Shown here: positions 1-32,000 of the stretch, one piece after another
Position numbering within the stretch: position 1 is the stretch's first letter
Layout: every line of letters starts with the position of its first letter
IMG/VR virus record: IMGVR_UViG_3300046542_000616
DNA from: a virus
Taxonomy: Duplodnaviria; Heunggongvirae; Uroviricota; Caudoviricetes
DNA: 32,000 bases
Reading direction: 5' to 3' (one strand)
Translations under genes and position numbers: made by a program
The notes under the pieces: generated by a model
Database searches by the model: none
What the model was told of the DNA's origin: nothing
The model's input: only the letters and a program-made list of their open reading frames with translations

Positions 1-507
1 GTGAGCGATGATTTAACGAGAGACCTGGCGGTGCGGTTGGCCACCAGTGCAAAATTCATGGGCCTGGATGACAGCGACGAGAAGCTGTTGTGGCGATACG
101 TCGCCGGGCTGAAAGACGGTGTGAAACCTAATCAAGCTATCGTTGATGTCCTGGCTAGTCAGGGCGAGATGAGTCCTGTGCTGGTCACCAGCTACACCTG
201 GGTGGCCTCCATTCCCGAGCGGTTCTATAAGAAGCGTCAACAGAAGCTGGCCAGGCTGGGCTTTCCTCTACGAGAGAAGAGAACGGTTAAGCTCGCCGGG
301 CCTCAATACGTAGATGACGCTGCTGCCTATGCCAGCGATCTCGAAGCGAGCATCAAACGACAGTGCTTTCTGAAGTGGTTTCCTCGACTGACAAGCTGCC
401 TGCGTCCGGATGGCGTCAACTGGGAGCCGCCAGGTGACCTGGATGTCGAACTGCAGATAGAGGTCAACTCTGTGCCCCTGCAGGACAAACTTCGGCAATT
501 TCGGTAA
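1..507 (+). CDS. hypothetical protein, N-terminus probably cut by the window edge
   Basis: Reading frame is open from base 1 to the stop at 505-507, with GC-rich third positions. No family recognised by eye, and there is no NrdA-like C-terminal Cys pair. Confidence 0.5.
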   Translation: MSDDLTRDLAVRLATSAKFMGLDDSDEKLLWRYVAGLKDGVKPNQAIVDVLASQGEMSPVLVTSYTWVASIPERFYKKRQQKLARLGFPLREKRTVKLAGPQYVDDAAAYASDLEASIKRQCFLKWFPRLTSCLRPDGVNWEPPGDLDVELQIEVNSVPLQDKLRQFR

Positions 508-623
508 GCCGTTGCTTATCGTCCAAGACCTAGTGGAGAATAGGACGATGATTGTTTACCTATAAATTGACAGAGCCCATAGCCCAGGATGATCTGGGTT
601 GTTGTGTTTTGCGGGAGAAAAGA

Positions 624-1775
624 ATGCTGAGTTGGGACGAAGAATCACCAAAACCAGGCCAAAGCCCTGCGGCAGGGAGCATGGATGAGCGGGTCATGGC
701 TGGCCTAGCTGCCCTCGATCTGGCTGCCGGCGCCAAAGAGCTCGATGATGCTTATGCCGGGCGGGTCAACGTCAGCCAGAAGCAGATGATCAACGCGCAG
801 GCAGACGTCAACCAGCTTGTACCGTTCAAGTACGACTGGGCCTGGCAGAAATACCTCGACGGCTGTGCCAACCACTGGATGCCGCAGGAAGTGGCCATGA
901 ACCGCGACATTCAACTCTGGAAAGACCCTGAAGGTCTGACCGATGATGAGCGCCGGATCGTGATGCGTAGCCTGGGCTACTTCTCCACCGCAGACTCGCT
1001 GGTGGCCAACAACCTGGTGCTGGCTGTGTATCGCCTGATCACCAACCCGGAATGCCGCCAGTACATTCTGCGCCAGGCCTTCGAAGAGGCCATCCACACC
1101 CACGCCTATCAGTACTGCGTAGAGTCCCTGGCCCTCGACGAGGGTGAGGTGTTCAACATGTACCGTGAGGTGCCTTCGATCACAAAGAAGGCCGCGTGGA
1201 GCTTGAACTACATGCGGGAGCTGACGGATCCGACCTTCACCACCGGTACGCCAGAGAAAGACCGCCTCCTCCTGAAGAACCTGATTGCCTACTACTGCGT
1301 GACCGAAGGCATCTTCTTCTACTGTGGCTTTACCCAGATTCTGTCCATGGGCCGGCGCAACAAGATGAACGGGGTCGCCGAGCAGTTCCAGTACATCCTG
1401 CGCGACGAGTCGATGCACCTGAACTTCGGTATCGACGTCATCAACCAGATCAAAGCCGAAAACCCGCATGTGTGGGACGAAGCGATGAAGCTGGAGGCCC
1501 GCCAGATGATCCTGGAGGGCACGCAGCTCGAGATCGAATACGCTCGTGACAGCATGCCTCGCGGCGTCCTGGGCATGAACTCAGACATGATGGAGGAGTA
1601 CCTCAAGTTCATTGCGAACCGTCGTCTGACGCAAATTGGCCTGGAGCCTGAGTATCCGGACGCCGGCAACCCATTCCCGTGGATGAGCGAGATCATGGAC
1701 TTGAAGAAAGAGAAAAACTTCTTCGAGACCCGTGTGATCGAGTACCAAACCGGTGGCGCACTGACCTGGGATTAA
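624..1775 (+). CDS. nrdB: ribonucleotide-diphosphate reductase beta subunit (class Ia, NrdB)
   Basis: N-terminus MLSWDE and the block [26 protein letters not shown] match Pseudomonas NrdB as I remember it. Di-iron ligand motifs EEAIHTHAY and DESMHLNF are present. GGGAGA lies 5 nt upstream of the ATG at 624, so the track start at 552 is rejected. Confidence 0.93.
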
Positions 1776-1801
1776 TCCAGGGTAAGTTGTCCGGTGATAC
1801 G

Positions 1802-1831
1802 AAAGGGCCCTGCAGGGCCCTTTTTGTTTTT
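1802..1831 (+). terminator. rho-independent terminator after nrdB
   Basis: Perfect 16-nt palindrome GGGCCCTGCAGGGCCC followed by TTTTTGTTTTT. Confidence 0.85.
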
Positions 1832-1854
1832 CTTCCAGGTGCTTTTGGCGGGCG

Positions 1855-2355
1855 TCAGTCGTAGTTTTTTTCTACTTCCGCATCCAGTTTCTCTGAGGGA
1901 TGGAAGCCGGCCTGCAGGAAAGCCGCCCGGATCTCCTCAATCGACAGCTTCGTTGCGATGTCGAATACGGCCTCCATGCACTCATCAAACTTCATGCCCT
2001 TTTTCGGCAGGAAGGATTTGACGATCCACTCGTGGTGAACATCCTCCATCTCACCGTCGACGTCGAACATCCGCTTTTCTGCCAGGTAGAGGCGGTGGTA
2101 GTCATCGTACGGCGTGATCGTGAAATAAAAGTCCTCGGCACGGAAGCTGTTGTGCGGTCGAAAGAACATGTCCTGCTCCTCCACCGAGATCTGTTCACGA
2201 TCTTCGTTGATCAGCACCGCGCCAATCACTGGGTGGCCGAAGCGGCGGATCTCTTCCTCGAGCAGGTTTTTGAACTTGCTTTCGCGCTTCCACTCTTTCT
2301 CGAGAGTCTGCGGGTAGTGCTTGACCAGGAGGGTTTTGCAGTCTGCGGTGCTCAT
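1855..2355 (-). CDS. ORFan, member 3 of a triple tandem paralog array (about 165 aa, acidic)
   Basis: Shares MSTADCKxLLVxxYPxTxxKEWKR, HPV(I/V)G, (D/E)FYF(S/T)I and AGF motifs with the two upstream genes. Its start overlaps the upstream stop (ATGA). Confidence 0.8.
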   Translation of the reverse strand: MSTADCKTLLVKHYPQTLEKEWKRESKFKNLLEEEIRRFGHPVIGAVLINEDREQISVEEQDMFFRPHNSFRAEDFYFTITPYDDYHRLYLAEKRMFDVDGEMEDVHHEWIVKSFLPKKGMKFDECMEAVFDIATKLSIEEIRAAFLQAGFHPSEKLDAEVEKNYD

Positions 2356-2861
2356 GACTGACCTCTTACCAAAGCAGCAAGCCGTTCGGAGGGAGAGAAG
2401 CCGGCTGCGATGAACATGGCCTGGAGCGTCTCAAAAGAGTGCTCATCATGGATGGCGAACATCGCGTCAGCCTCCTCGTAGCATTCCATGTCATCAGGGA
2501 TCAATGTTTCCATGATGGAGTCAAGGGAGACTTCGTCCAGATAACCATTGGCATCGAAGAAAGGCTTGTGCGCGAACCATACCAGGGCATTCGCCGGGAA
2601 ATCTTCACCATCACTCATGATGATCGAGAAGTAGAACTCCGAGGCAGAAAAGCTGCTCGGCTTGCGCACATAAAAATCGTTTTCGTCGGTGGTGATGTCA
2701 GAACGGTAACCCTCAACGAACACCTTGCCGACCACCGGGTGCCGGAAAATCCGAATTGTAATGCCTGACACGTTGCTGTACTTGGTTTCGCGCTTCCATT
2801 CCTTGATCAGGGTCTCGGGGTACTTCTTGACCAGGAGTGCCTTGCAATCAGCCGAGTTCAT
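2352..2861 (-). CDS. ORFan, member 2 of the triple tandem paralog array
   Basis: Same motif set as its neighbours, with ATGA overlaps at both ends. Confidence 0.8.
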   Translation of the reverse strand: MNSADCKALLVKKYPETLIKEWKRETKYSNVSGITIRIFRHPVVGKVFVEGYRSDITTDENDFYVRKPSSFSASEFYFSIIMSDGEDFPANALVWFAHKPFFDANGYLDEVSLDSIMETLIPDDMECYEEADAMFAIHDEHSFETLQAMFIAAGFSPSERLAALVRGQS

Positions 2862-3352
2862 TGCTGCTCTCCATCGAAAAGGGCATGGTGGGTGAAGCCA
2901 CTGTCCAGAAACTTCTGCTTCAACACTTCTGTGTCTTGGATGGAGTAGATCGCAAAGCAGCTTTCCATCTCTTCATCGAATTCCAGGTCTTTGGGGAAGA
3001 ACGGCTTCACGACATTTCCAACATGCACCGAATCGATATGGCCATGCATGTCGAAGTATTTCTTCAGGTAGATGAAGACCTGGATCTGATCACCCGCGTC
3101 ATGGCTACTGTCGATGGAAAAGTAAAAGTCCGAGACGGTGAGGGCTGATTTTTGCTGCACCTCAAAACGCTCCGCTTCGGTGATGATTGCACCGTCCTCT
3201 TCCTCGACAAACACGGTGCCGATCACCGGGTGTACAAATACCCGGATCTCCTGATCCCAGGGGTTGATGAATTTCGAGGTGCGCTTCCATTCTTTGGCTT
3301 TGGTCGAAGGGTATTCCTCCACCAGAAGCTCTTTGCAGTCGGCAGTGCTCAC
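2858..3352 (-). CDS. ORFan, member 1 of the triple tandem paralog array
   Basis: Same motif set as its neighbours. ATGA overlap with the upstream HTH gene. Confidence 0.8.
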   Translation of the reverse strand: MSTADCKELLVEEYPSTKAKEWKRTSKFINPWDQEIRVFVHPVIGTVFVEEEDGAIITEAERFEVQQKSALTVSDFYFSIDSSHDAGDQIQVFIYLKKYFDMHGHIDSVHVGNVVKPFFPKDLEFDEEMESCFAIYSIQDTEVLKQKFLDSGFTHHALFDGEQQ

Positions 3353-3600
3353 TGACCAACCTCCGATTCGGTTTTTGAGGGGGCGTCTTTCAGGGTGTAG
3401 ATCGTGACGTACGTGTACGGCGGGATCTTGCCGGAGTAACGTTTGCGGGGAATGGGCTGCTGGCAGTTATAGGCGGCAGTGGCCAGGCCATCCGCCACCA
3501 TTTTCTCCAGGCGACGGCGTGCCGTGGCAGGGGTCACACCAAGGTGCTTGGCGTATTCTTTGGTGGTGACCTGACGATTATTATCAGTGGTGGTGGCCAT
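3349..3600 (-). CDS. small HTH / winged-helix DNA-binding protein, first gene of the paralog operon
   Basis: TTKEYAKHLGVTPATARRRLEKMVADGL looks like a helix-turn-helix. AGGAG lies 7 nt upstream of the ATG at 3600. Confidence 0.7.
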   Translation of the reverse strand: MATTTDNNRQVTTKEYAKHLGVTPATARRRLEKMVADGLATAAYNCQQPIPRKRYSGKIPPYTYVTIYTLKDAPSKTESEVGQ

Positions 3601-3614
3601 CACGGGCTCCTATT

Positions 3615-3654
3615 CAGTATTTATCCAGTATACCGTTTAGAAGAAAATGTGCAA
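3615..3654 (-). promoter_or_regulatory. class-1 operator/promoter for the HTH plus 3-paralog operon
   Basis: On the minus strand: TTGCAC-N16-TATACT. The palindrome CAGTAT-N9-ATACCG (3615-3635) overlaps the -10 and +1. Confidence 0.65.
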
Positions 3655-3684
3655 TGTCCGATTTACTGCAAATTGACAGAAAGC

Positions 3685-3716
3685 AAACAAAAAAGGGAGA
3701 CCAGAGGCCTCCCTTT
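3685..3716 (-). terminator. rho-independent terminator after the 3731..4159 gene
   Basis: On the minus strand: AGGGAG-loop-CTCCCT followed by TTTTTTGTTTG. Confidence 0.7.
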
Positions 3717-3730
3717 GATGCAGATCAGGT

Positions 3731-4159
3731 TCAGGTATCGAGGTCGTACAGACCTACAAGCTTGCCGGTTTCATCGTAAACAGTTGCCCGAATACAGAAT
3801 CCGCCGTAATAACCGTTGTGCTCGTTGTGAGTTTCCAGCGTGATCGAATCCCTGTTGGTCGAAACCTTCAGGAACACCACCTCGTGTTCGTCACCCGAGT
3901 CATCGATACAATCGACCGAGTCTACCCTGATCGAAACCAGGGATTCCCCTACCAGGCTGCCGACATCGTCACTGGAATGCAGATACCGGTGCTCACAGCA
4001 ACTCTGAGCGGTGTCCACGATGACGATCTTGAAACCTGAAGCCAGTCCGAGGATTAAGCTGCCGTTGCCAGCGTTACCGTCCGGATCAATGACCGCAGAT
4101 TCGATAACATGGGTGGACACAACAGACTGGCCAAACAGCGATGCAATGGAATTGTTCAT
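3731..4159 (-). CDS. hypothetical protein (142 aa, acidic)
   Basis: Long ORF bounded by a promoter at 4237-4265 and a terminator at 3685-3716. No family recognised. Confidence 0.65.
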   Translation of the reverse strand: MNNSIASLFGQSVVSTHVIESAVIDPDGNAGNGSLILGLASGFKIVIVDTAQSCCEHRYLHSSDDVGSLVGESLVSIRVDSVDCIDDSGDEHEVVFLKVSTNRDSITLETHNEHNGYYGGFCIRATVYDETGKLVGLYDLDT

Positions 4160-4236
4160 AAGAGTGTTCTCGAAGAGGGACTAATCGAGTCCACGCCTCA
4201 TCGATCATTCTTAAAACTAACTACATTGCAGGGCCT

Positions 4237-4265
4237 ACTTTAACGGTATCCTTTTAGAATATCAA
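4237..4265 (-). promoter_or_regulatory. sigma70-type promoter with a degenerate class-1 site in the spacer
   Basis: On the minus strand: TTGATA-N17-TAAAGT. CGGTAT-N9-ATATCA (4244-4264) lies within it. Confidence 0.5.
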
Positions 4266-4274
4266 TAACCCGAT

Positions 4275-5057
4275 TTACGATTTTCCGGATATTTTGCCTG
4301 GCAACTGGATTTGGTAGCCAAAGCCGGCTGCGATCTCACCCAGAAACTTCATCTCAAAGCCCTTGGGACTGTAGTAACTCAGATCGTCCTGCAGGAGGGC
4401 TTCGCGCTCCTCATCACTGATCACCAGGTCAAAGCGGGGCAGGGTGAAGAGCTTGCCTTCGTAACCCGCCGAGATGAATAAGCAGGCTTTGTCACCACCC
4501 AGGGTGCCGATCACTTCAATGCCGGCATTCAGGGAGCCAAAGGTTCGCCGATTGATCTCACCGGTTCGGCAGTACTGCACCACGTCGTCCATCACGTGAG
4601 GATTGCTCTCCACGCGATCCATGGTGTCGGTGAAGATGCGGAACAAACTCACCGGCGTCCCTGGTTCACGGATGTCACGTGACACCTTGCCCTTGAGGAT
4701 CTTGGCTCCAATGTTGCGCAGGGTTCGACGAAGTCCGGTGAGCTTGGACTCAAAATCAAAAGCGGGCCCGTCATCCTGCAGGGACGCCGTCCAGCCGAGC
4801 GCACCGGCACTGACCAGAAACTGGTCGTCGATGTAGAAGCAGCAGCGTCCGGAGGTGTGATGATATTGGCTGAGCACCACGTTCGGCGTGCTGGTCTCGT
4901 AAGCCCGGTCGGCTCGACGCATCCAGCGCTGCTGGCCATCAAACTCTTTGGGCAGGCAATCGTGAAGGTGGTATCCACCGCTGGCTCGCTTGAAGTCAAT
5001 GGCTTGTACGGCATCAAGATCTTGATGCCGTACAGCCATGATGATCACATTACCCAT
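4275..5057 (-). CDS. hypothetical protein (260 aa)
   Basis: GGAGG lies 7 nt upstream of the ATG at 5057 (MGNVIIMAV...). The track start at 5102 has no RBS. Confidence 0.7.
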   Translation of the reverse strand: MGNVIIMAVRHQDLDAVQAIDFKRASGGYHLHDCLPKEFDGQQRWMRRADRAYETSTPNVVLSQYHHTSGRCCFYIDDQFLVSAGALGWTASLQDDGPAFDFESKLTGLRRTLRNIGAKILKGKVSRDIREPGTPVSLFRIFTDTMDRVESNPHVMDDVVQYCRTGEINRRTFGSLNAGIEVIGTLGGDKACLFISAGYEGKLFTLPRFDLVISDEEREALLQDDLSYYSPKGFEMKFLGEIAAGFGYQIQLPGKISGKS

Positions 5058-5151
5058 GAGGTGGCCTCCGGCCAAAAAAAAGGACGACAAGCATAAAAGC
5101 ATGTCGACCTGAAGTTGTTCGCAATCGGTTAATAACTAACCTTTATTTTTT

Positions 5152-5179
5152 ATAATAGGCGCTTTTAATAGATTGTCAA
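5152..5179 (-). promoter_or_regulatory. sigma70-type promoter for the 4275..5057 gene
   Basis: On the minus strand: TTGACA-N16-TATTAT, in an AT-rich intergenic region. Confidence 0.6.
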
Positions 5180-5186
5180 TTAGATA

Positions 5187-5744
5187 TTAACGTTCGAGTT
5201 CTCGGCCAATAACAGCGAGTATTCCTGATTCCGGTGAATTACCTGTACCCACATCGCATAAAGACATACGGCCACCCTCATCTAGCTGGTACAAAAGGCT
5301 AATGAGAATATCACCGGTCTTGGCCGGATTAACGCGCATGGTCACGATGGCCTGATCCAGACTCTGATACTTGATGGCCTTGACTTCGACCAGTCCCAGC
5401 TTGGCCGATGGCCTGGAGAGCTGTCCGGAGAAGGCCTTGTCAAAGCGTTCGCCGGCCACTTTGCTGACCGCATTGCGCATCTGCTCAAATCCCTCGTCCG
5501 GGAGATTGATCTTATCTTTGTAACCACAGCGGTCATCAATCTGCTTAGGCAGGTTCTGGCTCAGGATGAGCCTCCAGGACGTCCCGCTCTGATGCTGCTC
5601 AATTAAACCACCCATCAATTCACGTGCAGAAGATTGCGCATAGCGTTTAATGGCTTTCTGAAAATCCTGGTCTTCATGTGCCGGCCCTGCCACCGCCAAT
5701 CCGCACAGAAAAGATAGCGAAATGCCTAACAGTATTTTTCTCAT
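5187..5744 (-). CDS. secreted/periplasmic protein with an N-terminal signal peptide
   Basis: MRKILLGISLSFLCGLAVAGPA is a typical Sec signal peptide (basic n-region, hydrophobic core, AxA-like cleavage site). Confidence 0.75.
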   Translation of the reverse strand: MRKILLGISLSFLCGLAVAGPAHEDQDFQKAIKRYAQSSARELMGGLIEQHQSGTSWRLILSQNLPKQIDDRCGYKDKINLPDEGFEQMRNAVSKVAGERFDKAFSGQLSRPSAKLGLVEVKAIKYQSLDQAIVTMRVNPAKTGDILISLLYQLDEGGRMSLCDVGTGNSPESGILAVIGRELER

Positions 5745-5760
5745 AATCCAAGTATTTCTC

Positions 5761-5789
5761 TTGACAATTTGTCCATTATTGCCTTTAAT
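5761..5789 (+). promoter_or_regulatory. sigma70-type promoter for the lipoprotein gene
   Basis: TTGACA-N17-TTTAAT. Confidence 0.6.
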
Positions 5790-5826
5790 CTGACGCTATA
5801 GATCAAAGGTTTCAGAGGGTTCTCGC

Positions 5827-6261
5827 TTGAGACGTTTATACGCTTCCTGTGCCATGGTGTCACTGTTGCTGACCGGTTGTGTCAGCACCGGTGGATATAC
5901 AACACCGACCAGAATTCAGACGGCACGGGTAGTGGATATTCAGCGTGGAACGACTGAAGGCTCGTGGGTTCCAGGTGCTGCCATTGGCGGCGGAGTAGGG
6001 GTTCTCACCGGCATCGGTCATTCCACCGAGTCGAAAGTGATTCGCGGAGCTGGTGGTGCACTGATCGGTGCAGCCTTGAACAAGGCATTTACCACCGGTA
6101 ATCGGGAGACCAGCCTGGTGGTGCAAACCGCTCGCGGTGAGACCTTGCAGATCGATCATGAATACAACGACCTGGTGCCTGGGGACTGTGTAAACCTTGA
6201 AACCCGTCAAGACGGTGATGTTCAGGTCTCGAGAACCAGTACAACTCAATGTAATTTTTAG
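5827..6261 (+). CDS. outer-membrane lipoprotein, glycine-zipper (SlyB / 17-kDa-antigen-like)
   Basis: Lipobox LLLTGC follows MRRLYASCAMVS (TTG start). Glycine zippers GAAIGGGVGVLTGIG and GAGGALIGAAL are present. Confidence 0.75.
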   Translation: MRRLYASCAMVSLLLTGCVSTGGYTTPTRIQTARVVDIQRGTTEGSWVPGAAIGGGVGVLTGIGHSTESKVIRGAGGALIGAALNKAFTTGNRETSLVVQTARGETLQIDHEYNDLVPGDCVNLETRQDGDVQVSRTSTTQCNF

Positions 6262-6274
6262 GCAGTAATTGACC

Positions 6275-6514
6275 ATGAGCACAACGATCAAATGCGAAGT
6301 ACCAATCCAGCCAGGGTTCGATCAGCCGTGCATCGCTGTGTTCAATGCAGCCGGGCTGATGTTGATTATTGAAGGCCTGGAACTGGGTGTTGAAGCACCT
6401 GAGGAATTCAACGTGGAAATCGAAGGCAGCCAATTCGGCGTTCGCCGTGAAGGGGGCGAGCACTACGTCATCCCTGACCTGCGTGACGCGTTCGTGGCCA
6501 TGGTCTTCGGCTAA
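6275..6514 (+). CDS. hypothetical protein (79 aa, acidic)
   Basis: ATG at 6275 directly downstream of the lipoprotein gene. Coding-like codon bias. Confidence 0.55.
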   Translation: MSTTIKCEVPIQPGFDQPCIAVFNAAGLMLIIEGLELGVEAPEEFNVEIEGSQFGVRREGGEHYVIPDLRDAFVAMVFG

Positions 6515-6516
6515 TC

Positions 6517-6873
6517 ATGAAAATTAACCACAGCAGGACTCAGATCAATGAAATGCGTCAGGTAGAAAGCTGCCTGCTCAATGCGCTTCTGATCGGCTCG
6601 ACGGCTGGCAAGCTGCCGGCCTTTGAGGACAAAGAGCACTGCTTCTCCTATCAAGGGCAGACCGCCTCGGTGGAGATGGATAAATCCAGTGGTCGTCTGA
6701 AAGTTTATCAACCTGGCCAGGTCAATCCCTTCTATGACAGTTCGGATATTGAGGCCTGCGTGGATCTGGAGCACTCATGGACACTGAGCTACGAAGTCAG
6801 TAATGAGATTCAGCGCGCCATTTGCCGTTGCCGACGCGAACAGCGTGAGGCAGCACAGTGCAGAGCACATTGA
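6517..6873 (+). CDS. hypothetical protein (118 aa)
   Basis: ATG lies 2 nt after the preceding stop. The 3' end overlaps the next ORF, so the end is uncertain. Confidence 0.5.
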   Translation: MKINHSRTQINEMRQVESCLLNALLIGSTAGKLPAFEDKEHCFSYQGQTASVEMDKSSGRLKVYQPGQVNPFYDSSDIEACVDLEHSWTLSYEVSNEIQRAICRCRREQREAAQCRAH

Positions 6874-6907
6874 TCGTCAGATCGCCAAGACACAGAAGGA
6901 TTCAGTC

Positions 6908-7156
6908 ATGGGTAACCTTGCAGGACTCAAGCACATTGTCCACGCCGCATTGATGCGGGCCTTTGCCGACCTGGCTTGTCTGGATTCCAGGTCGTCCAAT
7001 GAAATCATGCAGCGATACCCACGCTATCGTGAAGCCAAAGACTTGGTTGATGATGGGTTCTGGCTCGAAGGCGGCGGTAAAATGCTGACTGAGGTGCGCG
7101 CAGCACTGAAGCAGGCCGAGGAGCGTGCTGAGGTCGACCTCGACGAGTGCGCCTAA
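6908..7156 (+). CDS. hypothetical protein (82 aa; an alternative start at 6803 gives 117 aa)
   Basis: AAGGA lies 7 nt upstream of the ATG at 6908. The frame is also open and GC3-rich from the ATG at 6803. Confidence 0.5.
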   Translation: MGNLAGLKHIVHAALMRAFADLACLDSRSSNEIMQRYPRYREAKDLVDDGFWLEGGGKMLTEVRAALKQAEERAEVDLDECA

Positions 7157-7630
7157 TGGCCAGGCATCAAGGCCTTTTGGGTTATTTTTTGTATATTGCC
7201 AGCGGCACTACCAAGATCCTCCATTAGCCTATGGTCGTATTGACCTGGCTGTCGATTTTGTAATTCCAGATACAAAAACCCTGCACAGTGGCCACCCCAG
7301 GGCCGCTCATGGAAAAATCAGGCTGACTCGGTGATTTAACGATCTCAGCCACATGGGTAAGGGTCTTTTCGCGTCAATTATGTGCGATTGATTCTCATAA
7401 TCGACTGATTCCATGGCGAAAGTGAGCCCTACGACTGCCATGGACTAAGGGATTCCCTGAATGTATCAGGCTTAACACGAAGCGCATTGATCTGGATCAA
7501 GGGTTGCCCTTAGGGCTGAAAAGCGCAAGAGCACGCTTATGGGCTGTTTGGAGCGGTGAATGAACCCCTGTCCCGAGCAACCTTCCGGATGCGCCGGGCC
7601 TGTTACCTTAATTTGCTCAGCAACAGGCAC

Positions 7631-7657
7631 AAAAAAACCGCTTTCGCGGTTTTTTTG
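7631..7657. terminator. bidirectional rho-independent terminator
   Basis: AAAAAAACCGC-TTTC-GCGGTTTTTTT, with an A-run and a T-run flanking the stem. It sits just past the stop of the 7674..8402 gene. Confidence 0.85.
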
Positions 7658-7673
7658 TTTGAGCGGGGCCAAG

Positions 7674-8402
7674 TTATTTGGCCACGTTGCCCTGTGCGGC
7701 AGGCCGGATCGGAGTGACCGTTGCCTTTGGTTTCGAGAAGTCGTAGTGAATAATGTTTTCACCGCTGCTTTCGATGTCGAGCGACTGTTTTGCCGCCTCG
7801 AGCTCAGCCTCAGCACGCTCTTGATGGGTGCCAATGCCGATTTCAACAACATCATGGAACAGCGAAATCACAGGAGTGGTCTGGAAATCCATGCGTGCTC
7901 GGTCAAGGGCCAGTTCAGCTGCCGCTGCGCAGAATTTAGGCAGGTTAGCGGAGGCGGCTTTGATCATGGCATCGGCCACAATGCCCTGCATTTCGTCGAC
8001 CATGCCCTTGGCCAGCATGTCGCGAATGGTCGCAGGATAGTCGTCATCCGAGTACTGGGCAACCATGGTGTCAATCACCTGGTTGGCCCGCACGTTACTG
8101 GCGTGATCTTCTAGGCGCACCTTCAGGCCCATGCCCATGAGCGATACGGTGGTTGTCAGGTAGTTCGTGAGGAACTTAGCCTGGGCCGGGGTCATGGTCA
8201 TGGTGACGGAGTCACCCTCCACGGCCACACCTTCGCAGATCGGTGCACCAAAAGCCTGATTGATTGCTGCAACGTCAGCTTTGAAGGCCTCGATCTCGCA
8301 TGAGGTAGGGTAATTTGACTGCAAAGCAGGGTCATGCATGACTTTTATTATGTCAGCTACTCGACCAGACATCTTTGAGATTAGCTCTATGTGGGACATC
8401 AT
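7674..8402 (-). CDS. hypothetical protein (242 aa)
   Basis: AAAGGAAC lies directly upstream of the ATGATG at 8402 (MMSHIELISK...). The gene is followed by the terminator at 7631-7657. Confidence 0.7.
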   Translation of the reverse strand: MMSHIELISKMSGRVADIIKVMHDPALQSNYPTSCEIEAFKADVAAINQAFGAPICEGVAVEGDSVTMTMTPAQAKFLTNYLTTTVSLMGMGLKVRLEDHASNVRANQVIDTMVAQYSDDDYPATIRDMLAKGMVDEMQGIVADAMIKAASANLPKFCAAAAELALDRARMDFQTTPVISLFHDVVEIGIGTHQERAEAELEAAKQSLDIESSGENIIHYDFSKPKATVTPIRPAAQGNVAK

Positions 8403-8513
8403 GTTCCTTTGACTGTAGTCAACAGCAATTTTAAGGCATCCAAATCCAGTTGCCGTGAAGCATTTCGGCAAATCTATGGACAACTTGAGCGCAGGTCAAG
8501 AAAAAAGTAGCGG

Positions 8514-8531
8514 CACTGTGACAGTACAGTG
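8514..8531. promoter_or_regulatory. palindrome CACTGT-N6-ACAGTG in a divergent intergenic region
   Basis: Perfect 6-6-6 inverted repeat, with a nested ACTGT-G-ACAGT. Candidate operator. Confidence 0.35.
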
Positions 8532-8787
8532 GAAAAGTTCAATACTGCCGACGAACGGTAGCATTTCTTGTACAGAAAAATCCAATTTGTAGAGCTGTGT
8601 CGCATTTTCGACAAAGCGTCGGAAAAAAAACGCCATTTTATTGGCTTTCGTCCAAGAGGGCGCAAACACGTTCTCTGAGGCCTGCTTGATCGTCCGACAA
8701 AAAACCATCGCGATCAGCGACTTGCGAGACTCTGAGTAAAGATCATTCGAATTTAAGGAAAAACGAATGACACCCGACTTGCTCCGC

Positions 8788-8807
8788 TGTTATATAATGT
8801 ATTGACA
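8788..8807 (+). promoter_or_regulatory. candidate promoter for the 8833..9531 gene
   Basis: Extended -10 TGTTATATAAT. The adjacent AATGTATTGACA resembles the -35 region of both ssb promoters but lies too close to the ATG to act as a -35 here. Confidence 0.35.
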
Positions 8808-8832
8808 ACAAATATACGAGGGTTTTTGCATC

Positions 8833-9531
8833 ATGGCTGAAAAAATAGAAGTGTCCAAGATCGACAAAACAAGCAAGACCGGCACCTACATCGACATCGA
8901 GAAAAAGGACGGCAAGTTCTTCGCTCAGGTGACCGATGTGATCGAGGGTGAGCGTCAGCCAACCCGCCGCGCTTTCCTGGACGTGATCGGTCAGGGCGAA
9001 AAGGCCTTCATGACCATCAAGGCGCCAATGCGTGAAGTGGACGAAAACAAACAGTTCCTGACACGCGCCAAAACGAAAGACGGCAAGTTCCTCAACGCCA
9101 AGGGTGCTGAAGTGGCCACTGAGGCAGAAGCGGCTCGTGAATACGTCTATAAGACGCAGCGCGATGACGCAACCAAAGTGGTCTACGGCCAGATCGCCAC
9201 GATGAACGTGCAGAACTACAAGAGTGACAAGGTCACCTTGAACGCGTTCACCACCTTCAGCGTGAAGCTCTTCAGTGATGAAGAAGCCCTGGCGGCTGAG
9301 CGTCACGTTTACAGGCTGACTGCGGTGAGGGCCAAGGAGAAGGAAGCAGGCATTTTTGTTGAAGGTCATGACAGCGAGGAGTGCAAGGCCATCAGCGACG
9401 AGATCAAGAAGGTGCGCAAGGAAACCGGGCGCTACGAAAGCTTCTTCATCAATAAGGGCGCTGACATCCTGCGTGAGATGGGCTTCTCGATCCGTGATCG
9501 TGAGCCAAAGGCAGAGCCGACCCCGAGCTGA
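8833..9531 (+). CDS. hypothetical Lys/Glu-rich protein (232 aa)
   Basis: Plus-strand ORF ending at a plus-oriented terminator (9557-9585). The 267-aa antisense ORF is judged a shadow. Confidence 0.75.
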   Translation: MAEKIEVSKIDKTSKTGTYIDIEKKDGKFFAQVTDVIEGERQPTRRAFLDVIGQGEKAFMTIKAPMREVDENKQFLTRAKTKDGKFLNAKGAEVATEAEAAREYVYKTQRDDATKVVYGQIATMNVQNYKSDKVTLNAFTTFSVKLFSDEEALAAERHVYRLTAVRAKEKEAGIFVEGHDSEECKAISDEIKKVRKETGRYESFFINKGADILREMGFSIRDREPKAEPTPS

Positions 9532-9556
9532 TCGGCCTGGCGACACGCCTATAAAG

Positions 9557-9585
9557 AGGGGATCTGGTTCAGATTCCCTTTTTTG
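9557..9585 (+). terminator. rho-independent terminator
   Basis: GGGGATCT-ggttc-AGATTCCC (one mismatch) followed by TTTTTTG. Confidence 0.7.
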
Positions 9586-9606
9586 CAGAAAATCATTTAA
9601 AATGTA

Positions 9607-9636
9607 TTGACACTAGAGTATGCCATCCGTATACTC
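9607..9636 (+). promoter_or_regulatory. class-1 operator/promoter of ssb copy 1
   Basis: TTGACA-N17-TATACT. The palindrome GAGTAT-N9-ATACTC (9616-9636) spans the spacer and the -10. Confidence 0.75.
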
Positions 9637-9703
9637 GTAACCGTTAGCTGATGAAAACCAATCAGCGGCACCAAATCCAACGCGAGGAAACACGAACATG
9701 AAC
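9618..9703 (+). repeat. promoter/leader repeat, copy 1 (86 nt)
   Basis: By eye, identical to 10727..10813 except for one inserted base in copy 2 (GGCAC-CAAATCC versus GGCACACAAATCC). Confidence 0.9.
9647..9666 (+). promoter_or_regulatory. 5' leader hairpin of ssb copy 1
   Basis: GCTGAT-gaaaacca-ATCAGC in the roughly 56-nt leader. It is conserved in copy 2. Confidence 0.5.
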
Positions 9704-10198
9704 CGATTCATTGCCGCAGGCAACCTGGCCAAGAACGCCACCATCCACACCAACACCGCTGGTGACCGTGATTTCATGGCACTGACCATTGCCTGCAACG
9801 ACGGCAAGAACAAAGACGGCACCCCGCGTCCTGCTGAGTTCGTCGATTGCACCATCTGGGGCAAAAAAGGCCAGTTCGACAAGTCCGTCGATTACTTCTC
9901 TGTCGGTCAGCCAGTTCTGGCCATCGGCAAGTTGGTCTACCCGCCAGTGACCGACAAGAACGAAAAGGACGGCGTGGTTTACCAGAGCGCCCTGCTGGAA
10001 ATCGCCAACCAGTTCGACCTGCAACTGACCGGCAGCAAGAACGCTACCGTCGCCAATGCCGGCGATGACGCTCCACAGCGTGACGCAGGTTCTGCACAAG
10101 CCGGTGCCGCTGGTGTGCAGCAAGCGGGCAACCAGCCAGCGCCTCAGCCGGCCCCCGATTTCGACAGCTTTGATGATGACATTCCATTTTCGCGATAA
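9698..10198 (+). CDS. ssb: single-stranded DNA-binding protein
   Basis: OB-fold N-terminal pattern, a Gly/Gln/Pro/Ala-rich linker and an acidic tail FDDDIPF followed by SR. GAGGAA RBS. Confidence 0.9.
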   Translation: MNRFIAAGNLAKNATIHTNTAGDRDFMALTIACNDGKNKDGTPRPAEFVDCTIWGKKGQFDKSVDYFSVGQPVLAIGKLVYPPVTDKNEKDGVVYQSALLEIANQFDLQLTGSKNATVANAGDDAPQRDAGSAQAGAAGVQQAGNQPAPQPAPDFDSFDDDIPFSR

Positions 10199-10231
10199 GT
10201 GAAAGGCTTTTAATAACATAAAAGCATAACC

Positions 10232-10260
10232 CAACCGGCTTAGGCCGGTTGAGTTTTATT
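10232..10260 (+). terminator. rho-independent terminator after ssb
   Basis: CAACCGGC-ttag-GCCGGTTG followed by AGTTTTATT. Confidence 0.85.
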
Positions 10261-10277
10261 CGGAAATAGGTGACGAC

Positions 10278-10634
10278 GTGACGCCAATTGACCAAACCAA
10301 GACCCTAGAAGAAGGTTTAAGGGGTAATTGCCTAGCTGCTTCGGTGGCAAGTCTTTTTGATGTGTCTCTGTCGGACGTTCCCAGCTTCGAAGAGATGTCA
10401 GATAGCGACTGGAAGCCGGCGCTGGAAGGCTGGGCCCTGGGTTTTGGTAGAAAACTGGTCAAGAAGCGGCCTGGAGACTTTACGGTCGATGAGCATTACA
10501 TTGCCATTGGACTCTCTGATCGAGGCAATAAGCATGCTACGGTCGGCCTCAATGGTCGGATTGTTCATGATCCTCACTTCATGCGCCTGGGGCTGGCACA
10601 GGTCGTTTGCCTTTACACCTTCGAGCCAGTCTGA
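10278..10634 (+). CDS. hypothetical protein (118 aa) with a possible Cys/His pair
   Basis: GTG start with GGTGA upstream. GNCLAASVASLF and later HATVGLNGRIVHDPH loosely resemble a papain-fold Cys-His arrangement, which is speculative. Confidence 0.6.
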   Translation: MTPIDQTKTLEEGLRGNCLAASVASLFDVSLSDVPSFEEMSDSDWKPALEGWALGFGRKLVKKRPGDFTVDEHYIAIGLSDRGNKHATVGLNGRIVHDPHFMRLGLAQVVCLYTFEPV

Positions 10635-10715
10635 TCATGGCTTCGGTCGCAAATTGCGCCGCCCAATGCTTCGGTGTTATTTTAGTAAAATGTGTCAATT
10701 AACGTAAAATGTCGA

Positions 10716-10745
10716 TTGACAAAAGGGTATGCCATCCGTATACTC
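10716..10745 (+). promoter_or_regulatory. class-1 operator/promoter of ssb-like copy 2
   Basis: TTGACA-N17-TATACT. Palindrome GGGTAT-N9-ATACTC (10725-10745). Confidence 0.75.
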
Positions 10746-10813
10746 GTAACCGTTAGCTGATGAAAACCAATCAGCGGCACACAAATCCAACGCGAGGAAA
10801 CACGAACATGAAC
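10727..10813 (+). repeat. promoter/leader repeat, copy 2 (87 nt)
   Basis: Near-identical to 9618..9703, differing by one extra base. Confidence 0.9.
10756..10775 (+). promoter_or_regulatory. 5' leader hairpin of ssb-like copy 2
   Basis: The same GCTGAT-N8-ATCAGC hairpin as copy 1. Confidence 0.5.
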
Positions 10814-11185
10814 AAAGTACTTTTGGCAGGTCTGGTGGTAAAAGCCGGTGAAATGCGTTCCGTGAGCGACACTCAGGACGTGGTGAACTTCACCCTGCTG
10901 ACCTCCGACAGCTACACCGACAAGGAAGGTCAGCATCAGGAAAACACTCAGTTCCACGATTGCTCCCTGTTCACCGCGAAAGGCAAGGCCGGCAAGGTCA
11001 CCGAGATGCTGAACAAAGGTCGCGTCCTGGAGCTGGAAGGCAAGCTGAAGACTGGCCAGAAGCGCAAAGGCACTACTCGCGCCGGCGTTGAAAAAGAGTT
11101 CGTCAACAAGGGCATCATCGTCAACGACATCATCAAGTGGGGCTCCAAAGGTGGTGCCGCTCAGGCTGACACCGCTGCTGCATAA
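10808..11185 (+). CDS. SSB-like OB-fold protein lacking the acidic C-terminal tip
   Basis: MNKVLLAG...VVNFTLLTS...DKEGQHQENTQFHDCSLF...GRVLELEGKL follows the SSB OB-fold pattern. It ends ...AAQADTAAA with no DDDIPF. The start is set by the conserved leader, because the upstream ATG at 10760 is out of frame in copy 1. Confidence 0.8.
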   Translation: MNKVLLAGLVVKAGEMRSVSDTQDVVNFTLLTSDSYTDKEGQHQENTQFHDCSLFTAKGKAGKVTEMLNKGRVLELEGKLKTGQKRKGTTRAGVEKEFVNKGIIVNDIIKWGSKGGAAQADTAAA

Positions 11186-11209
11186 TTCGCAGTAAGCCGC
11201 TACGCCCAA

Positions 11210-11240
11210 GGGGTGATCGAAAGATCGCCCCTTCTCTATT
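11210..11240 (+). terminator. possible terminator or attenuator
   Basis: GGGGTGATC-gaaa-GATCGCCCC followed by a weak T tract (TTCTCTATT). Confidence 0.45.
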
Positions 11241-11255
11241 ACACCTGGAGATACC

Positions 11256-11408
11256 ATGAATCAAAAACAAGCACTGCCACTGGCCAAAGAGTGGCTGGAA
11301 GGCGATCTTGCTGTCCGCACCCGCATTCAGCAAAGCCTGAAAGGAACCAAGGCGCTGATGGCCCTGTTGGACGCTATCGCCACCCTGGCACCGTCTGCTC
11401 AGGCTTGA
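11256..11408 (+). CDS. small ORF (50 aa), not in the supplied track
   Basis: GGAG lies 5 nt upstream of the ATG. Translation is MNQKQALPLAKEWLEGDLAVRTRIQQSLKGTKALMALLDAIATLAPSAQA. GC-rich third positions, and it is followed by a strong terminator. Confidence 0.4.
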   Translation: MNQKQALPLAKEWLEGDLAVRTRIQQSLKGTKALMALLDAIATLAPSAQA

Positions 11409-11470
11409 TCTGTTTTAAAGGAGTTCGCCCCTTAGGTGCGCAGCCACCTGCTAGATCTTGATCACCAAGA

Positions 11471-11497
11471 AAAGGCTTTCCCGGAAAGCCTTTTTTA
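11471..11497 (+). terminator. rho-independent terminator
   Basis: AAAGGCTTTCC-c-GGAAAGCCTTT followed by TTTATT. Confidence 0.85.
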
Positions 11498-11549
11498 TTG
11501 CCTGCTAGAAAGGGTCTGTGCCCTTAAGTGCAAAGCGCTATAACGCTTA

Positions 11550-11584
11550 TCAGGATATTGACAGAATACCGTAAAGCGCTATAC
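11550..11584 (+). promoter_or_regulatory. sigma70-type promoter with a degenerate class-1 site over the -35
   Basis: TTGACA-N16-TATACT. CAGGATATTGACAGAATACCG (11550-11570) is the reverse complement of a CGGTATTCTG...-type site. Confidence 0.6.
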
Positions 11585-11690
11585 TTCACCCATAGAGGTC
11601 GAGCTGCCTGGTGGTGGCGAGACGCAAGGCATTCACCCATGAGGGGTGGATCAGGTTCACGTTGCGGTAACCACTGTGACAGAGGAAATC

Positions 11691-12017
11691 ATGATGAACA
11701 CTGCCCAGAACGAACTGACTAGCGGCATTGCGCCGGAGCACTTTCATTTACTGATGGTCGGCACCTCGATCCGAGGTAAGGAAGTGAAGCTGGCTTTAGA
11801 AGAACACCTGGTTCGCGGCACGCCAAAGAAAGAAGCGTGCGCAATGCACGGCGCGAACTTCAGTCAATTCTCGAGTCGACTGGGTGCACTCCGTGATGAA
11901 TACGACCGTACCTCGCGGATGGCTAAGTTTTACAGCCCGCTGCTTCTGTTGCTGAGTAAGCCAATCGGCGGCATTTTGAAACAGCATGCAGTAACCAGCG
12001 CCTTGCCAAGCGCTTAA
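11691..12017 (+). CDS. PapB/FaeB-family transcriptional regulator
   Basis: HFHLLMVGTSIRGKEVKLALEEHLVRGTPKKEACAMHGANFSQFSSRLGAL parallels PapB (FFLLIGISSIHS...DYLVGGHSRKEVCEKYQMNNGYFSTTLGRL). GAGGAA RBS before ATGATG. Confidence 0.7.
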   Translation: MMNTAQNELTSGIAPEHFHLLMVGTSIRGKEVKLALEEHLVRGTPKKEACAMHGANFSQFSSRLGALRDEYDRTSRMAKFYSPLLLLLSKPIGGILKQHAVTSALPSA

Positions 12018-12047
12018 AACTGTGTTCGTGGTTTTTAAGGCCTAACA

Positions 12048-12530
12048 ATGGTGTACCGAATGACATTGTCGATAGCGCAAAAGACGCAACTGATTCAGTC
12101 GTATGGTTTCCAGCTCCTGGAACGCGAGCCTGACTTAAAGGTGGATCTGGTCGGTGGGTTTATGATCAAAGACCCTAACGATACGTCAGTCGGATCCTGG
12201 GTGGTTATGGGGGATAACCAGGAAGCGCTTTTGAACACCGCCATCGAATGTCATGAGATGACGCATTACATGCATGGTGAGTGGGAGCACATCTTTGTAG
12301 AAGGTAAGTCCGCAAGAACTTGCCGGCTGTTGTTGGATACGGTCGATCAGCGCGTGCTCTGCGCCCAGGTGCAGAATGGGGAGGCCTGGGAGCCCGTGAG
12401 CCGGGATGGCGTTGAGGATATTCTGGAGAGCCTTAATCACAACGACGTCTGGTCAGACAAAGAGTTGTGGGATGATTTTGAGAAAAGTAACGAACGACCA
12501 CTCTGGGCAGAGGCTTATTTGGCTGCCTGA
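12048..12530 (+). CDS. hypothetical acidic protein (160 aa)
   Basis: Long ORF after the regulator gene, followed by a terminator. The start is uncertain between 12048 and 12060. Confidence 0.7.
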   Translation: MVYRMTLSIAQKTQLIQSYGFQLLEREPDLKVDLVGGFMIKDPNDTSVGSWVVMGDNQEALLNTAIECHEMTHYMHGEWEHIFVEGKSARTCRLLLDTVDQRVLCAQVQNGEAWEPVSRDGVEDILESLNHNDVWSDKELWDDFEKSNERPLWAEAYLAA

Positions 12531-12603
12531 CAACAAGATTTTTTCCTCGCAGAAAAAAACTTCGCTCTAAGTCAGAGCGTTCGCCTGGGTTTACTCAGTG
12601 CCT

Positions 12604-12628
12604 AGCCCCTTAACCGGGGCTTTTTTTT
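12604..12628 (+). terminator. rho-independent terminator
   Basis: AGCCCC-ttaacc-GGGGCT followed by T8. Confidence 0.85.
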
Positions 12629-12721
12629 GTCTTCAAAAAGGCACTGGCGCTTATTTTTTGATCGCCTAACAACGACTTTGCTATTTAATGTAAAAAAGCT
12701 GATTTATTTGCAATTTGATGT

Positions 12722-12750
12722 TTGACACTCTGGCAATTAACCATTATATT
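12722..12750 (+). promoter_or_regulatory. sigma70-type promoter of the MvaT-like gene
   Basis: TTGACA-N17-TATATT, preceded by an AT-rich tract. Confidence 0.7.
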
Positions 12751-12807
12751 CCTCTCACACAACAGGCACTAAGCCCTAACTAACCAACGCTGTCGAGGAT
12801 GACCACC

Positions 12808-13191
12808 ATGTCGAACACTCAAACTAAAGTACAAGAACTGCGCGCACTGGAAGCTGCTCTGGCTGAAATCACCGCCAAGCGTGACGCACTGAAACCTCAG
12901 GTTGATACTCAACTGGAAGTTTTCAAGCAAATGGCCGATCTTTGCGATTCGAAAGGCATCTCCCGCCGCGACATGGCCCTGGAACTGTGCCCAGAACTGG
13001 CTCAAGGTTTCCGTACTCAAGCCACCGGCGACAAGAAAACCCGCCGCGCTCGCATGGTGAAGATGTACAAGAACCCGAACAACGGTGAAATCATCGAAAC
13101 CAAGGGTGGCAACCACAAGGCCCTGAAAGCCTGGAAACAGCAGTACGGCGCTGATACTGTTGAAGGCTGGTTGGTAAACGCCGCCGCTTAA
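12808..13191 (+). CDS. MvaT/MvaU-family (H-NS-like) nucleoid-associated protein
   Basis: The C-terminus MYKNPNNGEIIETKGGNHKALKAWKQQYG matches the MvaT DNA-binding signature YKNPHxGExIETKGGNHKxLKxW. The N-terminus is coiled-coil-like. GAGGA RBS. Confidence 0.9.
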   Translation: MSNTQTKVQELRALEAALAEITAKRDALKPQVDTQLEVFKQMADLCDSKGISRRDMALELCPELAQGFRTQATGDKKTRRARMVKMYKNPNNGEIIETKGGNHKALKAWKQQYGADTVEGWLVNAAA

Positions 13192-13205
13192 GCATTGCTG
13201 AGCGC

Positions 13206-13232
13206 AAAGCCCCCTGATTCAGGGGGCTTTTT
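13206..13232 (+). terminator. rho-independent terminator
   Basis: AAAGCCCCCT-gattc-AGGGGGCTTT followed by TT. Confidence 0.85.
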
Positions 13233-13255
13233 AGTTTCTGGGAAAGGATCGCAAG

Positions 13256-13501
13256 GTGAATATGAAGATCATGGACATAGCCAAAACCGATGTGAAGCAA
13301 AACGCAGCCCTGATGATCGGGCTTTCGCTGCTTGTGGGTGTCCCTGATGTCGCCCTGGCAGGCGCAGCCTACCTCGCCATTGGCACCCATGGGCTGTTGG
13401 CCTATGCCGGCCTGGTGCTTACCGGTGGTATTGCGGTGGCCTGTGTGGGTGCGCTGGTGGTGTATACCGGCGAGCTGTCGAAAAGCCGGATTCCAGAATA
13501 G
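13256..13501 (+). CDS. small membrane protein (2 predicted TM segments)
   Basis: Hydrophobic stretches AALMIGLSLLVGV and LLAYAGLVLTGGIAVACVGALVV. Start is either the GTG at 13256 or the ATG at 13262. Confidence 0.6.
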   Translation: MNMKIMDIAKTDVKQNAALMIGLSLLVGVPDVALAGAAYLAIGTHGLLAYAGLVLTGGIAVACVGALVVYTGELSKSRIPE

Positions 13502-13564
13502 ACCGCCTGGTCATTTATGAGTTTATTGCTCATCGAGCAATACGCGGTACGTCAGGGGAATGCA

Positions 13565-13774
13565 ATGAACACCGATCAGGATAGCCATAACTGCCCTGAG
13601 CACCTGCAGGCGCTGGAGTTTGACGTGGTGAGATTCATCATGCACGGGGCCAAAAGCGGCCAACACCGTAAGCTGGTTACGCTCCTGGAAAGCACCCAGG
13701 AAGCGTTCCCCGGATGCAGTGAGGCGTTTATTCGTCAATGTATAGAAAAGGTTGGAGCGTCACTGTGTGAATAG
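13565..13774 (+). CDS. hypothetical protein (69 aa)
   Basis: GGGGA lies 5 nt upstream of the ATG at 13565. The track start at 13517 lacks an RBS. Confidence 0.5.
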   Translation: MNTDQDSHNCPEHLQALEFDVVRFIMHGAKSGQHRKLVTLLESTQEAFPGCSEAFIRQCIEKVGASLCE

Positions 13775-13937
13775 AGCCCTACGTCGCGCCAAGGTACTGG
13801 CCGAGAAGCGCCTGGCCGGGCAGCCCGATCCGAATGAGCCGTGCCTGGCTTGCAGCGGGTCGGGACACTACGATCACCACCGCAGTCCAGCGTGCAGTGC
13901 CTGTAACGGCTCAGGGAAGCGACATCAACCTCGTTGA
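13767..13937 (+). CDS. mini zinc-finger protein with two CxxCxGxG motifs
   Basis: CLACSGSGH and CSACNGSGK resemble the DnaJ Cys-rich repeat. The GTG start overlaps the preceding stop. GC-rich third positions. Confidence 0.45.
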   Translation: MNRALRRAKVLAEKRLAGQPDPNEPCLACSGSGHYDHHRSPACSACNGSGKRHQPR

Positions 13938-14241
13938 GAGCTCCGCTGGCTGGATTCTGGCCCTCGCAGGGCCGGCAGCACCCAAAGAGCCTGCTCTTTT
14001 ACGTCACCCCCCCCACAGGGCTGTGTGCAGCGCCTTGGCTTCTCAGCGCATCCTTTCTAGATCAACAGACTGGTTAAACGCCTCAGGTGCGTCATATGAG
14101 GAGGGGATCGACCATTTCTGGCTTCGCCAGGCTGGACGCTTAAATCAACAACGACAAACCCGAGCCCAAGCGCTGTTTCGTGCGAGAGCAGGCTAGCTCG
14201 CGTTCAGTCGCCACGGTTGACCCTGCCTGGCTCGCAGGCAC

Positions 14242-14268
14242 AAAAAAACCCGCTGGTTAGGCGGGCTT
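14242..14268 (-). terminator. rho-independent terminator of operon A
   Basis: On the minus strand: CCCGC-ctaacca-GCGGG followed by T7. Confidence 0.75.
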
Positions 14269-14285
14269 GGGGGTGCAACGCTGAA

Positions 14286-14591
14286 TCAGTGAACGCTATT
14301 GCCTTGCGGCATGCCCAGCTCCTGGGTCGCGTACTGGAACATCTCGACCGCTTCGTCGTAGAGGTTTTTTGAGTACAAAAACGGCGCATTATGCGTTGGG
14401 CCGCCTTCGGCAAAGAAACGATTCAAGCCAGATAACTTGCTGGTGTCGACCACGGGCCGTTTCATGTAGCAGCGAACAAAGCCGAAATTGAATGGCTCGA
14501 ACTTGGCGTTATCAAAGGCCATGTGGCGCATGATCCGCTCGATTGAGCCGCGTGGAGGTTGCACGGAGGTTTGAGAGCTGGGCTGCTGCAT
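14286..14591 (-). CDS. hypothetical protein (101 aa)
   Basis: GGAG lies 7 nt upstream of the ATG at 14591 (MQQPSSQ...). Confidence 0.65.
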   Translation of the reverse strand: MQQPSSQTSVQPPRGSIERIMRHMAFDNAKFEPFNFGFVRCYMKRPVVDTSKLSGLNRFFAEGGPTHNAPFLYSKNLYDEAVEMFQYATQELGMPQGNSVH

Positions 14592-14636
14592 GTTGAACTC
14601 CAAGATGCCGAGAGCCCCGGCACCGTCGATAATTTG

Positions 14637-14960
14637 TTAAGTATTGGAGAGGATAACGATAAAAGGCTCGCCAGAGAATGGGCCAGCACCAAAATGAGCT
14701 TTGAGGCGATCAACAACCATTTCGTGACCGGGCATATCAGAATCAGACCCGTCACCGCACAATGATGGATCTACGAATATTGCCACGTCGGCAGCATCGT
14801 CCTCGGCGGGGGCTCCAGCGCCGCGTTGGTGCCAGGTCATGGCCTTGGAGGACTCCAGCCAGGCTTGGAATTCGGTATTGGCAAACAACTCGGCAACGTG
14901 AAGCTTAATGGCCTTGCAGGGCGTGAGTGCTGCGCTCTGGATGCAGTCGATCTGATTCAT
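14637..14960 (-). CDS. hypothetical acidic protein (107 aa)
   Basis: GGTGGA lies 4 nt upstream of the ATG at 14960 (MNQIDCIQ...). First gene after class-2 promoter A. Confidence 0.7.
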   Translation of the reverse strand: MNQIDCIQSAALTPCKAIKLHVAELFANTEFQAWLESSKAMTWHQRGAGAPAEDDAADVAIFVDPSLCGDGSDSDMPGHEMVVDRLKAHFGAGPFSGEPFIVILSNT

Positions 14961-15041
14961 GATTTCCACCTTCTTCAGTGCGGCGGTTAAGATCTCGAGA
15001 GAGATTCTGGCCAGCCTTGGCGTGTTGGTTTATAGTGCAAA

Positions 15042-15070
15042 TTATAGGTCAGTTGATCTGACCTGGCAAT
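15042..15070 (-). promoter_or_regulatory. class-2 operator/promoter A
   Basis: On the minus strand: TTGCCA-N17-TATAAT. The spacer is filled by AGGTCAG-N5-CTGACCT. Confidence 0.8.
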
Positions 15071-15125
15071 ATGCAACTAATTTAATTTGCGGTAAATTGC
15101 AAAACCATTCCAGTGAAGGCCGGGC

Positions 15126-15155
15126 ACAAAAAAGCCGCTCGGGGTGAGCGGCTTT
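15126..15155 (-). terminator. rho-independent terminator of operon B
   Basis: On the minus strand: AAGCCGCTC-acccc-GAGCGGCTT followed by TTTTGTG. Confidence 0.85.
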
Positions 15156-15169
15156 GCTGAACTGTCAGG

Positions 15170-15427
15170 TCAAGACCGGACGTATCCGCATCCGTTGTAG
15201 TTCGGGTATACGAATTTGACCTGGTGCTTAACCAGTCGGGACGCCTTGTCCGTCGCCTGATCCAGGGCCTTTGCCCCGCCTTCGGCGTTGGCCACTTCCA
15301 GGTTCAAGAGCTGAAAGACATGCACCTCGACTTTTTTGTTGTCCTTGGCCGCACCTAGGAAGGTAAAGCCCGCTTCAGCAAGGCGTCTGTCTTCTTCAAC
15401 GCTGTAGGAAAAGATCAGGTTCATCAT
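15170..15427 (-). CDS. hypothetical protein (85 aa)
   Basis: AGGAG RBS before ATGATG. Last gene before the terminator. Confidence 0.7.
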   Translation of the reverse strand: MMNLIFSYSVEEDRRLAEAGFTFLGAAKDNKKVEVHVFQLLNLEVANAEGGAKALDQATDKASRLVKHQVKFVYPNYNGCGYVRS

Positions 15428-15438
15428 GAACTCCTGGG

Positions 15439-15894
15439 TTAAGCCGAAGGGGGCAGGGAGCCAACACGGTCACCGCTCACCATGTTGTAGGCATACGCCT
15501 CGGTCACAACCGCCGAGTAGGGCTGAAACTTCACATGGAAGGTGTAGCGGCTGCCGTCACCGTAGACCATGCGGCTAAAATCCAGGGGATCGGAGGTGTC
15601 CCAACCATCGGCCTCGTCCACGATGACGTCAAAGTCATAGCATTCAAAGGCCGCTGTCGCGTTTGCTTCACGCTGGGCGCGCAACTCATTGGCGTCGGGC
15701 TCGGCGTCCAGCCATACGGGCTTCCACCAGTAGCAATTGACCATGACCTTTTTCAGGCGACTGTTAGGCTTATTGGACGCGTCCGCAGGCCAGGTGACCT
15801 CTTGGCCCGAAGGCAGGGTGCCCTTGATCGAGCGATCCTTTTGCTTGATCAGAACGATGGGCAGGTAATCGAATGACTTGGCCTGGCCGCTCAT
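15439..15894 (-). CDS. hypothetical protein (151 aa)
   Basis: The ATG at 15894 overlaps the upstream stop (ATGA). The track extension to 15993 would run through the upstream gene. Confidence 0.7.
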   Translation of the reverse strand: MSGQAKSFDYLPIVLIKQKDRSIKGTLPSGQEVTWPADASNKPNSRLKKVMVNCYWWKPVWLDAEPDANELRAQREANATAAFECYDFDVIVDEADGWDTSDPLDFSRMVYGDGSRYTFHVKFQPYSAVVTEAYAYNMVSGDRVGSLPPSA

Positions 15895-16088
15895 GCTGAT
15901 TTCAACTCGTTGATGATGACCGAAGGCATCCGGGTGGATGGATCGATGCCGGTAGGGCAGATCGAGCCGGTGCCGCACTGACCTCCACCACACACCTGGC
16001 TGCAGTAGTTGGTGATGCCATCGCGATGAAGATGGCCACCGACCACCTTCAGGATTTGCAGGGCGTCATGCCAGTTTTTCGCTACCAT
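15891..16088 (-). CDS. Cys-rich mini-protein (65 aa)
   Basis: GGGAGA lies 5 nt upstream of the ATG at 16088. CSQVCGGGQCGTGSIC cluster. First gene after class-2 promoter B. Confidence 0.55.
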   Translation of the reverse strand: MVAKNWHDALQILKVVGGHLHRDGITNYCSQVCGGGQCGTGSICPTGIDPSTRMPSVIINELKSA

Positions 16089-16126
16089 CACTGTCTCCCA
16101 TGCAGGTTCATCCTGCTTATGGGTCT

Positions 16127-16155
16127 ATTGTAAGTCAGTTAAACTGACCTGACAA
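16127..16155 (-). promoter_or_regulatory. class-2 operator/promoter B
   Basis: On the minus strand: TTGTCA-N17-TACAAT. The spacer holds AGGTCAG-N5-CTGACTT. Confidence 0.8.
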
Positions 16156-16194
16156 TATATAACTAATGATAATTTGCGAAAAACTGCACAATTG

Positions 16195-16737
16195 TTAGAT
16201 GTGTTGCAGGTAGTCGGCCAGTTCTGCTAAAGCGTCTTCCGAAAGAGTGCCGTTTGGCACAAATGCCCACACACCAACACGATCCTTGTAGATCTGCGAC
16301 GGGCATGGAATGCAGAACTCAACCGATGGGAAGCAGTGGGCATGCATCTTCATCGACACCAAGAGGTCGTGCATCAGATCTTCCCGACTTGGAGGTTTCC
16401 AGCCCGATGGTGGTGGAAGCCCGTCAGACTCAATGCACTCGCGTTCAACCTCGAACAGCAGGCCAAACACACCGTCCTTACGAGAGATGAAGGTGATTTC
16501 GTCAATCATCTGATCACGGAGTGCTTCAAGTACGGCTGGCTGGCTGAGAAGCTCATGCAGCGGCTTAGTTTCAAGTGCGTAGTAGTTGATCTCACCGCAA
16601 CTGTCAGTCAGATCCTGGCTGATCGACCACTGCACTGCATCTCCATTGAGGTTGGTGACGTTAATCAGTGTGTCCGGCACGCCGGGCACAAAATCAGCAG
16701 GATCGTAGTGTTCAAAATCAGTTTTCGAGAGGGTCAT
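16195..16737 (-). CDS. hypothetical acidic protein (180 aa)
   Basis: ATG at 16737 (MTLSKTDFEHYD...) with GGAG upstream. Confidence 0.7.
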   Translation of the reverse strand: MTLSKTDFEHYDPADFVPGVPDTLINVTNLNGDAVQWSISQDLTDSCGEINYYALETKPLHELLSQPAVLEALRDQMIDEITFISRKDGVFGLLFEVERECIESDGLPPPSGWKPPSREDLMHDLLVSMKMHAHCFPSVEFCIPCPSQIYKDRVGVWAFVPNGTLSEDALAELADYLQHI

Positions 16738-16822
16738 GGGGCTGGCTCCGAGCGGGGGTATGGCGACAGGCGCTCTGGTCTGTCGCATAGCATGGGTTCA
16801 GGACTTAGGTGGGTACGAACTG

Positions 16823-17188
16823 TCAGCCTAGGTCAAACGGTGCCAGTGCCAGCTTAAGAGCCGTCACGTCGCCGCCGTCGACCTCCAGGTTCATCATAGA
16901 ATTGGCCTGGTGATGGTCAAACAGCAGCTCGGCCAGGGGCTTGGCAGCGGCGACCAGCGTGGCAACATCCGCAACGCTGTGGCGAACTTGCGGGCCACCG
17001 GATTCATAAGCGGGTTCTTCGATATCATCCTCAAGGATGGCGATCATCAACCAGAATCCTTGGCCCTTGCGCGCCGCTGTCAGGTCACTGATGGCAGTTG
17101 CTTCAGTAAGGATTTCGTAGGAGGGCCGACCAGCCCAGTTGTTACCACGATCATCCTGAACTTGATACCCGACGATCTTCGCACTCAT
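16823..17188 (-). CDS. hypothetical acidic protein (121 aa)
   Basis: AGGAGG lies upstream of the ATG at 17188 (MSAKIVGYQ...). The track extension to 17326 crosses promoter C. Confidence 0.7.
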   Translation of the reverse strand: MSAKIVGYQVQDDRGNNWAGRPSYEILTEATAISDLTAARKGQGFWLMIAILEDDIEEPAYESGGPQVRHSVADVATLVAAAKPLAELLFDHHQANSMMNLEVDGGDVTALKLALAPFDLG

Positions 17189-17216
17189 GCTGCAATTCCT
17201 CCTGATTGATAGGGTA

Positions 17217-17245
17217 TATTGTAGGTCAGTTGAGCTGACCTGACA
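17217..17245 (-). promoter_or_regulatory. class-2 operator/promoter C
   Basis: On the minus strand: TTGTCA-N17-TACAAT. The spacer holds AGGTCAG-N5-CTGACCT, and the extended palindrome is TATATTGT..ACAATATA. Confidence 0.8.
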
Positions 17246-17387
17246 ATATAGGCGTATCGACAATTTACAGAAAAGTGCAAAAGCAATGGGAGGGAGAGCA
17301 GGTCTTGGAAGGGGGAGAGTCGACACCTTTAGGCGAAGCCTGGCCAGCTTTTAAAGGCTGACTGGTCAGGCTCACCCGGAGGAAGGT

Positions 17388-17654
17388 TTACAGGGTCTTT
17401 TCGATCTCAAGCATTTCTTTGAGGAAAGAATCCTCATCAATGTCGAACTCGTACAGATCTTCTGCAGCCTTCATCATGCGAGACAATTTTTCGGCTTGTA
17501 CCTGGATCAGTGTCAATGCATCAATCACGGGCTCCGAAAAGTTATGAGCTTGGCCCTGACTGTTGGGCACGGCATTGTTTGCAATGTCGCGCTGCAGGTC
17601 TTCGGCAAAGGCACTTGCCCGACTGTGCACGTAATCAAAATGTCCGCCACTCAT
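17388..17654 (-). CDS. hypothetical protein (88 aa, MSGGHFDY...)
   Basis: The ATG at 17654 overlaps the upstream stop (ATGA). Confidence 0.65.
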   Translation of the reverse strand: MSGGHFDYVHSRASAFAEDLQRDIANNAVPNSQGQAHNFSEPVIDALTLIQVQAEKLSRMMKAAEDLYEFDIDEDSFLKEMLEIEKTL

Positions 17655-17884
17655 GCCAGGATCTCCGCTTGTCGAAGGCATTCCGTCTTGAACGCTTTCA
17701 GGTCTTCAATCACGGAGTCAACGTCAGCAGTCAGTGCCGAGAGCGAAAATCCGTTGTTCATCGCGCTGGCCCAGTTGCAGATCAGCTCATTGATCGCGGC
17801 CATCGACGAATACTCAGGCAGGGAGGCTGGGCCACCGGGCATGATCGATGCAGCGAGGGTGCGAAGACGGGATTCATGCGACAT
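17651..17884 (-). CDS. hypothetical protein (77 aa)
   Basis: AGGAG lies 8 nt upstream of the ATG at 17884. Confidence 0.6.
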   Translation of the reverse strand: MSHESRLRTLAASIMPGGPASLPEYSSMAAINELICNWASAMNNGFSLSALTADVDSVIEDLKAFKTECLRQAEILA

Positions 17885-17889
17885 GGGTG

Positions 17890-18441
17890 TTACTCCTTGA
17901 TCACCAGCTTGCCAGACAGGATTGCATTGCGAATCGCATTGAACTCAGGGCAGTACTGCTGGCTTTCGATAAACACCTGCAGGCCATCCGGGTAGTTTTT
18001 CCGGCTGTGGCCAATGAACTCGTCCGCCGCCGCTTGGGTGAAGTGGACATTCAGGTAGCGCCAATGCTCGACATAACCCACGATCTGAATGTATTCGAGT
18101 AGGTTGAGGGTGCTGTACTGCAAGTCCTCATCGAGCTGATCGAATCTTAGCTTGAGTGCTTTATGGCTCACCTCATCAAGCAATTCCTTGGTGTGGTCGT
18201 TGGCCACTTCCATGAACGCTGCAATGCTGTGGTAGTACTCATCGTCGAAGTAAATCGCCTTCTTCTCAGCGTACTCCAGTTCAATGTCGTATTGAAAACG
18301 AAGCTCTTTGACGACAAACACCGGCTGAGTGGTGCAGTGCTCGGCGTAGCCGTCGCCCGTGCAATCGTGTTGCAGGCGGGTTTTAAATTCAGCCAGGGTT
18401 TCGGCGGTCAGGGCCGCTCCCGTGATGATCGATTGAGTCAT
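17890..18441 (-). CDS. hypothetical acidic protein (183 aa)
   Basis: ATG at 18441 (MTQSIITGAAL...) with AGGA upstream. The track extension overlaps the upstream gene. Confidence 0.7.
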   Translation of the reverse strand: MTQSIITGAALTAETLAEFKTRLQHDCTGDGYAEHCTTQPVFVVKELRFQYDIELEYAEKKAIYFDDEYYHSIAAFMEVANDHTKELLDEVSHKALKLRFDQLDEDLQYSTLNLLEYIQIVGYVEHWRYLNVHFTQAAADEFIGHSRKNYPDGLQVFIESQQYCPEFNAIRNAILSGKLVIKE

Positions 18442-18493
18442 TGGTAACGTCCTGTAAGGCTCCCTGAGACGGGAGCCTGGATTGAGCCTGGGA

Positions 18494-18982
18494 TTAGCCT
18501 TGGAAATGCTTGAGCGCGCTGTAGCGCACGTCAGTGCTATCGGTCTTGCTGGCATCCGAAGGGTCTTCACGCTCAATCGTAGCGTAGACGTTGCCCATGC
18601 GTGCGGTCAGCTTGGTGATGATCCAGGCAGTGCCGTCATGGCTTACCGGGTCACCGGCACGCAGTGGCGCAGTGTTAGGCGACTGGGCCACCGGCTGGGT
18701 CAGTTGAATATCCAGGTCGTCCGGGCTTTTCAGGCCGTTGGACAGTTCTTGAAGGAAGGTGCCGTGACCCATCTCGTCCAGTTTGATGCACAGATCAAGT
18801 TTGTTGATCACTTCGCTGTTCATGCTGCGGTGATTTGCCTTGGCAATCGCAGCAATCTTCTCACGCATACCGTCAGGGAAGCGCACGACAAACTTATCCG
18901 CACTGCGGGAGTTGTAAGTGTAAGTGGCCTGCTTTTGCGGAAGGACTTGATCGATGATCTGAGCTGCTGTTGGGTTTGTCAC
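18494..18982 (-). CDS. Arc/MetJ-type ribbon-helix-helix regulator with a C-terminal extension
   Basis: FVVRFPDGMREKIAAIAKANHRSMNSEVINKL fits the Arc-domain pattern (R.P..l...i...A..n.RSMNsEi). AGAAGGA lies 8 nt upstream of the GTG at 18982. The alternative ATG at 19003 lacks an RBS. Confidence 0.75.
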   Translation of the reverse strand: MTNPTAAQIIDQVLPQKQATYTYNSRSADKFVVRFPDGMREKIAAIAKANHRSMNSEVINKLDLCIKLDEMGHGTFLQELSNGLKSPDDLDIQLTQPVAQSPNTAPLRAGDPVSHDGTAWIITKLTARMGNVYATIEREDPSDASKTDSTDVRYSALKHFQG

Positions 18983-19076
18983 GGTGAGAATCCTTCTAAG
19001 CATTTAGGCCGCATCGTGGGCCTTAAGTCTGGATTTACTGGGTGATTTGACACCCAGCACAAAAAAAGGGAGTGGC

Positions 19077-19105
19077 TATTTAGTCGATCAGGCTCAAAGA
19101 GTCAA
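19077..19105 (-). promoter_or_regulatory. sigma70-type promoter of the Arc-like operon
   Basis: On the minus strand: TTGACT-N17-TAAATA. The -35 overlaps the stop codon of the upstream gene. Confidence 0.6.
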
Positions 19106-19380
19106 GCACAAAGCTTTTGTGCGCCAAAATGAGCCTGAATCGAATCGCTGACCTGGATCTGAAACGGGCCGCTCCAGTGCTTGATCCAATGAGGCGCATG
19201 CGCCGCGTACTGGAACACATCGGAAGCGTTGGAATTGTCCTTGATCAGCAGGGCATTTTCCTGGCCCATGGACTCAACTTCCGGGGTCACATCAAACGTG
19301 GTTTCGCCTTCAGGGTCGAGGTCGATCAGTTGATTGTTGTCCCAAGCTTGAGGGAAAAAGGTCGCGAATACGGTCATCAT
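19102..19380 (-). CDS. hypothetical acidic protein (92 aa)
   Basis: ATGATG at 19380 with AGGA upstream. The track extension to 19449 runs through the class-1 operator. Confidence 0.65.
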   Translation of the reverse strand: MMTVFATFFPQAWDNNQLIDLDPEGETTFDVTPEVESMGQENALLIKDNSNASDVFQYAAHAPHWIKHWSGPFQIQVSDSIQAHFGAQKLCA

Positions 19381-19404
19381 GAAAGTCCTGGTAAGGCTCT
19401 TATT

Positions 19405-19445
19405 CGGTATGTGTTCAGTATACTGCAAACTACTGAATCGCCCAA
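19405..19445 (-). promoter_or_regulatory. class-1 operator/promoter
   Basis: On the minus strand: TTGGGC-N17-TATACT. Palindrome CGGTAT-N9-ATACTG (19405-19425). Confidence 0.6.
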
Positions 19446-19502
19446 GCAATTTATCGTAAATTGCCAGTAATTACAGCGAATTGGCGCGGACTTTAATCTT
19501 GT

Positions 19503-19519
19503 ATTGACATGGTGTCAAT
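19503..19519. promoter_or_regulatory. palindrome ATTGACA-TGG-TGTCAAT, possibly a second upstream promoter
   Basis: Perfect 7-3-7 inverted repeat. The minus strand reads TTGACA-N17-TAAAGT. Confidence 0.4.
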
Positions 19520-19538
19520 TTGATATTTGCAATTTTGC

Positions 19539-19563
19539 AAAAAAGCCTACCGAGAGGGTAGGC
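19539..19563 (-). terminator. rho-independent terminator
   Basis: On the minus strand: GCCTACC-ctctc-GGTAGGC followed by TTTTTTG. Confidence 0.85.
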
Positions 19564-19577
19564 CGGGAGCTGTGTGC

Positions 19578-19811
19578 TTACCGGGCGGTTTCTTCCCAGT
19601 ACTTGAATGCAGACTTGAACACCGTAATGTCCATGAAAGACTCGCCTTGGTTGCCGATACCGAGGCTCAATCGCCAGTTGGAGTCGGTCTCCAGTACGTC
19701 GACGATTTCATGCGTGTCTTGGATGCCTGGATACAGGCTGCGGTGCTCGGTGGCGTAACGGTAAAGCCTGCCGACCAGCTCGGCGTTTTCTCTGACTTCT
19801 CGAAGTCCCAT
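19578..19811 (-). CDS. hypothetical protein (77 aa)
   Basis: ORF bounded by a promoter at 19855-19883 and a terminator at 19539-19563. AAAAGGTAGG lies upstream of the ATG. Confidence 0.65.
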   Translation of the reverse strand: MGLREVRENAELVGRLYRYATEHRSLYPGIQDTHEIVDVLETDSNWRLSLGIGNQGESFMDITVFKSAFKYWEETAR

Positions 19812-19854
19812 GCTGTTGCCTACCTTTTCTTATTGTTATGGGTTGCACCCTAAA

Positions 19855-19883
19855 TATAATGCATGTATTGCCGAACAGTGCAA
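19855..19883 (-). promoter_or_regulatory. sigma70-type promoter whose -10 is shared with an opposing plus-strand promoter
   Basis: On the minus strand: TTGCAC-N17-ATTATA. On the plus strand: TTGTTA(19833)-N16-TATAAT(19855-19860). Confidence 0.5.
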
Positions 19884-20040
19884 TAGCCATTGGTGGCGGT
19901 GGGCTTCAATGATAAAAAGCCAGGCTGCGCTGTCGGCAGGGCTGGCTCTAGGGCAGGGTAGGCGGGTTGTACTGGCTGCGTGCCTTGCTGCTGGGCAATG
20001 GCCCGAGTCAGAAGCTGGTCGAACGGTGTCTTCATGATAA

Positions 20041-20070
20041 TCAAACTCACGGCGCCCGCAGGCCGGGCGC
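20041..20070 (-). terminator. possible terminator hairpin
   Basis: GCGCCCG-caggc-CGGGCGC, with only a weak T tract on the minus strand. Confidence 0.35.
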
Positions 20071-20087
20071 ACAGGTGAGCCCCTTTC

Positions 20088-20795
20088 TCAGCGGCTCAGG
20101 ATGTTGTCGTAGATCTCGTTGTACTCAAGCTCCGTCAGCTCAACGCCTTCAAGTTCATCAGCCAGCATAAACACGGCATGGCGCACCATGTCACCGAGGG
20201 TGGTATACACCTCGCTGGTCATCAGGTGATTGTCCAGAACGTAGGTGACTACCTTCTTCTGCGCATCCGTCATTCCAGGGAACTGGCGATCAGCGCGTGC
20301 TTTAGCATCCTCTGCATCAGCCAGTTCTTCAGCTATTAATTCAAGCTCGTCGTTGCTCTTGATGTAAGGGAGCAGATTGTCGGCACTGTAGGCTTTGCCA
20401 TCTACCTCCATTGCGGCCAGTGCCTGAACAAGGTTGGCCATGTGCTCATCTTCGACCTGAGCATGGTCAAACCATCCTTCACCGGCCTCCACACCTCGTT
20501 CAAAAGCGAGGCGTTCAGCTACAGAGTCAAATTCGATATCCTTGTAGTCCAGGTTTCTGGATTCTTCCTTGCCGAAAGCAACCTGCGCCACTTTGGAGTC
20601 ATGCGCTACCTGATTGACCGCGCATTCCTCCCAGCCGACCGATTCATCAACGCCATGGCAGAAGGCGTTTGCCTCGGCTTCTGTTGCAAGATCAAACATC
20701 TTGAGGTCTTCGAGGACGTCGATGTGCTTAAGGCCTTCCTCATGGAACAATGGGGCAGAGGTCGACGAAAACACGAACGCGAGCATGATGGTCAT
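20088..20795 (-). CDS. very acidic ORFan (235 aa); its N-terminal domain is paralogous to 22989..23441
   Basis: AGGAG RBS. Shares blocks with the 22989 gene: HGVD(E/D)SVG..EC, AQVAFG.E, AER.A.E.GVEA.EGWF. Confidence 0.75.
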   Translation of the reverse strand: MTIMLAFVFSSTSAPLFHEEGLKHIDVLEDLKMFDLATEAEANAFCHGVDESVGWEECAVNQVAHDSKVAQVAFGKEESRNLDYKDIEFDSVAERLAFERGVEAGEGWFDHAQVEDEHMANLVQALAAMEVDGKAYSADNLLPYIKSNDELELIAEELADAEDAKARADRQFPGMTDAQKKVVTYVLDNHLMTSEVYTTLGDMVRHAVFMLADELEGVELTELEYNEIYDNILSR

Positions 20796-20851
20796 AACGG
20801 ACTCCTAAGAACGGGGCAGGCCCTGCCGTCGTGACAGGGCAGGAGGATCAA

Positions 20852-21364
20852 TCAGAAGGATGTACGTTCGGTAATGCCGACGAGGTGGCCCAGTCGCTCC
20901 AGAACGCCATGGCTGTCGCGTTGGGGCGCATCAAGGTAAGTGCCCACCACAATGCTGAAGTCGTCCAGCACTTTGATGGCGACTTGGGCGTGGAAAATGT
21001 CCAGAGCGCACTCAGCCTTGAGTTCATCGCTCAGGTACGAGGGCACCTGGATTTCGTAGTGGCCGGCAATGTCTTTGTCCAGATCATGCAGGCGAGAGGA
21101 CTCAACACGCTGATCAACGACGACGTACACCGCCGTCATGTCGGAAATATCCGGCTGCTCGATCTCAGCAAACAAAGCCTGGACGCGGCCATAGGCATCA
21201 GGGTCAAGGAATTGCCCCCCTTCTACCAGGCGCATCAGGTCAGGGGAGAGCTTTTCGAGGCGCTTCATGATGTCTGCCAATTCATTGGTCAGAACGGTTT
21301 CGCCTTGAGTCGCGGAGCTGAGGAAAAGAGCAGCATCCAGCGCTTTAAGAACCTTGTTCGTCAT
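20852..21364 (-). CDS. hypothetical acidic protein (170 aa)
   Basis: First gene after the class-1 promoter at 21388-21428. Confidence 0.7.
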   Translation of the reverse strand: MTNKVLKALDAALFLSSATQGETVLTNELADIMKRLEKLSPDLMRLVEGGQFLDPDAYGRVQALFAEIEQPDISDMTAVYVVVDQRVESSRLHDLDKDIAGHYEIQVPSYLSDELKAECALDIFHAQVAIKVLDDFSIVVGTYLDAPQRDSHGVLERLGHLVGITERTSF

Positions 21365-21387
21365 GAAGCGATCCTTCCAGTCTGTTC

Positions 21388-21428
21388 GGGTATGCGTTCA
21401 GTATACTCGTTAATTTACAGTCTGGAAG
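21388..21428 (-). promoter_or_regulatory. class-1 operator/promoter
   Basis: On the minus strand the -10 is TATACT. Palindrome GGGTAT-N9-ATACTC (21388-21408). The -35 is weak (CTTCCA). Confidence 0.55.
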
Positions 21429-21451
21429 GGGAATTTGCAATTTACTGCAAA

Positions 21452-21859
21452 TTATTTGATGTAGCAATTCTTAGTCTGATCAAAGCCGATTGCCTGGAAA
21501 AATGCCTCAAGGGAGTCATGCACCTGTACCGGCACGCTGTCGTAGTAAGCTTCTTCTTCTGTGCATAGCCACTCCTCCTCCGCGATCAAAGCCTCGGCGG
21601 GATGAATCTCGAAATAATGCTCAGGTGGAATGGCGCAAAGGGTATCCCGGTGCGTGTGGCGACTCCGCTCATGCTCCTCGAAAGCCTTGATCGAGGCCTT
21701 TAGTGCTTGAGCATCAGCACCTTCACTGTCAGGCATCTTAATGTGGTGCACCGCTGAAGGCTTTTGTGCGTTGTGCTCGGCGGCGAACAAGTCACTGGGG
21801 CCGGGGGTAATGAGCAGAAAATTTGCCGGGCCAGTGGAAACCGCAAAGTCAGGGGTCAT
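21452..21859 (-). CDS. ORFan, tandem paralog 2 (135 aa; an alternative TTG start at 21880 is possible)
   Basis: Shares H.IKMP, (I/N)AF and the C-terminal AIGFD..KN.Y(I/L)K with the upstream gene. Confidence 0.65.
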   Translation of the reverse strand: MTPDFAVSTGPANFLLITPGPSDLFAAEHNAQKPSAVHHIKMPDSEGADAQALKASIKAFEEHERSRHTHRDTLCAIPPEHYFEIHPAEALIAEEEWLCTEEEAYYDSVPVQVHDSLEAFFQAIGFDQTKNCYIK

Positions 21860-21880
21860 TTGAAAATCCGTTTTAGTCAA

Positions 21881-22297
21881 TTATTTAAGATAGCGATTCT
21901 TTTTGTAATCAAACCCGATAGCCGCGTAGAACGCGTAGGGCGATTCATGGATGGCGGTCGGCAGGTGCGCATGGAGAGGTATGCCCATAGCGCCGAAAAT
22001 TTCTTCCTCACCCAGCAGATCGTCAGGAAAGTACATCCGAAAGTAGCGCGGATTCTTGGCACCATAGCCATGCTTGCGGATGAACTCCGAGCCGCGCACC
22101 TGCTCCCGTTGCCGGAAGGCGTTGATCGTGCCAAGAGATGTGTACCATCCCTTGTCGCTGTGGCCTGGCATCTTGATCAGGTGGACTACCGCCTCGTCAC
22201 CGTCACGGTGCTCAACCACAAACATGTCGTGCTTGCCCGGCTCCAGCAACTGGAAGCCAGCTAGATCGCGAGGTTTCACAGGGGCTGCCTGGCTCAT
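21881..22297 (-). CDS. ORFan, tandem paralog 1 (138 aa)
   Basis: Carries the same motifs as 21452..21859. Confidence 0.7.
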   Translation of the reverse strand: MSQAAPVKPRDLAGFQLLEPGKHDMFVVEHRDGDEAVVHLIKMPGHSDKGWYTSLGTINAFRQREQVRGSEFIRKHGYGAKNPRYFRMYFPDDLLGEEEIFGAMGIPLHAHLPTAIHESPYAFYAAIGFDYKKNRYLK

Positions 22298-22304
22298 GGC
22301 TGGA

Positions 22305-22484
22305 TCATCCGTTAAGGAGTTGCTCTGAGAGGATCATGTCGCAAATGACCTCGCCGTCTTGATCCGACAGTTCCAGACCCAGGGAGCGGGCAAATTGCCT
22401 GACGGTGGCCCCTATGGCGCTCTCGGAGCGGTCTGACTGGGTGCGAAGAATCTGGTCAATCACCAACTGGTGTGTCTGGCTCAC
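22305..22484 (-). CDS. small hypothetical protein (59 aa; an alternative TTG start at 22529 is possible)
   Basis: GGGGA lies 5 nt upstream of the GTG at 22484. The start is uncertain. Confidence 0.4.
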   Translation of the reverse strand: MSQTHQLVIDQILRTQSDRSESAIGATVRQFARSLGLELSDQDGEVICDMILSEQLLNG

Positions 22485-22555
22485 GGAAGTCCCCGGCGTG
22501 AAGTGGAATGCGCCGGGGGAACTTACCAATAAACGTGAAAATGCTGAAGTGGTTT

Positions 22556-22813
22556 TTACAGCGCTGTAACGGGTTGCCCATTCGTCATGCGGCGCTTAAC
22601 GGCATCAAGGATGGGCATGCGCAAGGATGAGAATTTTTCCTCTTTGCGGTCGATGGCTGCGACGTCATGGCCACGCTCGGTTTCCTCGACAGCCCATTCC
22701 AGAATAGATAGCGCATAGCTCATCAGTTCCTTTTTGGTGTCGACGTCACAGCGCACCATCAGGTCTTCAAGCTGCTTGTAGCGTGCATCGGACATGTCGA
22801 GTTGAAAACGCAT
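22556..22813 (-). CDS. putative ribbon-helix-helix DNA-binding protein (85 aa)
   Basis: An N-terminal beta-strand-like MRFQLDMSDARYKQLEDL is followed by helical segments. This is an RHH-like pattern, judged by eye only. Confidence 0.6.
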   Translation of the reverse strand: MRFQLDMSDARYKQLEDLMVRCDVDTKKELMSYALSILEWAVEETERGHDVAAIDRKEEKFSSLRMPILDAVKRRMTNGQPVTAL

Positions 22814-22946
22814 GGAGTCGGTATCCTTTCATGTTGGCTTGAGGGTTTGGCCTAATGCCGCCTCGTTATGGAGTGGAGAATAGACCATTGATACTCCCAT
22901 GTCGAGTATGAGGCACTCTAAATACGGTGGTCTTGGCTGAAGGCAG

Positions 22947-22971
22947 CAAAAAGCCCCTGCGCGAGGGGCTT
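22947..22971 (-). terminator. rho-independent terminator
   Basis: On the minus strand: AAGCCCCT-cgcgc-AGGGGCTT followed by TTTGCTG. Confidence 0.85.
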
Positions 22972-22988
22972 GTTGTTGAAGAAAGGGG

Positions 22989-23441
22989 TCACGCCACCGC
23001 AGAGAGCCGGGTCGAGGGGATGAACTGAATGATCCGATCACCCAGTGTGCTTTTCGCCATCTCTTTGGCAATCAGGTAGTTTTCTAGGTCTTGATCACAA
23101 AGCTGCTGATAACCAAACCAGCCTTCACAGGCTTCCACACCGGCCTCATAGGCGATGCGCTCAGCTTCCGACCCCTGCTGAACCTTGACGAACACAAAAC
23201 CCTGTCCGTCTTCCTGACCAAAAGCCACTTGAGCGATGCAGGAACCTTGCTTGGCTTTTCTGATTTTGCACTCGTCGAAGCCAACAGAATCGTCGACACC
23301 ATGCAGGAAGGCACTGACTTCAGCGTACGTCTCGAAACTGAAGGTCTTGACGTCGTTGAGGACGTGGATGTTCTGGAGGCCGTCTTGCTCGAACATTTTG
23401 ACCGAATCAGCGGAGAAGATGACGCCGATGGTGATGCTCAT
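22989..23441 (-). CDS. acidic ORFan (150 aa), paralog of the N-terminal domain of 20088..20795
   Basis: AAGGA RBS. Conserved blocks are listed under 20088..20795. Confidence 0.7.
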   Translation of the reverse strand: MSITIGVIFSADSVKMFEQDGLQNIHVLNDVKTFSFETYAEVSAFLHGVDDSVGFDECKIRKAKQGSCIAQVAFGQEDGQGFVFVKVQQGSEAERIAYEAGVEACEGWFGYQQLCDQDLENYLIAKEMAKSTLGDRIIQFIPSTRLSAVA

Positions 23442-23498
23442 GATAATTCCTTTTGTGAAGTGGTGGCTCGGTCTGGCAGGGCGCGATTGTGATGTAGG

Positions 23499-24023
23499 TT
23501 ACTGAACAACCTCAAGCGGTAGCTCATACATTGGGAGTGTCATGCAAGGGGTCTGGTAAATCCGCATCACGACCTTTCCTCCATAGACCTCGATGGCCAC
23601 GAAATTGTCCTTGCACATCTCACGAAATTTGAAGGTTCGAGAAGCCGTGAATTTGAGTTTGATGCACACGTCAGCACTGAAGCCGCCTTCAACGACCTCC
23701 ACCCGGTGGTCAACGTGAAAAATAACCGTGTCCTGGCTTGGCCCGCCGACCCTGTAGTAATCGAACGATGCGTTCAACGCCTCATCGTGTTTGCGGTATC
23801 TCAAGTAAAGGGCAGGGTCGTAAAAGCTGAAGGCGTAGCGCTCTCCTGTACGCATCAGCACCTGTCGAACGGGTCGACTGTAGAGGTAGGTGCCAAACAC
23901 GGTGTCAGGATCGCTTGCGATGCTTTTGGCAGACGCTCTCTCTCGCTGCAGCGTATGGCCACCCATTGAATAGAAGTGCGGTTCTTGTCCTGGTTTTTGA
24001 AAGACTGAAGTGAAGTGGCTCAT
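23499..24023 (-). CDS. hypothetical protein (174 aa)
   Basis: GGGGGA lies 6 nt upstream of the ATG. Confidence 0.7.
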   Translation of the reverse strand: MSHFTSVFQKPGQEPHFYSMGGHTLQRERASAKSIASDPDTVFGTYLYSRPVRQVLMRTGERYAFSFYDPALYLRYRKHDEALNASFDYYRVGGPSQDTVIFHVDHRVEVVEGGFSADVCIKLKFTASRTFKFREMCKDNFVAIEVYGGKVVMRIYQTPCMTLPMYELPLEVVQ

Positions 24024-24051
24024 GGTCTATCCCCCGGTCTGATCAGTTGGA

Positions 24052-24633
24052 TTACTTCGACGCGGCTTCAAAATCTGCCTTCATAAGCGGGTTCACCCAC
24101 TCGGCGTAATCCAAGTGTTCCGGGCAGTTCTCGCGAGGGTAGCCGTCTACCTCAAAACCGTCGCACTTCTCCATGAATTCAAACATCGGGTGGCCAACGT
24201 GGCTGGCAATCTCGTTGAGCAGGGACAGCGATTCCTGATTGAAGCCAATGGTCTTGTCAGCGACCAGCGTAATCCCCTGTAGCAAGTTCTTGACCATGAC
24301 CTTGAAGCGGTCTTGCGGTTCTTCGCCGGGTAGCAGCGTGACAAAATCACCTGCAAGATGGGTTTCATTCTTGTAGTCATTGGCTGGCTCACCCTCGACC
24401 TGGATCACCGGGTAAACGCCATAGTACAGGCCGTCGAGGTCTTGAACCTGGATGTCAGAGATCATCTGATTAGGCGTACCAGACACTAGGCTGTAAGCCA
24501 CCATGCCTTGGCGGTAAAGGTCAGGGAGGTGCAGATCGTTGGCTGCGCGAGCGGCTTGCTCGGGCGAATTGGCAAGAATGCCACTGATGGCAAAACGAAC
24601 GGTCTGGAAAACATCGACATTGTAGTGCTTCAT
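24052..24633 (-). CDS. hypothetical acidic protein (193 aa)
   Basis: ATGA overlap with the upstream gene. Confidence 0.7.
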   Translation of the reverse strand: MKHYNVDVFQTVRFAISGILANSPEQAARAANDLHLPDLYRQGMVAYSLVSGTPNQMISDIQVQDLDGLYYGVYPVIQVEGEPANDYKNETHLAGDFVTLLPGEEPQDRFKVMVKNLLQGITLVADKTIGFNQESLSLLNEIASHVGHPMFEFMEKCDGFEVDGYPRENCPEHLDYAEWVNPLMKADFEAASK

Positions 24634-25007
24634 TGTGCATCACCTTCAGACGACTTGGCCTGAGTGCCGCCCAGCATGCGCTGACGGTGCTTGAGGAAGT
24701 TTTCGCTGGACTGAGCGTTTTTCTGGAGCCGCTCCTGCTCATGCTCCGCTTCAGTCTGTACTTCGCCTTCCAGGCCGAGTTCTTTGACCAGCTTGTCCAG
24801 GCCAGACCACAGGCGCAGGATCTGGTACTTGTCCATGCTGGCACAGCCGGTGATTTTTCGCTTGTCCGAACCGAGGCGAGTGGCCTCCACGATCATGCTG
24901 GGTTCGCCTTCATTCATGAACAATTTGAACGAAAGGTCGTCGCCAAGGAGCAACCTTTCCTTGGCAATGTCGGGGATGCAAGCGAACGGTACAGTTTTAT
25001 CGGACAT
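24630..25007 (-). CDS. hypothetical protein (125 aa)
   Basis: AGGAG lies 6 nt upstream of the ATG. First gene after the class-1 promoter at 25022-25062. Confidence 0.7.
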   Translation of the reverse strand: MSDKTVPFACIPDIAKERLLLGDDLSFKLFMNEGEPSMIVEATRLGSDKRKITGCASMDKYQILRLWSGLDKLVKELGLEGEVQTEAEHEQERLQKNAQSSENFLKHRQRMLGGTQAKSSEGDAQ

Positions 25008-25021
25008 GATCGACTCCTTTA

Positions 25022-25062
25022 CGGTATGCGTGCAGTATACTGTTAAGGAGTCTAGGGGGCAA
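25022..25062 (-). promoter_or_regulatory. class-1 operator/promoter
   Basis: On the minus strand: TTGCCC-N17-TATACT. Palindrome CGGTAT-N9-ATACTG (25022-25042). Confidence 0.65.
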
Positions 25063-25086
25063 ACTAATTTGGCGGTTTACTGCAAA

Positions 25087-25326
25087 TTACTTAAACAGCG
25101 CCGGGCGTTTGTGAGCTTCCAGTGCAGCCCGGTGCACGTCACTGCCACGAGCAGCCTTGAGCCGCACGTATTGCTCAGCATCTACGTCGCATTCAAATCG
25201 ACCCTTGGATGCATCGCGCACGATCATCACCTTTCCGGCAAAGGCGCCGGAGCTTTGAGGCTGCAGGTTCCAGCCTTCCGATTGGCCGGTGTGGTTTAGA
25301 CTGGAGAGGCATACGGTTTTAAGCAT
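25087..25326 (-). CDS. hypothetical protein (79 aa)
   Basis: ORF lies 10 nt downstream of the preceding gene. Weak RBS. Confidence 0.55.
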   Translation of the reverse strand: MLKTVCLSSLNHTGQSEGWNLQPQSSGAFAGKVMIVRDASKGRFECDVDAEQYVRLKAARGSDVHRAALEAHKRPALFK

Positions 25327-25336
25327 TGGGGTTCAC

Positions 25337-25678
25337 TTAAATCAGAGGTTTTGGCGGCTGGTGGTTGCAGGCAATGCCGCTGTCATTCATCAGTGGGTGG
25401 AAGCTTTTGATCTCGCGGCCACAGACTGGGCAGCACGGGGTCTTGTCTGAGGTGATGCCGTCCGTGGGCACCAGATAGGTTCCTCTGGAGCTTCCACCGA
25501 CTTTCACGCGAATTTGCTTAATCAGCTTTTTCTTCAGCAGAGCCTGAAGCTCTGGCGATTGCTTGATGATCGGCGTGTGGCTCCGGTTCACCCGAAAGCC
25601 AAAATTACCGGGATGTGCACGAAAGCGAACCAGCTCAAGGGCCAGGGCTCGACGCTGCGTGTTGTTCAGAACTTTCAT
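25337..25678 (-). CDS. hypothetical basic protein with a C-terminal Cys cluster (113 aa)
   Basis: CCPVCG...C.H suggests a zinc ribbon, and the basic N-terminal half may bind DNA. This is inference. Confidence 0.65.
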   Translation of the reverse strand: MKVLNNTQRRALALELVRFRAHPGNFGFRVNRSHTPIIKQSPELQALLKKKLIKQIRVKVGGSSRGTYLVPTDGITSDKTPCCPVCGREIKSFHPLMNDSGIACNHQPPKPLI

Positions 25679-25797
25679 CGGTAGGCCTCATGCCATGCCA
25701 CCAACTCTAAATGAGATGAGTGGCTAATTGATATTGCGAAGTCTATGAAAATTAACGATAAATTGAAAGTTAATTACGAAAAATTGTCAGCCGTTGG

Positions 25798-26625
25798 TCA
25801 GGCTGCCACTGAGGAGTTCGCCCCCTTCGCGTAGCGGCCTCGACCGACCCGGCGCGTCCTGATCTGGCAGATCTTGCGCACCTGTTCTTTCCAGTTAGGG
25901 TTATCGGTAGGGCGCCGGTCGCTCACGTACTCGTAGATCTGCGGCAAGTCGGCTTCACCGCCGAAGGTATCCAGAGCTTCCAAGACCAGCTCCGGCCATG
26001 TCGACCGACCGTGCACCAAGGCCTCTTGGACGTCCTCTGGCAATTGGCTGATAAAGGCCTGCTCATGGAATAGGCTAAAGCCAACAAGCAGGCGCTGAAC
26101 GTCCTTGCGAAAGATAGCAAAGCACAGCGGCTTCTCAAGGCCGGGGTAGATGTTGCGCGGGATCATTTCCTGGTACAGGCTCCACCGCTCGTTGTAGCGC
26201 GATACACGGCTGGCTGTCTGGAAGAAATACGTCGGCAGGATCATGCCCACACGTCCATCCATCGCCATCGCTTGGTCAGCCTTGGCCAGGAACAGGTCAA
26301 ACAAAGCGGTCTTGAACGGCGGGTTGCCGATAAACAGCGTGGGCTGGCCGGGGATCACGACGTCACGAATGTCGCCGGTGATGATCTGGCGTCCCGAGCG
26401 CTCTCGGGCGATCTGTGCCTGCACAGGATCGATCTCAATGCCAAAGGCTGGCACATGGGTCGGTATGGCCTCCAGAAAGCGCCCAGGGCCGCACATGGGC
26501 TCGCACACCAGATCATTGGCCGTCAGGTCGCTGAAGTGTTTGCGCACCAGTGCCTCAGCCACCCATGCGGCGGTGAAGTACTGATCGAGCTGCCGGGTCT
26601 TGGTGCAGGGAGTCGAAGGTTTCAT
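25798..26625 (-). CDS. N6-adenine DNA methyltransferase (gamma-class motif order), no adjacent restriction gene recognised
   Basis: AdoMet motif I EPMCGPGRF lies about 55 aa before catalytic motif IV NPPF. QYFT near the N-terminus. ATGA overlap with the upstream gene. Confidence 0.9.
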   Translation of the reverse strand: MKPSTPCTKTRQLDQYFTAAWVAEALVRKHFSDLTANDLVCEPMCGPGRFLEAIPTHVPAFGIEIDPVQAQIARERSGRQIITGDIRDVVIPGQPTLFIGNPPFKTALFDLFLAKADQAMAMDGRVGMILPTYFFQTASRVSRYNERWSLYQEMIPRNIYPGLEKPLCFAIFRKDVQRLLVGFSLFHEQAFISQLPEDVQEALVHGRSTWPELVLEALDTFGGEADLPQIYEYVSDRRPTDNPNWKEQVRKICQIRTRRVGRGRYAKGANSSVAA

Positions 26626-27290
26626 GGCTGCCCCTTGGCCGCTTCGCGGGCATCGTGCTTTAGGTCGCTGACCTTCATCATGAAGTACACATCAAACTCA
26701 GGCGGCATAGGAAACATCGTGCCTTTAGGCCCGGCGCAGCCCATGCAGACTTCCGACTTGAGCACCATGAATTCTTCCAGTGTTTTGACTGCTTCAAGTC
26801 GCGCTGCAATGTGCTCTCTGAAATATACCTGGCTCGCACGGTGGGCCTGATCGGTCGCAGCGGCCAGACCGGCCAGCGTGGTCAGATCAAATTCACGATT
26901 GGCGACCCGCTTGAGCAACTCGTCGCGTTTTTCCGCCAGGTCTTCGGCGCGTAGATCAACCTCGTACTCGCCGCGCTCTTTAAAGCGAAGCACATCCCCC
27001 TCGACAGTGATGGTCGGCACATCATGGCCAGGATGCGCCAGAGCGAAAGCTTGCCGATACTGCTCGATCAGTTCTACTGGATTGTGATGGCTCTTGGATC
27101 GCTGAAGCAGGGTGTCACGCATTTGCGCCAATGCTGCTGCACGGAGTTTTTTCTGAATGGCGAACATCCCGAACGAATACCGATACCAGCCCTGATGGAA
27201 TTCAATGACGGGCAGGGGTGCATCCGGGTTAACGCGGCGAAACGCCGAGAGGTAGCTTTCAATCAGTTCTGCGGGGGATTGTCTGGACAC
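26622..27290 (-). CDS. hypothetical protein with an internal tandem duplication (222 aa)
   Basis: AAGGAG lies 6 nt upstream of the GTG at 27290. The module (S/N)P.ELIE.Y..AF...P...P.I occurs twice. Confidence 0.7.
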   Translation of the reverse strand: MSRQSPAELIESYLSAFRRVNPDAPLPVIEFHQGWYRYSFGMFAIQKKLRAAALAQMRDTLLQRSKSHHNPVELIEQYRQAFALAHPGHDVPTITVEGDVLRFKERGEYEVDLRAEDLAEKRDELLKRVANREFDLTTLAGLAAATDQAHRASQVYFREHIAARLEAVKTLEEFMVLKSEVCMGCAGPKGTMFPMPPEFDVYFMMKVSDLKHDAREAAKGQP

Positions 27291-27300
27291 GGGTTGCTCC

Positions 27301-27996
27301 TTAACCGAGGTTGCCAAAAGTCTGCATGTCCCAGCCTTCCGGGCCGATGGCGGCAAATTTGTTCACAAAATCACTGATCGGCGTCGGGTAATCCGAAACT
27401 TTCAACACTAACCCGATCTCAAGGACGGTGTGGACGCAATGATCAAATTCATCGTCATACCGATCATCGTCGACAGAAGGGCAGAGCGCATCCAGATCAA
27501 CCTGCAAAGGGAGAAAATCATCGCTGCCTTCATCGCGAAGCAGATTATCAGCAATGATTTTTAGCTGCGCAACGCTGATAGCCCCAGGAAACACCACTTC
27601 GCTATCGGACTTGTAGTTAGCGCCGTCGCGGTACTGGTAGATCAGTCGCGTATTGGCTGCTGGATTACCGGCAAGCGCGGAGAACGATTTCAGGTTAATG
27701 ATGTGTGTCGAGTCTTCAAGGCTTGTGGCTATGTCGCGTACGGCGATCATGCCTGGCAGGCACGCCAGTGAAAGCTCACCAGAGCTTGACTCAATGACCG
27801 GAAATTTGATGGAAGTGAATGTGAACGCTAAATGCCGAGATGTCAGCGACTGAACAAAGCATTCTTCTTCATCTGGATTTTCAATGACACTGATCACACC
27901 AGTCTGTACGTCAACCGTGCACGCTCTGACGATGGTTTTGCCACCATCCCATAGGGACACTAATTCAGCGTGGATGGGGAGGGTAGAGAGTGACAT
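27301..27996 (-). CDS. hypothetical acidic protein (231 aa)
   Basis: GGAG RBS. First gene after the class-1 promoter at 28011-28051. Confidence 0.7.
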   Translation of the reverse strand: MSLSTLPIHAELVSLWDGGKTIVRACTVDVQTGVISVIENPDEEECFVQSLTSRHLAFTFTSIKFPVIESSSGELSLACLPGMIAVRDIATSLEDSTHIINLKSFSALAGNPAANTRLIYQYRDGANYKSDSEVVFPGAISVAQLKIIADNLLRDEGSDDFLPLQVDLDALCPSVDDDRYDDEFDHCVHTVLEIGLVLKVSDYPTPISDFVNKFAAIGPEGWDMQTFGNLG

Positions 27997-28010
27997 GACA
28001 AGCTCCTTTT

Positions 28011-28051
28011 CGGTATGTTTGCAGTATACCGTAAATTGCCATAAGTGACAA
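28011..28051 (-). promoter_or_regulatory. class-1 operator/promoter
   Basis: On the minus strand: TTGTCA-N17-TATACT. Perfect palindrome CGGTAT-N9-ATACCG (28011-28031). Confidence 0.75.
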
Positions 28052-28078
28052 CTAATGAGCTTGTTTATTGATTAATTG

Positions 28079-28366
28079 TCAGCCGTGGTACGGGCAAGGA
28101 TCACCCCTGCTTTCAAGGCAGCCATCGCAATGGGCCATGTCTTCGCTTTCGCATTCAAGCTGCCAGCCTTCCTTCCAAGAACCCAGGAGGAATGGCGTCG
28201 TGCGAAATAGCGGGGGCACCTCAAGAAAGCTGACATCCAACTGGCAATCCAGTCTGCCAGCGTCAAAGGCCGTGTGCTCGGCCTGGATCTGCATTTCTTC
28301 GTCACCCCAAATCTGTGCCACCTCATGCAGGCGGCGTGCTTCCAGGCAAGCCAGCAAGCTGCTCAT
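28079..28366 (-). CDS. hypothetical acidic Cys-containing protein (95 aa)
   Basis: GGAGG lies 9 nt upstream of the ATG. Confidence 0.55.
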   Translation of the reverse strand: MSSLLACLEARRLHEVAQIWGDEEMQIQAEHTAFDAGRLDCQLDVSFLEVPPLFRTTPFLLGSWKEGWQLECESEDMAHCDGCLESRGDPCPYHG

Positions 28367-28369
28367 GAC

Positions 28370-28588
28370 TTAGGCCCTCCGGTCGTACGGGGTTTTGGCG
28401 TCAGGGGACATCAGGCCGCGCTCAGCCTTGTATTTCATGATCTGCAGGTCGTTGACCATCTCGGCGCACTTGTCGAATTCCTGCTCATAGAGCGGGTTGA
28501 CGCTGTTGGTGGTTTGGTAAGCAGCGTTGACTACGAGGCGCTGGGCGGCAATGTCAGCTTCAAGGGTCATGCGTGTATGCGAGATCAT
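28370..28588 (-). CDS. hypothetical protein (72 aa)
   Basis: GGAG lies 9 nt upstream of the ATG. Confidence 0.55.
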   Translation of the reverse strand: MISHTRMTLEADIAAQRLVVNAAYQTTNSVNPLYEQEFDKCAEMVNDLQIMKYKAERGLMSPDAKTPYDRRA

Positions 28589-28620
28589 GTGGGAAACTCC
28601 GTCGTCTGCTTGATGTGTTA

Positions 28621-28977
28621 TCAGTAGTGCTCATGCCCGGCGCTGATGCCATGATCAAGGAAGGGCCAGCCATTTTTGGTCAGGATACCGGTCACTTCCA
28701 TGAAACCGCCCTTGGGATTCTTCCAGCGCACGTAGTAGCTGCGGTTTGCCGGGGATTCCTCGGCCTCATCCGTCATTACCAAACACTGCCATCCTTCCAC
28801 CGATGCCTTGAAGCCCGCATCATCCAGGCGGTTGAGCGCATAGCGGGCCAGGCGCTGGGCCAGGCCTGCACTGATCTGCTCGCTGGTCAGGTTAAGCCAA
28901 TCGGCCAAGCGTTGGCCCGCCATATTGAAGCGAGGTGGTTGGGCCTTATAGACTTCGGTTTGAATTGCCTGGGACAT
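28621..28977 (-). CDS. hypothetical protein (118 aa)
   Basis: GGTGA lies 5 nt upstream of the ATG at 28977. An alternative ATG is at 28989. Confidence 0.65.
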   Translation of the reverse strand: MSQAIQTEVYKAQPPRFNMAGQRLADWLNLTSEQISAGLAQRLARYALNRLDDAGFKASVEGWQCLVMTDEAEESPANRSYYVRWKNPKGGFMEVTGILTKNGWPFLDHGISAGHEHY

Positions 28978-28998
28978 TTGGGTCACCATCTATTTATT

Positions 28999-29039
28999 CG
29001 GTATATTTGCAGAATACCGTAAATTGACAGTAACGGCAA
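28999..29039 (-). promoter_or_regulatory. class-1 operator/promoter
   Basis: On the minus strand: TTGCCG-N17-TATTCT. Perfect palindrome CGGTAT-N9-ATACCG (28999-29019). Confidence 0.7.
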
Positions 29040-29072
29040 CTTAATTAGCGTAGAAAACCCTGTATTTACAGC

Positions 29073-29102
29073 TTGATATAAGGGTATGCGTATGGCATAC
29101 TT
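29073..29102 (+). promoter_or_regulatory. class-1 operator/promoter, divergent from 28999-29039
   Basis: TTGATA-N17-CATACT. Site GGGTAT-N9-ATACTT (29082-29102). Confidence 0.65.
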
Positions 29103-29127
29103 GTTCTAATTCAGGTGAGGGCGAGCA

Positions 29128-29676
29128 ATGGAAGTCACAGTTTTCAAAACGCCAAGCGGAAACATCCGTGGCTATGCCATCGAGATGATGGAGTTGAAAA
29201 AGGGCAAGAAAACCGCCGAAAAGCGGATCTTGCACGCACATATCTTCCAGAGCGATCCCCTGGATTTCATCACGGTCGAGCTACCCACCCGCATGTCGCC
29301 GGATGAACTGCGTGCCGCTGCCGCCAAGATGATCGACTTCGCCAATGAAGTGGAGCATCAGTACGACCTTCGCGATGCGCCGATCACCTACCAAGGCATT
29401 CTGGATGCCTACACGGTTCTTCTTAGGGCCAACCCTGGCAAAGCCTTGCGCATTTGTGAGACCAGCGACAATGCCATGGCCTTCCTGGTGGATGGCTCCG
29501 TCGTCAACGGATACCTTCAGTTTGACGGCAGTCTTTCTGTAAAAGACGCGAACGACTTCGATGAAAGCGCCTGGATCACCAAAGACGGTCGCTGGGACTC
29601 CGATGAGAGCCACGCGGTGACCATGAAGTTTGTCAACGAGCCGCAGTTTGTCGACTACAAGCGATCCTTGATCTGA
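29128..29676 (+). CDS. hypothetical acidic protein (182 aa)
   Basis: GGTGAGGG RBS, with a promoter directly upstream. Confidence 0.7.
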   Translation: MEVTVFKTPSGNIRGYAIEMMELKKGKKTAEKRILHAHIFQSDPLDFITVELPTRMSPDELRAAAAKMIDFANEVEHQYDLRDAPITYQGILDAYTVLLRANPGKALRICETSDNAMAFLVDGSVVNGYLQFDGSLSVKDANDFDESAWITKDGRWDSDESHAVTMKFVNEPQFVDYKRSLI

Positions 29677-29784
29677 TTCGAGCCTGAGCCGGGCACACAA
29701 GCAGTGCCTGGCCAGTGGAGGGAATCGTCACTTCCGTCAGGGCTAGCGATCTTCGCGTTTAACCAAATTCATGGAATAACCCGC

Positions 29785-30204
29785 ATGGCAAAGCGTAATG
29801 GGAAAGTCAGGATGTCAGGCGGGCTTAAGGCCAGGCTGGCATCCACAGTCCGGCAGAATCGCCGTGAAACGGTCTACAAGATGCTCCTGCGCCGGCAGGA
29901 CTGCGTCCCATGCTTTGTCTGTACTCGACACGTCGAGGAGCACAAAGCGAGCCTTGAGCACGTCATACCGCTGGCTCACGGCGGCACAGACGACATGGAG
30001 AACTTGTCGATTTCCCATACGCTGTGCAATCAGTTTCGCGGCGACCTGCTGGCTGACTCGGATGAGTTCATGGCCCTCAGGGCTGCGCTTATCGCAGACC
30101 AGAAATTTAATCCGATATGGGCCGCGAAATCATCGAAGCTCGAGCGGGAAGGTCGCAGGGCCAGTGCTGCCAATACACCTATAAATCAAACGACCCCGAT
30201 CTAG
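29785..30204 (+). CDS. HNH endonuclease-domain protein
   Basis: CFVC...LEHVIPLAHGGTDDMENLSISHTLCN matches the HNH signature (CxxC, H-N-H). Confidence 0.8.
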   Translation: MAKRNGKVRMSGGLKARLASTVRQNRRETVYKMLLRRQDCVPCFVCTRHVEEHKASLEHVIPLAHGGTDDMENLSISHTLCNQFRGDLLADSDEFMALRAALIADQKFNPIWAAKSSKLEREGRRASAANTPINQTTPI

Positions 30205-30279
30205 ATTCGGCGCATGCGCGGCTAAAGGGCCGGCGCGGCGCCATTCTAAACCTGGCTAAAAAGCGCAGGCAGCACAAAC

Positions 30280-30298
30280 ACCCGGCCAGGCCGGGCTT
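30280..30298. terminator. possible bidirectional hairpin terminator
   Basis: CCCGGCC-a-GGCCGGG with short T tracts on both strands. Confidence 0.3.
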
Positions 30299-30333
30299 TG
30301 GGCTCAAAAGTGCTGGCCAGCCAAATGACTAGG

Positions 30334-30654
30334 TCAACGCCATCCGAAGTGCTTCGTCACAACCTGCATCTGGATGTAGACCGCATCATTGTAGGTGTCC
30401 CAGGCATCCCAGGATTCAGGGGTGTCGAACTTATTGGATGGAGGCGCGGGCATCACAAGCCCCCAGGTTTCAATAACGATTTGCTCTACACCTTTGCCAT
30501 CTTTTGACTTCAGAGCGCAGGAGCCTCCACTGTCAATGTCGGTGCCACGGTACGGCTCCATCAGGACAGTGAGCATGTCCTTGTCTAGTTTACCCAGGTC
30601 ATAGGCACCGATCACTGTCGCTTCGAAAATGGTGTAACCCTTATTCCAGCCCAT
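30334..30654 (-). CDS. hypothetical protein (106 aa)
   Basis: ORF directly downstream of the class-1 promoter at 30676-30716. Confidence 0.65.
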   Translation of the reverse strand: MGWNKGYTIFEATVIGAYDLGKLDKDMLTVLMEPYRGTDIDSGGSCALKSKDGKGVEQIVIETWGLVMPAPPSNKFDTPESWDAWDTYNDAVYIQMQVVTKHFGWR

Positions 30655-30675
30655 TGTGATGCCCTGCTCAAGTTA

Positions 30676-30716
30676 GAGTATGCTATTAGCATACCATCAT
30701 TTGTGCAATTTCGCAA
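30676..30716 (-). promoter_or_regulatory. class-1 operator/promoter (variant)
   Basis: On the minus strand: TTGCGA-N17-TATGCT. Site GAGTAT-N9-ATACCA (30676-30696). Confidence 0.55.
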
Positions 30717-30773
30717 ATTGAATGGGCAGGAATCAGGGTGCTCAGCACCCCTTTGGATAGCCGAGTGCCCAGC

Positions 30774-31490
30774 CTACGGCTGAGCGCCTCGAAGGTGGCG
30801 ATCACGGCTTTGTTGAAGAAGCTCGCGGACGCTTTCGAGCGCTGCCTTATTGATCAGGCCCGGCACCTTGGCCACTTTTCCAAGCAGTCCTTCGACCTTG
30901 TCGTAGTAGCCAAGCAGCTGCTGATCAGCTGTTTCGCGTGAAAACGACGTGTCTCGCATGCATAGGCTTTCTCGCAGCGTCTCACGAGCGGCGTTCAGGA
31001 GCTCCATCATCGCCCTGGCCCAATCATGGTTAAGAATCTCGAAAGGGGCCGTGGCAATCAGTCCGTCGTCGAGCTCAAAAAGGCCGAAGTGGATTCTCAG
31101 TGAGTCAACGTGAAGGGTGTCATCCATTATGTTGTGCTTGGCATACAAATCAATGTCTTCAGCCATGAGGGTACGGATGGCGCGCAAGCGCTTTTTCCGG
31201 GCTTGCTTAAACGGTTCGAAGCCGGCCAGGAACTTATCGATCTTGGCGTCAAGCGCAGAGGTGGGAACTGAAGGCCTGTCGAGATCAGCAAAGTACATTT
31301 CGGTGATCGGGGTTTCTGGGTAGCGCGAGCCCAACGTTCCATCAGGTTTCCAGGAATACCCATTCCCTCCCACGAAAAATACGTAGCTCAACACGGAAAG
31401 CCGGCTTCCAAACACGCCAGGGCTCTCAAGGAGCCTGTTTTTTACAAGCTGATCAACAGCGTTGAGTTCTACCGTTTCGGTGCCGGACAT
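30774..31490 (-). CDS. hypothetical protein (238 aa)
   Basis: GGAG lies 6 nt upstream of the ATG at 31490 (MSGTETVEL...). Confidence 0.7.
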   Translation of the reverse strand: MSGTETVELNAVDQLVKNRLLESPGVFGSRLSVLSYVFFVGGNGYSWKPDGTLGSRYPETPITEMYFADLDRPSVPTSALDAKIDKFLAGFEPFKQARKKRLRAIRTLMAEDIDLYAKHNIMDDTLHVDSLRIHFGLFELDDGLIATAPFEILNHDWARAMMELLNAARETLRESLCMRDTSFSRETADQQLLGYYDKVEGLLGKVAKVPGLINKAALESVRELLQQSRDRHLRGAQP

Positions 31491-31505
31491 TCTGGACTCC
31501 ATGAC

Positions 31506-31685
31506 TTAAAGTGGCTTTGGCTGCCGGTCAGGGCAGTTCGACAGCAGCGGAAGACGGCCTTCGGACTTGGCTGTCTCGTATTCTTTGAACATGTCGCGAG
31601 ACCAGGCACTGATCGGCGAGCCGAAGTCGACGCATTGGCTCCAGCGGTTGGCCTGGGCAATCCAGAAGCTGTATGGGGTGGACAT
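31506..31685 (-). CDS. small hypothetical protein (59 aa)
   Basis: GGAG lies 7 nt upstream of the ATG at 31685, which sits 1 nt after the upstream stop (TGAcATG). The track extension overlaps the upstream gene. Confidence 0.45.
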   Translation of the reverse strand: MSTPYSFWIAQANRWSQCVDFGSPISAWSRDMFKEYETAKSEGRLPLLSNCPDRQPKPL

Positions 31686-31686
31686 G

Positions 31687-31959
31687 TCAGGTCTCCTTGC
31701 CGTCTGGGTAAAGCATGCCTTTGAGCGCTTCCAGCTTGGCACCGAGTTTGCCCAAGTGCAGCAGCGTTTCGTCTTTGAAGCCACGCTCAGCGCTGTTGAT
31801 AGCCAGGTCGAGAAGGGACGTGCTTTCAGTTGCCAATGCCAGCGCATCCGAACTGGCGCTACCGAGTTGCGCCAGGGCGATCATGGTGCCTTCTGGCAGT
31901 GCGTCACGCGCCGTGCACACTGCATCTGTCCAGTCCTCGCCCTTGCCTTGTTCGACCAC
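31687..31959 (-). CDS. hypothetical protein; the frame stays open to the window end, so it may be N-terminally longer
   Basis: No in-frame stop between 31960 and 32000. The GTG at 31959 is only the first visible start. Confidence 0.55.
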   Translation of the reverse strand: MVEQGKGEDWTDAVCTARDALPEGTMIALAQLGSASSDALALATESTSLLDLAINSAERGFKDETLLHLGKLGAKLEALKGMLYPDGKET

Positions 31960-32000
31960 CTGTACGGCACTGAGGTCTATGGTCGAGACAAGGTGATGCA

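Follow-up and report, generated by a model that had tools for sequence, protein, structure and literature searches.

A conserved 21-bp near-palindrome fused to promoter −10 elements as the putative operator of a repressor in a pMPPla107-family megaplasmid-like element

A stretch of 32 kb (the window), part of a pMPPla107-family Pseudomonas megaplasmid-like conjugative element, carries ten strong (class-1) and two weak (class-1-like) copies of a 21-bp near-palindrome, sRGTAT(G/A)Y-N5-G(T/C)ATACYs; this cis-element is genuine, conserved, and merged with the −10 of sigma-70-type promoters. We posit that this element is probably the operator of a two-fold-symmetric, dimeric repressor, most likely encoded by the megaplasmid itself; a single plasmid repressor would then most likely control a block of early or maintenance genes. 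The window is marked by Dot/Icm T4SS, RNR-beta, two ssb, PapB-like, and MvaT genes, so that of the plasmid- or phage-wide regulon envisaged in an earlier, sequence-only reading of this DNA, the megaplasmid-like conjugative element stands and the phage does not. Conjugative elements of the pMPPla107 type are megaplasmids of ~1 Mb that occur in environmental and plant-associated Pseudomonas, and the function of ~80% of their genes is unknown.

Each of the ten strong copies reported earlier is present at its coordinates, but the consensus typed for them, with N6, has 22 letters and zero matches, whereas the N5 version is a real 21-mer; of the two degenerate copies, that at 4244 was recovered as described and the other starts at 11551 rather than 11550. 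A relaxed core, RGTAT-N7-GNATACY, finds exactly the ten strong loci, with 16 strand matches against 0.02 expected from dinucleotide shuffles. A position weight matrix (PWM) trained on the ten strong sites and scanned over the window and 60 shuffles places the motif far above chance: above 16 bits, there are 10 sites in the window and none in any shuffle; above 12 bits, there are 12 against a shuffle mean of 0.2, the two extra sites being the weak copies. Leave-one-out scores of the ten are 12.6–29.8 bits. All 12 sites are entirely intergenic, although intergenic DNA makes up only 16% of the window, and they lie 9–62 bp from a start codon. Pairwise identity between sites is 0.69 inside the motif versus 0.29–0.34 in the flanks, and the likeness ends at 21 bp. 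A single short palindrome thus recurs at multiple promoters of this replicon far more often than chance allows, and seven further sites lie in the next 16 kb beyond the window.

Three strong sites serve plus-strand genes and occupy the promoter spacer and −10: GAGTATGCCATCCGTATACTC (9616–9636) at ssb-1 and GGGTATGCCATCCGTATACTC (10725–10745) at ssb-2, both TTGACA-17-TATACT, and GGGTATGCGTATGGCATACTT (29082–29102) at the promoter of 29128–29676 and the HNH gene 29704–30204, TTGATA-17-CATACT, where the right half has the symmetric form GCATAC. The ssb genes (9698–10198 and 10808–11185, plus strand, Pfam SSB) and the gene between them fill 9698–11185. The other strong sites serve minus-strand genes. 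CAGTATTTATCCAGTATACCG (3615–3635) sits at the promoter of a winged-helix operon (3349–3600 and three downstream paralogues), with −35 TTGCAC, a 16-bp spacer, −10 TATACT, and then 14 nt to the ATG; CGGTATGTGTTCAGTATACTG (19405–19425) lies at the promoter of operon 19102–19380/Arc-like 18494–19003, and GGGTATGCGTTCAGTATACTC (21388–21408) upstream of 20852–21364. CGGTATGCGTGCAGTATACTG (25022–25042) precedes 24630–25007 (TTGCCC-17-TATACT), CGGTATGTTTGCAGTATACCG (28011–28031) precedes 27301–27996 (TTGTCA-17-TATACT), and CGGTATATTTGCAGAATACCG (28999–29019) precedes 28621–28989 (TTGCCG-17-TATTCT), 83 bp from its divergent partner at 29082. GAGTATGCTATTAGCATACCA (30676–30696), upstream of 30334–30654 (TTGCGA-17-TGnTATGCT), contains a perfect 17-bp palindrome, GTATGCTA-T-TAGCATAC. 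The weak copy CGGTATCCTTTTAGAATATCA (4244–4264, minus strand; PWM score 14.7) is found upstream of the DUF7448 gene 3731–4159, with no convincing −35 there, and the other, CAGGATATTGACAGAATACCG (11551–11571, plus strand; 11.8 on plus and 13.4 on minus), is centered on the −35 (TTGACA) of the promoter predicted for the PapB-like gene at 11558–11585, TTGACA-16-TATACT.

As had been proposed, the right half supplies the −10 in all ten strong copies (TATACT in seven; TATTCT, CATACT, and TATGCT in one each). The accompanying claim of a TTG −35 holds at eight of the ten, with TTGnnn 16–17 bp from the −10; 19405 has TTGGGC by eye, and 21388 a weak −35. An independent consensus scan predicts sigma-70-like promoters at 9607, 10716, 11558, 25062, 28051, and 29073. 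The motif is not a generic promoter of the element, since other strong promoters in the window, at 15069, 5179, and 12722 (mvaT), lack it. Relative to predicted starts, the sites take two registers, about −15 to +6 in minus-strand operons and about −26 to −6 at plus-strand genes, in agreement with the sequence-only reading; a single left half in two registers relative to the −10 fits a DNA-binding protein rather than a promoter or leader element. In the minus-strand operons the leaders are indeed short, predicted at 15–30 nt instead of about 20–30, and those of the two ssb genes are predicted at about 56 nt. By prediction, then, the sites overlap the core promoter in a way that would exclude RNA polymerase.

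Relatives that share only 53–66% protein identity still carry the sites at orthologous promoters; there, GTAT and (G)TATAC are ~100% kept while spacer, outer bases, and flanks vary. The 3615 site (upstream of the orthologous gene) and the 9616 site are kept in relatives L002, L004, and L007, the 11551 site in L001, L002, and L004, and the 4244 site in L001 and L002 but not detectably in L004 or L007; the 19405, 28011, and 28999 sites are kept in L015 and L019, and the 21388 site in L015, L016, and L019. At 25022 the counterpart in L015 and L019 is GGGTATGCGCTTAGTATACCC, surrounded by fully diverged flanks. The ssb genes are the operator's most widely conserved targets: every relative keeps both the synteny and the sites. 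A symmetric variant, GGTATAG-N5-CTATACC, occupies the same register (TTGACN-N3-site) at the two ssb promoters of the distant plasmids pMPPla107, pBASL58, and pPL1. In pPL1, which is complete at 1.17 Mb, about 13 scattered sites were found, most on predicted promoters, including one upstream of the homologue of the gene behind the 28011 site (80752). A replicon-wide regulon, as once claimed, therefore holds loosely, with ~19 sites in ~48 kb here but only those ~13 across pPL1. Two-fold symmetry and conservation against diverged flanks fit the dimeric-repressor architecture put forward earlier.

We envisage a repressor that prefers the half-site sRGTAT(G/A)Y, with half-site centers 11–13 bp apart, one half being merged with the −10 by a change from the ideal GCATAC to GTATAC, which gives TATACT. 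The asymmetry of the motif follows from this −10, which needs T at position 15, where symmetry gives C; an asymmetric protein is not needed to explain an asymmetric site. A bound dimer would cover the −10 and start site in one register and the spacer and −10 in the other, and in either would keep RNA polymerase from forming the open complex. The regulon would comprise the ssb pair together with many small, functionally uncharacterized genes that adjoin the Dot/Icm transfer genes. Strong promoters would be held down in established cells and could fire in a transient burst when the element enters a repressor-free recipient.

Two features of the sites count against the simplest form of this model. 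First, the two ends of the motif, positions 1 and 21, covary (symmetric in 24 of 29 distinct sites versus 12.9 expected), which a single homodimer making independent half-site contacts does not predict. Second, 16 of the 17 sites in and around the window share one orientation on the replicon strand, which a plain operator does not require. The uniform plus-strand orientation reported for the window is real in that all ten strong copies score better on plus (narrowly at 30676, 23.4 versus 20.0 on minus, and with the two ssb sites being paralogous copies of each other), but it is not a property of the element: one site is reversed 6.7 kb beyond the window, and the pPL1 sites include all four strand/register combinations. 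It is conceivable, although we give it little weight, that (i) the operator comes in two flavors that are set by the outermost base pair, C..G (CGGTAT...ATACCG) and G..C (GGGTAT...ATACYC), covary strictly inside each site, and switch together at orthologous promoters, or (ii) the near-uniform orientation reflects a function of the transferred single strand. If there are two flavors, two paralogous repressors or binding modes would partition the establishment regulon, and promoters would have been rewired between flavors over evolution.

Instead of a repressor encoded by the element, the site might bind an activator or a global regulator of the host, though this too seems unlikely. In its favor, the window yielded no universal binder encoded by the element, the half-site CRGTATA is close to the CTGTATA half of the SOS box, and E. 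coli ssb is controlled by LexA. Yet a site that covers either the −10 and start or the spacer and −10 of a near-consensus promoter is placed as for a repressor, and the spacers are a normal 16–17 bp, in contrast to the 19–20 bp of MerR-type activation. The motif is like a LexA SOS box in being a palindrome with GTAT/ATAC cores on promoters, including ssb promoters in some bacteria, but the 16-bp SOS box, CTGT-N8-ACAG, was rejected as an identity: our sites read sRGT-N13-ACYs over 21 bp, with arms 5 bp further apart and R in place of the invariant T, which occupies the second base in 0 of 29 sites. A chromosomal regulon is not seen either. The strict pattern gave 27 single matches in 185,579 species genomes, one of them in Pseudomonas, and this near absence makes a host factor with its own chromosomal regulon improbable.

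Slightly less credible is a shared promoter/leader module, multiplied by duplication and without a dedicated regulator, in which the left half would be start-site or 5′-UTR sequence. Many minus-strand sites do share more than the half-sites (e.g., TATACTGCAAACATACCGAA(A/T)AGGAG at 28011, 28999, L140:6939, and L140:8858), and G7 creates a C-A step at the predicted start. However, at the ssb, 29082, and L001:13976 promoters the left half precedes the −10 and is not transcribed; identity in the flanks is at background level; two-fold symmetry, perfect at 30676, would serve nothing in a plain promoter; and half-sites survive at orthologous promoters where the flanks have fully diverged.

A plus-strand hairpin in transferred ssDNA or RNA, acting as an early single-strand promoter, primer site, or processing signal in place of a duplex protein site, is very improbable. 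It would fit the shared orientation, the covariation of positions 1 and 21 and their joint switch at two orthologous sites, and the co-orientation of most regulated genes, as in plasmid leading regions. It would also fit the 8-bp stem, in which almost every departure from Watson-Crick pairing is G-T on plus, and would pair, but A-C on minus. Against it, positions 2 and 20 show no covariation and A/C combinations are not avoided, the hairpins have short stems of low stability (−0.1 to −9 kcal/mol as RNA), the −10 requirement for T15 fully accounts for the G7/T15 pattern, predicted starts inside or downstream of the motif leave the promoter's own transcript without the hairpin, and neither the reversed site nor the four combinations in pPL1 fit. 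Frpo/ssi-type single-strand promoters, which are long imperfect hairpins that rebuild both −35 and −10 in ssDNA, were set aside, the stem here being only 6–8 bp and the −35 lying outside the palindrome. So were known structured RNAs and intrinsic terminators: no Rfam family matched at gathering score, and three sites look terminator-like only when read antisense to the genes.

It also counts against a repressor operator that none of the binders suggested by the sequence-only reading is conserved wherever the motif occurs. The best candidate inside the window is the putative repressor gene at 3349–3600 (minus strand), which encodes an 83-aa winged-helix protein (Pfam HTH_DeoR/HTH_24), because it heads the operon behind a conserved class-1 site, an arrangement that would form a negative feedback loop. 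Only 9 homologue clusters were found, with invariant recognition helix and wing; the structural model (pLDDT 71) has a generic winged-helix fold, and its best PDB match is PapI (E 0.03). The protein was not found in PLSDB plasmids or in pPL1, pMPPla107, or pBASL58, the last three of which keep related sites, and not even a profile HMM finds a pPL1 homologue of it or of the 50-aa protein encoded downstream of ssb-2. The syntenic regions of pMPPla107 and pBASL58 lack the PapB-like protein, the 25337 protein occurs among PLSDB plasmids only in pPL1, and the ORF at 22556 has no recognizable DNA-binding domain.

A site that overlaps the core promoter would be functionally like those of ArdK of R388 or KorA of RK2. 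In R388 (IncW), ArdK acts on Pssb (the promoter from which it is itself expressed) and on four further maintenance promoters; strong but tightly held by negative feedback, these overshoot once the plasmid has been transferred, and a second regulator, StbA, overlaps the ArdK-controlled promoters (Fernandez-Lopez et al. 2014, PMC3937220). The parallel lies in one plasmid repressor, here putative, acting with negative feedback on several strong maintenance or establishment promoters including that of ssb, and extends to ArdK plus StbA in that a second repeated motif is found here at the −35 of the same promoters. In contrast to R388, the operator sequence is unrelated, and the element, a ~1-Mb Dot/Icm (MPF_I) megaplasmid, has far more target promoters. 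In RK2/RP4 (IncP-1), KorA and KorB recognize short palindromic operators (GTTTAGCTAAAC and TTTAGCSGCTAAA, respectively) repeated at many promoters; KorA operators overlap the −10, the two regulators combine at the same promoters, and KorB also acts at a distance. Here the operators differ, no KorA or KorB/ParB domain was found in the window, and action at a distance is not suggested. Membership in the KorA/ArdK class is functional only, since Pfam, NCBIfam, and PHROG hits of about 60 window proteins include no homology to ArdK, KorA, or KorB. CUP repeats, long repeats in the leading region of IncN pKM101 that carry a whole promoter, are similar in that several operons of that region, controlled by a plasmid repressor, each follow a copy of a promoter-bearing repeat; a long cassette of this kind was rejected for our motif, of which only the 21 bp are shared (0.69 identity versus 0.29–0.34 in flanks).

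Circuits of this type are already well known for plasmids and are not new in principle, but none has previously been described for the pMPPla107 family; we found no published work on regulation in this family, and the family papers mention neither an operator nor a repressor. The conserved operator offers a handle for finding the master repressor and a test of whether the design of small plasmids, in which strong promoters under tight feedback overshoot, also governs megaplasmids. It also provides a way to define co-regulated early and maintenance genes, the ssb pair first. As paralogues, the two ssb promoters are the only ones to share a leader.

The class-1 element is real, and the sequence-only reading of its architecture was largely right. 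The ten 21-mers that it listed (starting at 3615, 9616, 10725, 19405, 21388, 25022, 28011, 28999, 29082 and 30676) are all present at those positions; the consensus, as typed there, runs to 22 letters with one surplus N (N6 for a true gap of N5) and has zero matches. With the relaxed core RGTAT-N7-GNATACY the same ten loci and no others are matched, where dinucleotide shuffles give an expectation of 0.02. In the shuffle control that had been proposed, a weight matrix derived from these sites recovers ten above 16 bits and none in 60 shuffles; above 12 bits it finds 12 sites against a shuffle mean of 0.2, the two additional ones, at 4244 and 11551, being the copies earlier described as degenerate. 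Leave-one-out scores of the ten sites span 12.6-29.8 bits. All 12 sites fall inside the intergenic fraction, which makes up 16% of the window, and the motif edge lies 9-62 bp from a start codon at the ten strong ones. Since the likeness is limited to the 21 bp (pairwise identity between sites is 0.69 there and 0.29-0.34 in the 40-bp flanks), the element is not a long repeat.

The right half, usually CAGTATACTG, is self-palindromic and yields TATACT on either strand; its claimed double role as a -10 is seen in predicted promoters of both strands. For the seven minus-strand operons, the predicted -10 reads along their own strand; TTGnnn, weak at 21388, stands 16-17 bp further upstream, and the predicted positions are about -2 to +6 for the left half and about -15 to +6 for the entire site. 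At the three plus-strand genes, the site occupies the spacer and the -10, at a predicted -26 to -6 or so: TTGACA-17-TATACT at the ssb-1 and ssb-2 promoters (9616 and 10725) and TTGATA-17-CATACT at 29082. Six class-1 promoters were called by an independent consensus scan, as was the PapB-like promoter, whose -35 is the centre of the weak site 11551. Minus-strand leaders are indeed short, with a predicted length of 15-30 nt where about 20-30 nt had been given. The motif is absent from three strong predicted promoters (15069, 5179 and 12722, the last that of mvaT) and is thus not merely the promoter type of this element. Both ssb leaders (9637-9697 and 10746-10807; ~56 nt) have a hairpin in common, GCTGAT-N8-ATCAGC, and those of the distant Pseudomonas plasmids pMPPla107 and pBASL58 carry one of other sequence (CTGGC-N5-GCCAG) at the equivalent place; this hairpin may be a post-transcriptional control element.

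The most symmetric sites, 29082 and 30676, have the ideal dyad GTATGC-N5-GCATAC. At the remaining sites position 15 is T, not C, giving the right half TATAC(T), and this use of T15 accounts for the G7/T15 "wobble" found at 17 of 29 distinct sites; judged from the sequences, no asymmetric binding protein would be needed to explain the asymmetry of the motif. All ten window sites score best on the plus strand, in line with the uniform orientation noted earlier. Across the window and flanking loci, 13 minus-strand genes (in window orientation) have the start-site register and three independent plus-strand genes the spacer register, but at one minus-strand gene, at L140:10961 in the sequence beyond the right end of the window, the site is reversed, and the complete 1.17-Mb plasmid pPL1 shows all four combinations (plus/spacer 5, plus/start-site 2, minus/start-site 4, minus/spacer 2). 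The association of strand with register has a chance probability of ~0.006 at face value, with minus-strand promoters that are alike beyond the half-sites, perhaps through common descent, and with few plus-strand genes. Given these caveats and the pPL1 mix, we treat the uniform orientation as local and not as a property of the system.

Sites are kept at orthologous promoters in relatives whose proteins are 83%, 66%, 59% and 53-56% identical. In anchored comparisons GTAT and (G)TATAC are ~100% conserved, and variation falls in the central five bases, at the outer positions and in the flanks; the site is retained next to unalignable flanks at 25022, when set against the related loci L015 and L019, and at 3615, when set against L004 and L007. 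Both ssb promoters of the distant plasmids have a variant with full symmetry, GGTATAG-N5-CTATACC, in the identical register of TTGACN, three bases, and then a site ending in TATACT. Complete pPL1 contains 18 GTAT-N9-ATAC matches against 13.5 expected, of which ~13 show the flanked form in full. At least nine coincide with good predicted promoters. The sites are scattered from 64 kb to 1,092 kb, and the one at 80752 lies upstream of a homologue of window gene 27301-27996, with the GTTTG spacer also in common. Conservation at orthologous promoters and the variant in distant plasmids argue that the predicted regulon is old and family-wide. It is dense in this stretch, with ~19 sites in ~48 kb counting L140, and sparse elsewhere. 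L140 (JGI Ga0495671_0000107) has five more class-1 sites in the start-site register, at 1276, 2994, 6159, 6939 and 8858, ahead of co-oriented small genes that include two DnaJ-domain genes; a ProQ-C-like gene lies in the same stretch. Strict motif scans of genome and metagenome contigs gave single chance-level matches apart from L047 (P. kairouanensis), with one plausible site, and L076; L061 proved to be an unrelated tandem repeat. L076 (JADGMW010000081.1, a 90-kb metagenome contig) has three class-1-like sites within 2.7 kb (292-312, 926-946 and 1910-1930), each followed closely by a ribosome-binding site and a start codon, and shows no protein similarity to the tested window genes; it may represent a further element with this operator.

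The window is part of a conjugative megaplasmid-like element of the pMPPla107 family, as follows from gene order, synteny and transfer genes. Relatives reached via two window proteins keep the gene order and adjoin DotI/IcmL, DotH/IcmK and TrbI/DotG genes, and the synteny T4SS, RNR-beta, ssb, ssb, mvaT is common to pMPPla107, pBASL58 and P. silesiensis pPL1. Nucleotide searches matched the RNR-beta gene only, in Pseudomonas megaplasmids and at ~80% identity. Window 17301-32000 is matched at 100% identity by Logan contig L010, and the same protein is on a 1.28-Mb contig too. Pfam recognizes RNR-beta, two SSB, PapB-like, MvaT and Arc-like proteins, an HNH endonuclease and a small winged-helix protein and assigns no family to ~50 further window ORFs; exact look-up of protein 4275-5102 returned no record, and there are no RNA families or tRNAs in the window. 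A phage origin was rejected: the phage collection gave no nucleotide or protein match, and Dot/Icm genes adjoin the window in relatives. Mainly small, co-oriented genes form a block here next to the transfer genes. Cumulative GC skew climbs monotonically over 1-32000, and the majority of genes from 14 kb on are on the minus strand. Three tandem paralogues of ~165 aa without a known family (1855-2355, 2352-2861 and 2858-3352, minus) lie downstream of the winged-helix gene in the same operon; pPL1 has one homologue, at 258.6 kb. The 106-aa product of 30334-30654 (minus), to which no function was assigned, is 76% identical to a pPL1 protein, against 30-50% for its neighbours, and in pPL1 no class-1 site precedes the gene.

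Could the 21-mer act as a hairpin rather than as an operator? Positions 1 and 21 covary, being symmetric at 24 of 29 sites against 12.9 expected, and two concerted 1/21 switches occur at orthologous sites. However, no other pair does so (positions 2 and 20 are independent), RNA folding of the 21-mers yields -0.1 to -9 kcal/mol, and predicted starts lie within or downstream of the motif, so that the promoter's own transcript cannot include the hairpin; the -35 is outside the palindrome, in contrast to Frpo-type single-strand promoters, and there is no Rfam match. Together these observations make a structural function unlikely. A single homodimer does not account for the 1/21 covariation, which could reflect two operator flavours or quasi-palindrome template-switch mutation. 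A methylation switch, with GTATAC in the -10 as a restriction-modification target, was rejected because sites 28999, 29082 and 30676 keep the dyad without GTATAC, the hexamer is not specially depleted in the window (10 copies, 3 of them non-site, vs 6.6 expected), and no methyltransferase is present.

The sequence-only reading posited a single dimeric repressor, and the promoter architecture fits one, but no candidate protein co-occurs with the motif everywhere. Plasmid searches by tblastn with the winged-helix, Arc-like, PapB-like and 25337 proteins produced no such regulator, nor did profile HMMs of the winged-helix and 50-aa proteins run on all pPL1 ORFs, the proteins behind pPL1 sites, or a structural model of the winged-helix protein with PDB searches. 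We see about an even chance that the binder is a regulator encoded outside the window. The winged-helix protein 3349-3600 is a candidate of low probability. Its gene comes first, 14 nt behind site 3615, which is retained in every lineage with the gene, and its recognition helix and wing are invariant. It models as a generic winged helix (pLDDT 71; best PDB match PapI, weak, E 0.03), and its family comprises only nine clusters among 5.8 billion proteins; it is not in PLSDB plasmids, nor in pPL1 even by profile HMM, although pPL1 retains sites. A PapB-family gene (11646-12017) lies 8 kb from the winged-helix gene, which, with the weak PapI match, is reminiscent of the PapI/PapB pair. Some other window protein is just as improbable a binder. 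The 50-aa helical protein behind ssb-2 is in pMPPla107 and pBASL58 and was not found among all pPL1 ORFs by profile HMM; the PapB-like protein has no counterpart in the syntenic regions of pMPPla107 and pBASL58, and the 25337 protein occurs, among PLSDB plasmids, in pPL1 only. The Arc-like protein (18494-19003, minus, 169 aa, 19405 operon) has a sub-threshold match to NCBIfam TprA, an ICE conjugation transcription factor, and may control transfer genes. MvaT was rejected as the binder: it is an AT-tract silencer, and its own promoter here is without a site. A host factor is unlikely, since all the Pseudomonas species genomes scanned yielded a single match to the strict pattern.

In IncP-1 plasmids, KorA operators overlap the -10, an arrangement that the class-1 operator recalls. 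KorA, KorB and ArdK domains were sought and none found, so membership by homology fails; the pMPPla107 and pBASL58 papers mention no operator or repressor, and a literature text search for the core sequence returned nothing relevant. On sequence grounds, class-1 is best described as a putative new family-wide operator and regulon of known type in a poorly studied megaplasmid family. The class-1 arrangement fits the logic of R388, a resemblance that is functional: there, every regulator is a repressor in a negative feedback loop; Pssb and four more maintenance promoters are under ArdK control, with a second regulator overlapping them, and the outcome of this design is that transcription overshoots after transfer (PMC3937220). 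Here, likewise, there is another repeated motif. The exact 12-mer TTTACTGCAAAT occurs at 3662-3673, 21441-21452 and 25076-25087, with related copies of this element (AATTTGCAGTAAAT / TTTACTGCAAAT) near 9581, 19449 and 30700; its place is at the -35, or immediately upstream, in promoters bearing class-1 sites; relatives conserve it, and it probably serves a second regulator as operator.

What the first reader, a model, noticed from the sequence alone, without database searches (positions are those of the whole stretch)
8833..28977. Block of short ORFan operons under shared operators, flanked by ssb, an orphan methylase and a silencer: candidate establishment or anti-defence island
From 14286 to 28977 all 31 predicted genes lie on the minus strand. 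They form at least 10 short operons, each with its own sigma70-type promoter. I can assign only three of the 31 to a family by eye: an Arc-like regulator, an RHH-like protein and an N6-adenine methyltransferase. Many products are small and strongly acidic, for example 12048-12530, 16195-16737 and 20088-20795. That composition is typical of DNA mimics and anti-restriction proteins. The adjacent plus-strand block (8833-13937) carries two SSB-type genes and an MvaT-like silencer. In established plasmid biology, ssb, orphan methylases and anti-restriction or anti-SOS genes cluster in the first-transferred (leading) region, and a few plasmid-encoded repressors often control such genes globally. The shared operators reported separately fit that picture. 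I infer that this is a co-regulated arsenal of uncharacterised host-takeover or anti-defence genes. Individual operons, such as 22989-25007 and 25798-27996, are candidates for new activities.
Basis: partly seen in the sequence, partly recalled or inferred. Interest (0 to 1): 0.75.

Follow-up and report, generated by a model that had tools for sequence, protein, structure and literature searches.

The report
Co-regulated ORFan block beside megaplasmid transfer genes
This is a stretch of a roughly 1 Mb Pseudomonas conjugative megaplasmid, next to its DNA-transfer machinery, where about 17 promoters share the same repressor-type binding sites and drive two SSB genes, a DNA silencer, a lone DNA methylase and dozens of small proteins of unknown function; a plasmid-establishment or anti-defence role is plausible but nothing here shows it.

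Summary
31 minus-strand genes (14286-28989) form about 10 operons. The plus-strand module (8833-13937) carries two SSBs, a PapB-like regulator and an MvaT/MvaU silencer. Only an Arc/AmrZ-like regulator and a DNA methyltransferase in the minus block can be assigned.

New context: the window belongs to a diverged lineage of the pMPPla107 family of about 1 Mb Pseudomonas megaplasmids. Dot/Icm-type T4SS genes lie 3.5-7 kb left of the window. A conserved, oriT-like 0.9 kb intergenic region lies between them and the window.

The shared operators are real. GTAT-N9-ATAC has 10 exact and 4 one-mismatch sites, all intergenic, against 0.15 exact sites expected. GGTCAG-N5-CTGAC has 3 sites. The first is conserved at orthologous promoters in five relatives but absent from 100 kb of pMPPla107 transfer and replication backbone.

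The ORFans are real genes (dN/dS 0.04-0.5) confined to this lineage.

Against an anti-defence island:
- No known anti-defence family was found.
- The ssb genes and the methylase are on opposite strands.
- Array orientation flips between relatives.
- There are no Frpo-like ssDNA promoters.
- The array continues at least 10 kb past the window.
- 72% of pMPPla107 genes are hypothetical anyway.

Verdict: a repressor-controlled regulon with a probable establishment role; the anti-defence function is unproven.

The parts
8833..9531 (+). First gene of the plus-strand module. It is a 232-aa protein of a small uncharacterised family found upstream of ssb in all pMPPla107-family relatives.
   Evidence: It is 41-47% identical to genes at the same position in pMPPla107, pPL1 and Leaf58. 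Only 27 clusters exist among 1.84 billion representative proteins. A profile search against PDB and Pfam found nothing. A one-mismatch operator A site lies at 8799.
9698..10198 (+). SSB 1, with the canonical acidic C-terminal tip (DFDSFDDDIPF).
   Evidence: Pfam SSB and PHROG 44; NCBIfam ssb models. The tail is visible in the translation. Operator A at 9618-9634 lies in the promoter spacer.
10278..10634 (+). 118-aa protein of unknown function lying between the two ssb genes.
   Evidence: phrog_5845 at 4e-23. It is 45% identical to the gene between the two ssb genes of pMPPla107.
10808..11185 (+). SSB 2, an OB fold without an acidic tail.
   Evidence: Pfam SSB 5.7e-24; TIGR00621 8.5e-16. The promoter and 5'UTR are a 66-nt, 95% identical copy of those of SSB 1 (repeat D3). 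Operator A lies at 10727-10743.
11691..12017 (+). PapB-like transcription regulator; one candidate for binding the operators.
   Evidence: Pfam PapB 2.9e-11 and phrog_10566. A one-mismatch operator A site at 11553 lies in its promoter. It is conserved in L022, L024 and pPL1.
12048..12530 (+). Acidic 160-aa ORFan (pI 4.5).
   Evidence: No family hit. It is 53% and 48% identical in L022 and L024, and dN/dS is 0.18.
12808..13191 (+). Plasmid-borne MvaT/MvaU-family xenogeneic silencer.
   Evidence: Pfam MvaT_DBD 1.5e-21; NCBIfam silencer_MvaTU 1.4e-29, above the cutoff. It is syntenic in all relatives. A sigma-70 promoter lies at 12722-12750 and a terminator at 13206-13230.
13256..13937 (+). Three small genes (81, 85 and 61 aa) that end the plus-strand block. 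The last has a DnaJ-type CxxCxGxG zinc finger.
   Evidence: ORFs and translations. phrog_12902 at 2.9e-11 for 13752-13937. Orthologues are present in L022.
14286..28989 (-). Array of 31 small minus-strand genes in about 10 operons. 28 of them have no assignable family.
   Evidence: Gene calls and intergenic promoter architecture. 28 of 31 are conserved in L022 (55-94% aa) and 22 of 31 in L024. dN/dS is 0.04-0.51. No Pfam, PADLOC or PDB hits except the Arc-like protein and the MTase.
18494..19003 (-). Arc/AmrZ/TprA-like ribbon-helix-helix regulator with a C-terminal extension; one candidate for binding the operators.
   Evidence: Pfam Arc 1.4e-15; PDB AmrZ 3qoq 1.9e-15; NCBIfam conj_TF_TprA 1.8e-9, below the cutoff. 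Its operon promoter carries operator A at 19407-19423 and a second palindrome.
25798..26625 (-). DNA methyltransferase with motif I followed by NPPF. It has no recognisable nuclease partner and is the third gene of the operon 27996 to 25798.
   Evidence: Motifs visible in the translation. PADLOC mad2 and MTase_II; phrog_5172 and phrog_6263. It is the best-conserved gene of the block: 94% and 80% identical in L022 and L024, with dN/dS 0.058. It is 58% identical to the IncP-2 megaplasmid methylase.
20088..20795 (-). The most acidic ORFan (235 aa, net charge -34). Its N-terminal 150 residues are paralogous to 22989-23441.
   Evidence: Charge. The paralogue is 40.5% identical, E 4.6e-37. Only 7 clusters exist among 5.8 billion proteins, all on contigs up to 1.28 Mb. 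The AF2 model is poor (pLDDT 67.5, and below 50 in the conserved N-terminal region) and has no PDB fold match.
17890..18441 (-). 183-aa ORFan with distant relatives in Providencia, Proteus and Pseudomonas plasmids and in phages.
   Evidence: tblastn at 37-38% identity to many plasmids. phrog_3205 and phrog_12524. The AF2 core has pLDDT about 90. No PDB fold match. It matches only uncharacterised phage proteins in BFVD (best E 9.4e-9, TM 0.53).
21452..22297 (-). Tandem paralogue pair (135 and 138 aa).
   Evidence: 32.5% identity, E 8.8e-19; phrog_9342 at 1.3e-22 with 2 stretches.
28013..28029 (.). Operator A, GTAT-N9-ATAC (extended consensus rGTATACT-N6-ATACC), overlapping the -10 and +1 of the methylase-operon promoter. 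Other exact sites lie at 3617, 9618, 10727, 19407, 21390, 25024, 29001, 29084 and 30678. One-mismatch sites lie at 4246, 8799, 11553 and 22878.
   Evidence: 10 exact sites against 0.15 expected, all intergenic. All four one-mismatch sites are intergenic too. Positions relative to -35, -10 and the start codons were read. The site is conserved at orthologous promoters in L022, L024, L029, pMPPla107 and pPL1, and there are none in 100 kb of pMPPla107 T4SS and replication DNA.
15047..15063 (.). Operator B, GGTCAG-N5-CTGACC, filling the -35/-10 spacer. It is also present at 16134-16149 and 17224-17240 and controls the three distal operons.
   Evidence: 3 sites against 0.03 expected. The 71-nt promoter repeat family D2 contains them. 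It is conserved in L022 (4 sites) and L024 (2 sites) but not in pMPPla107 or pPL1.
21432..21453 (.). Upstream palindrome TTTGCAGTAAATTGCAAATT (type D), located 5' of the -35 at many class A and class B promoters. Other copies lie near 3653, 15084, 16171, 17262, 19446, 25067 and 30701.
   Evidence: 13 matches against 0.29 expected; positions read.
29128..30204 (+). Two plus-strand genes that interrupt the minus array: a 182-aa ORFan and an HNH endonuclease.
   Evidence: HNH: Pfam 4e-6 to 6e-7 and PHROG HNH families. The 29128 promoter carries operator A at 29084-29100. A homologue of the 29128 product lies next to the methylase in an IncP-2 plasmid (annotation).
14246..14268 (-). Intrinsic-terminator-like hairpin that ends the minus array. 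Together with 13206-13230 on the plus strand it marks the convergence point.
   Evidence: Terminator scan.

Best explanation
The region is part of a diverged member of the pMPPla107 family of about 1 Mb conjugative Pseudomonas megaplasmids. It starts a few kb beyond the end of the Dot/Icm-type (MPF_I) transfer gene cluster.

Shown. From the nrdB operon to at least 10 kb past the window's right end, nearly every operon starts at a near-consensus sigma-70 promoter whose -10 (TATACT or TAnAAT) is embedded in, or flanked by, a 17-bp palindrome. Operator A is GTAT-N9-ATAC. Operator B is GGTCAG-N5-CTGACC. There is often a further upstream palindrome. The genes under these operators are two SSBs, an MvaT-type silencer, PapB-, wHTH- and Arc/TprA-like regulators, a methyltransferase with no recognisable nuclease partner, and dozens of lineage-specific small proteins that are under purifying selection.

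Inferred. One or two plasmid-encoded dimeric repressors occupy these operators and keep the whole set off in established cells. Candidates are the Arc/TprA-like, PapB-like and wHTH proteins, each of which sits behind an operator A promoter. On arrival in a repressor-free recipient, once the complementary strand has been made, the strong promoters would fire together (zygotic induction). They would deliver ssDNA protection (SSB), self-methylation (MTase), silencing of AT-rich plasmid DNA (MvaT) and a set of host-interaction proteins that may include anti-defence factors. Repressor accumulation would then shut the regulon down.

The establishment role of the ORFans is inference. No individual ORFan function is shown.
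For: Family membership and position.
- Synteny of w5187...w8833-ssb-ssb-papB-mvaT with pPL1, pMPPla107, FeN3W and Leaf58.
- DotG/TrbI, DotH and DotI lie in the left flank at L026 3069-6448, that is 3.5-7 kb left of window base 1.
- The layout is identical in the 0.95 Mb relative.
- The window's own protein is on a contig of 1.28 Mb.

Regulon.
- Operator statistics.
- Promoter anatomy.
- 44 operator A sites across the lineage, with conserved half-sites and variable spacers.
- Operator A is conserved upstream of ssb x2 and mvaT in pMPPla107, and upstream of the nrdB operon and ssb x2 in L029. There are none in 100 kb of pMPPla107 T4SS and replication DNA or in the IncP-2 locus.

Genes are real.
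- dN/dS is 0.04-0.51 against L022.
- 28 of 31 minus-block genes are conserved in L022 and 22 of 31 in L024.

Precedents.
- SSBs and orphan MTases are the commonest non-anti-defence families in leading regions (PMC11541004).
- An MGE-encoded Arc-like factor working with MvaT controls transfer genes in PAPI-1 (PMC8565334).
Against: - No repressor-operator pair is demonstrated. The operators could bind an activator or a host factor.
- oriT and the relaxase are not identified, so 'enters first' is untested.
- The ssb genes and the MTase are on opposite strands, and the ORFan arrays are inverted relative to the T4SS in pMPPla107 and FeN3W.
- No Frpo-like ssDNA promoters were found, so any early expression would have to wait for second-strand synthesis.
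- No known anti-defence family was found.
- The ORFan array is not bounded.
- Hypothetical genes dominate these plasmids: 776 of 1080 in pMPPla107 (PMC3136466).
- ssb and nrdB may simply belong to the plasmid's own replication and 'housekeeping' gene set, which includes dnaE, dnaB, dnaG, dnaQ, topoisomerases and thyA in pMPPla107.
Confidence: 0.5

Rival explanations
1. This is ordinary megaplasmid 'dark matter'. The block is one stretch of the hundreds of lineage-specific hypothetical genes these plasmids carry. ssb, nrdB and mvaT are part of the plasmid's own replication and housekeeping complement. The shared operators reflect a general plasmid-wide homeostatic control that limits expression cost. 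There is no special link to entry, establishment or defence.
For: - 776 of 1080 pMPPla107 genes are hypothetical (PMC3136466).
- The GBE paper describes a 468-gene cargo region with 27 annotated genes.
- The array continues beyond the window.
- pMPPla107 carries dnaE, dnaB, dnaG, dnaQ, topoisomerases and thyA.
- Array orientation is not conserved.
- No anti-defence homologues were found.
- Selection is uniformly purifying, with no gene-wide signature of an arms race.
Against: - Operator A is restricted to this region and is absent from 100 kb of transfer and replication backbone. That points to a distinct regulatory unit rather than plasmid-wide control.
- The position immediately beside the T4SS and an oriT-like conserved gap is kept in every relative examined.
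- SSB together with an orphan MTase is the typical leading-region combination.
Confidence: 0.3
2. This is a canonical leading-region anti-defence island in the sense of Samuel et al. 2024. It would be the first DNA to enter, transcribed from the incoming T-strand through ssDNA promoters, and encode anti-restriction, anti-CRISPR or anti-SOS proteins.
For: - Proximity to the T4SS genes and to an oriT-like conserved intergenic region.
- SSB x2 and an MTase with no recognisable nuclease partner.
- Many small acidic products and three paralogue families.
- If oriT is in the gap left of the window, and given that leading-region genes are transcribed from the incoming T-strand, my own geometric inference is that the minus-strand arrays point toward it, as expected for T-strand-templated genes.
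Against: - The ssb genes are on the opposite strand to the MTase and the ORFans, whereas the study found a single orientation for these classes.
- Orientation flips in pMPPla107 and FeN3W.
- No Frpo-like structures were found. The z-scores are symmetric between strands and are explained by terminators and operators.
- No ArdA, KlcA, PsiB, Ocr or Acr homologues were found.
- The block begins about 14 kb, and more than 20 genes, from the candidate oriT and extends past 41 kb.
Confidence: 0.15
3. This is a phage-derived or defence-type module, such as a prophage early region or a defence island containing an R-M system.
For: - Several ORFans match PHROG families of unknown function.
- The 17890 fold matches only phage proteins.
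- HNH endonucleases and a methylase are present.
- The two fast-evolving genes upstream of the MTase in the same operon could hide a novel nuclease.
Against: - No structural, packaging, lysis or integrase genes were found.
- Two window proteins (20088-20795, 17890-18441) found no relatives in IMG/VR, and there was no phage DNA match.
- PADLOC finds nothing but the MTase.
- The region is syntenic with conjugative megaplasmids.
- The IncP-2 homologue of the MTase is conserved with a Zn-ribbon protein, not with a nuclease.
Confidence: 0.05

Closest known systems
pMPPla107 megaplasmid family (pMPPla107, pBASL58; Baltrus 2011 PMC3136466; Smith 2019 PMC6482414), plus the unnamed relatives pPL1 (P. 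silesiensis) and the Pseudomonas sp. FeN3W plasmid
   Same: The gene order is the same: Dot/Icm-type T4SS, a gap of about 0.9 kb, the nrdB operon, lipoprotein genes, the 8833-like gene, ssb, ssb, mvaT, then arrays of small hypothetical genes. Operator A is present upstream of the ssb genes (and of mvaT in pMPPla107). The contig size is about 1 Mb.
   Different: Only about 40% aa identity. Most of the 31 minus-block genes have no homologue at the corresponding pMPPla107 or pPL1 loci. The ORFan array is inverted relative to ssb. Operator B is specific to the window's sub-lineage. That sub-lineage is known only from metagenome assemblies.
Leading-region anti-defence islands of conjugative plasmids (Samuel et al. 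2024, PMC11541004)
   Same: Adjacent to transfer genes. It contains SSBs, an MTase with no recognisable nuclease partner and many uncharacterised small genes.
   Different: SSB and MTase are on opposite strands. There are no recognisable anti-defence genes and no Frpo ssDNA promoters. Transcription comes from operator-controlled duplex promoters. oriT and the relaxase are unknown. The extent is much larger.
Global repressor regulons of broad-host-range plasmids, e.g. the IncP-1 KorA/KorB/KorC/TrbA network (from my own knowledge; not examined here)
   Same: One palindromic operator is repeated at many strong promoters and overlaps the -10 region, which would allow coordinated shut-down after establishment.
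   Different: The operator sequence is unrelated, and no Kor-type protein or ParB-like KorB is present in the window. The regulon appears to exclude the transfer and replication genes of pMPPla107 (0 sites in 100 kb), whereas the kor regulon centres on them.
TprA-NdpA2-MvaT control of the ICE PAPI-1 (PMC8565334)
   Same: A Pseudomonas mobile element with an element-encoded Arc-like RHH factor acting with an MvaT silencer. The window's Arc-like protein gives a sub-threshold match to the TprA model.
   Different: The match is below the NCBIfam cutoff (38 bits against 150). No NdpA/YejK homologue was seen in the window. TprA is an activator that binds far upstream of one promoter, not a palindrome at the -10 of many.
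IncP-2-type Pseudomonas megaplasmids (e.g. p12969-DIM, pBT2436 family; PMC7070040)
   Same: They share the methylase (58% aa), the adjacent Zn-ribbon protein and a homologue of the 29128 product, all within long one-directional arrays of hypothetical genes. The T4SS is also typed MPF_I.
   Different: There is no other synteny. Operator A is absent. It is a different plasmid family.

Membership tests
Leading-region anti-defence island (Samuel et al. 2024) | Lies within the first tens of ORFs on the leading side of oriT | tested here: inconclusive
   T4SS genes lie 3.5-7 kb left of the window, and a conserved oriT-like 0.9 kb gap lies between them and the window. No relaxase, NikA-like protein or known oriT could be identified, and MOB-suite types the relatives as non-mobilizable. 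Transfer polarity is unknown.
Leading-region anti-defence island (Samuel et al. 2024) | SSB, MTase and anti-defence genes all in one (T-strand) orientation | tested here: not met
   The ssb genes are on the plus strand, while the MTase and 30 ORFans are on the minus strand. The arrays have the opposite orientation in pMPPla107 and FeN3W.
Leading-region anti-defence island (Samuel et al. 2024) | Contains recognised anti-restriction, anti-CRISPR or anti-SOS genes | tested here: not met
   No such family was found in Pfam, PHROGs, PADLOC or PDB sequence searches. AntiDefenseFinder and dbAPIS were not available.
Leading-region anti-defence island (Samuel et al. 2024) | Frpo or ssi-type single-strand promoters upstream of the genes | tested here: not met
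   ssDNA folding of 17 intergenic regions on both strands gives modest, strand-symmetric z-scores. These are explained by terminators and operator palindromes; no long promoter-bearing hairpin is present. There was no sequence comparison with known Frpo elements because none was at hand.
Leading-region anti-defence island (Samuel et al. 2024) | Orphan MTase and SSB present | tested here: met
   SSB x2. An MTase without a recognisable nuclease partner.
pMPPla107-family megaplasmid | Conserved backbone synteny (Dot/Icm T4SS, nrdB, ssb x2, mvaT) and about 1 Mb size | tested here: met
   Contigs of 1.28, 1.13 and 0.95 Mb. aa identity is only about 40%, so this is a distant member.
Plasmid global repressor regulon (kor-like) | One palindromic operator repeated at, and overlapping, the promoters of many operons | tested here: met
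   Conserved across relatives.
Plasmid global repressor regulon (kor-like) | A plasmid-encoded repressor shown to bind the operator | not testable with these tools
   Four candidate DNA-binding proteins lie behind operator A promoters: the wHTH at 3349-3603, the PapB-like, the Arc-like and the putative RHH at 22556-22813. None can be assigned.
N6-adenine/N4-cytosine DNA methyltransferase | AdoMet-binding motif I and catalytic (D/N)PP(Y/F) motif IV; family HMM match | tested here: met
   EPMCGPGRF and NPPF are in the translation. PADLOC mad2 at 5e-10 and MTase_II at 1.7e-6; PHROG DNA methyltransferase. Pfam Eco57I is only 0.083, below threshold. The target base and motif are unknown.
DNA-mimic anti-restriction proteins (ArdA/Ocr type) | Homology or a fold that displays a DNA-like array of carboxylates | tested here: inconclusive
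   No sequence homology. Only 20088-20795 approaches the charge density of mimics (-0.145 per residue). Its model is too poor to judge (pLDDT 67.5) and has no PDB match.

The most novel reading that the evidence does not exclude
The 50 or more lineage-specific small proteins behind operator A and B promoters would form a single zygotically induced programme of a Dot/Icm-type megaplasmid. It would be a repressor-gated arsenal of new anti-defence or host-takeover proteins, with the 20088/22989 acidic family as candidate DNA mimics. Some of these proteins might even be translocated into the recipient through the Dot/Icm-like T4SS. Whether this T4SS secretes proteins at all is an open question raised for pMPPla107 in PMC3136466.
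Probability: 0.2. Interest if true: 0.8.

Novelty: new variant of a known kind. Interest (0 to 1): 0.45.

Why it matters
Megaplasmids of about 1 Mb that move across a whole genus are poorly understood, and about three quarters of their genes have no known function. This analysis turns an amorphous ORFan block into a defined, testable unit. The unit has two conserved operators, about 17 promoters in the window (44 operator A sites across the lineage), four candidate regulators and a position beside the transfer genes and a candidate oriT. If the regulon is induced on entry, it gives a short, ranked list of new protein families to screen for anti-defence or host-takeover activity in Pseudomonas, and a way to switch them all on or off. 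It would also show an establishment strategy based on repressor-gated duplex promoters rather than the ssDNA promoters of F-like and IncI plasmids. If it is not induced on entry, it still defines a family-wide regulatory circuit for limiting the cost of carrying a megaplasmid.

Tried and rejected
- Near-identity DNA searches of 8800-29000 against plasmids and phages found only a 90-bp mvaT match and nothing else.
- IMG/VR scans with two ORFans found nothing, so a phage origin was dropped.
- GTDB genome scans found nothing with the 1-507 product. With the methylase they found only a 45% Mesorhizobium hit.
- A JGI metagenome scan with the 1-507 product found nothing.
- Four look-ups failed because the protein start was guessed wrongly: three NrdB starts and the 242-aa form of 30774-31502. 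One further call had a frame error. The left flank was finally reached through the 1-507 product.
- PDB sequence searches of all block proteins matched only AmrZ.
- PADLOC matched only the methylase.
- Rfam found nothing.
- Structure route: the 17890 model is good in its core but matches no solved fold, only uncharacterised phage proteins. The 20088 model is too poor to use.
- The 8833-family profile against PDB and Pfam found nothing.
- A distant blastn of the oriT-like region against plasmids gave no match, because the conserved blocks are too short for that database size. Pattern searches showed the blocks in pMPPla107 and L029 but not in FeN3W, apart from the GC-rich repeat.
- Frpo-like ssDNA promoters were not found.
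- The convergence point at 13938-14285 was considered as an oriT and rejected. It has z about -0.7 and holds only terminators and a weak ORF.
- The 'defence island' and 'prophage' readings were rejected for lack of any supporting gene.

Full report
**1. What is in the sequence**

ORF listing, codon-position GC and translations give 31 consecutive minus-strand genes from 14286 to 28989. The median product is 122 aa. A plus-strand block runs from 8833 to 13937 and converges on the minus block at about 14.2 kb.

Gene calls on identical metagenome contigs agree with mine gene for gene.

Library searches (I joined proteins with X-linkers so the whole window fitted in one call, then mapped hits back by residue position) assign the following:
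- Two SSBs, a PapB-like regulator and an MvaT/MvaU silencer in the plus block.
- An Arc-like regulator in the minus block (Pfam 1.4e-15; PDB AmrZ 1.9e-15).
- A DNA methyltransferase in the minus block. It has motif I, an NPPF motif, PADLOC mad2/MTase_II hits and PHROG hits.
- Outside the finding, the window holds NrdB, a DUF7448 protein, a small wHTH protein and an HNH endonuclease.

Every other minus-block protein is negative in Pfam, PADLOC and PDB sequence searches. A few match PHROG families of unknown function.

**2. The ORFans are real genes confined to one lineage**

A search of 5.8 billion proteins finds 7 clusters for the 20088 family and 6 for the 17890 family. These lie on contigs of up to 1.28, 1.13 and 0.95 Mb.

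Two diverged relatives were retrieved: L022, on a 1.13 Mb JGI contig, and L024/L029, on a 0.95 Mb ENA scaffold. They keep the same architecture.
- 28 of 31 minus-block genes are present in L022 at 55-94% aa identity.
- 22 of 31 are present in L024.
- Nei-Gojobori dN/dS against L022 is 0.04-0.51, mostly 0.1-0.25.

These are therefore protein-coding genes under purifying selection. There is no gene-wide sign of positive selection, although dS is near saturation.

Three paralogue families exist inside the window:
- 20088 and 22989.
- 21452 and 21881.
- The triple 1855, 2352 and 2858.

**3. What replicon this is**

There is no near-identical DNA in PLSDB or in phage records. tblastn shows that the plus-strand module is syntenic, at about 40% aa identity, with four plasmids:
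- pMPPla107 (972 kb).
- The Pseudomonas sp. FeN3W plasmid (910 kb).
- P. silesiensis pPL1 (1.17 Mb).
- The Leaf58 plasmid pBASL58.

This is the pMPPla107 megaplasmid family. pMPPla107 itself is conjugative across Pseudomonas and both described members are dominated by hypothetical genes (PMC6482414; PMC3136466).

The order in pMPPla107 is as follows:
- rep at 71 kb.
- Replisome genes at 42-53 kb.
- Dot/Icm-type T4SS and type IVb pilus at 87-138 kb.
- nrdB at 142 kb.
- The ssb-ssb-mvaT module at 155-159 kb.
- Arrays of small hypothetical genes after that. The published 'cargo' region starts at about 170 kb.

I reached the window's own left flank through the product of 1-507. DotG/TrbI, DotH and DotI lie 3.5-7 kb to the left. 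They are followed by a DsbA-like gene and an AP2-domain gene, then a 0.9 kb divergent intergenic region, and then the nrdB operon with which the window begins. The 0.95 Mb relative and FeN3W have the same layout.

**4. The shared operators**

Reading all intergenic regions on the coding strand shows a uniform promoter design. Each has a -35 of TTGnCA and a 17-bp spacer to a -10 of TATACT or TAnAAT.

- Operator A, GTAT-N9-ATAC, either overlaps the -10 and +1 or fills the spacer (as at both ssb promoters).
- Operator B, GGTCAG-N5-CTGACC, fills the spacer at the three distal operons.
- An upstream TTGCA..GCAAATT palindrome is often present as well.

Counts against dinucleotide-preserving shuffles:

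| Motif | Observed | Expected |
|---|---|---|
| Operator A | 10 | 0.15 |
| Operator B | 3 sites | 0.03 |
| Upstream palindrome | 13 | 0.29 |

All ten exact operator A sites and all four one-mismatch sites are intergenic. The one-mismatch sites cover the promoters of 8833, papB, 3731 and the 22556 operon. About 17 promoters in the window therefore carry operator A or B.

Operator A is conserved in relatives:
- At the corresponding promoters in L022 (7 sites), L024 (10) and L029 (4, including the nrdB operon and both ssb genes).
- Upstream of both ssb genes and mvaT in pMPPla107, and at four sites in the pPL1 locus, two of them near its ssb genes, despite only about 40% protein identity.
- Absent from 100 kb of pMPPla107 T4SS and replication DNA and from an IncP-2 locus.

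The 44 sites share the half-sites (consensus rGTATACT-N6-ATACC), while the spacers vary. This is a family-wide regulon specific to the region beyond the T4SS. I found no mention of it in the papers read.

**5. Tests of the 'leading-region anti-defence island' reading**

I took the criteria from Samuel et al. 2024.

- *Position.* It is close to the transfer genes. The 0.9 kb gap contains blocks conserved even in pMPPla107: three TTCGGCGCGAAGCGCGGCT repeats, CAAACACAAGATGTAGTG, a hairpin with a compensatory T-A to G-C change, and TCAAATATAAGAACTCCGT. That pattern is what one expects of an oriT. However, no relaxase or accessory protein could be recognised, and FeN3W keeps only the GC-rich repeat. 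Result: inconclusive.
- *Orientation.* The ssb genes are on the plus strand and the MTase and ORFans on the minus strand. In pMPPla107 and FeN3W the arrays after mvaT run with ssb. Result: not met.
- *Known anti-defence genes.* None found. Result: not met.
- *Frpo.* ssDNA folding of 17 gaps on both strands shows only terminator- and operator-sized hairpins. Result: not met.
- *SSB and orphan MTase.* Present. Result: met.

Two further points weaken the 'island' idea. First, the array is not bounded: 26 more small genes without Pfam hits, 25 of them on the same strand, and five more operator A sites lie in the 10 kb to the right of the window. Second, 72% of pMPPla107 genes are hypothetical.

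**6. Individual ORFans**

- 17890-18441 folds confidently in its core (pLDDT about 90). It has no solved structural relative and matches only uncharacterised phage proteins.
- 20088-20795 is the most acidic product (net -34). Its model is poor and uninformative.
- The gene heading the ssb module (8833-9531) belongs to a family of 27 clusters among 1.84 billion representatives. It has no PDB or Pfam relation.
- The MTase is the most conserved gene of the block (94% and 80% identity, dN/dS 0.058). It recurs with the adjacent Zn-ribbon protein and a homologue of the 29128 product in IncP-2 megaplasmids.

**7. Most likely mechanism**

*Shown.* This is a multi-operon regulon with two conserved palindromic operators placed where a bound dimer would block RNA polymerase. 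It sits beside the transfer genes. It contains SSBs, an MvaT silencer, several small regulators, a methylase with no recognisable nuclease partner and dozens of lineage-specific proteins.

*Inferred.* Plasmid-encoded repressors keep the set silent in established hosts, possibly reinforced by MvaT on the AT-rich promoters. Entry into a repressor-free recipient would give a synchronous burst after second-strand synthesis. Such a burst would serve establishment, through ssDNA handling, self-methylation, silencing and host interaction, and possibly counter-defence. I put this at about 0.5.

*Rivals.*
- Generic megaplasmid dark matter under cost-limiting control: about 0.3.
- A canonical T-strand, Frpo-driven anti-defence island: about 0.15.
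- A phage-derived or defence module: about 0.05.

**8. Verdict**

The concrete new result is the operator A/B regulon and its placement next to the T4SS and a candidate oriT in a little-studied megaplasmid family. The anti-defence claim remains a hypothesis with no positive evidence.

Novelty: a new variant of a known kind, namely a plasmid establishment or global-control region.

Interest: 0.45.

Noticed in passing
L026 8753-9671 (window coordinates about -1250 to -330, outside the window): This 0.9 kb divergent intergenic region lies between the T4SS-side genes and the nrdB operon. Several sequence blocks are conserved in the 0.95 Mb relative and in pMPPla107: three TTCGGCGCGAAGCGCGGCT repeats, CAAACACAAGATGTAGTG, a hairpin with a compensatory change, and TCAAATATAAGAACTCCGT. 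It is a candidate oriT for a plasmid family in which no relaxase or oriT is known.
   Followed up: partly
window 1855-3352 (-): Three tandem paralogues (164-169 aa, acidic, about 40% identical to one another) lie behind a small wHTH gene (3349-3603) whose promoter carries operator A. pMPPla107 has a single copy.
   Followed up: partly
window 7157-7673: A 517-nt stretch between convergent genes has no convincing ORF. Its predicted single-strand structure is unusually stable on both strands (z -4.4 and -3.5). There is no Rfam match.
   Followed up: partly
window 9606-9720 and 10715-10830: The two ssb genes share an almost identical promoter and 5'UTR: 66 nt at 95% identity, then 49 nt at 84% running into the first codons. 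The shared segment includes a conserved GCTGAT-N8-ATCAGC hairpin in the leader, although the coding regions are strongly diverged. This suggests gene conversion or selection on a leader element.
   Followed up: no
window 25337-26625 and 29128-29676; L009 14977-16964: The methylase, the adjacent 113-aa Zn-ribbon protein and the 182-aa product of 29128 all have homologues that sit side by side in IncP-2-type Pseudomonas megaplasmids. This may be a functional trio shared between otherwise unrelated megaplasmid families.
   Followed up: partly
window 26622-27290 (-): By eye, the product contains two similar segments of about 45 aa (PAELIESYLSAFRRVNPDAPLPVIEF... and PVELIEQYRQAFALAHPGHDVPTITVE...). 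It overlaps the methylase start codon by 4 nt, which suggests translational coupling.
   Followed up: no
window 13752-13937 (+): A 61-aa protein with two CxxCxGxG motifs (a DnaJ-type zinc finger) matches phrog_12902, a phage family of unknown function.
   Followed up: no
L019 (pMPPla107) and L031 (FeN3W) compared with window, L022 and L024: The arrays of small genes after mvaT run in the same direction as ssb in pMPPla107 and FeN3W. In the window's sub-lineage they run in the opposite direction. This points to an ancient inversion or replacement at this junction.
   Followed up: partly
window 11256-11408 (+): A 50-aa ORF inside the 505-nt gap between ssb2 and papB is called as a gene on the metagenome contigs. 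A 50-aa gene is also called at the same position in L022.
   Followed up: no
whole window: Proteins identical to the window's were found only in metagenome assemblies (JGI 3300046692, 3300047472 and 3300046519; Logan SRR26075506-SRR26077533), and those of its two nearest relatives likewise (JGI 3300046522, Logan SRR26076530 and SRR26190058, ENA ERZ28619262). Two queries found no GTDB species representative and no PLSDB plasmid holds more than a distant relative.
   Followed up: yes
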